64,000 nt of DNA from an uncultured Bacteroides sp. (GCA_964604175.1 CAZRYC010000002.1:5215-69214); one strand, 5' to 3'; shown: positions 1 through 64,000, counted from the first letter of the stretch. Made by a program: numbers and translations. Notes: generated from the letters alone by a model not told the origin.

Positions 1-2182
1 TTGCCCAGTTTATGCCCAGAATAACGCACAAATATTCTACGATTGTGACCTGACCATTAATGGCGACTACTCACTATACTCTTCACTGTATGTTACTGGC
101 AAACTGACAGTCACTGGTACTCTGCAGATGAGCGGAACTGGCGATGGTTGCGTACTGGCTGTTGGTAGCCTTTCCGCCGCTAATGTTTACGATTTGCAGC
201 TGTTCGACATCTATGTTAATGATGCCGAAGGCAATCTCGGAGCTGTTACTATCGCAGGCGAACTTAAAATGGACAATGCTGGCTATCCCACTATCAATGC
301 AGCAAGCCTGAGCGCAAGCTCTCTCACCACCAACAATAACACTCTGAATATCGCTGGCGCTGTGAAGTTCTCTGGCAATGTTGACACCAACAACACCACT
401 ATCAACGCTGCTACCCTTGAAATCGGCGGCAACTGGACTGACATAAACAATGGCACATTCACCATTGACGAGTATATCAAGGTGGCTGGTGACAACCAGA
501 TCAATGCACAGAGCGTGATTACCACTCCCTGCTACATCGTTAGCGGTGATATGGAGATTGTAAATGCTGCCACCTTGAATGTTTCAGATTACATCAAAGC
601 TGGCACACTGACCTGTGATGCAAGCGGCTGGAAAATCAATATGGGCAAGAGCGCTCTGATTGATGCAGGCGATTATCTCTTAATCAAAAACAAGGGATAT
701 GCAATCAATTTTGACAACAACGAAGCTTACCCAAGCTTGATTACAGCTGAAGAAATCCGTGTAATGGAAGGTCAGATTGGCTTTATTACTGGCTATGCTT
801 CTATTATGGGCGATATCTTCACTGGCAAGTACGAAGGCGAGACCTGGTGCGGCGAGGAAGTTGAAATGTCAACATTCCAAGAAAGCAACACCAACGTTAC
901 TGTAGGAACTGGTTATGTGATTTCTGATGGTACTGGTTGCAAGCCTGACTTCAATATCGAGCCTGGCGATCCTTATATCGAGGAAATAAGCAAGGTAGAG
1001 GATGACCACTCTCACGACACTTCTGCCACCTGCGTATTCCCCTATAATAATAAGGTATATGTGTCATGGCAAAAGCGCGGCACCGCTATCCACGGTTGCA
1101 TCGAGGCTCTCCAGATCAATGGCGAGACCACCGAAATCACCTCTTACATGGAGACTGAGGATGGCACCACCGAAGGCGGCAACAACTGGGATGGCAACTC
1201 ATCTGACAAGGTGGATGCCGATATGCAAGGAGAATACGATTTCAACCACCTGATTGCAGTCAACGAGAACGGCACCGATTACATCGTGACCGTAGGTGAC
1301 CACGCTAAGAAGGGCGGCTTCCTGGGTGCTCTGGCTGTAGGCGCTGATGGCGACTTCGGCAAGACCGGCACTAGGGAAGAGACAGATGGCAAGTTCGTAG
1401 CTCGCGGCCTCTTCCCCAACGAAGCTAAGGGCTATGCTCGCTCAGGCAACTGCGTAGTTTACAATGGCAGCAAGTACATGGTAGCATGCGCAGGCGGTTA
1501 TCAGGAATACACCGATCCTATCGCCGAACTGGGCAAGATCGAAACTTATGCTACAAGCGGCACCTCATACTTCGTGCACAAGCTGGGCGCAAGCCTGAAG
1601 ACTGCTGGTTCTGCCAAGCACTTGGCCCTCAACTCAGACAAGAGCCTGGTGGCTATGCTTGAATACACTGCAGATGCAGGAAAGGACGCTGCTCTTGGCG
1701 ACTACTGGTTCAACGACAATGTGACCAAGCTTCCCGCTAAGCTGAGTGTCAAGAAAGTTGACAACTGGTTGGATGAGGCTTCTGAGTGGTCAGTTGAGAT
1801 CCCCGAATACAGCCCTATCTACGGCAAGAATGTAATCCAATTCGACGGCGAGAATGTATATGTAAGCGAGGGTATCAATGGCATCGCCGTTTACAACAGA
1901 AGTGGCTTGATCGATCGCTTCAAGATCGCTGATTACGATGCTAAGCTCGCTGCCAAGTACAAGGATGCAGCCGTTAACGGCCTGTATGTTGACAGCCAGT
2001 ACATCTATGTTGCATACGGCGCATCTGGTCTGTGGATCCTCGACAAGGAGAATATGGAGCCGGTATGCCAGCCATGGAACAATGCCAGCGCATCTGCCAA
2101 CTATGTAGCAGTGCAGGGCGACAAGATCATCGTGGCCTACGGCAAAGCTGGTGTGAAGGTGTTCCAGCTGAAGAACAAGTAA
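1..2182 (+). CDS. Large surface protein, 5'-truncated by the window edge; beta-strand-rich N-region plus C-terminal LVIVD-like beta-propeller; paralog of 2420..5050
   Basis: Frame is open from base 2 through the track start at 128. Shares motifs with the next ORF (HxHxxSAT, YVSW, GCxE, YDFNH, VGDHxxKGGF, GSxKH, NGL, YxYVAxGxxGxW, ASANYV, IVAYGxxGV). Confidence 0.75.
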   Translation, partial: CPVYAQNNAQIFYDCDLTINGDYSLYSSLYVTGKLTVTGTLQMSGTGDGCVLAVGSLSAANVYDLQLFDIYVNDAEGNLGAVTIAGELKMDNAGYPTINAASLSASSLTTNNNTLNIAGAVKFSGNVDTNNTTINAATLEIGGNWTDINNGTFTIDEYIKVAGDNQINAQSVITTPCYIVSGDMEIVNAATLNVSDYIKAGTLTCDASGWKINMGKSALIDAGDYLLIKNKGYAINFDNNEAYPSLITAEEIRVMEGQIGFITGYASIMGDIFTGKYEGETWCGEEVEMSTFQESNTNVTVGTGYVISDGTGCKPDFNIEPGDPYIEEISKVEDDHSHDTSATCVFPYNNKVYVSWQKRGTAIHGCIEALQINGETTEITSYMETEDGTTEGGNNWDGNSSDKVDADMQGEYDFNHLIAVNENGTDYIVTVGDHAKKGGFLGALAVGADGDFGKTGTREETDGKFVARGLFPNEAKGYARSGNCVVYNGSKYMVACAGGYQEYTDPIAELGKIETYATSGTSYFVHKLGASLKTAGSAKHLALNSDKSLVAMLEYTADAGKDAALGDYWFNDNVTKLPAKLSVKKVDNWLDEASEWSVEIPEYSPIYGKNVIQFDGENVYVSEGINGIAVYNRSGLIDRFKIADYDAKLAAKYKDAAVNGLYVDSQYIYVAYGASGLWILDKENMEPVCQPWNNASASANYVAVQGDKIIVAYGKAGVKVFQLKNK

Positions 2183-2204
2183 AAATATTCCCCCATATTT
2201 AAGG

Positions 2205-2240
2205 AGCCCCGGAGCAGCGATGCCCCGGGGCTTTTTTTTT
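2205..2240 (+). terminator. Rho-independent terminator
   Basis: agccccgg...ccggggct hairpin followed by a T9 run, just after the stop at 2182. Confidence 0.85.
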
Positions 2241-2253
2241 CAGCCGGGCAGGA

Positions 2254-2280
2254 CAGGACTCACAGGACATGCAGGACCTG
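2254..2280. repeat. Degenerate 9-mer tandem array (CAGGACnnn x3)
   Basis: caggactca caggacatg caggacctg, shortly after the terminator. Confidence 0.55.
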
Positions 2281-2341
2281 ATTTTGGCAGATTTTCGACA
2301 TTTTATGGCGATTTTTTGACATTTCACATTATTCTATATTG

Positions 2342-2349
2342 TAATTTTG
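2342..2349 (+). promoter_or_regulatory. Bacteroidetes sigma-A -7 box (TAATTTTG)
   Basis: Matches TAnnTTTG about 70 bp upstream of ATG 2420. Confidence 0.6.
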
Positions 2350-2419
2350 CTATGCGTAAAAAGGAGCGATAGGCTCCCATGAAATCCTGAATCGATAATA
2401 TTTCATACATTTTACTTAT

Positions 2420-5050
2420 ATGACACGGAAATCCCTTTCCCTGAATGGCGCTTTCTCCGTCCTGGCAATCGCTACATTGTTAGGCACGGCTTTGTCGGGT
2501 TGCAGCGACGAAGTGAAAGCCCCCGCAGAAAACCCCACCGACCAGGAGGAAACCCTCACCGAGACAGCCTCCATGACCGTGGTGTCCGATCCCGCCACCC
2601 TTGGCAAGTATGTGCGCAACTACGCTACTCTCTACTCATCGCCCTATTCAGCCGGCCGCTCCCGCGCATTGAGCGCTACCTCAATGCCAGCCCTGAGCTC
2701 CTGGGATAAGGCAAAGGCAGCAGCCTCCACCGTGACCACCTACCAAACCTGGGACAACATCTCCAGCAATTTTGTGCTTGCGAGCGACCACAGCGGTGAG
2801 TTGAAAGTGTACCCCAACCAGATCATTTTCATCGAGGGCAATGTCAGCACCGACAACATCTGGGGCGAGGGCGCCGACAATGGCGCAAGCCTGGTAGTGC
2901 TCCCCGGAGCCACACTCACCATCGAGATCCAACCGCTACAGGTGAGCATCTACAATTACGGCACACTCAACCTCACCAGTGCCGACGGCATTGATGTGCA
3001 TGCTGGCAACCAACTGATGACCACTGGCGACTTGGGCACCGCCGAAAGCCCCATCCCCTATGTGCACAGCTGCCAAAGCGACACAAAGGCTGGCGATATC
3101 TATGTTGGCGGCACGCTCTATGTAGATGAGTGGGTGCCCGAATATGGCAACCATTATGCTGCCAATGTTGAGGCCAACACTGCCGGCATCGGCGGCGATG
3201 TGTATATCGCCAACAAATTCACTGCCACCAATTGCCAAGTGCGCACCACCGGGCGCCTCTACGCCAAGTGCGCCTACTTCGACGACTGGTTCAACGCCAC
3301 CAACGGCTCCATCTCAAAATTTGGCAACTACATGGTGGCCCGCGGCATCGACGAGCTCTTCAACAACGATGGCAACTGCCCGGCAGTGGCCCTATATATC
3401 GATGCTGATGCCGCTGTGGAGATCTGCGACGGCGGCGTGATCGAGAGCAAGAAAGGTGCTTACCTGGCCAATCTGGGCACCAGCGTGGTGCAAGGCCCGG
3501 AGACAGGCTCAGCTGTATTCAAAGTGGCTGGCAATATTCGCGCCGACGGCGGGGTGAACGATTACACAAAAACCTTCCGCAACCACTTGGCTATCTTTGC
3601 CGACAGCTTCACTGACGGAGGATCGGATACAGAGGTGTGCTTTGCCAACACAGTCAACGTGCTCTTCAACCCCGGGGCTTGCGACTTTACCCAGGCCGCA
3701 GGCGAGTGCAGCCCGGCCATCAACATGCCCGACTGCGAAGACCCATGCCCGGATCCCGAAGATCCTTCTGATCCCGACCCGGATCCCGATCCGGACCCAG
3801 AGGTGCCTGAGGACGAGCCATTCCCAAGCCTGCCGACCTTGGCAGACATCGACGCTTGCCACACTCACCCCATCTCAGCTACCAGCGTGGCTATCGATGG
3901 CAACAACGCCTATGTGAGCTGGCACCTGCGCGGAGGCAACATCTGGGGCTGCCTGGAGAAATTCACCATCGCCAACGATGAGGTCACTCTCAACAGTTGG
4001 CTCGAAACCCCGGCTTACCTCGGCTACACTGACACCACCGAGGGCGCAGCCAAGGGTGTATCAGGAGCTGAGATTACCAATATCACAAATCATGGCACCG
4101 ATGCTGCCAATGCCTACGATTTCAACCATTGCATCGTAAGCAACGGATACCTGATCACTGTGGGAGACCACAAGGACAAGGGCGGCTTCGTGGGACGCGT
4201 GCTCCTGACCGACATCGCCGCCAATGCCAACGGCACTGACATACTGCAAGTGCGCGGCTTGGGCAAGGGGGATGACAATATCGCCGGAGGCAGCGGCAAC
4301 TGCGTGGTGCGCAAGGGCGACGAGCTCTTCATCACCAGCGCCGGAGGCTATCTGACGATGGACTATGCCACAAATGGCCTCAACTTCAATGTTGTGGCCA
4401 CCAAGAAGCAGACCTACAGCCCCTGGATCGACGCCATGGCTTCTGCCGGATCGGTTAAGCACATAGCCCTGAGCCCCGATGGCACCAAGGCTGTCACCAT
4501 AGAATATACGGCTCCCTATCTCACTGGCGAATGGTGGAATGATGACACCTCGACCCTGTCGGCAGCCATCAAGGTGTGGGATGTGACCAACGGCTGGGAT
4601 TATGAGAAGCCTACACAGACCATCGCTGTGGATGCTTTCGGCCCGGTATTCGGCAAGGATGTGATCGCCATCGAGAATGACGGCACCATCTACAGCTGCC
4701 AGGGCTGGAACGGAGTGGCTGTGTATCGCGGCGGCAGCGAGGTGGCACGCATCGACATACCCGCCTGGCTTGACGCCAACGCAGCTGACAAGGGCATCAA
4801 GATTAACGCTAACAAGTATCGCGGCTCAGCAGCCAACGGCCTGTGCATAGATGACAATTATGTATATGTGGCCAACGGCGGCGCCGGAGTGTGGGTGCTG
4901 GCCAAGGGCGATCTGGCCCCGCAAAGCTATTACCACAATTCGCTTGACGAGCAAAGCGGCGCCTCGGCCAACTATGTGGCCAAGATGGGCACCGACTACC
5001 TGATTGTGGCCTATGGCCGCTCAGGAGTGCGAGTGCTGAAACTCAATTAG
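2420..5050 (+). CDS. Surface lipoprotein: beta-rich N-domain, Pro/Asp linker, C-terminal LVIVD-like beta-propeller
   Basis: Lipobox LSGC; DPDPDPDPDPE linker; C-terminal motifs shared with the upstream paralog. Confidence 0.75.
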   Translation: MTRKSLSLNGAFSVLAIATLLGTALSGCSDEVKAPAENPTDQEETLTETASMTVVSDPATLGKYVRNYATLYSSPYSAGRSRALSATSMPALSSWDKAKAAASTVTTYQTWDNISSNFVLASDHSGELKVYPNQIIFIEGNVSTDNIWGEGADNGASLVVLPGATLTIEIQPLQVSIYNYGTLNLTSADGIDVHAGNQLMTTGDLGTAESPIPYVHSCQSDTKAGDIYVGGTLYVDEWVPEYGNHYAANVEANTAGIGGDVYIANKFTATNCQVRTTGRLYAKCAYFDDWFNATNGSISKFGNYMVARGIDELFNNDGNCPAVALYIDADAAVEICDGGVIESKKGAYLANLGTSVVQGPETGSAVFKVAGNIRADGGVNDYTKTFRNHLAIFADSFTDGGSDTEVCFANTVNVLFNPGACDFTQAAGECSPAINMPDCEDPCPDPEDPSDPDPDPDPDPEVPEDEPFPSLPTLADIDACHTHPISATSVAIDGNNAYVSWHLRGGNIWGCLEKFTIANDEVTLNSWLETPAYLGYTDTTEGAAKGVSGAEITNITNHGTDAANAYDFNHCIVSNGYLITVGDHKDKGGFVGRVLLTDIAANANGTDILQVRGLGKGDDNIAGGSGNCVVRKGDELFITSAGGYLTMDYATNGLNFNVVATKKQTYSPWIDAMASAGSVKHIALSPDGTKAVTIEYTAPYLTGEWWNDDTSTLSAAIKVWDVTNGWDYEKPTQTIAVDAFGPVFGKDVIAIENDGTIYSCQGWNGVAVYRGGSEVARIDIPAWLDANAADKGIKINANKYRGSAANGLCIDDNYVYVANGGAGVWVLAKGDLAPQSYYHNSLDEQSGASANYVAKMGTDYLIVAYGRSGVRVLKLN

Positions 5051-5086
5051 CGACCAGGACAAGCCTAAATTTTTGTAATCAAAATA

Positions 5087-5116
5087 AAATCTTTGCTAAA
5101 TAGCAAAGATTTTTTT
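5087..5116 (+). terminator. Hairpin/terminator after the lipoprotein gene
   Basis: aaaatctttgcta-aa-tagcaaagatttt inverted repeat plus T-run. Confidence 0.7.
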
Positions 5117-5137
5117 GTTTTTTGAAGAAGATTGACT

Positions 5138-5145
5138 TAATTTTG
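5138..5145 (+). promoter_or_regulatory. -7 box (TAATTTTG) of the first susC
   Basis: TAnnTTTG consensus, with a TTTG element upstream. Confidence 0.6.
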
Positions 5146-5211
5146 CCTACGAAATGTTTTTTAACCAAAATCAACAGATTTAAACTTAAAAACAACTAAT
5201 ACCAAGTCATC

Positions 5212-5253
5212 AACAAACCAAAGTCACTCAAAAACAAACCAAAATCACTCAAA
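5212..5253 (+). repeat. 21-bp direct repeat x2 in the susC leader
   Basis: aacaaaccaaagtcactcaaa / aacaaaccaaaatcactcaaa (1 mismatch). Confidence 0.8.
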
Positions 5254-5280
5254 TACACCTAAATTAACCAACTAATTAAC

Positions 5281-8200
5281 ATGAGAAAACAGCTTTTAGT
5301 GGCTATCGCACTCATGGGAATGACCGCAGCCGGCTCGCTCAATGCCTACGCTGACGAGATACCCCAGCAGCAAAGCCAAGATCAAGTCACCATCACTGGC
5401 AGCGTTCTCGATGAGAACAACGACCCGGTCATTGGTGCCAATGTCTCCCTCAGAGGCAACAAGAAAGTCGCTGTCAACACCGACTTTGACGGCAATTTCA
5501 AGATTCAAGTGCCGAAAGGCTCTATGCTTGAAATCAACTACATCGGGTACAAGAGCGAATCAGCCGCCGCCAAGGAGGGCATGATTGTGTACCTGCAGCC
5601 CACCACTGAGCAGCTTGACCAACTGGTAGTAGTAGGTTACGGCACTCAGAAGAAAGCTAACCTCACCGGGGCTGTGGCCACTGTGGATGTGGCTCGCGTA
5701 ATGGACAGCCGTCCGGTGCAAGATGTCACCAAGGCCCTGCAGGGTACTGTACCCGGCCTGACCATCACCAACACCAATGGCGGCATAGACTCTGAGGCCA
5801 GCATCAACATCCGCGGCATCGGTACCATGTCGAATGGTCAGACCTCCAACCCTCTGATCGTAGTAGATGGCGTGCCTACCAACGACCTTACTTTTGTTAA
5901 CCCTGAGGACATCCAGGAGATTTCAGTGCTCAAGGATGCCGCCTCATCATCAATCTACGGTAGCCGCGCTGCCTTCGGTGTGATCTTGATCACCACCAAG
6001 AGCGCCAACCGCAAAGACAAGGTGTCGCTGACCTATACCAACAACTTCGCTTGGAGCAAGGCCACGGTGCTGCCCGACTTCGCCAAGTCATCCGACCAGA
6101 TTGACGCAGCCCTACAGTCATACGCCCGCACCGGCACAGGCGCATCAGCATTCTGCGGCGCAGCCTACTCTGACCTGCTGCCCTATGTGCAAGCTTGGGA
6201 AAAGCAGCATAATGGCCGCTACACCGACTATCGCGAGCTGCAGCCCTTCCAGAGCTGGGACAATGTGGGCGACTACATCGTGATGGACGATGGCACCTGG
6301 CTCCACTATGCCGACTGGGATATACAGGAGCTGATGTTCAACAACGCAGCCCCCTCACAGAAGCACAACCTCGGCATCGAGGGCACAAGCGGCAAGACAA
6401 AGTACCGCATCTCTCTGGGCTATGACTCCAAGCAGGGCCTGATGAACTTCAACCCCGACAAGATGAAGCGCTACATGGCCAATGCCACCGTATCCACCGA
6501 GATCTTCCCCTGGTTGAAAGCCGGCGCAAGAATGAGCTTCTCTCAGCGCGAATACACATATCCTTATCCCTCGCGTAACGCTTACCAGTACATGTGGCGT
6601 TGGCAGCCCTACAATGAAATGTACGGCTATCTGGTAGATGAGGAGACCGGCGAGGTGCTGCCCACCCGCAGCGAAATCATGAACCGCACCCAGGGTGTGG
6701 AAAGCAAGCGCACATCGCGCCAAACCAGAATGCAAGGTTGGTTGGATGTGAACCCCATCAAGGGTCTGAATATCCACGCTGACTTCACTTACGATATCCG
6801 CCAGAGCCGCGCCAACTCGGCTTGGGGCCTGTATCGCGCTTGGAACACTTGGAGCAACAAGTGGGGCGAGGTGTACCAATCGCCTACTGCAGGACAGCCA
6901 AGCACCGATGCCGACAAGAGCGCAGCAGACCGCAATCTGTGGACAGCCAACCTCTATGCCACCTACGACATCACATTCAAGGATGCTCACAACCTGAAGG
7001 TGATGTTAGGTACCAACTCCGAGAAGGAGCGCTACGACTACTTCTTCTTCGAGAACAATGGCTTGGTTGACTACTCGCTGCCAGTGCTGGGCCTGACCGA
7101 TGGCGGCAAGGACGGCACACAGAACACTTTCTCCTCTTCCGACACACACCGCGCCACAGCCGGCTTCTTCGGCCGTATCAACTACGACTACAAGGGCATC
7201 TATCTGCTCGAGCTCAATGGCCGCTATGATGGTTCGAGCCGCTTCCCGGCCAACGACCAATGGGCATTCTTCCCCTCAGTATCAGCTGGCTACCGCTTCA
7301 CCGAAGAGCCTTACTTCAAGAAGCTGCGCATCGAGAACATAGTATCCAACGGTAAGATCCGCGCCTCTTACGGCGAAATCGGCAACGAGGCCATCGGTAA
7401 CAATATGTTCCTCTCTACCATCAGCAAGCCCACCACCAGCACCACATATTCATTTATGGGCGCTTCTGGTACTCTGATCAACTATGCCGGCACTCCCACC
7501 CTGGTGTCAAGCTCTCTGACCTGGGAGCGCATCTGCACCACCGATATCGGTATCGACCTGGGCTTCCTCAACAATTCACTGAACCTGACATTCGACTGGT
7601 TCAACCGCCTGACCCGCGACATGCTCGCTCCCGGAGCTGAGCTTCCCTCAGTGCTTGGCACAAGCGCACCTTATGAGAACACTGGCCGCCTGCGCACCAA
7701 CGGTTGGGAACTCTCTCTGAGCTGGAACCACTCATTCGGCGATGCCGATGTGTATGCTACATTCAGCATCGGCGATGCTCGCACCAAGATCACCAAGTGG
7801 GAGAACAAGGGCGACGACGCTATCCTCTACACTTACCGTGCCGGCTCCAACACCAACCGCTACTATGAGGGTCAGACCTTCGGCGATGTATGGGGCTTGG
7901 AATTCGACCGCTTCTTCACCGAGGACGACTTCGTAGGCAAGGATGCCAACGGCAACTGGATCCTCAAGGACGGCATTCCAGATCAGAGCTCACTGGAGTA
8001 TGGATCATTCCACTTCGGCCCTGGCGATGTCAAGTACAAGGACCTTGATGGCGACGGCGTGATTTCAGTAGGCAGCGCCACCAAGAGCGACCACGGCGAT
8101 GCCAAGGTTATCGGCAACGCACTCCCCCGCTACGAATATTCATTCCGCTTAGGCGGCAGCTGGAAGGGCTTCGACCTCGACCTCTTCTTCCAAGGCGTGG

Positions 8201-8721
8201 GCAAGCGCAAATATTACTCAATCAACCAGTATGTGATTCCTCTGGCACAGTCAGCAGATGCTCTCTACAGCAACCAAGTGGGCAACTACAACCGCTACAT
8301 CCTCGACGATGCCGGCCAGATCGTAGGCTACGACATCGACCAAAACAACTTCTATCCTGGCATGTATGTGGGCTGCTTCGGCTACAACAGCCGCTACCGC
8401 AACCTGCTTGAGCAAGGCACCAACAACTTCACAGTCTGCGACCGCTATCTGACCAACATGGCCTACCTGCGCCTGAAGACTCTGACCGTGGGCTACACCT
8501 TGCCAGCCAACATCACAATGAAGGCCCTTATCCAACGCGCACGCGTGTACTTCTCAGCTGAGAACCCATTCTTCATCTACAATGGAGCAAGCAAGTACAA
8601 TATGGATCCTGAGCTCTTCACTGGTGAGAGCGGACAATACAGCTCAGCCGGCGTGGCTTCTTTCGGCCGCACCAGCCCTATGATGAAGTCATATTCATTT
8701 GGTATCCAAGTTACTTTCTAA
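5281..8721 (+). CDS. susC: SusC/RagA family TonB-dependent outer-membrane transporter
   Basis: N-terminal CarboxypepD-like domain, VVVGYGTQKK, plug motif ISVLKDAASSSIYGSRAAFGVILITTK, RYDGSSRF, terminal Phe. Confidence 0.97.
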   Translation: MRKQLLVAIALMGMTAAGSLNAYADEIPQQQSQDQVTITGSVLDENNDPVIGANVSLRGNKKVAVNTDFDGNFKIQVPKGSMLEINYIGYKSESAAAKEGMIVYLQPTTEQLDQLVVVGYGTQKKANLTGAVATVDVARVMDSRPVQDVTKALQGTVPGLTITNTNGGIDSEASINIRGIGTMSNGQTSNPLIVVDGVPTNDLTFVNPEDIQEISVLKDAASSSIYGSRAAFGVILITTKSANRKDKVSLTYTNNFAWSKATVLPDFAKSSDQIDAALQSYARTGTGASAFCGAAYSDLLPYVQAWEKQHNGRYTDYRELQPFQSWDNVGDYIVMDDGTWLHYADWDIQELMFNNAAPSQKHNLGIEGTSGKTKYRISLGYDSKQGLMNFNPDKMKRYMANATVSTEIFPWLKAGARMSFSQREYTYPYPSRNAYQYMWRWQPYNEMYGYLVDEETGEVLPTRSEIMNRTQGVESKRTSRQTRMQGWLDVNPIKGLNIHADFTYDIRQSRANSAWGLYRAWNTWSNKWGEVYQSPTAGQPSTDADKSAADRNLWTANLYATYDITFKDAHNLKVMLGTNSEKERYDYFFFENNGLVDYSLPVLGLTDGGKDGTQNTFSSSDTHRATAGFFGRINYDYKGIYLLELNGRYDGSSRFPANDQWAFFPSVSAGYRFTEEPYFKKLRIENIVSNGKIRASYGEIGNEAIGNNMFLSTISKPTTSTTYSFMGASGTLINYAGTPTLVSSSLTWERICTTDIGIDLGFLNNSLNLTFDWFNRLTRDMLAPGAELPSVLGTSAPYENTGRLRTNGWELSLSWNHSFGDADVYATFSIGDARTKITKWENKGDDAILYTYRAGSNTNRYYEGQTFGDVWGLEFDRFFTEDDFVGKDANGNWILKDGIPDQSSLEYGSFHFGPGDVKYKDLDGDGVISVGSATKSDHGDAKVIGNALPRYEYSFRLGGSWKGFDLDLFFQGVGKRKYYSINQYVIPLAQSADALYSNQVGNYNRYILDDAGQIVGYDIDQNNFYPGMYVGCFGYNSRYRNLLEQGTNNFTVCDRYLTNMAYLRLKTLTVGYTLPANITMKALIQRARVYFSAENPFFIYNGASKYNMDPELFTGESGQYSSAGVASFGRTSPMMKSYSFGIQVTF

Positions 8722-8782
8722 CCTAAAAGAATTGGATTACACCCATATTGATGATTCTGTAATAGATAAATAAAAATATAAT

Positions 8783-10561
8783 ATGAAACACAAATATATA
8801 TATGGGCTGATGGCTATGGCTGCTCTGTCGCTTTCAAGCTGCAATCACTTGCTTGAGGACAACCGCTACCCTCTGGACCAGCAGACCAATACTCCAGAAT
8901 ACTGGAACACATCAGCCAATGTAGAGCTGCAGATCAACTTCCTCTACTACTATTACCTGGGCTACGGCAACACCACCTCCTGGGTCAACAACTTCTACTA
9001 TCGCTCCTTGGGCGATGACCAGTGCACCCACATGTACTCTGGCGACGGCGTGCAGTTCGCCCGCTGGGAGTATCAGCAAGTGCCTACCAACGCCTCAGAG
9101 TGGGATGACGGCTACACCGCAATCCGCCGCATCAACAACATTATCCAAGGGGTGAGCAACAGCACCCTGGCCGAAGGCGAGAAGAACAGCTACCTGGGCA
9201 TCGCACGCATGAACCGCGCTTACCAGTACTATCAGCTTGTGCGCTGCTTCGGCGATGTGCCTCTGGTGCAAGAGGTGCTCGACCCCAATGATACAGAGGC
9301 TCTCTACGGACCTCGCGTGTCGCGCAACACCGTGATGGATGCCGCCTATGAGGATGTGCAATTCGCTGTGGACAATATCCTCACACAGTCGAGCGTGATG
9401 GAGTTCAGCGCCGACATGGCCAATGCCATGAAGGCTGAGATCTGCCTGTTCGAGGCCGCTTATTCGCGCTATGCTCTCAAGGACGACACCCGCGCCACCA
9501 CATATTACAACCGTGTGGTGGAGGCTTGCCAGGCTATCATGAGCAAGAGCTATCGCCTCTGCGATAACTATCAGAGCCTCTACAACTCAGTATTCACCGC
9601 CAACGCTGCCGATGGCCTCGAGAGCCTAACAGCCAACCCCGAGGTAATCTTCATGAAGGCTTATGAGACTGGCGTAAAGGGCCACTCTTTGCTTGCTTAC
9701 CTTAGCGCCGGCACTATGATCAATGGTATCACCAAGGACGCTTTCGATGCTTTCCTCTTCAAGGATGGCAAGCCCTTAGCCCTGACCACCGAGGACACCT
9801 CCGATGCCGCTAAGCTGATAATCGAGGGCACTGACAGTATCGTGTCAATCCAGCACCTGCTGGATGTGCGCGACGATCGCTTGTCGATGACCGTGGATCC
9901 CTTCTTGGCTTGGACCGGACACAAGGCTGCTCGCTCCAACTCCGACTTCCTGAGCTCTTCCACCGGCTATCTGATCAAGAAGTATGTCAATCCCAACCTC
10001 CCAAGCCTGATTTGCGTGACCGACGGCCAGAGCAACACTTGCGCTCCTCTGTACTGGCTGGCTGAGATCTACTTAGCCTATGCCGAGGCAAAGGCTGAGC
10101 TTGGCACTATCACCGATAGCGACCTGGATGCTACTATCAACAAGCTGTACACCCGCGCCGGGCTGCCCACCCAGACAGTGGCATCGCTTTCGAGCATGAA
10201 CGACCCGGCCAACAACATGAATGTATCGAGCCTGCTGTGGGAGATCCGCCGCTGCCGCCGCTGCGAGCTGATGATGGACAACTACCACCGCTACTGGGAT
10301 CTGATCCGCTGGCACCAGCTCGACAAGCTGGATAGCAACAACTATCCCAACATCGCCCTGGGGGCCAACCTGAGCGATATCCCCTCAGAGCTGACAAAGG
10401 AAATCACTCTGGTTAACGGCTATGTGGATGGAGCCTCTACGGGCAGCACCCGCCAGACCCGCACATTCACTGAGCGCGAGTATTTCTACCCCATCGGCAA
10501 GAACCAGATTGACCTCTACACCCAGAAGGGCTACACCCTGAGCCAGAACCCTGGCTGGTAA
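8783..10561 (+). CDS. susD: SusD/RagB family lipoprotein
   Basis: Lipobox LSSC, FGDVP, LAEIYLAYAEA, EIRRCRRCELMM...RYWDLIRW, QNPGW end; follows susC. Confidence 0.95.
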   Translation: MKHKYIYGLMAMAALSLSSCNHLLEDNRYPLDQQTNTPEYWNTSANVELQINFLYYYYLGYGNTTSWVNNFYYRSLGDDQCTHMYSGDGVQFARWEYQQVPTNASEWDDGYTAIRRINNIIQGVSNSTLAEGEKNSYLGIARMNRAYQYYQLVRCFGDVPLVQEVLDPNDTEALYGPRVSRNTVMDAAYEDVQFAVDNILTQSSVMEFSADMANAMKAEICLFEAAYSRYALKDDTRATTYYNRVVEACQAIMSKSYRLCDNYQSLYNSVFTANAADGLESLTANPEVIFMKAYETGVKGHSLLAYLSAGTMINGITKDAFDAFLFKDGKPLALTTEDTSDAAKLIIEGTDSIVSIQHLLDVRDDRLSMTVDPFLAWTGHKAARSNSDFLSSSTGYLIKKYVNPNLPSLICVTDGQSNTCAPLYWLAEIYLAYAEAKAELGTITDSDLDATINKLYTRAGLPTQTVASLSSMNDPANNMNVSSLLWEIRRCRRCELMMDNYHRYWDLIRWHQLDKLDSNNYPNIALGANLSDIPSELTKEITLVNGYVDGASTGSTRQTRTFTEREYFYPIGKNQIDLYTQKGYTLSQNPGW

Positions 10562-10578
10562 TTTTAACCACCAATCAT

Positions 10579-10614
10579 AAGAAAAGCCATCCCCGCTTAG
10601 GGATGGCTTTTCTT
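10579..10614 (+). terminator. Rho-independent terminator
   Basis: 15-bp stem aagaaaagccatccc / gggatggcttttctt. Confidence 0.85.
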
Positions 10615-10617
10615 GTA

Positions 10618-10704
10618 TCGAAAATTCTCGAAAATTTTCGAAAATTCTCGAAAGCGCTCGAAAATTCTCGAAAGCGCTCGAAATTTTTCGAGAATTCTCG
10701 AAAG
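10618..10704. repeat. 10-bp-period palindromic micro-array with 9 TCGA cores
   Basis: TCGA at 10618, 10628 ... 10698 at exact 10-bp spacing; variable 6-nt linkers (aaattc, aaattt, aagcgc, gaattc). Confidence 0.95.
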
Positions 10705-10867
10705 TTATTGGGCTAAATTGGGTGGGCATTCGTCTATTTTGCGTTTTTTTAACTTTGTTTTTAATTTATTTCCCTTTAAATTTGCAAAATCTTATTAAAC
10801 CAATCTTCACTCTTGTGTTTGGCCCCTTGGGACCGTCCAAGAAATTATTTCATCAATTTACTTGTTT

Positions 10868-13800
10868 ATGAACAAACGACTAATTCTTGCCGCCTCGCTC
10901 CTGTTAGCATGCGGGTATCCCGCAATACAGGGCTTTACAGCGCAGGCACAATCCACTCAGTCGCAGGGCACCGTGACGGGCGTCCTCACAGATGAACAGG
11001 GAGAGCCCATCGTGGGCGCCATGGTTGAGAACAAGGCCACCAAAGCAAAGGTGCTCACCGATGTTGATGGCCGCTACACAATCAAGGCCGCACCTGGAGA
11101 TGTGTTGTCGTTCAACTCAGTCGGCATGCAACCCGCCGATCGCAAGGTGAGCAGTCATACCCTCAATGTAATTCTCACAGCCAATGCTAACGCCCTCGAC
11201 GAGGTGGTAGTCACCGCCCTCGGCATCAAGAAGGACAAAAAATCACTCGGCTACTCAATCGATGAAATCAGTGCCGATGAGCTGATGAAGAACAAGACAT
11301 CGAATGCCATCAACTCCCTCTCCGGTAAAATCGCTGGTGTGAACATCACACAATCGTCAGGCGCCGCTGGCTCGGGCGCTCAGATTGTGCTCCGCGGTGC
11401 CACCTCTGTATCAGAGACCCGCGATAGCCAGCCGCTCTTCGTAGTAGATGGTATCATTTATGATAACTCCTCGAGCGTAGGTGGCAACTCCGCATTCGAC
11501 GGCTCCACCAACACCTCCACCACCACCAGCAACCGTGTGATGGATATCAACCCTGAGGATATCGAGAGCATGTCAGTGCTGAAAGGCCCGGCCGCTTCTG
11601 CCCTTTACGGTAGCCGCGCTGCCAATGGCGTGGTGCTGATTACCACTAAGAAAGGTAAGGCAGGCCGCACCGAGGTCAACCTCTCAGCTAAGTACGTCAC
11701 CTCTTGGGCTACCAAGGTGCCCAAGGCTCAGACACGCTATCGCCGAGGCTTCATGGAAGACCAATATGTTGACAAGGTTTACACCGGCACTGTTTACAAT
11801 GACTACTCCTATAGCTCATGGGGCGATCGCTTGGCAGCTAACGAGCAGACCTACGACAATATCGGCGATTTCTATCAGCACGGAGGCATTTGGGATACCA
11901 ACCTCAGCGTATCTGGCGGTAACGAGAATGGCAACTTCTTCCTCTCAGGATCTTTCTACGATCAGGATGGTATCGTGCCTAAGACTGGCTATACCAAGAC
12001 CACTGTTCGCTTCAACGGCGAGCAGAAATGGAAGATGTTCACCTTCGGCGCCAATGCAGCTTACTCAGAAGCTCGCACCGACAAGACCCTTACCTCTGGC
12101 GGTCTGTACAACTCCAGCGGCGATGGCGCTTTGGTTCGCCTTTATGGCTTCGGCACCAGCGATGACATGACCCACTACCTCAATGAGGATGGCAGCCGCT
12201 ATCGCATGTTCGGCGACCGCCTCGATGCCAAGGACGAAAGCGATAACCCCTACTGGATTATCAATAAGAATAAGATCCACGATAAGACCACCCGCTTTAC
12301 TGGCACATTCAACATCCGAGCTGATGTGACCGATTGGTGGTGGATCCGCTTCCAAATGGGCGTGGATGATTATACTACAGATTATACCAAGCGCATTGCC
12401 CCCGGCGGTGTTTACAAGGAGGAATGGCAGAGCGGTATGATGAGCGACAACACTACTCGCTATCACTATCTCAACACCAACTTCATGATGAACTTCAACA
12501 AGACCTTTGGCGACTTCGGCACCAACCTGTTGATTGGCACATCCACTGACAACACCACCACCAAGAATGACTACAAGATGGCTTACAACTTTGAGGTAGC
12601 AAACTTCTTCGCTTATGCCAACGCTGCCCAAGACAACAAGTCATTTGAGAGCTATACATACAAGAAGCGCCTTGTAGGCCTCTACGGCGAACTTCGCTTA
12701 GACTGGAAGAACACTGTGTTTTTGACAGCTACCGGCCGTAACGACTGGACCTCAACACTTCCTCACAAGAACCGCTCATATTTCTATCCATCAGTCAGCG
12801 GTGCCATCGCATTCACACAGTTCCTGCAGGATCATGGCTGGCTTGACAATAGCGTGCTCACCTTCGGTAAGATCCGCGCAAGCTGGGCTCGCGTAGGTAA
12901 GGACACCGATCCTTATGAACTCACTACTACTCTTTGGCCTGTAGGCACATATCTTGGAGGACTCACCGGTATGGGTAACAGCTGGACTCGTGGAAATACC
13001 GACCTTAAGTCAGAGACTACTGAGTCAACCGAAATCGGTCTCGAACTGCACTTCTTCAACAACCGCTTGAAATTCGACTACGCATACTACACCAACAACT
13101 CACTTGACCAGATTATCTCGCCCCGCGGTCCTCAGTCCACTGGCTACATCTTCTGCTCTGTGAACATGGGTAATGTACGCAACAAGGGTATGGAACTTTC
13201 TATCAGCGGTATCCCCGTGCAGACCAAGGATTGGCAATGGGAAACTGGCATCAACATCGCCGGCAACCGCGGCAAGCTCGAAGGCTTGGCAGCTGGCATG
13301 GATGTAATGTATGTAACTGATGTACAGTATGGCGGCGCTAAGGCTGCATCATACTCTGGTGGTGACTTCTGCGCTATCGCCGGTACACGCTGGGTGCGCG
13401 ACGATGATGGCAATGTAGTGGTAAATGCTAAGACTGGTCTGCCTGACAACAGCGACACTTCTTATTATTACCTTGGCAACCGCGAGCCTAAGTTCACTGG
13501 CGGCTGGACCAACACTCTGACTTGGAAGAATTTCACATTCGATATGCTGTGGGAATTCCGTGTTGGCGGCTATGTATTCAACGGCACACAATATGTAATG
13601 GATGTCAATGGTACCAGCAACTATTCAGCTGATATCCGCGACAATGGTCTCGATATTCCTCACACCGATCTCCATTATGATTGGGACAAGACTTACGACA
13701 TCAATGGCGTAACAATGTCAGGCGCTTCCATTATCCACAACTATTTATCAAGCGTAGCTTCCACTGAGGCCTCACTGTGGTTGAAGAAAGTCAACAGCCT

Positions 13801-14044
13801 GCGTCTGCGCACCATTTCTCTTAGCTACAATGTTCCTAAGAAATTCCTTGAGAGGACTAAGGTATTCCAACGCGCTGTAGTTACAGCATCTGCTACCAAC
13901 CTGCTGCTCTTCACCAACTACGATGGTGATCCCGAGGCTGCCGCTTCTGGCGCTGGCGTAGGTGGTTCGTCATCTGTTGGCTTCGAATATTGCGGCGTGC
14001 CCTCTACTGCAAGCTTCGCATTCGGCCTTAATCTTACTTTCTAA
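10868..14044 (+). CDS. susC: Second SusC/RagA family TonB-dependent transporter
   Basis: VVVTALGIKK, MSVLKGPAASALYGSRAANGVVLITTKKG, TGRNDWTSTL, terminal Phe. ATG 10868 preferred over TTG 10862. Confidence 0.97.
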   Translation: MNKRLILAASLLLACGYPAIQGFTAQAQSTQSQGTVTGVLTDEQGEPIVGAMVENKATKAKVLTDVDGRYTIKAAPGDVLSFNSVGMQPADRKVSSHTLNVILTANANALDEVVVTALGIKKDKKSLGYSIDEISADELMKNKTSNAINSLSGKIAGVNITQSSGAAGSGAQIVLRGATSVSETRDSQPLFVVDGIIYDNSSSVGGNSAFDGSTNTSTTTSNRVMDINPEDIESMSVLKGPAASALYGSRAANGVVLITTKKGKAGRTEVNLSAKYVTSWATKVPKAQTRYRRGFMEDQYVDKVYTGTVYNDYSYSSWGDRLAANEQTYDNIGDFYQHGGIWDTNLSVSGGNENGNFFLSGSFYDQDGIVPKTGYTKTTVRFNGEQKWKMFTFGANAAYSEARTDKTLTSGGLYNSSGDGALVRLYGFGTSDDMTHYLNEDGSRYRMFGDRLDAKDESDNPYWIINKNKIHDKTTRFTGTFNIRADVTDWWWIRFQMGVDDYTTDYTKRIAPGGVYKEEWQSGMMSDNTTRYHYLNTNFMMNFNKTFGDFGTNLLIGTSTDNTTTKNDYKMAYNFEVANFFAYANAAQDNKSFESYTYKKRLVGLYGELRLDWKNTVFLTATGRNDWTSTLPHKNRSYFYPSVSGAIAFTQFLQDHGWLDNSVLTFGKIRASWARVGKDTDPYELTTTLWPVGTYLGGLTGMGNSWTRGNTDLKSETTESTEIGLELHFFNNRLKFDYAYYTNNSLDQIISPRGPQSTGYIFCSVNMGNVRNKGMELSISGIPVQTKDWQWETGINIAGNRGKLEGLAAGMDVMYVTDVQYGGAKAASYSGGDFCAIAGTRWVRDDDGNVVVNAKTGLPDNSDTSYYYLGNREPKFTGGWTNTLTWKNFTFDMLWEFRVGGYVFNGTQYVMDVNGTSNYSADIRDNGLDIPHTDLHYDWDKTYDINGVTMSGASIIHNYLSSVASTEASLWLKKVNSLRLRTISLSYNVPKKFLERTKVFQRAVVTASATNLLLFTNYDGDPEAAASGAGVGGSSSVGFEYCGVPSTASFAFGLNLTF

Positions 14045-14065
14045 TAATTTCAACATCATTGCGAC

Positions 14066-15979
14066 ATGAAACTTCTAAAATATATCATGCTTGCTGCAGT
14101 GGGAGTAGCCTCGATGACATCTTGCTCTGACTATCTTGATGTCAACGACAACCCCAACTCAGCCACCAATGTGGATGCCCTTTATTATCAACGACTGGCT
14201 CACATTGAGTTCTACACCAACGATGCCCAGCAATTCGGAGCTATGCGTACCAACATGGGATGTGGCGACTGGACAATGAATAGCCGCACCTCGACCTATG
14301 GAGCATATTCACAGTGGCAGCCAATGGCTGGTGTCACAACTACACCGTATCAGTGGTGGTTCGTAGGCGCAGCAGCCAACTTGGCCGATATGGAAAACAG
14401 CGCTATGGAGGCCGGAGCTTGGCATTATGTAGGCGTAGGCCGCATCATTCGCGCCTATGGCTTCATGCTGATGACTGACATCTATGGCGAAATGCCTTAT
14501 ACTGAAGCTGTGGCTTTGACAAATATTCCGGCCTATGACACTGGCAAGACCATCTTCCAGGGGTGTCTCGATGATATCGACATGGGTCTCGAATATTTGT
14601 CCAAGACCCAAGAGGAGTTCACTGAGCCTCTGTCGGCTGGCGATTTCTGGGCTGCTGGCAGTGTGGACAAGTGGATTAAGTTCGCCAACCTGCTGAAAGC
14701 TCGCTTCTTGCTGCATCTGTCAAAGAAAGGGGCCGGCTCTGCTTCTGACCTGAAGTACGATGCTCAAGCTATCCTCGATGCCTTGGCCAAGGGTCCCCAG
14801 AGCAATAAGGACAATATCGTAATTAACCATACCGATGATAATGGACCTACTCATGATGTCCTTGGATGGAACGAGCCTGTGGACTACTCGCCTCTGTATT
14901 CAGTAATCGGCATGAACTCAAACTACTTTGTAACCAGAATGCTGGTGGACAACCTCACCAACTTTGGCGAATACGGAGTAGAAGATCCTCGAGCTGACCG
15001 CATCATTCCCTGGGCTCGTTCACAAAAATCAGCCAACACCCCTGAGGAAATATATGGCCAGAAAGTTAAGTGGTCAGAGGATGGACTGTGGCGCCGCTCT
15101 GTAGGTGTGGATATGAATACTACGATCCGCACAGAAGGCGCTCCTTACGCCACATCTTGGGATGATCTCTCAGATAAGGACATTACCAGCAAATACAGCT
15201 CACATCCTGGTATCACTGGCTTCTACTGCCAATCTGAAACCCGCTCAGGTGATACTATCTTTGTACAACAGCGCTCAGGCTCTACTGGCTATTACAAAGG
15301 TCGTAGCCTCCTGATGTGGCTTGACAACCAGAAGGGCTCGGGCGATGATCGCTCAGCTATCTCCGGCACATTCATGACCCGCGTATCTTCTCCCGGTTGG
15401 GTAGGCACTTACCATGAGGCTTGCTTTATCAAGGCTGAGGTGCTCTATAATCAGGGCAAGACCAGCGAAGCTTATGCAGCTTACAAGGAAGGCATCCGCG
15501 CCAATATGGAGCTCATGAATGAGAAGCTCACTGCTTGGCAGGCTGAAAGCAAGGATGATCTGCAGAACAATTGCCCCTCATTCCAAGTGATGACAGATGA
15601 GGAAATCGACAACTATTTGGAGAATGGCATCGGCACCGCTGCTGACCTTACCTTAGGCCACATCATGACACAGAAGCACATCGCCATGATGGAGCAATTG
15701 GAGCAGTGGAACGATATGCGCCGCTACGACTATGATGAGGCTGTATTCTTCAACTGGCACATTCCAGCAGAATACTACATCAATGGTGGATCGCAATCAT
15801 GCATCCCTCTGGGCAAACATCTGCGTCGCTGGCGCCAGTGCTCACATGAGATCAACTACAATTCCACCAATCTTGGTGCAATTGGAGCTCTGGTTCCCGG
15901 CTCAAACGGCACCGCCAACTGGAACTCAGCAGCTGATGTGTGGTCAATCAATGTATGGTGGGACTCTGACCAAGACTAA
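14066..15979 (+). CDS. susD: SusD/RagB-like (SusD-like_2 type) lipoprotein
   Basis: Lipobox MTSC-SDYLDVNDNPN, TDIYGEMPYTEA, IMTQKHIA, WNDMRR, VWWD end. Confidence 0.93.
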   Translation: MKLLKYIMLAAVGVASMTSCSDYLDVNDNPNSATNVDALYYQRLAHIEFYTNDAQQFGAMRTNMGCGDWTMNSRTSTYGAYSQWQPMAGVTTTPYQWWFVGAAANLADMENSAMEAGAWHYVGVGRIIRAYGFMLMTDIYGEMPYTEAVALTNIPAYDTGKTIFQGCLDDIDMGLEYLSKTQEEFTEPLSAGDFWAAGSVDKWIKFANLLKARFLLHLSKKGAGSASDLKYDAQAILDALAKGPQSNKDNIVINHTDDNGPTHDVLGWNEPVDYSPLYSVIGMNSNYFVTRMLVDNLTNFGEYGVEDPRADRIIPWARSQKSANTPEEIYGQKVKWSEDGLWRRSVGVDMNTTIRTEGAPYATSWDDLSDKDITSKYSSHPGITGFYCQSETRSGDTIFVQQRSGSTGYYKGRSLLMWLDNQKGSGDDRSAISGTFMTRVSSPGWVGTYHEACFIKAEVLYNQGKTSEAYAAYKEGIRANMELMNEKLTAWQAESKDDLQNNCPSFQVMTDEEIDNYLENGIGTAADLTLGHIMTQKHIAMMEQLEQWNDMRRYDYDEAVFFNWHIPAEYYINGGSQSCIPLGKHLRRWRQCSHEINYNSTNLGAIGALVPGSNGTANWNSAADVWSINVWWDSDQD

Positions 15980-16002
15980 CACCCCCCCTTACTCCCCATA
16001 AA

Positions 16003-16037
16003 AAAAAAGCCATCCCGCACCCCGGGATGGCTTTTTT
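16003..16037. terminator. Bidirectional terminator between convergent susD and muramidase genes
   Basis: aaaaaagccatcccg / cgggatggctttttt; stem core matches the 10579 terminator. Confidence 0.85.
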
Positions 16038-16040
16038 GTT

Positions 16041-16106
16041 TCAAGAATTTTCGAAAGTTTTCGAAAGTTTTCGAGATTTTTCGAGATTTTTCGAGAGGTT
16101 TCGGGG
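16041..16106. repeat. 10-bp-period micro-array with 5 TCGA cores plus 2 degenerate units
   Basis: TCGA at 16051, 16061, 16071, 16081, 16091; tcaa at 16041 and tcgg at 16101. Confidence 0.93.
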
Positions 16107-16835
16107 TTATTTCCATTTGTTGTAGGCGCGGGAGAGGCGGGTGTGGTAGCCGCGCTTGGCATAGGAGGGGCCATTGTAGCCTCGGGCGAAGCGGGTCCAG
16201 TCGAGCTTCTGGAGCGGCACATCCAGGCCAGTGGTGTGGAGGAAGTTCACAAAGAGCTCCAGCTGCTCCTGCTCGGATGTGGCCATGCGCCGGGCGAACT
16301 CCTGAGGCGAAGCGCAGCCGCAGCGCTTCCAATTGAAGCCGGCAATCTGGAACATCCCCCAATAAGCGCTCTCGATAGCAGCCACAGAATCTATAGCCAT
16401 CGCGCCCTGCATGCGCGCCCACTGCGCGGCATTGCGGCCGCCATACTTTTTATCATTTGGCCCCGCAAAGACCTCTGGGTGCGATTTCTGGGCCTTGCTC
16501 AGATTGATGCCTCGCTTTTTGGCATTCTTTCGGAACATGTCAGCTGAGAAATACACCACCGGGCATCCCTGATCATATAATCCCTGATGCTGGCTGCCAG
16601 CCTCAATCTCAATCACGGCATGGATGGCGGCATCATCGCAATGCAGCTCCTGGGCAGCCCGGTGATAGTCTGCCTCTGTGAGGTGCATGGGAGGGCGCAG
16701 CATGGCTTCCAGCCATGGCTCTACCCCCAAGGCATCGATTTGGAATTCTTCACGGATTTCCTCCTCGGTGGGGTCAGCAGCCTCAGCGCAGAGGGCTGCC
16801 CCGAGAGCCAATACTATGAGATTGAATTTAGACAA
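16107..16835 (-). CDS. Secreted N-acetylmuramidase family protein (DUF3380/Muramidase-like)
   Basis: AIHAVIEIEAG, AIESAYWGMFQIAGFNW, DWTRFARGYNGPSY motifs; signal peptide. TTG 16835 chosen because the longer start runs through the repeat array. Confidence 0.85.
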   Translation of the reverse strand: MSKFNLIVLALGAALCAEAADPTEEEIREEFQIDALGVEPWLEAMLRPPMHLTEADYHRAAQELHCDDAAIHAVIEIEAGSQHQGLYDQGCPVVYFSADMFRKNAKKRGINLSKAQKSHPEVFAGPNDKKYGGRNAAQWARMQGAMAIDSVAAIESAYWGMFQIAGFNWKRCGCASPQEFARRMATSEQEQLELFVNFLHTTGLDVPLQKLDWTRFARGYNGPSYAKRGYHTRLSRAYNKWK

Positions 16836-16839
16836 AAGA

Positions 16840-16907
16840 TAGGAATATAGGAATAAAGGAATCCTAAGCATCTTAGGAGACCTAAGGCGCTTAGGATTCT
16901 TAGGGTG
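16840..16907. repeat. Degenerate 8/9-mer micro-array (A[GA]GnnnC[CT]T)
   Basis: aggaatcct aagcatctt aggagacct aaggcgctt aggattctt, preceded by taggaata x2; fills the pepD-muramidase gap. Confidence 0.85.
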
Positions 16908-18368
16908 TTAAGCCTTAAGGTCGGCGACCTTCTCGATGATGCGGCGCAGTTGGCCCCAGAAGCGGCCTACAGCCGGGATATGCATGCGTTCGCTGGGCGA
17001 GTGCACACCCTGAAGGGTAGGACCGAAAGATACCATATCCAGATCCGGATACTTGGTGAGGAAGAGGCCGCACTCCAGACCGGCATGGATAGCCATCACC
17101 TTGGGCTTGATGCCATAGAGCTCCTCGTAGGCATCGCTGGCTATCTTCATGATGGGCGAGTGCATGTTGGGCTGCCATCCGGGATAGCCGTCGCCATGCG
17201 TGGCCTCGGCTCCAGCCAGTGTGAATACAGCCTCCACCTGGCGGGCAATGTCCCACTTGCGGCTCTCTACGGATGAGCGCTGGCTGGTGCACACCACGAT
17301 GGTATTGTCCTCCTTCATCTTGACAGAAGCCAGATTGGTAGAGGTTTCCACCAAGCCTTCCAAGTCGCGGCTCATGGATATCACACCATGAGGAGCGGCA
17401 TAGAGGGCCATAATCAGGTTGCGACTTGTGGCGGCATCTACCGCATATTCCGGGCGCTCCTCGGTCTCGAGAGTGATTTGGTAGGTAGGCTCGATGGGGC
17501 GATATTCGTTCTCAATCTCAGCGAGGTACTGGTTGAACTCCACCACCACATCTTCCTTATTTGATGTGTGTATGCCAAAGATAGCATGAGCGGCGCGCGG
17601 AATGGCATTGCGCAGGTTTCCGCCATCGATCTCGCAAAGCACGATTTCGTACTTCTTCATCAAGCGGAATAGGAAGCGAGCCAGCAGCTTATTGGCGTTG
17701 ATGCGGCCCAGATGTATGTCGCCGCCGCTATGGCCGCCGAGTGCGTTGGCAATGTCGATCTTGAAATAGTGGAAATCGCTGGGGGCCATCTCGCGCTTGT
17801 ATCGGAAAGTGGCTGTGGTATCCACGCCGCCGGCGCAGCCGATGAAGATTTCGGCATCGTCCTCAGAGTCAAGGTTGAGCAGTATCTTGCCTGTGATCAT
17901 GTCCGGGGCCAGATTGTTGGCGCCAGTCATGCCGGTCTCCTCATCCATAGTGATAAGGGCCTCAAGCGGGCCATGCACTAAGTCGGGGTCAATCATGGCA
18001 GCCAGGGAGGCGGCTACGCCGATGCCGTTGTCGGCACCGAGGGTGGTGCCATCGGCATGCACCCATTCGCCGTCAACTATGGTGGTGATAGGATTATTTT
18101 CGAAGTCGAAGCTCTTGTCGTTGCTTTCGCATACCATGTCCATGTGGCCTTGAAGGATGAGAGTGGGGGCATTCTCGTGGCCCGGGGTTGCGGGCTTGGA
18201 GATAACCACATTGCCTATGGGATCAGTCTTGGCGGTGAGGCCATGAGCCTTGGCGAAGTCGAGCAAGAATTGGCGAATTTTCCCTTCTTTCTTGGAAGGA
18301 CGAGGCACCTTGGTGATCTGATCGAAGATTTCGAACACCTGGGTGGGTTGCAGGTCTTTCATTTTCAT
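16908..18368 (-). CDS. pepD: Aminoacyl-histidine dipeptidase (M20C)
   Basis: LQGHMDMV, TTLGADNGIG, DEETGM, NLDSE, GGHSG, IHAGLECG, HSPSE. Confidence 0.96.
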   Translation of the reverse strand: MKMKDLQPTQVFEIFDQITKVPRPSKKEGKIRQFLLDFAKAHGLTAKTDPIGNVVISKPATPGHENAPTLILQGHMDMVCESNDKSFDFENNPITTIVDGEWVHADGTTLGADNGIGVAASLAAMIDPDLVHGPLEALITMDEETGMTGANNLAPDMITGKILLNLDSEDDAEIFIGCAGGVDTTATFRYKREMAPSDFHYFKIDIANALGGHSGGDIHLGRINANKLLARFLFRLMKKYEIVLCEIDGGNLRNAIPRAAHAIFGIHTSNKEDVVVEFNQYLAEIENEYRPIEPTYQITLETEERPEYAVDAATSRNLIMALYAAPHGVISMSRDLEGLVETSTNLASVKMKEDNTIVVCTSQRSSVESRKWDIARQVEAVFTLAGAEATHGDGYPGWQPNMHSPIMKIASDAYEELYGIKPKVMAIHAGLECGLFLTKYPDLDMVSFGPTLQGVHSPSERMHIPAVGRFWGQLRRIIEKVADLKA

Positions 18369-18535
18369 GATTGAATATTGATTTTAGGGTTATAAAGTGT
18401 AAACAAGTGTGGAGTTATGAGAAATAATGTTAAAAAACACTGATTTTCGACCTCTAAATTACTAAATAAAATTGACATATTACAAAAAATTGGACAAACT
18501 TTTTTATATTTGCACAATGATTTTGAAAATTGACG

Positions 18536-18691
18536 ATGAAACTGGTCATATTGTCAATATTAATGGTAGCTATTGCCTTTCTGCTGCTTGGTATCAAGGT
18601 GCTGTTTGTGCCCGGGTCAAAATTCCCGATGGGCCATCACGCGCACAGCCAAGCCAAAGGCACCTGCTTGCATGAGCAAATCAAATCCTGA
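18536..18691 (+). CDS. Small single-TM membrane protein (51 aa) upstream of ompH; absent from the ORF track
   Basis: MKLVILSILMVAIAFLLLGIKVLFVPGSKFPMGHHAHSQAKGTCLHEQIKS*; -7 box TATATTTG at 18505-18512. Resembles the small ORF I recall upstream of ompH in Bacteroidales. Confidence 0.75.
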   Translation: MKLVILSILMVAIAFLLLGIKVLFVPGSKFPMGHHAHSQAKGTCLHEQIKS

Positions 18692-18776
18692 CCACTGTCG
18701 ATCGAATTTCTGTCATAAAGTATAAAAACATAATACCAATATAATCTTATCTGTTTAAAAGCTCATTACACTCTGT

Positions 18777-19382
18777 ATGAAGAAAATTGCTACTCTCTTG
18801 CTGGCCGGCTTTGCTATTATGATGACAGCCTGCTCATCCAAGGACACCGCTCCTGCAGCAAATGCTGCGCAGCAAGGTGAACCGTTCGAGTCTGTGACCA
18901 ACATCCGATATGTGTGGGGTGACTCGATCAACCAATATTATACATTCTCGCAGTCCACGGCCCTTACCAATCAGCAGATCCAAGCCGAGCTGGTGGCTTA
19001 CTACAACCAGCTGCAGAATCAGCTTCAGGCAATGCAGAACCAGTTTCAGCAGAAGCTGCAGAACAATGGCTTCCTGACCGAGTCAGCCGCTCAGTCGGAG
19101 GCTAAGAAAATCCAGCAGACAGCCACCAATTATGAGAATCTCTACGCCAAGCGCGAAGCCGAGGCCATGGAGAAGATTAACAATAACAACAAGGTGCTGC
19201 ATGACTCGATCATGAATTTCATCGTAAGCTATAACAACGAGAAGAAATTCGATGCCATCCTCTATGGCGAGACAGCCATGTATCTGAACCCGGCCTTGGA
19301 CATCACCCAGGAGGTGATTGACGGGCTTAACGCCCGCTACAAGGCTCCGGTAGCCGCCCCGGCCACTGAGGAAAAGAAATAA
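18777..19382 (+). CDS. ompH: OmpH/Skp family chaperone (lipoprotein-type N-terminus)
   Basis: IRYVWGDSI, Q-rich coiled coil, LDITQEVIDGLNARY. Confidence 0.85.
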   Translation: MKKIATLLLAGFAIMMTACSSKDTAPAANAAQQGEPFESVTNIRYVWGDSINQYYTFSQSTALTNQQIQAELVAYYNQLQNQLQAMQNQFQQKLQNNGFLTESAAQSEAKKIQQTATNYENLYAKREAEAMEKINNNNKVLHDSIMNFIVSYNNEKKFDAILYGETAMYLNPALDITQEVIDGLNARYKAPVAAPATEEKK

Positions 19383-19398
19383 CAATAGCAATAAAATT

Positions 19399-19425
19399 AA
19401 GCGCCCCACAAGGGGCGCTTTTTTT
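19399..19425 (+). terminator. Rho-independent terminator
   Basis: aagcgcccc-acaa-ggggcgctt followed by a T-run. Confidence 0.9.
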
Positions 19426-19430
19426 ATTAT

Positions 19431-19547
19431 AGGAATCCTAGGTATCCTAGGAATCCTAGGAATCCTAGGAATCCTAGGGTGCCTAGGATGCCTAGGGTGC
19501 CTAGGATTCCTAGGATGCCTAGGGAGCCTAGGGAGCCTAAAAATCCT
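19431..19547. repeat. 9-mer palindromic micro-array: (AGGnnnCCT)12 plus 1 degenerate unit, giving 11 CCTAGG junctions
   Basis: Units aggaatcct, aggtatcct, agggtgcct, aggatgcct, aggattcct, agggagcct; lies between the terminator and the -7 box TAACTTTG at 19579. Confidence 0.97.
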
Positions 19548-19612
19548 ATTCCAGTAACCAAGAATTGAGAATTTTTTGTAACTTTGCGGTTTAGAACAAA
19601 AGCTATTGAAAA

Positions 19613-20062
19613 ATGGACTTATTTGAAACCGTGAACGAAGGCATCAAAAATGCCATGAAAGCGCGCGACAGAGTGCGCCTTGAGGCCCTGAAGGGCATCA
19701 AGAAAGAGTTTCTCGAAGCTAAGACTGCTCCCGGAGCCAATGGCGAGCTCCCCGACGACAAAGCTATGTCCATCCTGGTGAAGATGGCAAAGCAGCGCCG
19801 CGAGACTGCCGACATATACACCCAGAACAACCGCCCCGACCTGGCCGAAGGCGAGCTCAACGAGCTCAAGGTCATCGAAGAGTTCTTGCCCAAGGCCCTC
19901 AGCCCCGAGGAGCTGGAAGCCGAGCTCAAAAAGATTATCGCCCAGGTGGGTGCCACCAGCGCCAAAGAGATGGGCAAGGTGATGGGAGTGGCCACAAAGG
20001 CTCTCCAAGGCCGCGCCGATGGCAAGGCCATCAGCGCCAAGGTTAAAGAATTACTGGCTTAA
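19613..20062 (+). CDS. yqeY: GatB/YqeY domain protein
   Basis: IKNAMKARD, KQRRETADIY, FLPKALS, EMGKVMG, GRADGK. Confidence 0.93.
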   Translation: MDLFETVNEGIKNAMKARDRVRLEALKGIKKEFLEAKTAPGANGELPDDKAMSILVKMAKQRRETADIYTQNNRPDLAEGELNELKVIEEFLPKALSPEELEAELKKIIAQVGATSAKEMGKVMGVATKALQGRADGKAISAKVKELLA

Positions 20063-20088
20063 GAAGGTTAAAGAATTACTGGCTTAAG
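20039..20088 (+). repeat. Perfect 25-bp tandem duplication of the yqeY 3' end
   Basis: aaggttaaagaattactggcttaag at 20039-20063 and 20064-20088. Confidence 0.95.
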
Positions 20089-20089
20089 T

Positions 20090-21373
20090 ATGCTTACACT
20101 ACAACAAATAAAGGATAATCCCGAGAAGATTATCGAGCGCTTGGCTGTCAAGGGATTTGACGGCAAGCAAGCTATCAACCAAGTAGTAGAGCTCGACGCT
20201 CAGCGCCGCCAGCTCCAATTGCGCAATGACAACCAAGCTGCCGAGCTCAACAAGCTCGCCTCCCAGATAGGCAAGCTAATGAAGGAGGGCAAGAAAGAAG
20301 AGGCCGAGCAGACCAAAAGCACTGTGGCCGCCCTCAAGCAGAGCCAAAAAGAAATAGCCGACGAGCTGGACAAAACAGAGGCTCGCATCCGCGAAATCCT
20401 GCTGAATGTGCCCAACGTGCCATACGAGGGAGTACCCGCCGGCACCAGCGCCGCTGACAATGTGGTGGAAAAGACTGGCGGTCCCATGCCGGAGCTGCCG
20501 GAAGACGCTCTCCCCCATTGGGATTTGGCCAAGAAATACAACCTGATCGATTTTGACTTAGGCGTAAAGATCACTGGGGCCGGCTTCCCAGTGTATATCG
20601 GCCAGGGCGCAAAGCTCCAGAGAGCCCTCATCCAGTTCTTCCTCGATGAGGCCTCCAAGGCTGGTTATCTTGAGATACAGCCCCCGTATGTAGTGAATGA
20701 GGCATCCGGCTATGGCACAGGCCAGCTCCCTGACAAGGAGGGCCAGATGTACCACTGCAACCTCGACAATCTCTATCTCATCCCCACTGCCGAAGTGCCA
20801 GTGACCAACCTATACCGGGATGTGATCATCCCCGGCGACAAGCTTCCCATCAAGAACTGCGCCTACTCAGCTTGCTTCCGCCGCGAGGCTGGCAGCTATG
20901 GCAAGGATGTGCGCGGATTGAACCGTCTGCACCAGTTCGACAAGGTGGAGATCGTGCGCATCGAGAAGCCGGAGAACAGCTACGCAGCCCTGGAAGAGAT
21001 GAAAGACCATGTACAGGGGCTGCTCGAGAAGCTGGGTCTGCCCTGGCATATCCTGCGCCTCTGCGGCGGCGACATGAGCTTCACCTCGGCCATCACCTTC
21101 GATTTCGAGGTATGGTCCGGCGCACAGAAGAGGTGGCTCGAGGTATCGTCAGTATCCAACTTCGAGACCTACCAAGCCAACCGCCTGAAGTGCCGCTATC
21201 GCGCCGAGGATAAGAAGACACGCCTGTGCCACACCCTCAACGGCAGCGCCTTGGCCCTGCCGCGCATCATGGCTGCCATGCTTGAAAACAATCAGACACC
21301 GGAGGGCATCGTGGTGCCCGAGTGCCTGCGCAAATACACTGGCTTCGATATCATATCCCAACCACAACAATGA
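20090..21373 (+). CDS. serS: Serine--tRNA ligase
   Basis: LIPTAEVP, CFRREAGSYGKDVRGLNRLHQFDKVE, EVSSVSNF, HTLNGSALA. Confidence 0.98.
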   Translation: MLTLQQIKDNPEKIIERLAVKGFDGKQAINQVVELDAQRRQLQLRNDNQAAELNKLASQIGKLMKEGKKEEAEQTKSTVAALKQSQKEIADELDKTEARIREILLNVPNVPYEGVPAGTSAADNVVEKTGGPMPELPEDALPHWDLAKKYNLIDFDLGVKITGAGFPVYIGQGAKLQRALIQFFLDEASKAGYLEIQPPYVVNEASGYGTGQLPDKEGQMYHCNLDNLYLIPTAEVPVTNLYRDVIIPGDKLPIKNCAYSACFRREAGSYGKDVRGLNRLHQFDKVEIVRIEKPENSYAALEEMKDHVQGLLEKLGLPWHILRLCGGDMSFTSAITFDFEVWSGAQKRWLEVSSVSNFETYQANRLKCRYRAEDKKTRLCHTLNGSALALPRIMAAMLENNQTPEGIVVPECLRKYTGFDIISQPQQ

Positions 21374-22389
21374 TTGACAAAATAAATGCCCTACGGGCAG
21401 AAATAGAAAGCGCCACAGCCACCACCCCAGCCGAGGTGGAGGCCTTGCGCATCAAATACCTGAGCAAGAAAGGCGAGGTGTCGCTGCTGATGAATGATTT
21501 CCGCAACGTGCCAGCCGAGCAGAAGCGCGAGATAGGCCAGGCCATCAATGCCCTCAAGGTCTTTGCCACTGAGAAAATCAATTCTCTGCGCGAGGCTGCC
21601 GAGAGCGGCCCCGCCACTGACCTGAGCATCGACCTCACCCGCACCCCGGCTCCTTGGCGCTTAGGCACTCGCCACCCCTTGAGCCTGGTGCGCGAGGAGA
21701 TGATCGACATCTTCCGCCGCTTAGGCTTCACTGTGGCCGAAGGCCCAGAAATCGAGGACGATTGGCATGTGTTCTCAGCCCTGAACTTCGCCGCTGACCA
21801 CCCGGCCCGCGATATGCAAGACACCTTCTTCATCACTCGCGAGCCCGATGTGCTGCTTCGCACCCACACCTCATCGGTACAGGTGCGCGCCATGGAGAAG
21901 CATCAGCCGCCTTTCCGCATCATAATGCCGGGGCGCGTATATCGCAACGAAGCAATCTCTGCTCGCGCCCACTGCTTCTTCCACCAAGTAGAGGGCTTGT
22001 ATGTGGACAAGAATGTGACCTTTGCCGACTTGCGCCAAACTCTGCTATACTTCGCCCAGGAGATGTTCGGGCCCGACACCAAGATCCGCCTGCGCCCCAG
22101 CTATTTCCCCTTCACCGAGCCAAGCGCCGAAATGGATATCAGCTGCGACCTCTGCGGCGGCAAGGGTTGCGGATTCTGCAAGCACACCGGCTGGGTAGAA
22201 ATCTTAGGCTGCGGCATGGTTGACCCCAATGTGCTTGAAGCCTGCGGCATCGACTCCAAAGAATACTCTGGCTTCGCCTTCGGCATGGGCATCGAGCGCA
22301 TCACCAACCTGAAATACCGAGTGAACGACCTGCGCCTCTTCTCGGAGAATGATGTGCGCTTCTTGGAAGAGTTCACGGCAGCCCGATAA
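21370..22389 (+). CDS. pheS: Phenylalanine--tRNA ligase alpha subunit
   Basis: HPARDMQDTF, LRTHTS, RPSYFPFTEPSAE, GFAFGMGIER; ATGA overlap with the serS stop. Confidence 0.98.
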   Translation: MIDKINALRAEIESATATTPAEVEALRIKYLSKKGEVSLLMNDFRNVPAEQKREIGQAINALKVFATEKINSLREAAESGPATDLSIDLTRTPAPWRLGTRHPLSLVREEMIDIFRRLGFTVAEGPEIEDDWHVFSALNFAADHPARDMQDTFFITREPDVLLRTHTSSVQVRAMEKHQPPFRIIMPGRVYRNEAISARAHCFFHQVEGLYVDKNVTFADLRQTLLYFAQEMFGPDTKIRLRPSYFPFTEPSAEMDISCDLCGGKGCGFCKHTGWVEILGCGMVDPNVLEACGIDSKEYSGFAFGMGIERITNLKYRVNDLRLFSENDVRFLEEFTAAR

Positions 22390-22392
22390 GCA

Positions 22393-23214
22393 ATGACTGT
22401 AAAGGAAAGATACGAACGAGCCATCCAGGTGTGGGAAGAGGAGATGCCCTCGCCCGAGACAGAGCTGAAGTATGAAAATACCTTTCAGCTCATCGTGGCT
22501 GTGATCCTATCGGCGCAGTGCACGGATAAGCGGGTGAATATGATCACCCCGGCCCTGTTCGAGGCTTTCCCCACGCCCGAGGCCATGGCCAAAGCCACGC
22601 CTGAGCAGATATATGAGCTCATCAAATCTTGCTCCTACCCCAACAATAAGACCACGAGCCTGCTGGGCATGGCCCGCAAGCTGGTAAGCGATTTCGGGGG
22701 CGAGGTGCCAAAAGACCTGGATGACTTGCTGAGCTTGCCTGGCGTAGGCCGCAAGACAGCCAATGTGATCTTGGCTGTGGCATTCGAGGTGCCAGCTATG
22801 GCAGTGGACACCCATGTGTTCCGCGTAAGCGACCGCATAGGCCTGACCACCAAATGCAAGACCCCTCTGGAGACTGAGAAGGCCCTGATGCGCCATCTTC
22901 CCACCGAGATTGTGCCCAAGGCCCACCATTGGCTGATACTGCACGGCCGATATGTGTGCAAGGCGCGCAAACCGCTGTGCAAAGACTGCCCCCTGACTGC
23001 AGTATGCCGCCACTATCCCGCTGTGCTTAAGGAGGAAGAAAAGCTGGCCAAAGAAAAGCTCAAAGAGAAAGAGCGGCAAGCGCGCGAAAAAGCCAAAGAA
23101 CGCGAGCGAGCGCGAAAAGAGCGCGAGCGAGCCAAAAAGAAAAAGAAGAATGAGAAGGTTACTCTGGATAAGCTGCTTACTGACCGCGCTGACCACTCTG
23201 AGCCAAAGCAGTGA
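22393..23214 (+). CDS. nth: Endonuclease III with a K/E/R-rich C-terminal extension
   Basis: LSAQCTD, HhH motif LPGVGRKTANV, AVDTHV, 4Fe-4S motif CKARKPLCKDCPLTAVC. Confidence 0.95.
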   Translation: MTVKERYERAIQVWEEEMPSPETELKYENTFQLIVAVILSAQCTDKRVNMITPALFEAFPTPEAMAKATPEQIYELIKSCSYPNNKTTSLLGMARKLVSDFGGEVPKDLDDLLSLPGVGRKTANVILAVAFEVPAMAVDTHVFRVSDRIGLTTKCKTPLETEKALMRHLPTEIVPKAHHWLILHGRYVCKARKPLCKDCPLTAVCRHYPAVLKEEEKLAKEKLKEKERQAREKAKERERARKERERAKKKKKNEKVTLDKLLTDRADHSEPKQ

Positions 23215-24250
23215 GGCTGCCCTGAGCAGCATCACCGGCCCGCTGGAGTGGATGGAGCGAGTGCATGATTTCGGGGCATTCAGCGAGGATGACCACGCTA
23301 TCACATGCCAGTTCCGGTTTATCAACCACAGCGACTCAGCAGTAACCATTCTGCAAGCTGCAGCCTCGTGCGGATGCACAGTGCCCACCTATACCACTGA
23401 GCCCATAGCCCCGGGCGACACAGCGGCCATCGATGTGCGCTTCAACCCGGTAGGACAAGCCGGGCGCTTTGAAAAGCACGTGTATGTGCGCACCGATGCC
23501 ACCCATGAGCGCATCAAGCTTGCAATCAAGGGCGCAGTAATAGGAGCCTCCAAGACAGTGGCCAAGCGTTTTCCTGTGGACTTTGGCCCTCTGAAGCTGC
23601 GCAATGGAGTAGCCATGATTGGCAAGGTAAAGCAGGGCGAACTAAAGCAAGGATTCTTGGACTGCTATAACGCCAGCCTCGACACCATAGCCCCAGCCTT
23701 CGCCGAATGTCCCGCTTACCTGAGAGTAAAATCCACGCCAGAGAGGATAGCCCCGGGCGAGGCCGCAAGCTTCAGCCTCTTTTTTGACGCATCAAAGTGC
23801 GGGCAGTGGGGCATGGTCACTGATTCCATCTTAATAGTGCCTAACAGAGGCGAAGAGCCAAATTGGCTGACAGTGGTAGCCATCGTAGAAGAAGATTTCA
23901 GCAATCTTACCCCGGAGCAATTGCAAAAGGCTCCTAAGCTCTCGCTAAGCACTGACAGGGTGGACTTAGGCATAGTGGAAGAACACAGCATCACTCCGCT
24001 GACCTCCACCATCCGCCTGACTAACACGGGCAAGGAAGCCCTGAAAATCCGCCGCGCATACTCCAGCGACCCAGGGGTGTCGGTGAAAGTGAAAAAAAAC
24101 TCAGTAAAGTCAGGCAAATCTACGGATCTCACTGTCACCTTCGACCCTCAAGCCCAGCCTACCGGCATCATCAACGCCAAGTTTACCCTTATTACCAACG
24201 ACCCCACTCTCCCTACACGCTCCATCCGAGTAGTAGGCACCAGAAAATAG
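23150..24250 (+). CDS. DUF1573-domain (Ig-like) exported protein
   Basis: HDFG, ASCGCT, IAPG motifs; signal peptide. Confidence 0.85.
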   Translation: MRRLLWISCLLTALTTLSQSSEAALSSITGPLEWMERVHDFGAFSEDDHAITCQFRFINHSDSAVTILQAAASCGCTVPTYTTEPIAPGDTAAIDVRFNPVGQAGRFEKHVYVRTDATHERIKLAIKGAVIGASKTVAKRFPVDFGPLKLRNGVAMIGKVKQGELKQGFLDCYNASLDTIAPAFAECPAYLRVKSTPERIAPGEAASFSLFFDASKCGQWGMVTDSILIVPNRGEEPNWLTVVAIVEEDFSNLTPEQLQKAPKLSLSTDRVDLGIVEEHSITPLTSTIRLTNTGKEALKIRRAYSSDPGVSVKVKKNSVKSGKSTDLTVTFDPQAQPTGIINAKFTLITNDPTLPTRSIRVVGTRK

Positions 24251-24252
24251 CC

Positions 24253-25164
24253 ATGGCTTTTAATCTGACCATATTGGGCTGCGGCAGCGCCACACCGAGC
24301 CTCAAGCACTTGCCAGCCTGCCAGGTGCTTGAGCATAACGGCACCTACTACATGATAGACTGTGGGGAGGGAGCCCAGCTCTCGGTGCGCAAAGCCGGGA
24401 TAAAGATGGGGCGGCTGCGCCATATATTTATATCCCACCTCCATGGCGACCATATCTTAGGACTCACCGGCTTGCTTGCCTCCCTGGCTTTGCATGAATT
24501 TGGCGGCACGATGCATGTGTATATGCTTCCGGAGGGAATCGATGTGATACGCCAGTCGCTCAAAGTTTTTGCCCATGAGCCGGACTATGAATTAGTGTTC
24601 CACCCCATAGAGGTAGGCAAGAAAGTAATTTTTGAGGATGATGATGTAGAGGTAAGCACATTCCCCCTGTACCACCGGGTGCCAGCCGTGGGTTTCCTCT
24701 TCCGCGAGAAGCCAAAATTGCGTCATCTGCGTGGAGATATGGTCGAGCATTACAATGTGCCAATCCGCTTGCGACCCGACATAAAGGCCGGGGCCGATTA
24801 CACCACTCCCGATGGGCAGGTAATACCCAATGCCTGGCTCACAACTGATCCGGAGCCATCGGTAAGCTATGCCTATGCCTCGGACACCATGTACGACAAG
24901 CGAGTGGTAGAGGCTGTGCGCGGAGTGGATATGCTCTACCACGAGGCCACCTACGCCGACGACAAGGCTGACAAGGCCCATGCCCATGCCCACAGCACTG
25001 CTCGCCAAGCCGGACAAGTGGCAGCCCAGGCTGGGGTGAAAAATCTGATAATAGGACACTTCTCCAAGGCTTACAACAGCGACGAATCCCCACTGCTGGC
25101 TCAGGCACGCGAAGAATATCCAGGCGCCATTCTGGCCTATGAGGGCTTGAAAATTAAAATTTAA
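24253..25164 (+). CDS. rnz: Ribonuclease Z
   Basis: LGCGSATP, IDCGEG, SHLHGDH, HEATY, HST, GHFS. Confidence 0.95.
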   Translation: MAFNLTILGCGSATPSLKHLPACQVLEHNGTYYMIDCGEGAQLSVRKAGIKMGRLRHIFISHLHGDHILGLTGLLASLALHEFGGTMHVYMLPEGIDVIRQSLKVFAHEPDYELVFHPIEVGKKVIFEDDDVEVSTFPLYHRVPAVGFLFREKPKLRHLRGDMVEHYNVPIRLRPDIKAGADYTTPDGQVIPNAWLTTDPEPSVSYAYASDTMYDKRVVEAVRGVDMLYHEATYADDKADKAHAHAHSTARQAGQVAAQAGVKNLIIGHFSKAYNSDESPLLAQAREEYPGAILAYEGLKIKI

Positions 25165-25179
25165 CGAACGAGCCATCAA

Positions 25180-25617
25180 GTGAGCCAAGACGAACGATAT
25201 ATGTCGCTTGCGCTACAAGAAGCGCAATTGGCCGCCTCGGAGGGAGAAATCCCTATCGGGGCGATAGTGGAGTGCGATGGCATAATCTTGGGCAAAGGGC
25301 ACAATCTTACCGAGCGGCTTAACGATGTCACCGCACATGCCGAAATGCAAGCGATCACTGCGGCAGCAACCAAGCTCGGAGGAAAATATCTTACCGATTG
25401 CACACTGTATGTGACTGTGGAGCCTTGCCTGATGTGCGCCGGGGCTATAGCTTGGGCCCAGATAGGACGCATAGTGATCGGCTGTGCCGATCCCAAGCGC
25501 GGATATACCGCATTCACATCGCGCAGCCCCTTCCATCCCCGAGCCATAGTGACTGCCGGTGTGCTCGAAGACGAGTGCCGCGCTCTGATGCAATCCTTTT
25601 TCAAAAATCTTAGATGA
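25180..25617 (+). CDS. tadA: tRNA adenosine deaminase
   Basis: EIPIGA, TAHAE, TVEPCLMCAGA. Confidence 0.92.
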   Translation: MSQDERYMSLALQEAQLAASEGEIPIGAIVECDGIILGKGHNLTERLNDVTAHAEMQAITAAATKLGGKYLTDCTLYVTVEPCLMCAGAIAWAQIGRIVIGCADPKRGYTAFTSRSPFHPRAIVTAGVLEDECRALMQSFFKNLR

Positions 25618-26726
25618 GATATTTTTTAATAGCCGGTGAGGCATCTGGCGACCTCCATGCCTCGGCTCTCATAAAAGAGCTCAGAAATAAAGACCCTGAA
25701 GCAGAGTTCGCTTTCTTAGGGGGCGACTTGATGTCGGCTCAGGCTGGTGTCAGTCCCGTGATTCATTATCGGGATATGGCGTATATGGGATTTTGGGAAG
25801 TGCTGCGCCACGCACGGGCCATCATGCGCAATTTCAAAGCCGCTCGCCAAGCCATCTCCGCCTTTAAGCCCGATGCCCTGATACTGATCGACTATCCCAG
25901 CTTCAATCTGAAGATGGCTAAGTATGCCAAGGGCCTGGGCATCAAATGTTATTATTACATCTCGCCTAAAGTGTGGGCCTGGAAAGAGTGGCGCGTGAAG
26001 ACCATCAAGAAACTAATGGATGGCCTCTTCGCCATCTTTCCCTTTGAGGTGGATTTTTACGCCAAGCATGGCTATAAGGTAGAGTATGTGGGCAATCCAT
26101 CAGTGGAAGAAATCGATGGCTACCTGCCCTCAGCTCCCAGCCGGGAGGATTTTATCAAGCGCCATAAGCTGCAGGACAAACCCATAGTGGCTCTGCTTCC
26201 CGGCAGCCGCATGTCGGAGATCAAATGCAATCTGCCGGTGATGTCGGAGGCGATGCGGCAGTTCCCGCAATATCGCGGAGTGGTAGCTGGAGCCCCGGGC
26301 ATCGATCCGGAGATATATAAGGATTTCACCAACCTGCCAGTGGTGTATGGGGAGACTTATGATTTGTTGGCAGTGTCGCGCGCCGCACTTGTTACCTCTG
26401 GCACCGCGACCTTGGAGACAGCCCTGATGGGTGTGCCACAAGTGGCCCTGTACCGCAACAACGGGGCCAAGTTCTTCCGCATAGCGAAAGAGAAGTTTAT
26501 AAAAGTGCCTTACATCACGCTGCCCAACCTTATAGTAAACCGTGAGCTGATACCGGAGCTCATCTTCGACCAATGCACGGTGGAGGCAGTGGCTCGACAT
26601 TTGGGAGCCATCCTCCCGGAGAGAGAAGCGCGGCAAGCCCAGCTGGACGGCTACGCCCAGATGCGAGGGCTGCTTGGCACTACCTCAGCGCCTGAGCAGG
26701 CAGCTAAAGCCATAAGCCTGAACTAA
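25614..26726 (+). CDS. lpxB: Lipid-A-disaccharide synthase
   Basis: IAGEASGDLH, IDYPSFN, SPKVWAW, LLPGSR, SGTATLE. Confidence 0.97.
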   Translation: MRYFLIAGEASGDLHASALIKELRNKDPEAEFAFLGGDLMSAQAGVSPVIHYRDMAYMGFWEVLRHARAIMRNFKAARQAISAFKPDALILIDYPSFNLKMAKYAKGLGIKCYYYISPKVWAWKEWRVKTIKKLMDGLFAIFPFEVDFYAKHGYKVEYVGNPSVEEIDGYLPSAPSREDFIKRHKLQDKPIVALLPGSRMSEIKCNLPVMSEAMRQFPQYRGVVAGAPGIDPEIYKDFTNLPVVYGETYDLLAVSRAALVTSGTATLETALMGVPQVALYRNNGAKFFRIAKEKFIKVPYITLPNLIVNRELIPELIFDQCTVEAVARHLGAILPEREARQAQLDGYAQMRGLLGTTSAPEQAAKAISLN

Positions 26727-26783
26727 AGGGGAGAACAAGGTGTTGATAATAGTGAGGTTAAACTTTAAGAAAGGAGCCTTGCT

Positions 26784-28112
26784 ATGGACATGGAACACGT
26801 TTCGATAATACCGGCGCACTCTCTTGCCGACTGGCTGCTCAAGCATATCGACCACTTGCTCGATTTGCTGGGGCTCGAGCACCATCAATCGCTCGAACAG
26901 ACAATATATTTCATCATCATCGTGGCCGCCAGCTTCTTTATCGGCTGGATCATCAAGAAGATAATAGTGCTGATATCTCGCAAGGCAGTGCGTCTGCGCC
27001 ATTCGCCTACCGGAGAGGCCATGCTGAGGCTCCACACCCTATCGAAATGCGCACTGTTTATCCCGCCCTTGGTATTTGTGAGCTTGGCCCCCTTTGCCTT
27101 TGAAAGCAAGGCAGAGGCTCTCACCATTATCGTGCGCATAGCTGTGGCTTATACCGTGCTGTGCATAGCCCTGGGCATCACGGCAGTGTTCGATGTGGTG
27201 TTCACTCGATACAATGAAAAAGAGAACACGCGCAATCTCCCTATCCAAGGCATTCTCAACATAGGCAAAGGCATCGTATGGGCCATAGCCGCCATCATAG
27301 CCATTTCGGTAATAGTGCACAAGTCGCCGGCAGTGTTGCTCACTGGCTTAGGAGCCTTTGCGGCAGCTTTGATGCTGATATTTAAAGACTCTATTTTAGG
27401 CTTTGTGGCCGGAATTCAGATGTCGCAAAATGACATGCTGCATGTGGGCGACTGGATAGTGGTGCCAGGCACCCCGGCCAATGGCACGGTGATGAGCGTA
27501 AGCCTCACCACGGTGAAGGTACAAAATTTCGACAACACGATAGTGTGGGTGCCACCCTATACGCTGGTGTCCACTTCGTTCCAGAACTGGCGGGGAATGT
27601 CGGTGAGCGGCGTGCGGCGCGTGATGATGTCGGTCTTTATCAATCCAGACACTATTCGGCCGGCAGATGATGCCATGCTGGCGACTTTGGGTCAAAAATA
27701 CCCTGCGCTTCAATCCTTTATCACAGGGCTTCAGGAGAAGAAGCAGACCATAGCCTGGAATGCGGGCGTGGCCCCGCTCAACGGCACCATTGAGACCAAT
27801 CTGGGCCTTTACCGGGCCTATTTGGTAACTTATCTGCTGGCAAGCCCGATGATTGACAACACACAGGATCTGATGGTGGCCATGCAGCCAATGACCGCCG
27901 AGGGCATACCGATGCAAATTTATTGCTTCTCAGTCAATAACCAGTGGCAGGCCTACGAGGGAGTGCAGAGCGCGATCATGGAGCATTGCCTGGTAGCGGC
28001 TCCGGACTTCGGCCTGGAAATCCTCTCTGGCGATCACCTCAATGTGGACACTCACAACACCCAGCCTTTCCCACTGACACCCGAATCAGCCCCTGCCCCT
28101 AAAACAGCCTAA
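26784..28112 (+). CDS. mscS: MscS-family mechanosensitive channel (YbdG-like)
   Basis: TM segments, LIFKDSILGFVAGIQ, VGDWI, TTVKVQNFDNTI, FQNWRGM. Confidence 0.9.
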   Translation: MDMEHVSIIPAHSLADWLLKHIDHLLDLLGLEHHQSLEQTIYFIIIVAASFFIGWIIKKIIVLISRKAVRLRHSPTGEAMLRLHTLSKCALFIPPLVFVSLAPFAFESKAEALTIIVRIAVAYTVLCIALGITAVFDVVFTRYNEKENTRNLPIQGILNIGKGIVWAIAAIIAISVIVHKSPAVLLTGLGAFAAALMLIFKDSILGFVAGIQMSQNDMLHVGDWIVVPGTPANGTVMSVSLTTVKVQNFDNTIVWVPPYTLVSTSFQNWRGMSVSGVRRVMMSVFINPDTIRPADDAMLATLGQKYPALQSFITGLQEKKQTIAWNAGVAPLNGTIETNLGLYRAYLVTYLLASPMIDNTQDLMVAMQPMTAEGIPMQIYCFSVNNQWQAYEGVQSAIMEHCLVAAPDFGLEILSGDHLNVDTHNTQPFPLTPESAPAPKTA

Positions 28113-28162
28113 TTTTTTTGTTACGCCTAAAATGCGTATCTTTGTAACCTAAAAAATTCTTT

Positions 28163-28849
28163 ATGGTTACAGAAGATTTGCAAAGGGCTGCGCTGCTGTA
28201 TGGAGCAGAGAAGATGCAGAGGATAGCGCAGAGCCGGGTAATACTGTTCGGCGTGGGAGGCGTGGGCTCATGGTGCGCCGAGGCCTTGGTGCGCAGCGGC
28301 ATAGGCGCCATCACAATGGTAGATGCCGACACAGTGGATGTGACCAACATTAACCGCCAACTCCCTGCCACCTCTCTGACAATCGGGATGCCGAAGGCGC
28401 AAGTACTCGCAGAGAGGCTGAAAACTATCCGACCTGATTGCCAGATCGAAGCGATCCAAGCATTCTATACCCAAGAGAACCAAGCAGATTTCCATATCGC
28501 TGACTATGACATCGTGATCGATGCCATAGACAGCGTGGCTTCCAAGGCAGCTCTGATTTTGGAGGCTACGAGCCTACCTAATTGCACCTTCCTCTCGTCC
28601 ATGGGGGCAGCTCAGCGGCTGGACCCTACGCAGGTGCGGCATGCGGAGTTCTGGAAGGTCAGAGGCTGCCCGCTTGCGCGAGCCTTGCGTGACCGCTTCA
28701 AGAAGAGCGGCATCATGCCCGAAAGAAAGTTCCAATGCGTATATAGCGAAGAACCCCTCAGCGGACAACCCAAAGGCACATCGATGCCCGTGACCGCCAC
28801 TTTCGGCCTCACTATCGCCTCCCTGGCCTTAAATGCCATAAAATTATAG
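28163..28849 (+). CDS. tcdA: tRNA threonylcarbamoyladenosine dehydratase (ThiF/E1-like)
   Basis: GVGGVGSW, TNINRQ, IDAID, SSMGAA, CPLARALR, VYSEE. Confidence 0.88.
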   Translation: MVTEDLQRAALLYGAEKMQRIAQSRVILFGVGGVGSWCAEALVRSGIGAITMVDADTVDVTNINRQLPATSLTIGMPKAQVLAERLKTIRPDCQIEAIQAFYTQENQADFHIADYDIVIDAIDSVASKAALILEATSLPNCTFLSSMGAAQRLDPTQVRHAEFWKVRGCPLARALRDRFKKSGIMPERKFQCVYSEEPLSGQPKGTSMPVTATFGLTIASLALNAIKL

Positions 28850-28905
28850 ATTTTCCCAAACAAAATTGCTAACTTTGCCACAGAATAATCCTTTCTGCTA
28901 CATAT

Positions 28906-31014
28906 ATGAAATCAAAAATCTTAACCATTGCATGCTTAGTCGCCATTGGCGCCGCTACTACCATGTGCACTCAGAAAAAAGCGCATGAGAATCCATTTCT
29001 CAGCCAGTACACCACTCCTTACGAAATCCCTCCTTTTGAGGAAATAGAATTCGATGATTACTTGCCCGCAATGCAAGCCGGCATCGATGAGCAAAACGCC
29101 AACATCCAGGCTATCATCGACAATCTGGAAGAGCCAACCTTTGAGAACACCGTGCTCGCTCTGGATATGTCATCACCCATTCTTGACAGAGTAGCTCTGG
29201 TGATGTTCGCCCTCACAGAGTCAAACTCTTGTGACGAGCTGGACTCCATAAGCAATGTATTCTTCCCAGCTTATTCGCTGCAGAGCGATGAGATAGTGAT
29301 GAACGACGCACTCTTCGCCAAGGTTAAGGCAGTATATGATAATCGCGAAGCTCTGGACCATGACCAAGCTCGCCTTACTGAGAAATACTACAAGCAGTTC
29401 GTACAGAACGGAGCCATGCTCACTCCAGAAAAGAAAGAAGAGCTGAAGGCTGTCAACGGGCAGCTTGCCGACCTGTACCTGAAATTCAACAAGAACCTGC
29501 TCAACGCCACCAATAGCTTCCAAATCGTGGTCACCGACTCGGCACGCCTCAGCGGCCTTTCGGCCTCGAGCATTGCCCAGGCCAAAGAAGCCGCCGATGA
29601 ACGCGGAGTGGAAGGATGGGTGTTCACGCTGCATGCCCCAAGTCGCCTGCCTCTGCTGCAATTCGCCGATGATCGCGAGCTGCGCAAGGAGATGTACCAA
29701 GGCTATACCACGCTGGCCTCTTCCGACGAGAACTGCAACTATCCAGTAATCAATCAGATACTCCAGGCTCGAGCCAAGAAGGCTGCTTTGCTGGGCTACG
29801 AGAACTTTGGCGCGCTAATGACTGACAAAGTGATGGCCAAGACAGTGGACAACGCTGAGAACTTGCTGATGCAAATCTGGCCAGCAGCCGTAAAGCGCAT
29901 AGGCGAAGAGGTAGCTGAGATGCAAGCCGTAGTGGATGCCGAGGGCGGAAATTTCAAAATCGAGCCTTGGGACTATTACTACTATGCCGAAAAGGTACGC
30001 AAGCAGAAATATGACTTCGATGAGGCTGAGGCACGCCAGTACTTCGCTGTAGACTCAGTAAAGAAAGGCATCTTCACCTTAGCTGAAAAGCTGTATGGCG
30101 TAAAATTCACCCCGATGGAGAATGCGCCTAAATACTACGACGAAGTAGATGTGTACGATGTGACTGATGCAGCCACAGGAGAGCACTTGGCCGTGTTTAT
30201 GACCGATTATTTCCCCCGCCCAAGCAAGCGACAGGGCGCATGGATGAGCGAGTTCAAGGGTACCTGGAAGAACGAGGACGGCACTTGGTCGCGCCCTGTA
30301 ATCTATAATGTTGGCAACTTTACCAAGCCTACAGCCGATACACCTTCGCTGCTAACCATCGATGAGGTAGAGACTGCTTTCCATGAATTTGGCCACGCGC
30401 TGCAAGGCATGCTCACTCAAGCTCGATACAAGGGCTTGGCTGGCACTAATGTAGATCGCGATTTTGTAGAGCTATGCTCCCAAATCAACGAACATTGGGC
30501 ATTCCAGCCAGAGCTCTTGGCTGAATACGCCAACCATTACAAGACAGGCGAGCCCATACCAGCAGAGTTGGTGGCTAAGATGAATGCTGCATCGAAGCAC
30601 AACGAAGGCTTTGCCACTGGCGAGCTGGTAGGCGCAGCCCTCCTAGATCTGGAATACAGCAAGCTCAACCCCACAGAGGATATCGATATCGAAGCCTTCG
30701 AGAAACAGGTGACAGCCAAATTGGGCATGCCTGCCGAGCTCACTTATCGCTACCGCTCACCCTACTTCAAGCATATCTTCGGCAGCGATGAGTACGCAGC
30801 CGGATACTACACTTATCTCTGGGCCGAAGTGCTTGACACTGACGCATTCGAGCTTTTCCAAGAAAGAGGCGTGTTTGATCCAGCCACAGCCAAGAGCTAC
30901 CGCGAAAACATACTGGAGCCAGGCGACAGCGAGGATCCGATGGTGCTCTTCGTGCGCTTCCGCGGCCAAGAGCCCACAGTGGATGCCCTGCTGCGCAACC
31001 GAGGCCTGAAATGA
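28906..31014 (+). CDS. dcp: M3 family metallopeptidase (peptidyl-dipeptidase Dcp-like), lipoprotein
   Basis: FHEFGHAL, KRQGAWM, RDFVE, YAAGYYTYLWAEVLD. Confidence 0.93.
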   Translation: MKSKILTIACLVAIGAATTMCTQKKAHENPFLSQYTTPYEIPPFEEIEFDDYLPAMQAGIDEQNANIQAIIDNLEEPTFENTVLALDMSSPILDRVALVMFALTESNSCDELDSISNVFFPAYSLQSDEIVMNDALFAKVKAVYDNREALDHDQARLTEKYYKQFVQNGAMLTPEKKEELKAVNGQLADLYLKFNKNLLNATNSFQIVVTDSARLSGLSASSIAQAKEAADERGVEGWVFTLHAPSRLPLLQFADDRELRKEMYQGYTTLASSDENCNYPVINQILQARAKKAALLGYENFGALMTDKVMAKTVDNAENLLMQIWPAAVKRIGEEVAEMQAVVDAEGGNFKIEPWDYYYYAEKVRKQKYDFDEAEARQYFAVDSVKKGIFTLAEKLYGVKFTPMENAPKYYDEVDVYDVTDAATGEHLAVFMTDYFPRPSKRQGAWMSEFKGTWKNEDGTWSRPVIYNVGNFTKPTADTPSLLTIDEVETAFHEFGHALQGMLTQARYKGLAGTNVDRDFVELCSQINEHWAFQPELLAEYANHYKTGEPIPAELVAKMNAASKHNEGFATGELVGAALLDLEYSKLNPTEDIDIEAFEKQVTAKLGMPAELTYRYRSPYFKHIFGSDEYAAGYYTYLWAEVLDTDAFELFQERGVFDPATAKSYRENILEPGDSEDPMVLFVRFRGQEPTVDALLRNRGLK

Positions 31015-31018
31015 GCCG

Positions 31019-31990
31019 TTAATTACCGAAAGAGAGGGTGGTGTAGAAACGAGTGGAGCCGTTGCTGGCCACGCCGCTATTGAACTGCAGCTGCACATAG
31101 TTGCCTCCGGGGCCCCACCAGGTGGTCTGCACACCGCCGCCGGCCAAAGCTATGCGGCTGATGGGAGCGCCGTAAGCGTTATAGAGGCGGTTGTAGGCTA
31201 AGTTGTATCGGTTCATGTCGTAGTAAGGTGTGGAATAGAAGAATTCCGAACCTACTAAGCCGCCGCCAGCTCCGTAGTACAGGGTGGCATTGGGCCACAA
31301 TAGATTGAGCTGCATGGCATCAGCCACATAGATAGCATCATCGCCATAGCCTGTGACATTATAGCCGCTATTGATCAGATTGCTTATAGTGGCACCAATG
31401 GCAGTGCCGATAGCCACACCAAGGATGGTGTTAATGATAGGGCCACCTCCTGAATACACCCATCCAGCCGGACGAACCGGACGGCGGTAAGGAGCCGGAG
31501 GAGGGAGCAAAGGACGAGCCGGACGACCCTGAGGCACACCGCCAAAGGCTGGGCCGGCTGGCCCTGGGCCAGGACGCATCCCGGGAGCGCCAAAATTCCA
31601 ATTATTGCCGGGATGATTGCCAGGGCGCTGGTTGCCATTGTTCATGCCGGGATGATTGCCTGGGCGCTGGTTGCCGTTGTTCATGCCGGGCTGGTTGCCT
31701 GGGCGCTGATTGCCGTTGTTTCCAGGGCGCACTTGAGAGGGGGTATTGTTGCCCCAACCGCTATTTCCAGGACGACCGGAATTATTCTGCCCGCTATTGC
31801 CAGGCCGGGTATTATTGCCGCTGTTGCCGGGGCGAGCATTGTTGCCGCTGCGGCTTGGCGATTGCTGTTGAGTGCGCTGGGGCTGCTGTTGCTGATTGCC
31901 GCCATTGTTGCGTCCGCGAGCCTCTACCATTGGGCATACTAAAGCGCCGCAAAGCAGGGCTACAACTATTTTCTTTACAAGGGTATTCAT
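31019..31990 (-). CDS. Exported hypothetical protein with N/G/P/R/Q low-complexity repeats
   Basis: Signal peptide; about 3 copies of a 13-aa repeat QRPGN[QH]PGMNNGN; Tyr-rich globular C-terminus. Confidence 0.8.
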   Translation of the reverse strand: MNTLVKKIVVALLCGALVCPMVEARGRNNGGNQQQQPQRTQQQSPSRSGNNARPGNSGNNTRPGNSGQNNSGRPGNSGWGNNTPSQVRPGNNGNQRPGNQPGMNNGNQRPGNHPGMNNGNQRPGNHPGNNWNFGAPGMRPGPGPAGPAFGGVPQGRPARPLLPPPAPYRRPVRPAGWVYSGGGPIINTILGVAIGTAIGATISNLINSGYNVTGYGDDAIYVADAMQLNLLWPNATLYYGAGGGLVGSEFFYSTPYYDMNRYNLAYNRLYNAYGAPISRIALAGGGVQTTWWGPGGNYVQLQFNSGVASNGSTRFYTTLSFGN

Positions 31991-32204
31991 ATCACTAAGT
32001 TTTTCTTCTGTTACGATATATAGGGCCTATCTAATGTTTTATTATTTAGAAGATTTAAAGAGAGGAAAAGTTTAAACAAAAAGAAAAATTTTTATTAAAT
32101 TTTCATTCTTTTTGTAATTATAGTTCTTATTTTCCATAATTTATGACTAACTTTGCAGTATCTTTTCTCACACATCTATACAGGATATTTAAGAAACGAA
32201 AAAT

Positions 32205-32852
32205 ATGAAAACCGTAGAACGAATCATTGCCGAAAAACTACTCAAAATCCGCGCTATCATCCTGCAGCCGGCCAATCCCTTCACCTGGGCTTCTGGCTGG
32301 AACTCGCCCATATACACCGACAATCGCAAGACTCTCTCCTATCCCGATATCCGCTCGCTGATCAAGGTAGAGCTCTGCCGCATGATCTTGGAGCACTTCG
32401 GTCGCCCCGACGCAGTGGCAGGCGTAGCCACTGGAGCCATAGCCCAAGGAGCCTTGGTAAGCGACACTCTGGGTCTCCCATACGTCTATATCCGCTCCAC
32501 GCCTAAGGATCACGGCTTGGAGAACCTTATCGAAGGCAATCTTATTCCGGGTCAGAAAGTGGTGGTAATCGAGGATCTCATCAGCACAGGCAAATCGTCG
32601 CTCAAGGCTGTAGAGGCAGTGCGCGCGGCAGGCTGCGAAGTGGTAGGCATGGCCGCTATCTTCACCTATGGCTTCCCAGTAGCTGAAAAAGCATTCAAGG
32701 CTGCCGGAGTAGAACTGCTCACACTGAGCAACTACAATGCCATGCTTGAAGCAGCCCTTGAGAGCCAATATATCTCAGAAACAGATGTAGAAACCCTTAA
32801 AAAGTGGCGCAAAGATCCGGAGCACTGGACCCCTGCCGAACTCTCAATATGA
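32205..32852 (+). CDS. pyrE: Orotate phosphoribosyltransferase
   Basis: FTWASGWNSPIYTDNR, VVVIEDLISTG PRPP loop. Confidence 0.97.
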   Translation: MKTVERIIAEKLLKIRAIILQPANPFTWASGWNSPIYTDNRKTLSYPDIRSLIKVELCRMILEHFGRPDAVAGVATGAIAQGALVSDTLGLPYVYIRSTPKDHGLENLIEGNLIPGQKVVVIEDLISTGKSSLKAVEAVRAAGCEVVGMAAIFTYGFPVAEKAFKAAGVELLTLSNYNAMLEAALESQYISETDVETLKKWRKDPEHWTPAELSI

Positions 32853-33265
32853 GCAAGTACACGGGAAAGACATTCACAGTGCCTCGCTCGGCACAGGAGA
32901 TCAGCGACAAATTCGCCGATCTCACACAGCTGCGCACATTGGCCGACAAGCTCCCGGAAGACCAACGCGCCAAGCTCGAAAATGTAGAGTTCACCACCGA
33001 CAGCATCATCATCCCCACACCGCAGTTAGGCAAGGTCACATTCCGCGTGACTGACCGCACAGCGGATCAGGTAAAGATGCAAGCCGAAGGCACTCCCATT
33101 CCCCTGATACTTCAGGTGGATTTGCAGCCCAAGAGCGATGCTGAGACAGCTGTAACATGCAGCGTAGAAGTGGAAATTCCAGCCATGCTGCGCGCCTTTG
33201 TAGGGCCCCAGCTCCAAAAGGCAGTGGATATGCTCAGTGAAGTAATTGCCAAAGCCATCTCGTAA
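32849..33265 (+). CDS. SRPBCC/polyketide-cyclase-like protein
   Basis: ATGA overlap with pyrE; typical pyrE neighbour in Bacteroidales; C-terminal helix. Confidence 0.65.
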   Translation: MSKYTGKTFTVPRSAQEISDKFADLTQLRTLADKLPEDQRAKLENVEFTTDSIIIPTPQLGKVTFRVTDRTADQVKMQAEGTPIPLILQVDLQPKSDAETAVTCSVEVEIPAMLRAFVGPQLQKAVDMLSEVIAKAIS

Positions 33266-33272
33266 GGATTAT

Positions 33273-33761
33273 TTGAAGAAAATCATAAGCCTCATACTAT
33301 TGAGCGTCGCGCTTGTGGGGTGCAACCACATCGATGACGATCGTATCCCACGGATGCCGGTGTACATACCCTTTGCCTCCGTGGGCGTATGGGATTTATA
33401 TGGAGTGTCTGGAGCCGGCCAATACCGATATTTCATAATGTCGGAGAAGAAACCGGCCAACTATCCCTACACAGCCACCTGCGCCACTGGCTTCGGAGGC
33501 GTACTGCTCATCAGCGATATCCATAGCCAGCCAGTGGCCTACGACTTGGCTTGCCCTGTAGAGTGCAAGGCCACTACCCGCATAGCGGTGGACAGCGAGC
33601 AGTTGATTGCAGAGTGCCCAGTGTGCCACAGCACCTATGATGTGATCACCAATTACGGCTATCCGCTATCCGGGCCAGCTGCAGAGAAGGGCTACGGATT
33701 GCAAAAATACTATGTCTCCACCGCCTCCTCTGGCACCACATACATGGTAATTTCACGATAA
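33273..33761 (+). CDS. Lipoprotein with a Rieske-like Cys-rich domain
   Basis: TTG start, lipobox LVGC; GFGGVLL, AYDLACPVEC, AECPVCHSTYD, GYPLSGPA. Confidence 0.7.
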   Translation: MKKIISLILLSVALVGCNHIDDDRIPRMPVYIPFASVGVWDLYGVSGAGQYRYFIMSEKKPANYPYTATCATGFGGVLLISDIHSQPVAYDLACPVECKATTRIAVDSEQLIAECPVCHSTYDVITNYGYPLSGPAAEKGYGLQKYYVSTASSGTTYMVISR

Positions 33762-33774
33762 AACCTATCTGGCT

Positions 33775-34236
33775 ATGACTCCTTTCAATATGTTTTTGGT
33801 ACTGGTAGCCATCGTAGCGGCAGCTTTGGGCTTCCGCAAAGGGCTTATCAAGCAGTTAGGAGCAATTGCGGGCATCATCGCTGGCATTATCGCATGCCGA
33901 ATGTTCGGCCCCACAGTCACCGACTGGTGCCGCGCTGTAGCCACAGAGGGCACAAGCGACATACTGCTTACAATGATAGCCTATGTGGGTGTCTTCCTCT
34001 TGGCCTACTTGATAGTATCTATGAGCGCGACCCTGATGCAAACAGCTGCCAAAGTGGTGCATATCGCACTGCTTGACCGCATTGGCGGGGCTGTCTTCAA
34101 GATGGTGCTTTGGCTTTTTATCCTAAGCCTTGGAGTGAATGCCTGGTGCGCTTTCTTCCCCGAGCATCTGCCTGAAGGCAAAATAGCTAATTTCGTAACC
34201 TCCTTGGCTCCAATGGTAATAGGGGCTACAAAGTAA
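33775..34236 (+). CDS. cvpA: CvpA family membrane protein
   Basis: GFRKGLIKQL, LDRIGGAVF, four TM segments. Confidence 0.85.
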   Translation: MTPFNMFLVLVAIVAAALGFRKGLIKQLGAIAGIIAGIIACRMFGPTVTDWCRAVATEGTSDILLTMIAYVGVFLLAYLIVSMSATLMQTAAKVVHIALLDRIGGAVFKMVLWLFILSLGVNAWCAFFPEHLPEGKIANFVTSLAPMVIGATK

Positions 34237-34308
34237 GCAGAATTATCCTCTCTCCTAACTAAACCATCCGCAAGTGCAAGGCGTTATTAATGAGAATAAT
34301 CTGCGCGT

Positions 34309-35784
34309 ATGCAAGAAGATAAAGTTAAAGATAAAAATAAGGATAAGGACCGTGATGAAATCCTCAATGAAGCCACTGGGGATTACAAATACGGCTTCTA
34401 CACCGATATCGATACTGATACCATCCCTCCGGGCCTCTCTGAAGAAGTAATTCGCCTGATTTCACATAAGAAAGGCGAACCGGAGTGGCTGCTTGACTTC
34501 CGCCTGAAAGCTTACCGCAAATGGATCACAATGAAGATGCCACACTGGGCGCATCTCACTATTCCGGAAATAGACTACCAAGCCATCAGCTATTATGCCG
34601 CTCCTAAGAAGAAGGAAGGGCCTAAGAGCATGGATGAGGTGGATCCCCAACTTGTGGAGACATTCAACAAGCTGGGCATCTCCCTGGAGGAACAAAAGCA
34701 CCTGGCGGGAGTGGCAGTAGATGCCGTAATGGACTCAGTGTCGGTAAAAACCACCCATAAAGAAAAGCTTGCCGAGCTGGGCATCATCTTCTGCTCTTTC
34801 TCTGAGGCTGTGCGCGATTACCCCGACTTGGTGCGCAAGTACCTGGGAAAGGTGGTGCCTTACACCGACAACTTTTTCGCTGCCCTCAATTCAGCAGTTT
34901 TCAGCGATGGCTCCTTCGTGTATATCCCCAAGGGAGTGCGATGCCCCATGGAGCTGAGCACTTATTTCCGCATCAATGCCTCGGGCACGGGACAGTTTGA
35001 GCGCACCCTGATTGTGGCCGATGATGATGCTTATGTGAGTTATCTCGAGGGGTGCACAGCACCTATGCGCGATGAAAACCAGCTGCATGCAGCCATCGTG
35101 GAGATAATCGTGGAGGAGCGAGCCGAGGTGAAATACAGCACCGTGCAGAACTGGTATGCCGGCGACAAGGACGGCAAAGGCGGAGTGTACAACTTCGTGA
35201 CCAAGCGCGGCCTCTGCCGCGGCGACAACAGCAAACTGAGCTGGACCCAAGTGGAGACCGGCAGTGCGATCACATGGAAATACCCCGGCTGCATCTTGGC
35301 TGGCAACAATTCGATAGGCGAATTCTACTCTGTAGCTCTCACCAATAATCACCAGCAAGCCGACACTGGCACCAAGATGATTCACATCGGTCGCAATACC
35401 CGCTCCACAATAGTGAGCAAAGGCATCAGCGCCGGGTATAGCCAGAATAGCTATCGCGGCTTGGTAAAAGTGGCTCCAGACGCCGAGGGCGCGCGCAATT
35501 ACACCCAGTGCGACTCATTGCTGCTGAGCGAGACCTGCGGGGCACACACCTTCCCCTACATCGATGTGCTCAACGACAGCGCAGTAGTGGAGCATGAGGC
35601 TACCACCTCAAAAATCTCTGAGGATCAGCTCTTTTATTGCAATCAGCGCGGCATCCCCACTGAGGAAGCTGTAGGCTTGATTGTCAACGGCTACGCCAAG
35701 GAGGTAATGAATAAGCTGCCTATGGAGTTCGCAGTAGAAGCGCAGCGGCTGCTTTCGATATCATTGGAAGGCTCCGTGGGATAG
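34309..35784 (+). CDS. sufB: Fe-S cluster assembly protein SufB
   Basis: [39 protein letters not shown]. Confidence 0.98.
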
Positions 35785-35816
35785 TCAAGTTGTAATGTTT
35801 TCAAGTTGTCAAGTTA
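35785..35816. repeat. Degenerate 8-mer array (TCAAGTTG-like x4) in the sufB-sufC gap
   Basis: tcaagttg taatgttt tcaagttg tcaagtta. Confidence 0.6.
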
Positions 35817-35822
35817 CATAAA

Positions 35823-36584
35823 ATGGAAGATACATTGCTACGCGTCGCCGACCTCCGCGCCGGCATTGGCGATAAAGAAATACTAAAGGGCATCAACCTC
35901 ACCATCCGCCCCGGCGAGGTGCACGCCATCATGGGGCCTAACGGCTCTGGCAAAAGCACGCTCTCGGGGGTGCTGGCCGGCGACCCCAAGTTCACTGTGT
36001 ACGGCGGCTCGGCGGACTTCCATGGGGTAGATCTGCTGGCCTTATCTCCGGAGGATCGCAGCCACGAGGGCCTGTTCCTCTCATTCCAGTATCCAGTGGA
36101 AATCCCTGGCGTGTCGATGGTCAATTTCATGCGAGCAGCAGTAAATGCCAAGCGTCAGTATCTGCATGAACCGCCGCTAAGCGCCAGCGAGTTTCTGAAG
36201 ATGATGCGCCAAAAGCGAGCTATCGTAGAGCTGGACAACAAGCTTGCCTCCCGCTCAGTCAACGAAGGTTTCTCCGGGGGCGAGAAAAAGCGCAACGAAA
36301 TCTTCCAGATGGCAGTGTTGGAGCCCCGACTCTCTATTCTTGACGAGACAGACTCGGGTCTTGATATCGACGCTCTGCGCATAGTGGCCGGGGGTGTGAA
36401 CAAACTAAAGACCGACCAGAACGCCACCATCGTAATCACCCATTACCAGCGACTGCTCGACTACATCAAGCCTGACTATGTACACATACTCTACAAGGGT
36501 CGCATAGTGATGTCCGGCGGTCCAGAGCTGGCTTTGGAGCTCGAAGATCGAGGCTATGATTGGATCAAGGAGCAAAACGATTAA
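35823..36584 (+). CDS. sufC: Fe-S cluster assembly ATPase SufC
   Basis: GPNGSGKST, FQYPVEIPGV, NEGFSGGEKKRNE, LDETDSGLD. Confidence 0.98.
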   Translation: MEDTLLRVADLRAGIGDKEILKGINLTIRPGEVHAIMGPNGSGKSTLSGVLAGDPKFTVYGGSADFHGVDLLALSPEDRSHEGLFLSFQYPVEIPGVSMVNFMRAAVNAKRQYLHEPPLSASEFLKMMRQKRAIVELDNKLASRSVNEGFSGGEKKRNEIFQMAVLEPRLSILDETDSGLDIDALRIVAGGVNKLKTDQNATIVITHYQRLLDYIKPDYVHILYKGRIVMSGGPELALELEDRGYDWIKEQND

Positions 36585-36588
36585 AGCC

Positions 36589-37929
36589 ATGGATGCCCTA
36601 AAGCAATATATTGATCTCTACAACGAGAATGAGGCTGCTGTGCTGGCGCATTCGCCGGAGGCATTAAATGCTCCGCGACCGGATGCGCTCCGCGCTCTGG
36701 ATGCGGCTCAGCTGCCTCGTCGTGGAGATGAAGGCTATCCTGCGCTTTCAGTGGAAGATATGTTTGCTCCGGATTATGGAGTGAATGTGGGGCGACTGCA
36801 GTTCGGCAACGACCCGGGGGCTGTGTTCAAGTGCGGACTTCCCAACATCTCCACGCTCTTAGCCGTAGTGGTCAACGACAGCTTCTATACTACCCCCAGC
36901 CTCGAGCGCAATCTTCCTGAGGGAGTGGAGTTCACATCACTTGCCCGCGCAGCTAAAGAGCAACCAGAACTGATAACTCGATATTACAACCGCCTCACCG
37001 ACCACAGCGCCACAGCGGAGCTTAACACCCTGCTCTGCCAAGATGGCGTATTCATCCGCATCAAGCGCGGAGTACAGCTGGAGAAGCCGCTGCAGCTGGT
37101 GAATGTGTTCAATGCGCCCTTTGCCATGATGGGCGTGCGCCGCATCTTGATTGTGGCCGAGGAGGGGTCATCGGCCCAAGTGCTGATTTGCGACCACACT
37201 GCTGATGAGAAGCAAAAATACCTGGCCAGCCAAGTGGCGGAAATTTATGTGGGAGCTGATGCCAGCCTCGATTATTATGACTTGGAAGAGTCGTCGCTGG
37301 CAACCTCGCGCCATTCGCAAGTATTCGTGCGCCAAGGGCGCAATAGCTCATTCACAGCCAACGGCACCACACTGATTGGCGGAGTCACCCGCAATAGCTA
37401 TATCATAGAGCATATCGACGAGCATGCCCGCACCCTGCTTGCCGGCATGGCTGTAGGAGCCGATAACCAGATTGTTGACAACGCCACACTGGTGCGCCAC
37501 AACACGCCCAAGTGCGAGAGCAACCAGATGTTCAAATACATTCTCGAAGACCAATCGCGCGGTTCTTTCTATGGCCGCGTGGTGGTGGACGAAAAGGCCA
37601 AATACACCAATGCTTACCAGAGCAATCGCAACCTTCTTGCCAGCGGCGATGCCCGCATGTACACGCGCCCGCAGCTCGAAATCTACTGCGACGAGGTGAA
37701 ATGCAGCCACGGCACCACCATAGGCCAGCTCGACCAGAATGCCCTATTTTACATGCGCAGCCGAGGCATCCCCGAGGCCGAGGCCAAGATGATGCTGATG
37801 CAAGCCTTTATGGAGGATGTAATCGACACAGTGCGCATCGATGCCCTGAAGGCTCGCCTGCGCCAGCTGGTACAGATGCGCCTACTGGGCAAGCTGGAGC
37901 ACTGCGCTGATTGCCAAATAGCTGATTAA
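36589..37929 (+). CDS. sufD: Fe-S cluster assembly protein SufD
   Basis: RPQLEIYCDEVKCSHGTTIG, FYMRSRGI; ATG 36589 follows the sufC stop. Confidence 0.95.
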   Translation: MDALKQYIDLYNENEAAVLAHSPEALNAPRPDALRALDAAQLPRRGDEGYPALSVEDMFAPDYGVNVGRLQFGNDPGAVFKCGLPNISTLLAVVVNDSFYTTPSLERNLPEGVEFTSLARAAKEQPELITRYYNRLTDHSATAELNTLLCQDGVFIRIKRGVQLEKPLQLVNVFNAPFAMMGVRRILIVAEEGSSAQVLICDHTADEKQKYLASQVAEIYVGADASLDYYDLEESSLATSRHSQVFVRQGRNSSFTANGTTLIGGVTRNSYIIEHIDEHARTLLAGMAVGADNQIVDNATLVRHNTPKCESNQMFKYILEDQSRGSFYGRVVVDEKAKYTNAYQSNRNLLASGDARMYTRPQLEIYCDEVKCSHGTTIGQLDQNALFYMRSRGIPEAEAKMMLMQAFMEDVIDTVRIDALKARLRQLVQMRLLGKLEHCADCQIAD

Positions 37930-37932
37930 CTT

Positions 37933-39138
37933 ATGGATATCCGAGACCAATTTCCCATCCTTGACCGCAAGGTGTGCGGCAAGCCTCTCATATATCTCGA
38001 CAATACCGCCACTTCGCAGACTCCTCGCCGGGTGGTGGAGGAAATCGAGCACATGTACTTCCACGCCAAGGCCAATGTGCACCGGGGCGTGCACACCCTA
38101 AGCCAAGAGGCCACGGATGCCCAAGAAGCCACCCGCGAACTTATGCGGGAGTACATCAATGCGGCCAGCACCGAGGAGGTAATCTTCACGCGCGGCACCA
38201 CTGAGGCCATCAACTTGGTCGCCTCCAGCTTTGGCCAACTCTTGGAGAATGGCGATGAGATAATACTCACCGTGATGGAGCATCACAGCAACATCGTGCC
38301 TTGGCAGCTCCTTGGCACACGCAAGCGCATCATGCTGCGAGTGGTGCCAATCAACAGCGTAGGAGAGCTTGACCAAGAGGTGTACCGCTCGCTCTTCAAT
38401 GACCGCACTCGCCTGGTGGCCATGTGCCATGTGTCGAATGTGCTTGGCACCATCAATCCGGTAAAGGAGATGATTCGCGAAGCGCACAGCCGCGGAGTGC
38501 CAGTGCTTATCGATGGGGCCCAGGCCGCTCCGCACATGCGCATCGATGTTCGCGACCTCGATGCCGATTTCTATGCCTTCTCAGCCCATAAGATGTACGG
38601 GCCTACCGGAGTAGGCATTCTCTATGGCAAGAAACATTTCTTGAAGATGATGCCACCATATCAGGGAGGCGGCGAGATGATAGCCCATGTAAGCTTCGAT
38701 GGCACCACTTATGCCGATCTGCCATTCAAATTCGAGGCTGGGACACCTGACTATGTGGATATCGCGGCCATGCGCAAGGGCATCGAATTTATCGAGGAGG
38801 TGGGCATGGATAAAATAGCGGGTGTAGAGGATGATTTGCTCCACTACACCACAGAGCGCCTGCTGGCCGAAATCCCAGGGATAAAGATCTACGGCACAGC
38901 TCCGCACAAGAGCGCTGTAATATCTTTCAACTTAGAGCATGCGCACCACTATGATGTGGGCATGCTGCTTGACAAGCTGGGAGTGGCGGTGCGCACCGGC
39001 CATCACTGCGCCCAGCCGCTGATGCACGCACTTGGCATCGAGGGCTGCGTGCGCGCCTCTTTCGCAGTGTACAACACCCGCGCCGAGGCCGACGCCTTCC
39101 TATCAGCCCTGGCCCGAGTAGCCGAGATGCTGGCTTAG
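37933..39138 (+). CDS. sufS: Cysteine desulfurase SufS
   Basis: YLDNTAT, NVHRG, EHHSN, DGAQ, SAHKMYGP, RTGHHCA. Confidence 0.96.
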   Translation: MDIRDQFPILDRKVCGKPLIYLDNTATSQTPRRVVEEIEHMYFHAKANVHRGVHTLSQEATDAQEATRELMREYINAASTEEVIFTRGTTEAINLVASSFGQLLENGDEIILTVMEHHSNIVPWQLLGTRKRIMLRVVPINSVGELDQEVYRSLFNDRTRLVAMCHVSNVLGTINPVKEMIREAHSRGVPVLIDGAQAAPHMRIDVRDLDADFYAFSAHKMYGPTGVGILYGKKHFLKMMPPYQGGGEMIAHVSFDGTTYADLPFKFEAGTPDYVDIAAMRKGIEFIEEVGMDKIAGVEDDLLHYTTERLLAEIPGIKIYGTAPHKSAVISFNLEHAHHYDVGMLLDKLGVAVRTGHHCAQPLMHALGIEGCVRASFAVYNTRAEADAFLSALARVAEMLA

Positions 39139-39172
39139 TAATTGATTGTAAATTTATAATAGATTTTAAGCA

Positions 39173-39781
39173 ATGGATACCAAAGCAATGTTTAAGCTGA
39201 GTTATGGGCTGTTTGTTCTCACCGCTCGCGATGGAGAAAAGGATAATGGATGCATCGTAAACACGGTGCAACAAGTCACTGACACGCCTCTGCGCATCAG
39301 TGTCACAGTCAACAAGACACACCTTACCCACGAGATGATTAAGGCCACCGGGCGCTTCAATGTATCGGTGCTCGATGAGCTGGCCAAGTTCGACACCTTC
39401 AAGCACTGGGGCTTTGTAAGCGGGCGCGAATCTGACAAGATGGTGGGCATCGAATTTGCCCGCAGTGCCAATGGCTTGATTTATCTTACCGATCAGACCA
39501 ATGCCTATATCAGCGGCAAAGTGTGCCAAGAGATTGACTTGGGCACTCATACTCTCTTCATAGCAGATGTCGAGGATGCCGAAATTCTTGCCCCGGCAGA
39601 GCGCTCTGTAACCTACGCCTTCTATCAGGAAAACATCAAGCCCAAGCCTCAGCCTCAGAAGAAAAAAGGCTGGGTATGCACTGTCTGCGGCTACATTTTC
39701 GAGGGCGACCCCCTGCCAGCAGATTTCATATGCCCCTGGTGTCAGCATCCGGCCAGCGACTTTGTGCCCCTGGACAAATAA
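39173..39781 (+). CDS. Flavin reductase with a C-terminal rubredoxin-like domain
   Basis: LSYGLFVL, DNGCI, GTHTLF; WVCTVCGY...CPWC. Confidence 0.9.
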   Translation: MDTKAMFKLSYGLFVLTARDGEKDNGCIVNTVQQVTDTPLRISVTVNKTHLTHEMIKATGRFNVSVLDELAKFDTFKHWGFVSGRESDKMVGIEFARSANGLIYLTDQTNAYISGKVCQEIDLGTHTLFIADVEDAEILAPAERSVTYAFYQENIKPKPQPQKKKGWVCTVCGYIFEGDPLPADFICPWCQHPASDFVPLDK

Positions 39782-39796
39782 ACATGTAATTATACG

Positions 39797-40573
39797 ATGA
39801 TGGATGTGGAGGAATTGATAGAGATAGTGAGGGAAGCGGCCAAGTGCATGCCAGAAGATGCATTCCAGGTGCGGCAAAAAGGTGGTTACGCCAATATCGT
39901 GACCACCTCGGATGTGGCTGTACAGGAATTTCTGCGCAAAAGGCTCTCCCAAGCCATTCCGGGCTGCGGCTTCCTCTGTGAAGAAGAGAATCACCACGAC
40001 CTCAGACATGAATATGTATGGATCATTGACCCTATAGATGGCACAGCCAACTATAGCCGAGGCATCAGAGAGTGCGCAATATGCGTGGGTCTTAAGCATC
40101 ATAATGACATGGAGATGGCAGTGGTGTATCTCCCCTATGCTGATGAACTCTTCCATGCCGTAAGAGGCCAAGGGGCCTGGCTCAATGGTCATCATATACA
40201 TGTATCCGACAGGCCATTCCAAAACTCCATCATGTGCACGGCTCTGCCAGTGTATCATAAGGAGTACGCTGACGTGTGCTCCGAGATCATCACTGAGACT
40301 TTCAAGAAATGCAACGACATTCGCCGCTTCGGAGCCGCTGCCCCCGAGCTATGCTATCTGGCTATGGGCCGATGCGAATTATACTTTGAGTATCTGCTCA
40401 GCCCCTGGGACTTTGCAGCCGCCAGCCTCATCCTTGAAGAGGCTGGCGGGTGCTTGGCCCGCCCTGATGGGCAGGCTCTGAATATGACACACCCCAGCGG
40501 AGTGGCAGCTGCCAACAACAAGGAAAATCTCGAGACCCTGCTGAAAATAACCAAGCCCAAATTCTCCCATTAA
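39797..40573 (+). CDS. Inositol monophosphatase family protein
   Basis: CEE, WIIDPIDGTANY, RRFGAAA, PWDFAAA. Confidence 0.92.
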   Translation: MMDVEELIEIVREAAKCMPEDAFQVRQKGGYANIVTTSDVAVQEFLRKRLSQAIPGCGFLCEEENHHDLRHEYVWIIDPIDGTANYSRGIRECAICVGLKHHNDMEMAVVYLPYADELFHAVRGQGAWLNGHHIHVSDRPFQNSIMCTALPVYHKEYADVCSEIITETFKKCNDIRRFGAAAPELCYLAMGRCELYFEYLLSPWDFAAASLILEEAGGCLARPDGQALNMTHPSGVAAANNKENLETLLKITKPKFSH

Positions 40574-40576
40574 TCA

Positions 40577-42091
40577 CTAAGTGCCGGGGCGAAGCGAGGG
40601 AAAGAGGCGAGGCAGCCGCTGGCCGAGGGCTGCTACCACAAGAGTCATCAAGGGAGACACATAATTGAAAATGCAATAGGGAGCATACACCAAGGTGGGT
40701 ATGCCCAAGACAGCAGCCTGTGTCACACCGCAAGAGCTCCATGGTATAAGCACGGATGTAACAGTGGTGGAGTCTTCGATGGTGCGGCTCAAGAGCTTGT
40801 TCTCAAACCCCAGATCCTCGTAGGTCTTCTGATAAATGTTGCCATTGAGAATAATGGCTGTATATTGGTCGCAAGTGCATACGTTAAGCACCACCCCAGT
40901 GGTGGCGCTGGCAGCCACTAAATTGAAGCGAGCACGAGCCGATGCGGAGGCCGACTGCCTGTCAAGCCCCTTGATGATGAACTTGGTAAAAGCCTTCATC
41001 GTGGACTGAAGCATATTGCTGCAAAGCAGAGACGAGCCAAAGCATATCGAGCAGATAATGAGTATTATCGTGCTGCTCATGCCTACCAAGCCCCCAGTGT
41101 CCACCAATTCATCAATAAAAGAGTTGCCGGAAGCGGCATGAGTGCCCTCGATGGCCACCAAAGCGAGCTGATGCACCTTCTCAGACACTGAAGCGTCTGT
41201 AATCCCTAAGAGCAAATCCAAGAACTGAGGCTGCAGCCAAAATGCGCACGCCAATGAGAGGCAAGAAGAAATAGCCATAGTGGCCAGGGCAGGCACCTTG
41301 CACACGATAAGAATAATCGTAAGAAGGGGTACTATCAAGGTGAGAGGCGATATCCAGAATATAGCATTTAGGCCCTCCACTAATTCCGACTCACCGATGG
41401 CCTGATTGATGTTAAGGCTCAATCCCACCACCGTAAACACTATGCAAGCGATGGCAAGCGATGGGACAGTGGTGGTCATCATATTGCGAATATGGGTGTA
41501 TAGAGGGGTCTTGGTGGTGGATGAAGCCAGGATGGTGGTCTCGCTAAGAGGCGACACCTTATCACCAAAATAAGCCCCAGAGATAATGCTGCCTGCAGTC
41601 CAGCCCATAGGCACCCCGAGAGCATTACCTATGCCCAATAGCGCAATGCCGATGGTGGCTATGCAGCTCCATGAGCTGCCCGTCATCAGCGACACTCCAG
41701 AGCAAACCAGGCAAGAGGTAACCAAGAAGAACTTAGGGGAGATCACCTGAGTACCATAACAAATTATGGTGGGCACAGCCCCGCTCACCATCCACGAAGC
41801 CGACAACAGACCTATCAGCAACACAATCAGCATAGACTCCAGAGTGTCAGCCACAGTGCGTCCCATGCCATCTACAAATTCGCCCCAAGTGCAATATTTG
41901 CGCCACATCGACAGGCCCACCGATACCATGGTGGCCAATATCATGGCCAGCTGCACATTGCCGCTGTTGACATCTCCATCAAAGAAATATATTATGCCTC
42001 CAATCAGGGCCAATAGCACACCGAGAGGAATCAGTCCCATCAATGGATGGGGCATGCGTCGGTCATTCATAACAAATTGAATATCTTGCAA
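40577..42091 (-). CDS. nhaC: NhaC family Na+/H+ antiporter
   Basis: TGSSWS, ISGAYFGDKVSPLSETT, LSRTIED, LIPWSSCG. The start could be ATG 42070. Confidence 0.9.
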   Translation of the reverse strand: MQDIQFVMNDRRMPHPLMGLIPLGVLLALIGGIIYFFDGDVNSGNVQLAMILATMVSVGLSMWRKYCTWGEFVDGMGRTVADTLESMLIVLLIGLLSASWMVSGAVPTIICYGTQVISPKFFLVTSCLVCSGVSLMTGSSWSCIATIGIALLGIGNALGVPMGWTAGSIISGAYFGDKVSPLSETTILASSTTKTPLYTHIRNMMTTTVPSLAIACIVFTVVGLSLNINQAIGESELVEGLNAIFWISPLTLIVPLLTIILIVCKVPALATMAISSCLSLACAFWLQPQFLDLLLGITDASVSEKVHQLALVAIEGTHAASGNSFIDELVDTGGLVGMSSTIILIICSICFGSSLLCSNMLQSTMKAFTKFIIKGLDRQSASASARARFNLVAASATTGVVLNVCTCDQYTAIILNGNIYQKTYEDLGFENKLLSRTIEDSTTVTSVLIPWSSCGVTQAAVLGIPTLVYAPYCIFNYVSPLMTLVVAALGQRLPRLFPSLRPGT

Positions 42092-42331
42092 ACCTAAAGC
42101 GCCACAAATAGCATCAAAGCGAGGCTAAAACAAACTTCGCAAAGCAAAGATAGCAAATATTTCTTTGTCAACAAAATTTTTGACTTTTTTATCAAAAATC
42201 TTTATTTCTGAAAAAAATAAAGAATTTTTACTTTTTTATTTGGTCACTTGTAAAATTTCTCGTATTTTTGGGGATTGAATAATTTTATTTACCTTAAATA
42301 ACCTATAAAAACAACCAAAATACCATAATAA

Positions 42332-44320
42332 ATGAGTTATCTTAAGTTTGATAAGAACCTACTCATCAACCTCGAGCAAAGTCTCCCCAAGGAGATGCTG
42401 CGCACAAATTTCGCTGGAGCTTACCACTGCACCACCCTTGTGGGTTGCAACACCCGCAAGCAGCATGGCTTGCTGGTAATCCCCATCCCCGAAATGGGCA
42501 ACAAGCCCCATGTGCTGCTCTCGAGCCTGGATGAGACGGTTATCCAGCACGGTGCGCCGTTCAACCTCGGCATCCACCGCTACCAAGGAGGCGTTTACAG
42601 CCCCAATGGTCATAAGTACATCCGCGAGTTCGACTGTGAAAACGTGCCCCGCATGACCTATCGCGTGGGCGGCGTGATTCTCACAAAAGAAAAAATCTTC
42701 ATCTCGCAGGAAAATCGCCTACTGATTCGCTACACCTTAGTGGATGCGCACTCAGCAACCACCCTGCAGTTCCGCCCATTCCTCGCATTCCGCGAGAGCA
42801 ACTCGCTGTGCATCGCCAACGACGCCATCAATCGCGAAATCATCCCAGTGGAGAATGGTATCGGCACATGCCTCTACCACGGCTACCCCACCCTCTACAT
42901 GCAATTCTCGCGCAAAGTGGAGTGGGTTGACAATCCCAACTGGTACAAGAATGTAGAATACATCAAGGATATGGAGCGCGGCGTGCCCTACACCGAGGAC
43001 CTGTGGGTGCCCGGATATTTCCAACTGCCAATCAAGAAGGGCGAAAGCATCATCTTCTCGGCTGGCGTTGAGCCTGTATCGCCCCGCTCGCTCACCAAGA
43101 TGTATGAGAAGGAAATAATATCGCGCACTCCGCGTTCGAGCTTCTTCAATTGCATGAAGAATGCTGCCAAGCAGTTCTATATCACCGATAAGGAGGGCCA
43201 CTTCATCATCAGCGGCTTCCCCTGGGGCACTATCCTGGCACGCAACACCATGATGGCCCTTCCGGGCCTGACCCTCGCTATCGACCACCGCAAGGACTTC
43301 GAGGAAATCATGGCCACTGCAAGCGAAGCCTTGAAAAATTTCATGGAGAAGGGCGAACTCAGCGACCGCATCCACGGCATCGACTTGCCCGACATACCCC
43401 TGTGGTGCGTATGGGCTCTGCAGCAATATGCCAAGAATGCTGGCGACGAAGAGGCTCGCAAGCGCTATATGGGCCTCATCGCTGAGATCCTCAATTATGT
43501 GCTCGATGGGGGCCATCCCAATCTGCGCGTGGATGAGGAGAACGGCCTGCTCACAACCCTGGGCACCACCAGCCCGGTATCGTGGATGAACTCGCAGCTC
43601 AACGGCAAGCCGGTGATTCCGCGCACTGGATATTTGGTAGAGTTCAACGCCCTGTGGTACAATGCTCTCAAGTTCGCCGCTGCCCTGGCTGCTCCGCTGC
43701 CTGAGCTGGAGGAGAATGTGAAGCGTTGGGAAGAAGCCGCCGAGAAGATGAAGCAGCCATTCGTGGATGTGTTCCTCAATGATTACGGCTATCTCTACGA
43801 CTATGTAAGCAACGGCTATGCCGATCCGCAGGTTCGCCCCAATATGGCAGTTGCCATCGGCCTCGACTATTCGCCGCTCGACCGCCGTCAGCGCAAGGGC
43901 GTGCTCGATATCGTGACCCGCGAACTTCTCACCCCCAAGGGTCTGCGCACCCTGTCGCCTAAGAGCTATGGCTATCGTCCGTTCTACCTCGGCAGCCCCG
44001 AAGAGCGCGAACTTGCCCTGCACCAGGGCCCTGCTCGTCCTTGGCTGTTCGGATTCTATGCCGACGCCTATATCCGCGTGTTCGGCATGAGCGGCATCAG
44101 CTACATCGACCGCATGCTGATTGGCTTTGAGGAGGAAATGACCCAAGGCTGCATCGGCAGTTTGAGCCAGCTCTACGATGCCAACCCGCCTTACACTGGC
44201 CGAGGCGCTGTGTCGCACGCCACCAATGTGGCCGAGGTGCTTCGCGCTCTGCGCACCGTAAAGCGCCTGACCAAGGACCAGGAGAAGAAAGAAGAAGAAG
44301 AAAAGAAAGCCACAATCTAA
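42332..44320 (+). CDS. Glycogen debranching enzyme family protein (amylo-alpha-1,6-glucosidase, GH133-like)
   Basis: CNTRKQHGLL N-domain, VEFNALWYNAL, RPN, LLTPKGLRTLSP, HQG. Confidence 0.9.
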   Translation: MSYLKFDKNLLINLEQSLPKEMLRTNFAGAYHCTTLVGCNTRKQHGLLVIPIPEMGNKPHVLLSSLDETVIQHGAPFNLGIHRYQGGVYSPNGHKYIREFDCENVPRMTYRVGGVILTKEKIFISQENRLLIRYTLVDAHSATTLQFRPFLAFRESNSLCIANDAINREIIPVENGIGTCLYHGYPTLYMQFSRKVEWVDNPNWYKNVEYIKDMERGVPYTEDLWVPGYFQLPIKKGESIIFSAGVEPVSPRSLTKMYEKEIISRTPRSSFFNCMKNAAKQFYITDKEGHFIISGFPWGTILARNTMMALPGLTLAIDHRKDFEEIMATASEALKNFMEKGELSDRIHGIDLPDIPLWCVWALQQYAKNAGDEEARKRYMGLIAEILNYVLDGGHPNLRVDEENGLLTTLGTTSPVSWMNSQLNGKPVIPRTGYLVEFNALWYNALKFAAALAAPLPELEENVKRWEEAAEKMKQPFVDVFLNDYGYLYDYVSNGYADPQVRPNMAVAIGLDYSPLDRRQRKGVLDIVTRELLTPKGLRTLSPKSYGYRPFYLGSPEERELALHQGPARPWLFGFYADAYIRVFGMSGISYIDRMLIGFEEEMTQGCIGSLSQLYDANPPYTGRGAVSHATNVAEVLRALRTVKRLTKDQEKKEEEEKKATI

Positions 44321-44335
44321 CACCACGATACCGCA

Positions 44336-45598
44336 ATGAAAGCATTAATGTTCGGGTGGGAATTCCCCCCTCATATCTTAGGCGGACTTGGCACGGCGAG
44401 CTACGGCCTGACCAAAGGCATGTGGGAGTGCGGCGACATGGATATCACTTTTGTCATCCCCAAGCCCTGGGGCGATGAGGACCGCTCTTTTGCTAACATC
44501 ATCGGCGCAAGCCAAGTGCCTGTATGCTGGCGCGATGTCAACTACGACTATGTAGAGAGCCGCATAGGCAAGGTCATGAATCCGGAGCTGTACTTCCGTC
44601 TGCGCGACCACATTTACGCCGATTTCAACTATATGCGCACCAATGATCTCGGTTGCATCGAGTTCTCCGGTCGCTATCCCGACAATCTGCTTGAGGAAAT
44701 CAACAACTACTCAATCATGGCCGGCGTGGTGGCCCGCACCCTCGACTTCGACATCATTCATAGCCACGACTGGCTCACCTATCCCGCTGGCATCCATGCC
44801 AAGCAGGTTAGCGGCAAACCTCTGGTAATCCATGTGCACGCCACAGATTACGACCGCAGCCGCGGCAATGTGAACCCCACTGTGTTCTCAATCGAGCGCG
44901 ATGGCATGCTCAATGCCGACCATATCATCACAGTGAGCAACCTCACTCGGCAGACGGTAATCGAGAAGTACGGCATCGACCCCAACAAGGTGACCACAGT
45001 GCACAATGCCGTAGTGCCTCTGAGCGATGAGCTGCTCAATGTACAGGTGAACAAGCCTAAGGAGAAAGTGGTGACTTTCTTAGGTCGCATCACCATGCAG
45101 AAAGGCCCTGAATACTTCGTGGAAGCTGCTGCCAAGGTGCTGAAGAATAATCACAACGTGCGCTTCGTGATGGCTGGCTCCGGCGATATGATGGACAAGA
45201 TGATCAACTTGGCAGCCGAGCGCGGCATCAGCGATCGCTTCCATTTCCCTGGCTTCCAGAAAGGCAAGCAAGTGTACGAGATGCTCAAAGCGAGCGATGT
45301 GTACATCATGCCATCTGTATCGGAGCCTTTCGGCATCTCGCCTCTGGAGGCTATGCAGATGGGCGTGCCCAGCATCATCAGCAAGCAGAGCGGTTGCGCA
45401 GAGATTCTCAACAATGTCATCAAAACCGACTATTGGGACATCGATGCCATGGCCGACGCCATCAACTCTATCTGCTCCTATCCGGCAATGTACGAGACGC
45501 TGCGCGAGGACGGTCTGGCAGAAGTAGCTCAAATCACTTGGGACAAGGCTGGCCAGAAAGTAATCGACATTTACAACAAAGTGCTTGGAAAGGCGTAA
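44336..45598 (+). CDS. GT4 glycosyltransferase (glycogen synthase-like)
   Basis: GWEFPPHILGGLG, HSHDWLT, GRITMQKG, PSVSEPFGI. Confidence 0.92.
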   Translation: MKALMFGWEFPPHILGGLGTASYGLTKGMWECGDMDITFVIPKPWGDEDRSFANIIGASQVPVCWRDVNYDYVESRIGKVMNPELYFRLRDHIYADFNYMRTNDLGCIEFSGRYPDNLLEEINNYSIMAGVVARTLDFDIIHSHDWLTYPAGIHAKQVSGKPLVIHVHATDYDRSRGNVNPTVFSIERDGMLNADHIITVSNLTRQTVIEKYGIDPNKVTTVHNAVVPLSDELLNVQVNKPKEKVVTFLGRITMQKGPEYFVEAAAKVLKNNHNVRFVMAGSGDMMDKMINLAAERGISDRFHFPGFQKGKQVYEMLKASDVYIMPSVSEPFGISPLEAMQMGVPSIISKQSGCAEILNNVIKTDYWDIDAMADAINSICSYPAMYETLREDGLAEVAQITWDKAGQKVIDIYNKVLGKA

Positions 45599-45618
45599 GG
45601 CATTAGGCATCAGGCTTA
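45591..45618. repeat. Degenerate 7-mer array (AGGCnTn x4) overlapping the GT4 stop
   Basis: aggcgta aggcatt aggcatc aggctta. Confidence 0.5.
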
Positions 45619-45663
45619 AAGTCTTCAACATCAAAAAATAAAAATTTAAAATAAACAAAGACA

Positions 45664-47133
45664 ATGAAAGCTATCTGCTTTAATTTCGAAATACATCAGC
45701 CGATGCGCCTGAAGCGCTACACTTTCTTCGATATCGGCAACGACCACTACTACTACGATGATTTCCTCAATGAAGACATCATCGCTCGCATCGCTGAGCG
45801 CAGCTACATCCCTGCTGCCCAGACCCTGCTCCGAATGATTGAGGAGAACAAGGGCAAGTTCCGCTGCTCACTTTCCATCACTGGCACCGCTATCGAGCAA
45901 TTCGAGCAATATGTGCCAGAGTTCATCGATGTGCTCAAGAAACTCGCCGACACTGGCAAGTGCGAGTTCGTAGCCATGCCTTATGCCAACTCACTGGCCA
46001 GCCTCACCGACCCCATCGAGTGGGAAAAGCAGGTTAAGGCTCACGCTGATAAGCTGAAATCTCTCTTTGGCGTCACCCCCAAGGTGCTCCGCAACACAGA
46101 GCTTATCTACGATGATGATATGGCTCCGCAGATCTTGGCCATGGGATATAAGGGCGTGATGACCGAGGGTGCCAAGCACATCTTAGGCTGGAAGAGCCCC
46201 AACTATGTATATTCAGCCGCTTCTGCTCCCAAGCTGAAGATACTTCTTCGCAACAGCAAGCTCAGCGAGGACATCGCAGCTCGCTTCAGCGACCACAACT
46301 GGCCCGAGTTCCCCCTCACAGCTGACAAATACATGGAGTGGGTAGCCTCCACACCGGCTGAGGAGCAAGTGATTGACTTGTGGATGAACTTGGAGACCTT
46401 CGGTGGCTTGCAGCCGGCCGAGACTGGCATCTTCCAGTTCTTGGAGGCTCTGCCTCGCTTCGCACAGGCCAAGGGCATAGAGTTCTGGACTCCCAGCGAG
46501 GTAATCAGCAAGATCAAGCCCATCGACTCATTGGTAGTGATGCACCCCATCTCTGGCATCGACGAGGCTCGCGACACCAGCGCCTGGCTTGGCAACAAGC
46601 TTCAGAACGAGGCCTTCAACAAGCTCTACAGCGTGGCAGAGCGCGTGCGCCTTTGCGATGACCGCCGCTTGAAGCAAGACTACTGGTATCTGCAGGGGGC
46701 CGACAATCTGTACTACATGAGCACCAAGCACTTCGCTGATGGAGCAGCTCACAGCATGTTCAGTCCGTACGAGACTCCGTTCCAGGCTTTCACCAACTAT
46801 ATGAACGTGCTGAGCGATTTCATCGTTCGCGTAGAGGAGCAGTACCCGCTCACTATCGAGAATGAGGAGCTCAACTCGCTGCTGACTACCATCCGCAATC
46901 AGGCACGCGAAATCGAAACCCTGAACAAGGAGGTGGAAACCATGCGCCGCAACGAGGAGCAATACAACATCGAGCATGCCCTGCGCGAGCCCAAGGCAGA
47001 AGAGAAGCCAGCCAAGGAAGCTAAGCCAGCCAAAGAGGCCAAGCCCAAGGCTGAGAAGAAGGCTCCCGCCAAGAAAGAGGCCAAGCCCAAAGCCGAGAAG
47101 AAGGCTCCCGCAAAGAAAGCCGCTAAGAAATAA
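45664..47133 (+). CDS. GH57 alpha-amylase-like protein with a Lys/Ala/Pro-rich tail
   Basis: FEIHQP, RNTELIY, ETFG, YYMSTK; tail of KPAKEA and KAPAKK repeats. Confidence 0.92.
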   Translation: MKAICFNFEIHQPMRLKRYTFFDIGNDHYYYDDFLNEDIIARIAERSYIPAAQTLLRMIEENKGKFRCSLSITGTAIEQFEQYVPEFIDVLKKLADTGKCEFVAMPYANSLASLTDPIEWEKQVKAHADKLKSLFGVTPKVLRNTELIYDDDMAPQILAMGYKGVMTEGAKHILGWKSPNYVYSAASAPKLKILLRNSKLSEDIAARFSDHNWPEFPLTADKYMEWVASTPAEEQVIDLWMNLETFGGLQPAETGIFQFLEALPRFAQAKGIEFWTPSEVISKIKPIDSLVVMHPISGIDEARDTSAWLGNKLQNEAFNKLYSVAERVRLCDDRRLKQDYWYLQGADNLYYMSTKHFADGAAHSMFSPYETPFQAFTNYMNVLSDFIVRVEEQYPLTIENEELNSLLTTIRNQAREIETLNKEVETMRRNEEQYNIEHALREPKAEEKPAKEAKPAKEAKPKAEKKAPAKKEAKPKAEKKAPAKKAAKK

Positions 47134-47151
47134 ACTATTAGGGTTAAGTAG

Positions 47152-47194
47152 ATATAGGGACATTTTAGTCATGAAAACTAAAATGTCCCTATAT
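47152..47194. terminator. 18-bp perfect-stem hairpin between convergent genes
   Basis: atatagggacattttagt / actaaaatgtccctatat. Confidence 0.75.
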
Positions 47195-47217
47195 TTATAG
47201 CCAGTCAAAAATACAAT

Positions 47218-48225
47218 TTACTTGCGGTTTCGGATGATTACATAGATGATTACCGGGGCCCCTATTACGGGAGTGAGGGCATTGATGGGGATGGAGCCGT
47301 GGGCCGGGAGCTGGGATACCAAGGAGCATGCCAAGGCCACATCAGCCCCTACTAACATCACCCCGGGCATGAGTATCAAGTGCCGGTCAGTGCGCCACAC
47401 CCAGCGCGCCATGTGAGGCACAGCCAAGCCTATGAAGGCTATTGGCCCACAATATGCGGTGACCACTGCCACTAACAGCCCGGTAGCTATCAATAAGTGA
47501 TTGCGGGTACGCCGCAATGAGAGCCCCAAATTCTGCGCGTAACGGTCGCCCAAAAGAAGCAAATCCAAGGGCTTTATCAGCAATAAAGAAAGAGACAGCC
47601 CAGCGAGGGTCACAATTGAAAACAAGGGCATTCGAGAGCTTGACACGCCGCCAAATGTGCCCATACCCCACATTACATAACTCTGAACCCCCTCGGCAGT
47701 GGCAGCGAAGTTGAGAAGGGTAACCACGCTCGATGCCAGATAGCCTAACATCACGCCAGCGATGAGCAGCAGCAAATCATTGTGAACGACCGTAGAAAGC
47801 ATCAGCAACAAGCCCATCACAGCAAGCGATCCTATAAAAGCCCCCAACATCACAGCCAAGTAGCCACTTATCACATGATTTCCCAAGGTCACAGCTCCGC
47901 CCATCAGAAGCATTACCAAGGCCACGCCCAAGCTGGCCCCTGAGTTGATGCCAAGAATCGATGGGCCGGCCAGGGGATTGCGGAATGCTGTTTGCAGCAG
48001 CAATCCGCTTACGGCCAAGGCCGCACCCGCCAATAAAGCCGTGATGGCCTCCATCAAGCGCATGCCAAGCACAATGTACTGTGTAGTGGAGTCAGAGGAC
48101 GCTCCCATAAGGGCATTGGTCACATCGCTCCAAGGCAGTTTCACACCGCCCACATAAAGATTGCCCACGAACAGCGCCGCTGTCAAGGCCACCAACAATG
48201 CAAATCTTACACCTACGCTTTTCAA
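47218..48225 (-). CDS. btuC: FecCD/BtuC family ABC permease
   Basis: FRNPLAGPSILGINSGA, LGDRYAQNLG, GPIAFIGLAVPH; in the B12 riboswitch operon. Confidence 0.9.
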   Translation of the reverse strand: MKSVGVRFALLVALTAALFVGNLYVGGVKLPWSDVTNALMGASSDSTTQYIVLGMRLMEAITALLAGAALAVSGLLLQTAFRNPLAGPSILGINSGASLGVALVMLLMGGAVTLGNHVISGYLAVMLGAFIGSLAVMGLLLMLSTVVHNDLLLLIAGVMLGYLASSVVTLLNFAATAEGVQSYVMWGMGTFGGVSSSRMPLFSIVTLAGLSLSLLLIKPLDLLLLGDRYAQNLGLSLRRTRNHLLIATGLLVAVVTAYCGPIAFIGLAVPHMARWVWRTDRHLILMPGVMLVGADVALACSLVSQLPAHGSIPINALTPVIGAPVIIYVIIRNRK

Positions 48226-49364
48226 TTGAGTTTAGAGAAATATACCGGGGCATCAGGCACTTGGGCGGATAGCTCGGGATGGAGCAGCACAATGAGCGAA
48301 GCAAGCAAGCGATCCGGATGGTAGGGCGTCTCCTCATAGAAAGGCACCTCCTGAGTATCGCAGCCATATACCTGACCCTTAATTAACGGAGCGAACTGCC
48401 CATATATTTCATTGTCCTTCACCATTTGTGCGCGGGTAAGCGGTACGCTTTGGGCATAACGAAGCAACCAAAAGTCGGCGTTTTTTGCGCGATAAAGCAC
48501 CTCTTCCGGGGTGAACGCCACGCTTCCAGTGCGGCTAATATCTTGTGCCACAGGAGCTCCGCCCGCATCAGTAAGGAAGATGCCCATAGTGGACTCGCCC
48601 GCTGGCTGGTGCCACACTTGGCTATAAATAAGATCCATCAGCACTTGTGGGCGATGAGCCACCTCGGCAGTAAGCCCCTTAAGCCTCAGATATTCCTGCT
48701 CGGTAGCGGCAAACATCGAATCGGCCACTGCCTCACAGCCATAAAGCCTGCCATAAAATTTCATCCACTCGGCGCGAGCCAATGGAGAAGTTTCCATATA
48801 ATCGGCACACTCCACAATGGGGATGCCTATTCTATCGAGTTGGCCGTAGCCATTATTATTTTCATAAGGAGAAAGAAGCACAGCATCGGTGCCTCTGGCG
48901 ATAATTTGCTCCAGATTAGGAGCCATGCTGCTGCCGCAATCAGCCACAGAGCCATCCTCCAAGCCCTTTACCAAAGCTGGAGTGTGAATATATTGCGCGT
49001 CGCACACGCCGGAGATGGCATCTGCCGCGCCCAGCTCATCAATCAGGGTGGTATGCACTGAAGAGTACACCACGCTTCTGCGCAGAGGCGTGCGCACCAC
49101 AGTGCCCTCAGGGAGATATTCGGGCATCTGAGCGGTGTCTGGCAGCAAAATGTAAGAATGGAGCACCTTTGCGGTGTCCCAAGGGTTGCGGATTTCCGCT
49201 ACAGTGTAATCTTTGCAATCAGCAATGGTGAGGTTGGATGCATAGCGCATCACTTGAGCCTCCCCATCAGAGGGTAAAAGAGCGTTGGCTCCCTGGCCGC
49301 CACCACAGGCGACCAGGAGCAACGCTGTCAGAAAAGAAAATATGCTTGAATATGGTTGATGCAT
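48222..49364 (-). CDS. btuF: Cobalamin/siderophore-type substrate-binding lipoprotein
   Basis: Lipobox LVAC, NPW, DYMETSPLARAEWMKFYG, PDRLL; operon context. Confidence 0.85.
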   Translation of the reverse strand: MHQPYSSIFSFLTALLLVACGGGQGANALLPSDGEAQVMRYASNLTIADCKDYTVAEIRNPWDTAKVLHSYILLPDTAQMPEYLPEGTVVRTPLRRSVVYSSVHTTLIDELGAADAISGVCDAQYIHTPALVKGLEDGSVADCGSSMAPNLEQIIARGTDAVLLSPYENNNGYGQLDRIGIPIVECADYMETSPLARAEWMKFYGRLYGCEAVADSMFAATEQEYLRLKGLTAEVAHRPQVLMDLIYSQVWHQPAGESTMGIFLTDAGGAPVAQDISRTGSVAFTPEEVLYRAKNADFWLLRYAQSVPLTRAQMVKDNEIYGQFAPLIKGQVYGCDTQEVPFYEETPYHPDRLLASLIVLLHPELSAQVPDAPVYFSKLN

Positions 49365-50509
49365 TATTTCAAGTTAAAGAATATGCCGCAAGGGGCAATG
49401 CCAACTGTCTGGTCAATCTTGAGAGCATTGCCAGCATTGTCATACAAATTCACAAAGCCATCAGTGCTGTAAGAAGCATAGCCGCCATCCATACTATAGT
49501 ATGTTATCGCCAAGTCACCATTGAAAGGATCCACAGCTATGCCTGCTGCAAGTCCGTTGGTAGGCTCTTCAGCCAAGAGAGAGCTCTTTTCGCCAGAGGA
49601 AAGAGACCAGCGGTAGTACTCAGTGCCATATCCATAGTAGGGATCATTGATTACATATAGATTAGAAGCATCGCAGGCAAATAGAGTGCCAGCGCAAACT
49701 TCCTCGAAATTATCCGAACTCAGTTTATAAATAGTAGCTGGTACCTCATTATAATCGCCCATGCAGAGCAGGAAGAGATCGGAGCCATTGCTTGCGCACT
49801 TGGTAGGATTCAATGCGGCCTCGATAGTAGCAGATACGGCAAATGAGCTCAAATCAATCTTTGAAACAGACTTGCCATTGGCGTAGCCAGCCTCCCAGTT
49901 CATGCCATCGCTGTTGGGCACATAGAGATAGCCATTGAGTATTGCCATTGTCTCAGGATTGGGGCCAACCTCTACCGTGGCATCAATAGCGAGGGTCTCA
50001 GTGTCGAGGCGAGCCACATGGCCGTCATACTGCGAGATGTACACCTTGCCATCCAGAGCGACTATTGAGCGAGGCTGCGTGCACTCTATCTGCTTTACAA
50101 TCGTGTAATCGCTGCGATCCACTACCCATAGCACATTGCTCTCATAGATGCCAAGATACAGATAATCGCCATAAGCTATGCCGCACTGCGGAGTGCTACC
50201 CAGAGACTTGCCATTAGCCTCTTGGAAGATATTGCGGGAGATCGCATAACCATCGTACTGCAAATAGTCGAGGCTGCCCTCGATCTGGCTGTAGTAGTTG
50301 CCTTGGTTGAGAATATAGGCTCCGAGGCTCTCGGTAACATCATCGGGATCAGTTGGCTCAGGTTCTGGTTCAGGTTCTGGCTCTGGATCAGGATCCGGAG
50401 TGGGGGTTACTGGAGTTTCGGGCTCCACGGTCTTGGGGTCATCGTCATCGCAAGCGGCAAAGCCCAAGGCTACCACTGCGAAATAAAGAGCATAAATAAA
50501 CTTTTTCAT
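49364..50509 (-). CDS. btuG: BtuG-like surface beta-propeller B12-binding lipoprotein
   Basis: Lipobox FAAC-DDDD, YILNQGN, NGKSLG, VGPNPE, LYVPNS; adjacent to btuB. Confidence 0.8.
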   Translation of the reverse strand: MKKFIYALYFAVVALGFAACDDDDPKTVEPETPVTPTPDPDPEPEPEPEPEPTDPDDVTESLGAYILNQGNYYSQIEGSLDYLQYDGYAISRNIFQEANGKSLGSTPQCGIAYGDYLYLGIYESNVLWVVDRSDYTIVKQIECTQPRSIVALDGKVYISQYDGHVARLDTETLAIDATVEVGPNPETMAILNGYLYVPNSDGMNWEAGYANGKSVSKIDLSSFAVSATIEAALNPTKCASNGSDLFLLCMGDYNEVPATIYKLSSDNFEEVCAGTLFACDASNLYVINDPYYGYGTEYYRWSLSSGEKSSLLAEEPTNGLAAGIAVDPFNGDLAITYYSMDGGYASYSTDGFVNLYDNAGNALKIDQTVGIAPCGIFFNLK

Positions 50510-50545
50510 TGTTGTACAATATATATTTATTACTATAATATTATG

Positions 50546-52543
50546 CTATATCCTGAAGCATGCTGTCACCATCCAGCTTCGCCCAGGCATCGGATAGCGG
50601 GCTACCACGCAATATTGCTTGTCAAAGGCGTTGATCAAGTCGGCTCTCAGTTCCAAGGTTTTTCTCCCTGGCAAAGCGAATTGGCGCCAGGCCGTAAAGC
50701 CCGCCTCCACATACCCGGCAAACCGAGTGGCAGGAAGATTATTGTTAGTGGTATATCGGTCGCTGACCCCCGTGGCGTGAGCCGAGACATTGACCCAGGG
50801 ATTTTCCCAAGCCAAGGAAGCGGCTCCAGAATGCTTGGGAGTATAGGCCACCTGCTTGTTCCACTCGCTGCTCTCGCGATTGGTGCGAGGCTGGGCGCGC
50901 TGATAGCTGTAATTGCCACTGAGTATCAATCGGTGGCAACCACCGAGCCTAAAAGTAGCATCCAAGGTGGCATCCACGCCGTAGCTGCGCACCTTGCTGA
51001 GGTTCACCACTCTCCACACAAACATATTGTAGGGCACGCACACAATCATGTCATTGATATGATTGAGGTACCCATCCACTGTCAGGGTCAATTCCAGCAA
51101 CCACTCCGCACTTTTGGCCGTATATGTGGCTCCTATGTTCACTTGGTTGGTGGTCTCCGGGAGCACATCGGCGCTGCCATAATGGTCGAAATAGCACTCG
51201 TTGAAGCTTGGCATTCGGAATATCTGCTTGTAGCTGGCGCGGAAATAGATATTCTGGCTCATCCAAGGGCGGTAAGAGGCAGATAGCGATGGGGAGAGCT
51301 TATGAGCATTCTTGGCGCTTGTGCCGACCTTGGCGCCATTGTAATACAACGAGCAGAGCAAGCGCGCCATCACTGTGAAATGCCGGTCGCGATACTTTCC
51401 GGTGAGAGATTGCAACACTGAGTGGCGATAGGGATGATTATTGCTGCTGAGGTTGCTGGATAGATTATTGAAGAAATAATCCAGAGAGTAGTCGGCGCTC
51501 CAATGCTGAGAGGGAAGCCACAGCAGAGAACCGGAAGCATACGCCTCGCGCTGGTAGTAATTCTGATTAAGCACACCGCCAGGGTATTTGCCATCCTCAT
51601 CATGGTAGAGGCTGCTGGCATAATTGTATTTGCCCACTCCCTTTACCAGCCAGTGCGAACTGATAGCCTGACTATAGCTAAGCTGACCAAAGGCATTTTC
51701 CTCGGCCAGGCGTTCGTGGCACACATTATTGTAATAGATTACTGGGCCGGGCAGTCTACGGCGGTTCTTGTAATAATAGCCCTTGGCATCGAGAGTGCCT
51801 CCTCCAGGGAGTAGCCAACGCAGATTAAGCTCGCCATGGCCAGTGTTCATGCGGCTGTTGTTACGCTTCTCTTTGGTAACTAATGTGCCATTGACCAGTG
51901 TAAATGGGTAATTGTTATCCGCATGGATAAAATCGCAGATAGCCACGCATTCCACTCGGCTGCTTAAAGGGGCTGACACCCTAACAAATGGATTGGCATA
52001 TCCAAAGCTTCCCACTCGCATCTTTGCGGTGAGAGCCCAAGCGGTGTCGGCCTCCATCATAGTGGCAATTTGCAGCGAGGCAGGGGCTGCAGCAGCGCGG
52101 GCTGGAATGAATATGTCTTCGTTGTCGCCTATGATTAGGCTCAGCTTGTCGATATTGTCAAGGGTATAGCGGCTCAGGTCGATGGCACCGCTCTGGATAT
52201 CGCTCAGTGGCACTCCGTCGTAGCTTACCGATGTATGGGCTGCCCCGAAGCCGCGCACCGATACTGTCTTGAGACCGCCAGCCCCGCCATAGTCGCGCAG
52301 AGTGGTGCCCGGCAAGCGATGGATAGCATCAGCCACATCAGTCACCCCTCCAGTAAGCAGCTTTGCGGCATCGAGCTCATGCGTGGGCGCAGTGGCGCGC
52401 ACCTCACGGTTCACCGGTTCACGGGTCACAGTGACTGTGCGCAGGGTATCGCGCAGCGACTGCGCATGCGCCATCGGGGCACACGCTGCACACAAGAAAA
52501 TTATTGATCCAATAATATGGCTACTCATCCTCGTAAGCGGCAT
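50546..52543 (-). CDS. btuB: TonB-dependent cobalamin receptor
   Basis: RDYGGAGGLKTVSVRG plug, YPMPGRSW C-terminus; downstream of a cobalamin riboswitch. Confidence 0.9.
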   Translation of the reverse strand: MPLTRMSSHIIGSIIFLCAACAPMAHAQSLRDTLRTVTVTREPVNREVRATAPTHELDAAKLLTGGVTDVADAIHRLPGTTLRDYGGAGGLKTVSVRGFGAAHTSVSYDGVPLSDIQSGAIDLSRYTLDNIDKLSLIIGDNEDIFIPARAAAAPASLQIATMMEADTAWALTAKMRVGSFGYANPFVRVSAPLSSRVECVAICDFIHADNNYPFTLVNGTLVTKEKRNNSRMNTGHGELNLRWLLPGGGTLDAKGYYYKNRRRLPGPVIYYNNVCHERLAEENAFGQLSYSQAISSHWLVKGVGKYNYASSLYHDEDGKYPGGVLNQNYYQREAYASGSLLWLPSQHWSADYSLDYFFNNLSSNLSSNNHPYRHSVLQSLTGKYRDRHFTVMARLLCSLYYNGAKVGTSAKNAHKLSPSLSASYRPWMSQNIYFRASYKQIFRMPSFNECYFDHYGSADVLPETTNQVNIGATYTAKSAEWLLELTLTVDGYLNHINDMIVCVPYNMFVWRVVNLSKVRSYGVDATLDATFRLGGCHRLILSGNYSYQRAQPRTNRESSEWNKQVAYTPKHSGAASLAWENPWVNVSAHATGVSDRYTTNNNLPATRFAGYVEAGFTAWRQFALPGRKTLELRADLINAFDKQYCVVARYPMPGRSWMVTACFRI

Positions 52544-52561
52544 ATCGATTTATAACACAAT

Positions 52562-52670
52562 TGCTGAGCAGGTCATCGGACTTGTCGCCATAGTGGCGCA
52601 TCACCGTAGCGGGACTGTCGAGGATTCTTACCTCACTTCCCCTGCCTATCGCTTCTCGCGGTTTCAGCAC
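52562..52670 (-). ncRNA. Cobalamin riboswitch (compact form)
   Basis: Minus strand reads GGGGAAgtgaggtaagAATCCtcgACAGtCCCGCtACGGTGA...AAGTCCGATGACCTGC (B12 box); -7 box TATCTTTG at 52680-52673. Confidence 0.9.
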
Positions 52671-52720
52671 CGCAAAGATACAACATTTTTTTCAATTGAC
52701 AAGGGGTTAGCGGTTAGTGG

Positions 52721-52843
52721 TTTTCAGTTTTCAGTTTTCAGTTTTCAGATTCCCCAATTTATTATTAACTTTGCATTTTATATTTTACTGAAAACTGAAA
52801 ACTGAAAACTGAAAACTGAAAACTGAAAACTGAAAACTGAAAA
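52721..52843. repeat. Inverted 7-mer arrays (TTTTCAG)4 and (CTGAAAA)8 flanking a promoter
   Basis: 52721-52748 and 52788-52843; the 39-bp spacer contains TAACTTTG at 52766-52773. Confidence 0.95.
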
Positions 52844-52846
52844 CCC

Positions 52847-54100
52847 TTGCTTGCTCTCAGCCCGCTCATAGTATTTCTGTGCCTGTACTTGGTCACATCG
52901 TTGGTCCTCAACGACTTCTATGCTGTGCCCATCACCGTGGCATTCGTCATCTCCTCGATCTATGCCGTGGCCATCACCCGAGGTGAGACCATGCGCGAGC
53001 GTGTGGACCATTTCTCAGCCGGAGCCGCCCACCCCAATATCATGCAGATGATTTGGATCTTCATCTTAGCAGGAGCTTTCGCCGCCAGTGCCAAGGATAT
53101 AGGCAGCATCGAGGCCACAGTCAACCTCAGTCTGCAGCTGCTGCCCGGGCAGTGGGTTCCTGCGGGCCTTTTCTTAGGCTCATGCTTCATATCTCTTGCC
53201 ATCGGCACCTCGGTAGGCACAGTGGTGGCCATGGTGCCAGTAGCTGCCGGCATAGCCGATGTCACAGGCACAAGCTTGGGCTTTATGGTAGCCATAGTGG
53301 TAGGCGGGGCTTTCTTTGGCGACAATCTCAGCTTCATCTCCGACACCACGATAGCGGCCACGCGTTCGCAGGGCTGCGAGATGCGCGACAAATTTATGGC
53401 CAACCTGCGCATAGTGCTGCCAGCAGCCGTGGTGGTACTTATTATATACATTGTGTGCGGCCTGGAGGGCAACTATGACGCCATCACCGTGGGCGATGTG
53501 GATTATGTGAAGATCTTGCCCTACATAGTGGTGCTGGTGGGAGCCTTGGCTGGTATAAATGTGATGGTGGTGCTGGTGCTGGGCATAATCACCGTGTTGG
53601 GGGTAAGCCTGATCACTGGGGCTGCCGATGTTTTGGGCTGGTTCTCGTCAATGGGGCAGGGCATAGCCGGCATGGGCGACCTGATAGCCGTCACCCTGCT
53701 TGCCGGAGGCATGCTGGAGCTCATACGCATCAATGGCGGCATCGATTACTTGCTTAGAGCCTTAACGCGCAAGGTGCATGGACGAAGAGGAGCGGCCCTG
53801 TCGATAGCCGGGCTGGTAAGCGTGGCCAACGTATGCACAGCCAACAATACCATAGCCATCATCACCGTGGGTCAGATCTCCCGCGACATCTCAGTGCGCT
53901 ACGGTCTCGATCCCAAGCGCGTGGCCAGCATCTTAGACACCTATTCCTGCGTGATGCAAGGGGTGCTTCCCTATGGCGCACAGCTGCTGATGGCGGGCAG
54001 CTTGGCAGCCTGCTCGCCGCTCACCATCATCGGCTATCTTTATTATCCTATGATTTTATTAGTCACAGCCACAGCCTCAATCATTCTGCGCCGCAGCTAA
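52847..54100 (+). CDS. NhaC-family (Na+/H+ antiporter-like) transporter
   Basis: ISLAIGTSVGT, GGAFFGDNLSFISDTTIAAT, ANNTIAI, LPYGAQ; TTG start next to the repeat. Confidence 0.88.
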   Translation: MLALSPLIVFLCLYLVTSLVLNDFYAVPITVAFVISSIYAVAITRGETMRERVDHFSAGAAHPNIMQMIWIFILAGAFAASAKDIGSIEATVNLSLQLLPGQWVPAGLFLGSCFISLAIGTSVGTVVAMVPVAAGIADVTGTSLGFMVAIVVGGAFFGDNLSFISDTTIAATRSQGCEMRDKFMANLRIVLPAAVVVLIIYIVCGLEGNYDAITVGDVDYVKILPYIVVLVGALAGINVMVVLVLGIITVLGVSLITGAADVLGWFSSMGQGIAGMGDLIAVTLLAGGMLELIRINGGIDYLLRALTRKVHGRRGAALSIAGLVSVANVCTANNTIAIITVGQISRDISVRYGLDPKRVASILDTYSCVMQGVLPYGAQLLMAGSLAACSPLTIIGYLYYPMILLVTATASIILRRS

Positions 54101-54103
54101 GGC

Positions 54104-55972
54104 TTATTCCAAGATTAAGAGCTCGCGAGGGGCGAAAGTGCGAGTGAGCGATTCTGGGATTAGCTCTATTTGCTGGCCGGTAATCACATCGGTGAATGTG
54201 GTACCGGGAGCAATAATCTCGGTGTATCGGCTCATATCCACCTCGTTAGGCTCGTCAAGGCCGTTCATCACCACTATTGCTCGGCTGCCATCTTCTGCTT
54301 GGCGCTGATAGAGATAGATGCCGTTGGTGGGCATGAAATGTGTCATCTTGCCAGTAGCTACAGCTTGGTTGCCTTGGCGCCAATGCAGCAGGGCTGAGAG
54401 GAAATCGAAAGCTTCGTTCTGCTTTGGCGTTCTGCCCTCGGGAATGAAGAGATTTTGCTGGTCACCAGCCCATCCGCCGGGCATATCGCGGCGCACATTT
54501 CCGTCGCCCGGCTTGCGGTCGCCGCTCATCAGCAGTTCTGTGCCATAGTACAGTTGTGGGATGCCGGGCACGGTGAGGATCATAGCCACAGCTTGCTTCC
54601 ATTGGTCGAGCGAGTCAGGCTCGGAGAGGATAAAGCGCTCAGTGTCGTGATTGTCCAGGAAGCGGAGCACGCCAAGGGGATCGGGATAGATATAATCGAG
54701 GGCCAAGTGGTCATAGATTGCATTGAGCCCATTCCAAGGGTCCGTGGCCTCGCGCATGGGCTTCATGTCGCGCATCTTCATCATCAGCGCAAAGTCCATC
54801 ACGGTCGGCAGCTTAGTGTCGATGCCAGCCGGGGGGAGCTTAGAACCCTTTTGCCAAGCCATCTCGCCTGCTGGCTCGGCAAACCAGCACTCACCCAAGA
54901 TATTGAAGTCGGGATATTCTGCCAACACGGCATCGATCCACTGGCCCATGGCCACCATATCGGCATAGGGGTAGGTGTCCATGCGGATGCCGTCAATTTG
55001 CGCTTCCTCAATCCACCAGATAGAGTTCTGCACTAAGTATTTCATAAGGTGGGGATTTCGTTGGTTGAGATCTGGCATCTCCTCTACGAACCAACCGTCC
55101 ACCGAGAGGCATCGGTCATAATCGGTGGCGTACGGGTCGGCAATGGTTGAGAGGCGATAGTTGGTCTGATGATAGTCGCCTTGGAAATTGAACCAGTCGC
55201 TTGCTGGAGGGTCCAAGTGCCAAGGATGCTCAGAGCCGGAATGATTGAAGATCATGTCCATCACAGTCTTGATGCCATGGTTGTGGAGTGTATCAATTAG
55301 GGCTACATAGTCGTGATTGGAGCCGAAGCGGCGATCCACATTGTAATAGTCTGTGGTGGCGTATCCGTGGTAGCTTCCGCCTGGCATGTCGTTTTCGAGC
55401 ACAGGATTGAGCCAAAGGGCAGTAATGCCCAGGGTGTCGAGGTATCCGATATGCTGGCTTATGCCCTGGAGATCGCCACCATGGCGCAGATTAAGGTCTT
55501 GGCGCTGTGCTCCTACGGGGTGACGCATCTCTGGCACCAAGTCATTGGCAGGGTTGCCATTGGCAAAGCGGTCGGGCATCACCATGTATAGCACATCGGC
55601 AGAGGAGAAGCCTTTGGCTCCGCGCATCTCTTGGCGCTGGAGCAGCGGATATTTCTTAGTCACCGACTTCTTGCCTACGGTGAATTTCAAGGGAATTTCT
55701 CCGGGCCGAGCCTCTGGGGATATGTTGAGATAGAGGTAGAGCCAGTTGGGGCTGCCGTCGAGGCGAGCTATGCTGTCTATGGTCACTCCGGGATAGTTGA
55801 GCGAGACTTCGGCCTGGCGGATGTCAGGGCCAGAGACCTGAAGCTGAAGCGAAGTGTCGCGCATGCCAGCCCACCAGTGGGGAGGGTCAATACGGTTAAT
55901 CACTACCGGGGCAGCCTGAGCCATCCAAGCGGCTGCTGCCAACAACAAAGCCAAGCCAATTCTTCTCATCAT
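54104..55972 (-). CDS. susA: GH13 neopullulanase/cyclomaltodextrinase (SusA-like)
   Basis: IDPPHWWAGM, PDRFANG, SYHGY, DMIFNH, DGIRMDT, GECW, FLDNHD. Confidence 0.9.
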   Translation of the reverse strand: MMRRIGLALLLAAAAWMAQAAPVVINRIDPPHWWAGMRDTSLQLQVSGPDIRQAEVSLNYPGVTIDSIARLDGSPNWLYLYLNISPEARPGEIPLKFTVGKKSVTKKYPLLQRQEMRGAKGFSSADVLYMVMPDRFANGNPANDLVPEMRHPVGAQRQDLNLRHGGDLQGISQHIGYLDTLGITALWLNPVLENDMPGGSYHGYATTDYYNVDRRFGSNHDYVALIDTLHNHGIKTVMDMIFNHSGSEHPWHLDPPASDWFNFQGDYHQTNYRLSTIADPYATDYDRCLSVDGWFVEEMPDLNQRNPHLMKYLVQNSIWWIEEAQIDGIRMDTYPYADMVAMGQWIDAVLAEYPDFNILGECWFAEPAGEMAWQKGSKLPPAGIDTKLPTVMDFALMMKMRDMKPMREATDPWNGLNAIYDHLALDYIYPDPLGVLRFLDNHDTERFILSEPDSLDQWKQAVAMILTVPGIPQLYYGTELLMSGDRKPGDGNVRRDMPGGWAGDQQNLFIPEGRTPKQNEAFDFLSALLHWRQGNQAVATGKMTHFMPTNGIYLYQRQAEDGSRAIVVMNGLDEPNEVDMSRYTEIIAPGTTFTDVITGQQIELIPESLTRTFAPRELLILE

Positions 55973-55981
55973 GATATCAGA

Positions 55982-55998
55982 TTTAGAGCCTGTTTAAT
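55982..55998 (+). repeat. 17-bp direct repeat, copy 1 (TTTAGAGCCTGTTTAAT)
   Basis: Identical to 61593-61609. Confidence 0.8.
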
Positions 55999-56127
55999 TC
56001 CTATGGCAAAGTTAACAAATTTTCCTGATTTCCATGATTTACCTCTTCTAATTAATCCTAAAAGTTTTCATCTTAAAAAGAATATGCCATCTGACAGCAG
56101 GAAAGAAAGTCGCTGTTTCATCAAAAG

Positions 56128-56179
56128 CGAAAATTTCGTGCGAAATTTTCGCACGAAATTTTCACACGAAATTTTCACA
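56128..56179. repeat. 13-mer palindromic micro-array x4 (CGAAATTTTC[GA]CA)
   Basis: cgaaaatttcgtg cgaaattttcgca cgaaattttcaca cgaaattttcaca. Confidence 0.9.
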
Positions 56180-56472
56180 ATGCTAAAGCTATCTTAGCGC
56201 AGATAATCAAGGCCGAAGAAGACAACTTCTATGCTTATGGAAATCTTCTAACCAAGGCTCAAAAGCAAGTACTCACAGCCATAGCAAAAATGGGACAACT
56301 TCGCGAACCCATAAACATTGCACAGGTAAAAAAGTATGACCTCCCAGCCATAAGCACTGTGCGAAGTTGTATAAAAACCCTTGTAGAGAAGGAATTTTTG
56401 ATAGACAACAGAGGCGAGATATCAGTCTACAACCGCTTCTACATGCTGTGGCTCCGGTACATCTTCAAATGA
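56179..56472 (+). pseudogene. C-terminal remnant of a Bacteroidales ATP-binding protein (wHTH-like end)
   Basis: Open frame NAKAILAQII...LTKAQKQVLTAIAK...KKYDLPAISTVRSCIKTLVEKEFL...VYNRFYMLWL; upstream it runs into the repeat and a stop, with no P-loop domain. Confidence 0.65.
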
Positions 56473-56623
56473 CTGGCCTAAACTTCTACCAAAATAATAA
56501 GGATGATTAGCTGGCGGAAAGGCTACGAGATCAGCCAGGCCCCGGCCGCCACTGCGACCTCAAGCTTCTCTTGTGTCTTCTTATCGATTAAATTTAAGTT
56601 AGTTTTTAAGGGCTTTCATACAC

Positions 56624-59056
56624 CTATCGTAATTTCTGGACTGAATCAGAATCTGGGAATAAAAATGCATTATCCAATAATTCTTCATCTATGTTTATAC
56701 TTCTATAGCCATTCTTTACTGCTTGAATTACAAACTTTTCAGCTAAGGAACGGCCTAAAAGCTTTCTTAAAACAGAATTAATTTCTGCGCATGTTGTTTT
56801 CCATCGAACTACAGTTTTTGAAATTTCATTATCCTTGTTTTCTCTTACCTCCTTTATTTTTTTAATAGTTTCACTTAATTCATTATAAATTTTAGTAATT
56901 TTAGGATTCAAATAGTCACTAAGATTCTCAGGGCCAATCTTCTTAGCTTCATCCGGATATGCTGACTCAAATAACAGTTCATAAAAATCATCCTCAACTG
57001 TATGTTTTTTTTCGATCTCAACATTAGGTTTATTTAGTCGCTTTTTAATTTTGTAGATATAAGATTTTGAGCCTTTTACTAACTCCTCTACAGGATTCAG
57101 TTTTTCATAACTCTTTGCCCTATCCCAAGGCCCACTTTGGCTTATCAAGTTCAATACCAACCATTGATCTTCAGCAGGGTAATCCTTTATTTTGTCCAAA
57201 TAGTTTTTGATAATATGGCGTGATTTGTCTTTACCCCGCCTCTGCTCAGCATTGATTCCATTTATATAGTCAAGGAAATCCTTATACTTTTCCTTTAGCA
57301 TCGCATCTGCATACTCTGGATGTCTGATTTTGTAAACAGAAGAAAATATCTTGAATAAATCGTCTGTATTTCCACTTTGGGTAGAATCAAAATTCTCTCC
57401 AACATACACTCCTCTCTTTCCATTTAAAGATTTATACAAAAAATATAAATAACAAATATTCTGAGCCTCATTAAAGGATAAAGACCAAATATGGCCAGAT
57501 ATATCCCTAATATTGAGACTACCATCCTCTTTAATAATCAGTTTCGGGAGAATTGAGGCATCTTTAACTATAAGACTAATATCATCATTTCTCAAGGGTT
57601 TGTTTATGCAACCTGGTTGAGAAAAAATCTCATAAATTTCTCCAATTTCAATCCCACATAATCTTGCTTCTATAAATAATCCCTCTAATTTGTGTATTAT
57701 AGGGATATCCTGAGATTGAATTATACCAATCTGTATATCGTAAGCGTACCTTTGATCCAAAAAATCAATACCTCTTTTTGAATCTAATTTTTTTGCCTTT
57801 TTGAGTTCTTTCATACAGTGCTGATAATAAATGTCCAAGAACATTCTTATCGAACTAATGGAAGTCTTATCTAAATTGCGATTCTCACAAAAATGGGTAA
57901 ACTCTCGGTTTATCCTTTCATACTTAAGGATTATATCTTTCCCTTTCTCAAATTTTTTTCTATCATCACTCTTTAAAAAGTCCCTTTCGCCTTTAAAGAG
58001 GTTAAATCTATATCTATCATAGAGGTCACCAAAATCGTCACTATCAATAAAGTCTTTTTCATATAATGGGAAAAACCTTTTCTCTTCAAAATAGCGAGTG
58101 GGAATCCTTGAAAGAGTATAGGGCTCCTTCTTATTTTCCTCTTTTCCTCCACAAATTATATATCTGGTGGAGCTGTATTCCCCTAAAATCTCTTTGATTT
58201 TTTTATTGATGGAAGTTCTTTCAGGATTGAAAGCATTTTTCTGTAACCCGTTTTTATAATTCCCATTGATTGAGAATAGGTCAAGAAAACTCTTCCCCTC
58301 TTTTTCTAAATCGTAAAAAGGAGGATAATCAAACTCCACATTCTCTAAATCTTTCAAATTCTTAATTCCAACCATTGTTAAGAAAAACCAATGCAATAGT
58401 CTTTCTTTCCATGAATTAAGAGAATAAGGAATTCTTACATTATAGAAAAAAGCATCACTCGCCCAGCTAAATTCCTTAAGGAAAAAATTACCATCATAAT
58501 CGACTTCCCAATCAGGCAAATAAGAATCTATAAACCATTCAAGCTTATCTTGTAATCTTACCCCTCGCTCTTTTAAGATTAAAGCAAATTTCCGTATTTC
58601 CTCCAAAAGAAAACTTTTGTCAATATTTCCCCTCATTAAGTCATACACATCTTTATAATACAGTATGTCTGTATAGATTGAGTCTGTAAAAAATGCCGTT
58701 CTATCAATATAATCTTTTACTTCCTCTTTCACAACCCCAAAAAATTTCAAGACTTCTTTGGTCGAGGTCCCATCTATAAAATCTTGAAAATTTGATATAA
58801 AATTTTCATTGGGTACATACCATTTAAGCCACTGTACCCCATTACATTCAATTGAGATATCTCTTAACCAACGGAGATATCCAATGGCGGAAAATTCACA
58901 CTCTTCGCGCTTATTGATAATCAAGAATAGCCGATAAAATAGGTCGAAATCTTGAAGTAATTTTTTTGAAAAATACGATCCAGAAACTTTGATATCAGGA
59001 GACTCAGCTTTTGAGGCTTCCCGAATCCATCGAATCATATTCAATACTTTCGGCAT
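56624..59056 (-). CDS. AT-rich 810-aa hypothetical protein, possible C-terminal winged-helix regulator domain
   Basis: Long ORF in visibly AT-rich DNA; -7 box TAATTTTG at 59086-59079. The domain call is inference. Confidence 0.75.
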   Translation of the reverse strand: MPKVLNMIRWIREASKAESPDIKVSGSYFSKKLLQDFDLFYRLFLIINKREECEFSAIGYLRWLRDISIECNGVQWLKWYVPNENFISNFQDFIDGTSTKEVLKFFGVVKEEVKDYIDRTAFFTDSIYTDILYYKDVYDLMRGNIDKSFLLEEIRKFALILKERGVRLQDKLEWFIDSYLPDWEVDYDGNFFLKEFSWASDAFFYNVRIPYSLNSWKERLLHWFFLTMVGIKNLKDLENVEFDYPPFYDLEKEGKSFLDLFSINGNYKNGLQKNAFNPERTSINKKIKEILGEYSSTRYIICGGKEENKKEPYTLSRIPTRYFEEKRFFPLYEKDFIDSDDFGDLYDRYRFNLFKGERDFLKSDDRKKFEKGKDIILKYERINREFTHFCENRNLDKTSISSIRMFLDIYYQHCMKELKKAKKLDSKRGIDFLDQRYAYDIQIGIIQSQDIPIIHKLEGLFIEARLCGIEIGEIYEIFSQPGCINKPLRNDDISLIVKDASILPKLIIKEDGSLNIRDISGHIWSLSFNEAQNICYLYFLYKSLNGKRGVYVGENFDSTQSGNTDDLFKIFSSVYKIRHPEYADAMLKEKYKDFLDYINGINAEQRRGKDKSRHIIKNYLDKIKDYPAEDQWLVLNLISQSGPWDRAKSYEKLNPVEELVKGSKSYIYKIKKRLNKPNVEIEKKHTVEDDFYELLFESAYPDEAKKIGPENLSDYLNPKITKIYNELSETIKKIKEVRENKDNEISKTVVRWKTTCAEINSVLRKLLGRSLAEKFVIQAVKNGYRSINIDEELLDNAFLFPDSDSVQKLR

Positions 59057-59418
59057 GATACTTTAAGGGTTAATGATGCAAAATTAAATTTTTTAATCGA
59101 ATTTCACACAATTCTATGAAAGATTAACTTTTCTTAACCATAATTGGCACGGTTGTACGCACATTCCTCTTCATCCGTAATAATTCTCCAAGATTCATTC
59201 TATATTATAATATCCTATATATCAGCATATTATCTCTTTCTCCTTTCTTCCACAAAAAATTTTTAAAGGCCACTTATCAATTCAAATGACCTGATTAATA
59301 ATGTTTTACAATTCACTCCACATTTCAAGATAATCTTAAAAAACCTATTTCTATTGAAAAGCGTATCAATCCACATTATCTTTGCATCGATTTATAAATT
59401 TATTTTCTAAATAATACA

Positions 59419-60786
59419 ATGACACACCAAACTTATACCCAGAAACCAAACCACGCTTACCTGCATGTGGAGCACGTGGTTCTTGGCTTCGATCACAAGG
59501 CTACAAAATCTTTTAGCGAGCAAGAAGCCTGTAATAATATCCTGAATGTGGAGCTTCCCCTCCAGCAACTCACTATAAGCGTAAAAACTCAGCTTTCGGT
59601 AGACGCTCAAGTGTACGGCGTCAACAATGACGATAGATTTACTACCCTCTTGGAATTGAGGCATGAGCATTCCGATAAAATTATCGGCCAGGCTGTTTCG
59701 CGCTTGAATCACCTGCGGGCATTTTCGTCTTCGGAGATGGTTATGAATGTTGCCGCCGAAGATTTAATCAGTGGCGAAACTTATATCCTAACCCTGAGTA
59801 CGGACAAATATGCCATCCATGGGGCTATGACAGCCTTCCGCTTTTATAAACCTGACGAGATGCCACAAACCGAAACTCTGGAGAAAGCACCCAACTGGGA
59901 GGCTTTCATGCAAGCAAACTATGACACCCACGGCTCTAAGTCGGCTTGGGAGCAGCTCGATGCGATGGTGGGCTTGGATAATGTAAAAGAGTCAATCAGG
60001 AAAATGGTTGCATTATGTTCGTGGAATGAAAAAAGAGTAAAACAAGGTTCGTATTCCATAAAAAATTCTCTCCATGCAATATTTCTCGGCAATCCCGGCA
60101 CTGGCAAAACCACTGTAGCCAAGCTATTGGGAGAAATCCTCAAAGAAGTGGGCGCCCTATCCAAGGGGCATGTTGTGGTCAAAGAACGCGCTTCCTTGAT
60201 TACAGAAAATTACGGAGGCGCAGAAAAGATGACAAAACAGGCAATCAGTGAGTCTCTTGGGGGTATTCTGCTCATTGACGAGGCATACCAGCTGTATCCT
60301 CCTAATGACCCAAAAGATCCTGGAAAAGAGGTAATCGGCAGCTTGATGACAGCCATGGCAGATCCTAAGTTGAAAGACTGGATGGTAATCCTTGCTGGTT
60401 ACACCAAGGAGACCTTAGCCTTATTGGATTTGAATCCTGGGCTGCGATCCAGAATAGCTCCTAACAATACCTTTGATTTTAAAGACTATAGTTGTGAAGA
60501 GCTTATGGAGATCGCTGAGAATTATTTGAGCAGCTGCGCAATCAAGCTCACATCGGAAGCTCGTGAAAAGCTTATCATAAAGATAGAGTCAGATTTGGCA
60601 AACAAAGACGAGCATTTCGGCAACGCGCGTTACATAATCTCTCTTATAGAGAACACTGTCGTGGTGAATTTGGCTTTCCGCACCAAAGATACTTACGATC
60701 CTGATGTGCTTAAAACCATTGAGGCGTGCGATATACCCGAGCCCTCCAACCCCGAGCCAAAGCCTAGGCTGGGATTTAGAATTTAG
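59419..60786 (+). CDS. AAA+ ATPase of the CbbX/SpoVK/EccA clade
   Basis: LDAMVGLDNVK, Walker A GNPGTGKTT, Walker B LLIDEAY, VILAGY, NPGLRSR, FGNAR. Confidence 0.92.
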   Translation: MTHQTYTQKPNHAYLHVEHVVLGFDHKATKSFSEQEACNNILNVELPLQQLTISVKTQLSVDAQVYGVNNDDRFTTLLELRHEHSDKIIGQAVSRLNHLRAFSSSEMVMNVAAEDLISGETYILTLSTDKYAIHGAMTAFRFYKPDEMPQTETLEKAPNWEAFMQANYDTHGSKSAWEQLDAMVGLDNVKESIRKMVALCSWNEKRVKQGSYSIKNSLHAIFLGNPGTGKTTVAKLLGEILKEVGALSKGHVVVKERASLITENYGGAEKMTKQAISESLGGILLIDEAYQLYPPNDPKDPGKEVIGSLMTAMADPKLKDWMVILAGYTKETLALLDLNPGLRSRIAPNNTFDFKDYSCEELMEIAENYLSSCAIKLTSEAREKLIIKIESDLANKDEHFGNARYIISLIENTVVVNLAFRTKDTYDPDVLKTIEACDIPEPSNPEPKPRLGFRI

Positions 60787-60889
60787 AGCAAATCAAATCA
60801 TTAGTGGCCACTAATGCTTTAACCACCTTAATATTAACCTCTTTCTGTGGAAGCCCATCTGACACAGAAATACAAAAAACAAAGAAAAT

Positions 60890-61357
60890 ATGAAAAAGTA
60901 TTTTAATCTCGCCATCACCTTGATGGTTGTAGTAATGTCTCTGACATTCGTATCATGCAGCAGCGATGATGATGAACCCTCCAACGGAGGAAGCAATCCC
61001 TCTGCCCTTATCGGCACATGGCAAGAGTTTTACGAGATGGATCTTGATGCCTCGGGCAATGAAGTAAGCGACAGTTGGTATGTCTCTGGCACCGACTGCG
61101 ACTATGTGAAGTTCAAGAGCGATGGCACATTCGTATGGGGCTGGCAAGAGGATGAAGTATACACCATGAGCGGCACCTATAAGTATGACTCTTCCAAGAA
61201 TACCATCACCCTGTCGTTGTATGGCTCTCCCTATGCACGGTGGGACATTTCGTCGCTCGATGATGAATATTTGCTAGTGAGAATATACGATCTCCAAGAA
61301 GGAATGTACACTTACGCAGTGATGTTCCAGAAAATCGCTAAATTCCCCTGGGAATAA
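60890..61357 (+). CDS. Lipocalin-like lipoprotein
   Basis: Lipobox FVSC-SSDDDE, LIGTW, FKSDGTF, GTYKY. Confidence 0.8.
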   Translation: MKKYFNLAITLMVVVMSLTFVSCSSDDDEPSNGGSNPSALIGTWQEFYEMDLDASGNEVSDSWYVSGTDCDYVKFKSDGTFVWGWQEDEVYTMSGTYKYDSSKNTITLSLYGSPYARWDISSLDDEYLLVRIYDLQEGMYTYAVMFQKIAKFPWE

Positions 61358-61451
61358 GCGCGCCACAACAAAAGACATTTTTATCCCGTCTGGCTAAGGG
61401 ACACAGCAACCCGTTCATCTGATAGTGATTTGATCACTACAGCCTTTGATC

Positions 61452-61487
61452 AAAATGGGGCTGTGGGCTCCACAACCCCATTTTTTA
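61452..61487 (+). terminator. Terminator hairpin
   Basis: aaaatggggctgtgg...ccacaaccccatttttt. Confidence 0.7.
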
Positions 61488-61592
61488 GTTTTTATCTCTA
61501 TAGCATCATTAAAGATGAAAACCCTGTGCAAGGAAATATTGCTTAACCCCTCTTTCTTTTGTCGAAAAGTCGCTTGAAAAAGTCCTTTGATT

Positions 61593-61609
61593 TTTAGAGC
61601 CTGTTTAAT
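61593..61609 (+). repeat. 17-bp direct repeat, copy 2
   Basis: TTTAGAGCCTGTTTAAT, identical to 55982-55998. Confidence 0.8.
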
Positions 61610-61650
61610 AAAAAGGATAGCCTAACGCAAATTATAGAAATTTAAAGATT

Positions 61651-62418
61651 ATGATTATTCAATACGCATCAGACCTGCATTTGGAGTTCTCAGCAAATGC
61701 AAATTACCTTTCTCAGTATCCTCTTAATCCAGTGGGCGACTTCTTGGTGCTCGCTGGAGACATAGGATTGCTTGGGCTTATGGATCATATTCAGCATCCT
61801 TTTTTCGATTGGTGTGCCCACAATTTTACCCAAACCTACATCATCCCCGGCAATCACGAGTATTACGAATGTGTGGATCTGGCCGATACTTTGGAGGGAT
61901 GGGAGCTGCCCTTGCGCGATAACGTGCGATACCTCAACAATCAGTCGATCAAAGTTGGAGATGCGGAAATCTTCTTCTCTACCTTGTGGTCGCCTGTGAC
62001 TCCAGAGCAGCGGAGTACAGTGCAAGGCGGCTTGAACGATTGTTACCGCATAGTGTACGAAGAGCGGGGCTTTTGTGCCGCTGATTATGCCAAGGTGCAT
62101 GCTATTTGCCTGGATTGGCTTAAAAAGGCCTTGGCAGCCTCCGATGCCAAGCGCAAGATTGTGGTGAGCCACCATTGTCCCACCTTCCGATTCGTGGATC
62201 CCCGACATCCTGACAGCCAAATCAATTCGGCATTCTGTGCCAACCTGGACGCTATGATAGAGGGCAGCGATATTGACTGCTGGATTTTCGGCCATACCCA
62301 TTACAACGGTGGAGCTGATCAACTTATAGGCAACACCCGGATGCTCACCAACCAGCTGGGATATGTGAAGTACAACGAACATGCCGCCTTCAGGCACGAT
62401 GCAGCCATCAAGTGGTAG
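61651..62418 (+). CDS. Calcineurin-like metallophosphoesterase
   Basis: SDLHLEF, LAGDIG, PGNHEYY, SHHCP, FGHTH. Confidence 0.93.
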   Translation: MIIQYASDLHLEFSANANYLSQYPLNPVGDFLVLAGDIGLLGLMDHIQHPFFDWCAHNFTQTYIIPGNHEYYECVDLADTLEGWELPLRDNVRYLNNQSIKVGDAEIFFSTLWSPVTPEQRSTVQGGLNDCYRIVYEERGFCAADYAKVHAICLDWLKKALAASDAKRKIVVSHHCPTFRFVDPRHPDSQINSAFCANLDAMIEGSDIDCWIFGHTHYNGGADQLIGNTRMLTNQLGYVKYNEHAAFRHDAAIKW

Positions 62419-62576
62419 GCCACACACCATGCGTGAAAGGCTGCTTCAACCTCCTGGAAGCCTTGGGCACGCGCTGGGAGGGCAGAGAGCATGAAGCGCT
62501 ATGGCTTTGCGATGCCCTGCTCAAAAGCTCCTATTTGGTAATCCAAGATGGCGTTTTTAAAGTGAGCACGCTTTGA
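62406..62576 (+). pseudogene. Possible C-terminal remnant of a second metallophosphoesterase
   Basis: Frame HQVVGHTPC...LWLCDALLKSSYLVIQDGVF* overlaps the upstream stop; VVGHT matches MPP motif V. Confidence 0.45.
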
Positions 62577-62612
62577 CATACTCCCACCCCTGAAGGAGTG
62601 GGAGTATGTCAA
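62573..62612. mobile_element. IS200/IS605-end-like palindrome (MITE/PATE-like remnant)
   Basis: TTGACATACTCCCAC-ccctgaagga-GTGGGAGTATGTCAA; 15-bp stem ending in GTCAA on both strands. Confidence 0.55.
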
Positions 62613-62616
62613 TACG

Positions 62617-63423
62617 CTATGGTTTTAAACTCGGTGTCAGATCTTCTTCCACCGTATTAGGGAAATCTTTTATAATTTCAGCCTTGGCAGTGTTTAGCAG
62701 CAAATGAGTGAAATCCTTTGACTTTTTCTCAAAATCTGTTGCATCGCATACTTCTAATAGTTTATAGCGCAGTTGCGAGGGTTTTTCTATCGACGCTTTC
62801 TGTGAAAGATATTCATAGTTTGGCTCTGTCAACTGCATCAGGAACATTGCGTCATAGAAGTCTCGTCCCTTACCTCTCGACATCAGAGCGGTCAACTTCA
62901 TTGATAGAAGAACATCGTCTGGAGGAGTGGGGATGTTGATATGAAAACCGCATCTGTCAATAGTTGAAATCTTTTTTTGATAATTCACCTGTTGGTCTTC
63001 AGCCTCAACCTTCAGCATAAATCTCTCCTCCCTATGCCCAGTCAGGCCCATATCGTACAGAATACCAGGGAAGAGTATGCTTCGACGGTAAGCACCCAAT
63101 TTATCGCTTTCCTTGTCTTTAGGTATAGCGTTCAAGCCCATGTTCCTGAAATTGGCGATTAGCCCGTCCGTCAGGCATCGGAAATCTTCCGCGCTTAAGT
63201 CCTTACAGTCGAAATCCAAATCTTCTGAGAATCGGTCTATGCCCTTGACAAGCCTTAGGTTGGTGCCACCGATAAAGCTTAATTTGTCAGCATCCCCGGA
63301 TTCTTTTGAAATGTATTCCAATGACGCAAGCTCCAAATATTCTTTGAGCAAGTGCTTGTCGAAATTAGTAACTTGCTTGATACTCGGAGGATAAAACTCC
63401 TTAATGTAAGACAGGTCTATCAT
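62617..63423 (-). CDS. abiEii: AbiEii/AbiGii nucleotidyltransferase toxin (type IV TA)
   Basis: FIGGTNLRL, RFSEDLDFD, KLTALMSR, RDFYD. Confidence 0.93.
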   Translation of the reverse strand: MIDLSYIKEFYPPSIKQVTNFDKHLLKEYLELASLEYISKESGDADKLSFIGGTNLRLVKGIDRFSEDLDFDCKDLSAEDFRCLTDGLIANFRNMGLNAIPKDKESDKLGAYRRSILFPGILYDMGLTGHREERFMLKVEAEDQQVNYQKKISTIDRCGFHINIPTPPDDVLLSMKLTALMSRGKGRDFYDAMFLMQLTEPNYEYLSQKASIEKPSQLRYKLLEVCDATDFEKKSKDFTHLLLNTAKAEIIKDFPNTVEEDLTPSLKP

Positions 63424-64000
63424 AGGCTTTTAGTAATGTATTAGTTCTTTTGTACAAAGTCTTTGAATTGATTCTTTTTGCGAATGCCTCAAGCCGGACT
63501 AAGTCAATTTCTTCCTCCATATAGTTTTCGTCGAATCGGAGTTCCCTCATATCGCCCATTGTTTGATATTGAGGGTGAAGATACAGAAAATCCAAAATGG
63601 CCTTTTCTGGAAGGGCAATGTTGAAATAAAACTTGTCTGGAGTAGGAAGAGGTCGGTAGCCAAATATAAGGCTAGGCTTTACAGTGTAATAATAAAAATT
63701 CCCTATATCTGTATAGATGCGACATGTCTTCTTTGCTGTAACTGATGTTATATCTATCACTGACTCTGGAATTATATCATAAAAGCACAGAGCGTACTCT
63801 AAACTTATGTATGAGGGACTGTATATTTTGTTCGCCACATATCGGCTAAACTCAGGTCGTAACATCGCTTCCTGTAACATATACCATTCCTTTCTAAGCT
63901 TATGTATGAAACCTTGCTTTTGCCATCGGGTGAGATTGTTGGTATTGAATTCTGGATTCCATGCCTTTATCTCATTGACGCATATCAAGCCTTGCTTTCT
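63401..64000 (-). CDS. abiEi: AbiEi-family antitoxin, probably 5'-truncated by the window edge
   Basis: NLTRWQKQGFIHKLRK wHTH, PSYISLEYAL, PEKAILDFLY; frame is open to base 64000; overlaps abiEii. Confidence 0.88.
   Translation of the reverse strand, partial: RKQGLICVNEIKAWNPEFNTNNLTRWQKQGFIHKLRKEWYMLQEAMLRPEFSRYVANKIYSPSYISLEYALCFYDIIPESVIDITSVTAKKTCRIYTDIGNFYYYTVKPSLIFGYRPLPTPDKFYFNIALPEKAILDFLYLHPQYQTMGDMRELRFDENYMEEEIDLVRLEAFAKRINSKTLYKRTNTLLKAYDRPVLH

Follow-up and report, generated by a model that had tools for sequence, protein, structure and literature searches.

A stretch of 64,000 nucleotides from an uncultured gut Muribaculaceae bacterium (hereafter the window) carries short tandem arrays between its genes, and the question it raises is whether such arrays are written by a dedicated process, serve as platforms for a binding protein or arise by slippage. 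According to the original prediction, which named nine arrays in the window, they form recurring modules in which a stop codon or terminator is followed by a palindromic micro-array; slippage was argued to be insufficient, as it should neither vary units nor favour palindromes.

Arrays were called with Tandem Repeats Finder (TRF; period 6-14, at least three copies) in the whole 2.65-Mb genome, a draft of 99 contigs that is 88% complete and has an estimated contamination of 0. Seven of the nine named arrays were recovered by this program, whereas the two at 2254 and 45591 are degenerate and score below 30. All TRF-called arrays in the window have 0% indels. The arrays and the hairpins next to them are the following, with MFE values and z scores for the predicted RNA where available.

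2243..2284, plus strand: degenerate run of 9-mers with GGAC-containing units, read directly (TRF score <30), immediately 3' of a terminator at 2204-2241.
10583..10614, plus strand: intrinsic-terminator-like hairpin, 3' of a susD-like gene (8783-10561).
10618..10703, plus strand: 10-mer array of 8.6 copies with a TCGA core (TRF), A/C-type unit on the sense strand, with the terminator on one side and, on the other, the -7 boxes belonging to the next susC-like gene; RNA MFE -33.3, z -3.8.
16009..16037, plus strand: terminator-like hairpin with the same stem as that at 10583.
16039..16103, no strand assigned: 10-mer array of 6.5 copies with a TCGA core (TRF), convergent genes on either side; MFE -25.3, z -3.7.
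16839..16907, no strand assigned: 8/9-mer run, of which three 8/9-mer copies at 16839-16862 were called by TRF and the remainder was read directly; MFE -28.4, z -5.9.
19399..19427, plus strand: terminator hairpin with T-run, 3' of an ompH-like gene (18777-19382).
19430..19548, no strand assigned: 9-mer array of 13.2 copies (TRF) with a constant CCTAGG, a variable 3-nt core and 11 CTAG sites, upstream of the -7 box belonging to yqeY-serS; MFE -83.1, z -9.7.
35784..35815, plus strand: 8-mer array of 4 copies (TRF, 75% matches), overlapping the sufB stop codon and occupying the 38-nt sufB-sufC gap.
45585..45618, plus strand: degenerate AGGCNTN heptamer run of 4 copies, read directly (TRF score <30), overlapping the stop of gene 44336-45598.
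52720..52748, minus strand: main heptamer family, 4 copies (4.1; TRF), the A-rich strand being the minus strand, toward the minus-strand gene 50546-52543.
52787..52844, plus strand: main heptamer family, 8.3 copies (TRF), A-rich strand sense, ending 3 nt short of a predicted start at 52847; MFE -44.1, z -10.5.
56127..56179, no strand assigned: self-complementary 13-mer array of 3.8 copies (TRF), a singleton family on the margin of an island of 35% G+C; MFE -22.7, z -6.0.

Both degenerate runs have relatives in the genome: the CAGGAC 9-mer family of the first forms clear arrays at C2:89005 (7.7 copies) and C52:9091 (4.8 copies), and the AGGCNTN family of the second also occurs elsewhere. The run at 16839..16907, which occupies the gap between two minus-strand genes, consists of AGGAAT units followed by CCTAAG and CTTAGG 9-mers in alternation and is a CTAG-free variant of the CCTAGG family. 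The two main-heptamer arrays constitute an inverted pair, with a 28-bp perfect inverted repeat flanking a TAACTTTG box. The hairpins at 10583 and 16009 and one on contig C59 have the stem words GCCATCC/GGATGGC in common; these three, together with one reversed copy, are the only such hairpins, and a 10-mer array comes next in three of the four. A search of the window against Rfam 15 gave no match at gathering score, the composite loci resembling only miRNA hairpins below threshold. CRISPR arrays were rejected as a candidate, as the units are contiguous and their variable part covers only 1-3 nt inside the unit.

The window proved to be a sample of a genome-wide, non-random and position-preferring array system. 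Throughout the genome, 343 arrays were detected, 251 of them with period 7, compared with 8 for period 8 and 7 for period 6. Main unit sizes of the intergenic arrays are 7, 9 and 10 nt, and a single main heptamer family accounts for 130 of the 343. Copy number per array ranges from 3 to 34, and almost every array has 0% indels. Together the arrays account for 5% of intergenic DNA and lie beside genes of all kinds; heptamers represent 78% of the non-coding arrays, and three quarters of all arrays are non-palindromic heptamers. The genome also contains 16 copies of a distinct hairpin that is REP-like and has a conserved box.

The expectation that placement is non-random was borne out: 308 of the 343 arrays (90%) are non-coding or lie at a gene edge, as against 11.7% non-coding DNA (binomial p about 1e-241), and a terminator-like hairpin abuts 18 of these 308 (6%) where about 5 were expected (p 1e-5; 5 of 29 among the 10-mers). 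The narrower claim that arrays begin near a stop codon or terminator applies to seven of the nine in the window, but genome-wide only those 18 abut a terminator-like hairpin. Likewise, a stop or terminator followed by a palindromic array is a minority pattern, with 6% touching a terminator and most arrays being non-palindromic heptamers. The window overstates the terminator rule because three of the seven terminator-adjacent 9-/10-mer arrays are located in it. Stops themselves are close: in same-strand gaps the median array-to-stop distance is 14 nt genome-wide, and in 52 genes the stop codon itself falls within an array.

Arrays are also oriented relative to genes. Where the main heptamer lies within 40 nt of a start, its A-rich strand is the sense strand in 60 of 64 cases, at a median of 9 nt before the start; in the opposite orientation, it lies at a median of 2 nt after stops. 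Inverted heptamer pairs always place the T-rich arm before the A-rich arm (15 pairs, none in the reverse order), and in three gaps a 10-mer array is found between two heptamer arms. The 10-mer arrays have one polarity relative to flanking genes in 15 of 16 and are nearer the stop than the start in 14 of 18 gaps; the same position is seen for 9-mers in 8 of 10 gaps. The strong polarity seen immediately behind stop codons cannot stem from coding constraint, a point against the reading preferred below. A replication-strand cause was rejected, since orientation tracks gene direction and not the sign of the GC skew. The 10-mer polarity is kept in all six cases in which gene direction is opposed to local GC skew, although this skew is a poor replication proxy in a draft genome where only 46% of genes agree with it.

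Folded as RNA, the sense strand of the 10-mer arrays is weaker than the antisense strand in 16 of 18 (mean -16.3 versus -28.9 kcal/mol). That the sense transcript is the weaker-folding strand argues against an RNA-hairpin or insulator role of the 10-mers. Intrinsic termination by the arrays was also rejected, as no T-runs follow them and separate terminators precede them in 18 cases.

In agreement with the original prediction, a strict period combined with a variable interior is evident from TRF and from unit tallies, and the constant cores are real. Self-complementarity was found in the 10-mer and 9-mer families only: units at least 80% self-complementary make up 64% of the 10-mer units (TCGA core) and 32% of the 9-mer units (CCTAGG core), versus 20% and 9% of the respective shuffled units, whereas heptamers are less palindromic than their shuffled counterparts. 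The main heptamer unit, AAACTGA, contains TGA, and its 7-nt period visits all frames. In each heptamer family, one hot position alternates between two states, all others being at most about 5% variable, and in three of the four main families this switch is between CpG and TpG. This hot spot does not reflect a general CpG effect, because the CpG within the TCGA core is 98% conserved. The argument that slippage can neither vary units nor favour palindromes is weak: what varies is a single two-state transition in each unit.

Variant units are not clustered along arrays, with 483 adjacent identical units observed versus 476 ± 11 after permutation; clustering is absent in 7-mers and 10-mers and weak in 9-mers (p 0.02). 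Moreover, the C variant has an almost constant share (21%) over 94 arrays (chi-square 139, 93 degrees of freedom). Under simple single-unit slippage with founder effects, variants should form runs and arrays should differ from one another, so that the absence of both counts against this simplest form of the model. As a single word, the heptamer is not enriched outside arrays (O/E 0.93). In 26 arrays compared with permutations of unit order, the variable cores showed no mirror order beyond the symmetry of the unit itself, indicating that arrays are not built as fold-back copies.

The CCTAGG arrays stand out against the rest of the genome. CTAG is about 30-fold depleted in coding and non-coding DNA alike, with an O/E of 0.03 outside arrays, and one third of all CTAG sites are concentrated in about 15 small CCTAGG arrays. 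One vsr gene and three C5-methyltransferase genes are encoded in the genome. Classical Vsr activity as the cause of CTAG loss is unsupported, as CCWGG is not over-represented (O/E 0.99) despite the vsr gene. Explaining this contrast between arrays and genome could reveal what purges CTAG in Bacteroidales.

Four consecutive copies of the main heptamer yielded 157 matches in this genome and none in six congeners; 4 of 144 other genomes of the family contain matches. The 10-mer arrays were found in none of 150 other family genomes and the 9-mer arrays in none of 70. In 275 kb sampled from six congeners, there is one heptamer array in total, and no array was found upstream of yqeY in ten congeners. 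At the sufB-sufC gap, four lineages, three of them besides this one, have arrays unrelated to each other, whereas most relatives have a plain A-rich spacer. Two heptamer units and a related 8-mer are shared by this genome and species of another genus (g13) but are lacking in the bacterium's own congeners; g13, the other array-rich genus, does not share the 9-mer, 10-mer or REP-like families, and the REP-like box was not found there. In one metagenome scan, a flanking yqeY 22-mer had 0 matches; in a second, the 10-mer array occurred in only two contigs, both unrelated. From these sequence comparisons, the array population appears to be species-specific with fast turnover, and about 340 arrays would have arisen after the split from the congeners, which have almost none.

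A link made in the original prediction, between such arrays and four-helix-bundle/23S-IVP or reverse transcriptase genes, did not hold in this genome. Neither PF05635 (bAvd-like/23S-IVP; positive in the B. thetaiotaomicron control) nor PF00078 (reverse transcriptase) has a match anywhere in the 88%-complete assembly. There is one clear Y1_Tnp (Y1 transposase) match. For a corresponding RAYT link the Y1 transposase is not discriminating and does not appear to track the arrays, since 7 or more of the 18 congeners sampled also have it, most of which were not themselves scanned for arrays. Around the 157 heptamer runs, no conserved flanks or target duplications were detected. Overall, nothing in the analysis pointed to a dedicated function of the arrays or to a dedicated writer.

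We lean, with somewhat better than even confidence, towards the arrays being intergenic simple-sequence repeats that slippage drives and that selection filters by position and strand. Slipped loops of units of 7 nt or more would be too large for MutS-type mismatch repair, and slippage would lengthen or shorten arrays by whole units, resulting in the strict period. Hairpin-forming repeats slip most readily, and in line with this established behaviour the TCGA and CCTAGG units and the inverted heptamer pairs would be favoured because hairpins stabilise slipped intermediates. Arrays survive only in non-coding DNA and in one polarity, probably as a result of selection. In this layout, the A-rich, weakly folding strand is sense and the main heptamer stands right before start codons, with the T-rich arm and the palindromic 9-/10-mers beside the stop; arrays appear glued to stops, terminators and starts because the gaps are short. 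The single two-state transition per unit suggests a mutational hot spot rather than error-prone templated synthesis; 5-methylcytosine may be deaminated there, with Vsr repair counteracting the change. Slippage does not account for the occurrence of one unit at 118-130 separate loci; our guess is that one unit could spread to more than 100 loci by copy-choice or ectopic recombination seeded by existing arrays.

Alternatively, the arrays might be selected binding platforms, the heptamer run binding a post-transcriptional factor (S1, Csp or similar) within the mRNA leader and the TCGA/CCTAGG arrays binding a DNA-binding protein or methyltransferase as a mark of where transcription units end. Constant cores alongside free interiors, strict polarity and placement, the homogeneous unit composition across loci and the retention of CTAG sites almost purged elsewhere would all fit such a role, which has been proposed for TAACTGA arrays (MacGregor 2015, PMC4679880). 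However, congeners with the same genes lack the arrays, so that no conserved function depends on them, and copy numbers from 3 to 34, neighbouring genes of all kinds and unrelated units at the same gap across lineages are hard to reconcile with a platform for which no candidate binding protein was identified; on balance, we regard it as rather unlikely. The survival of CTAG-core arrays in a CTAG-purged genome leaves room for a horizontally acquired trans-acting activity (a polymerase, primase-polymerase, HUH/Y1 enzyme or similar) that adds or copies units at nicks or the ends of genes and would have left the arrays as its footprints. Such an activity would accommodate the heptamer vocabulary common to genus g13 and missing from congeners, the random interspersion of variant units in a near-constant ratio at 94 loci, the above-chance adjacency to gene ends and terminators, and the Y1 transposase gene. 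We nevertheless consider it unlikely, given that reverse transcriptase and bAvd-like genes are lacking, that the Y1 transposase recurs in 7 or more of the 18 congeners sampled with no other array-rich congener among those examined, that g13 does not share the 9-mer, 10-mer and REP-like families, that the 157 heptamer runs have no conserved flanks or target duplications, and that the hot position is consistent with a CpG mutational hot spot. In a reading related to this one, a restriction-modification-linked protein would protect or use the CTAG and TCGA arrays.

For the 10-mers specifically, the A4-T2 tract that recurs every 10 bp could produce intrinsically curved DNA that boosts or insulates a promoter just downstream. 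In seven of the eight cases with a TAnnTTTG box, the box is located between array and start, and the window array is positioned 45-75 bp upstream of such boxes. Curvature is, however, equal in both orientations, yet 15 of 16 arrays have one polarity; of the 20 start-facing 10-mer arrays, 12 lack a recognisable promoter box in their vicinity, three 10-mer arrays have convergent genes on either side, and congeners do without the arrays, which makes this explanation very unlikely. Assembly or binning artefacts are extremely improbable. The draft does consist of 99 contigs, and 44 of the 343 arrays are at contig ends, but genuine repeats themselves cause such breaks; about 300 arrays are contig-internal with intact genes on both sides, and the unit variants, the orientation rules relative to real genes and the estimated contamination of 0 are not those of an artefact.

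As a study case, this genome is compact and extreme, with testable rules for polarity relative to transcription, for the order of parts and for one hot position per unit. In practical terms, the arrays break short-read assemblies, as at the 44 contig ends here, and could serve as strain markers for gut Muribaculaceae. To our knowledge, heptamer-rich intergenic repeats have been seen in bacteria since the 1990s and have been recognised as over-represented since 2007, with no mechanism or function assigned to them.

REP, BIME and REPIN elements of Proteobacteria are scattered as 20-40-nt single imperfect palindromes, either alone or in inverted doublets. The arrays resemble them in being intergenic, hairpin-forming, often right after stops or terminators and species-specific, and in the presence of a Y1 (RAYT-type) gene, but here palindromy stems from tandem 9-/10-nt units, 3-13 per array. 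Unlike in the diversity-generating retroelement/bAvd-RT system, no reverse transcriptase or bAvd/23S-IVP match exists in this 88%-complete genome. The GGGAATC/GGGGAYT heptamers of Xanthomonas and Nostoc are G-rich and quadruplex-forming, occupy the same sites between species and differ in length between related genomes (Rehm et al. 2015, PMC4692102). As in those repeats, about 90% of the present arrays are intergenic and they lie nearer the upstream ORF end than the next ORF; in contrast, the units here are A/T-rich and absent from congeners.

The closest counterpart of the main heptamer is the TAACTGA repeat, which is oriented forward and lies close upstream of start codons in marine Beggiatoaceae, cyanobacteria and five Bacteroidetes (MacGregor 2015, PMC4679880). 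AAACTGA, while not itself TAACTGA, is identical to it at six of seven bases in the same register, and the arrays likewise run forward a few nucleotides before starts, place stops in all frames, are mixed with other heptamers and have a patchy distribution. They differ in their far higher copy number (up to 34), in their inverted pairs of fixed polarity and in their gut Muribaculaceae host. More generally, long SSRs, as summarised from Mrazek et al. (2007) in PMC4692102 and PMC4679880, have units of 5-11 nt, are mostly intergenic, occupy many loci and are scattered phyletically; an excess of heptamers among bacterial SSRs and the idea of polymerase slippage are likewise attributed to Mrazek (2007) in PMC4692102. 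The present arrays iterate a 5-11-nt unit head to tail beyond chance length, and the 343 arrays show the excess of 7-nt units, the mostly intergenic location and the many loci per genome of that class. What sets them apart is that self-complementary 9-mer and 10-mer families and a REP-like hairpin occur beside the heptamers, and that the parts follow a fixed order of T-rich arm, palindromic array and A-rich arm. The arrays are thus a dense, species-specific case of the bacterial long-SSR/heptamer-repeat class, with two unusual palindromic families.

The intergenic arrays of the window are real and highly non-random. Seven of the nine named in the original prediction were confirmed by Tandem Repeats Finder (TRF); the other two, at 2254 and 45591, fall below its threshold, but direct reading identifies them as degenerate runs of unit families that are clear elsewhere in the genome.

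Arrays of the window confirmed by TRF, each with 0% indels
10618, intergenic array, terminator-like hairpin stopping 1-6 nt ahead
16039, intergenic array, terminator-like hairpin stopping 1-6 nt ahead
16839, intergenic array
19430 (19430-19548), CCTAGG-core 9-mer array, terminator-like hairpin stopping 1-6 nt ahead
35784, intergenic array
52720/52787, inverted pair of heptamer arrays
56127, 13-mer array at the edge of a 35% G+C island

Folding of the self-complementary arrays far exceeds that of dinucleotide shuffles, with -83 kcal/mol (z -9.7) for the window 9-mer array, and the inverted heptamer pair reaches -44 kcal/mol (z -10.5) against the same type of control. Three terminator hairpins have the stem words GCCATCC/GGATGGC in common and a fourth carries them with the arms swapped; a TCGA-core 10-mer array follows three of these four within a few nucleotides.

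Hairpins of the GCCATCC/GGATGGC set, including the arm-swapped one (G000, genome under study; C, its contigs)
window 10583-10614
window 16009-16037
G000:C59:464
G000:C3:39186

Other features of the window include a minus-strand 810-aa open reading frame in the low-G+C island (56000-60000; genome 50%), rejected by a codon-usage gene caller, and a perfect 25-bp direct duplication (x2.0, 20039-20088) across the yqeY stop/serS start junction. Repeats of 39 bp (x2.9) and 27 bp (x2.2) at 31606-31850 lie within a minus-strand gene (31019-31990) and look like coding repeats outside the intergenic array system.

The window covers bases 5215-69214 of contig 2 in a draft genome (2.65 Mb, 99 contigs, 50% G+C) that has an estimated completeness of 88% and an estimated contamination of 0%. 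The closest relatives of its SufB are found in Muribaculaceae metagenome-assembled genomes (MAGs; 85-87% amino-acid identity), and conserved genes share only 70-75% nucleotide identity with the congeners, that is, other genomes of the same genus, in the collection compared. Whole-genome TRF (period 6-14, at least three copies) identifies 343 arrays, 251 of period 7, 32 of period 9 and 31 of period 10. A single heptamer family, CTGAAAA with its CCGAAAA variant, accounts for 130 arrays, three other heptamer families for 19-28 apiece, the TCGA-core 10-mer for about 25 and the CCTAGG-core 9-mer for about 15. Arrays occupy 5% of intergenic bases, and 44 of them lie at contig ends. Non-coding or gene-edge positions hold 308 of the 343, compared with 11.7% of the DNA being non-coding (p ~1e-241) under crude calls of 1915 genes (88% coding). 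The window is thus a sample of a genome-wide system, with its emphasis skewed: non-palindromic heptamers make up three quarters of all arrays. The self-complementarity originally proposed holds for the 9-mer and 10-mer units, which exceed shuffled units, but for these two only.

Placement is strongly directional. For main heptamer arrays no more than 40 nt from a start codon (median distance 9 nt), the sense strand is the A-rich one in 60 of 64 cases; arrays of the opposite orientation lie a median of 2 nt past stop codons. When two main-family arrays share a gap, the T-rich arm precedes the A-rich arm in all 15 cases (reverse order, 0), the window pair 52720/52787 among them. Three composite gaps, two of which were read base by base, have T- and A-rich heptamer arms enclosing a 10-mer array. 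The 10-mer unit itself is quasi-palindromic with a single asymmetric base pair, and its A/C version lies on the sense strand in 15 of 16 same-strand gaps, tracking gene direction even in the six cases where local GC skew is opposed. Since the sense strand keeps the A/C version, it is the antisense RNA that forms the stronger fold (16/18), and this speaks against selection for an RNA hairpin. Both self-complementary families lie closer to the preceding stop than to the next start (14/18 gaps for 10-mers, 8/10 for 9-mers), and in 52 genes the stop codon is within an array.

Adjacency to terminators, central to the original prediction, is indeed enriched (18/308 arrays vs ~5 expected, p 1e-5) but rare; 5 of 29 10-mer arrays adjoin one. 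The proposed succession of terminator and palindromic array is therefore a local impression, and genome-wide the placement grammar is broader. For heptamer arrays, a Bacteroidetes -7 box (TAnnTTTG) was located between array and start in 58 cases and ahead of the array in another 10. As none was found in the other 146, many arrays lie in gaps that look promoter-less and may thus be inside operons.

A single position per heptamer family is hypervariable; it toggles between two states, the rarer of which accounts for 21-41%. The remaining positions vary by no more than ~5%, apart from one secondary position reaching ~11%. The two-state toggle runs from CpG to TpG or CpA in three of the four main families. 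The genome as a whole shows mild CpG depletion (0.84) and elevated TpG/CpA (1.18), and it carries three C5-methyltransferase genes and a vsr gene. A methylcytosine hot spot fits the toggle better than the error-prone copying suggested before. Variant units are unclustered along arrays, their share is near-constant across 94 arrays, and the CpG of the TCGA core is 98% conserved, observations that do not fit simple slippage. Fold-back copying was rejected as the origin of the arrays, because the order of variable cores has no mirror symmetry.

No tetranucleotide comes near CTAG in rarity: it is ~30-fold depleted, with an O/E of 0.024 in coding DNA and of 0.10 in intergenic sequence once the arrays are set aside, and the second-rarest word, GATC, stands at 0.56. 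Nevertheless, the CCTAGG arrays, ~0.05% of the genome, carry one third of all CTAG sites (75/227). Congeners are likewise depleted (0-2 sites per 32-80 kb sample), and depletion is milder (O/E ~0.3) in sampled contigs of two genomes of another Muribaculaceae genus, g13 (G043, G117). The textbook Vsr cause of CTAG loss is not evident, since CCWGG is not over-represented. These arrays may be outrunning a slow purge, be shielded from it or be used by a CTAG-recognising factor. The first base of the vsr gene (G000:C52:2817-3032, L117) coincides with the final one of a heptamer array (C52:2778-2817), itself preceded by a terminator-like hairpin.

Runs of four main-heptamer units are found 157 times in this genome and in none of six near-complete congeners; 4 of 144 other family genomes have them, three of these 4 belonging to g13. 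The g13 contigs of G043 and G117 (L108-L112), picked for a matching heptamer, are dense in arrays (27-50 per 100 kb). Two of their heptamer units recur in this genome, and they also have a related 8-mer (AAAGGATT type) that resembles the 9-mer found here. Six congeners yield one heptamer array in total (275 kb sampled), and ten congeners none upstream of yqeY. Arrays of the 10-mer turned up in none of 150 other family genomes and those of the 9-mer in none of 70; among JGI metagenomes, the 10-mer array matches only two unrelated contigs, with the same kind of array, which in the marine contig runs right up to an ATG. Four lineages have unrelated arrays in the sufB-sufC gap, which in the others is a plain A-rich spacer. 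In three other Bacteroidales MAGs, the sufB stop is directly followed by an array, namely a self-complementary 9-mer (CTAATTAG core) and two different heptamers. On this distribution, the repertoire is young, species-specific and repeatedly re-invented.

Arrays outside the genome (L, extracted loci or contigs)
L114:167-226, 10-mer array, marine GOS contig AACY023234426.1
L113:241-300, 10-mer array, metagenome contig
L011:4436-4530, L065:4465-4499 and L076:4459-4558, sufB-sufC arrays of the three other MAGs

A dedicated writer, as originally envisaged, is not supported, though it keeps a small probability. Neither a reverse transcriptase nor a 23S-IVP/bAvd-like gene was found in the 88% complete genome, and neither conserved flanks nor target duplications surround the 157 heptamer runs. 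Rfam yields no match. The genome has a Y1 transposase that also occurs in congeners, a set in which no array-rich genome turned up; its domain (IS200/RAYT-type) is part of a 402-aa open frame located where a contig ends (G000:C87:5719-6063, L115). Also present is a REP-like element, in which a hairpin of variable stem comes before a conserved GGGCTAACGCC box. Its 16 genome copies include a tandem run of six (47 bp), and it often directly precedes a main heptamer array; about a dozen of the 157 runs follow it. The element is specific to this genome, being essentially absent from 18 congeners and five genomes of g13 and a further genus, g33.

REP-like elements
G000:C16:31767-32010 (L121 ~768-1011)
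C16:22329-22430
C1:14877-14935
C3:48890-48929 (L122)

On balance, we lean slightly towards slippage-driven repeats, in which slippage would make the repeats and selection would filter them by position and strand; the spread of units between loci falls outside this explanation.

The array class is already known. Rehm et al. (PMC4692102, citing Mrazek 2007) summarise a heptamer excess among bacterial simple sequence repeats and the proposal that polymerase slippage underlies it. Neither in that text nor in MacGregor (PMC4679880) did we find self-complementary 9- or 10-mer families, a fixed place for these between heptamer arms, a single CpG/TpG toggle per unit or a measured CTAG contrast. The Xanthomonas repeats (Rehm et al., PMC4692102) lie just past the ends of open reading frames, as do arrays here, and the TAACTGA arrays (MacGregor, PMC4679880) are one base off the main unit of this genome.
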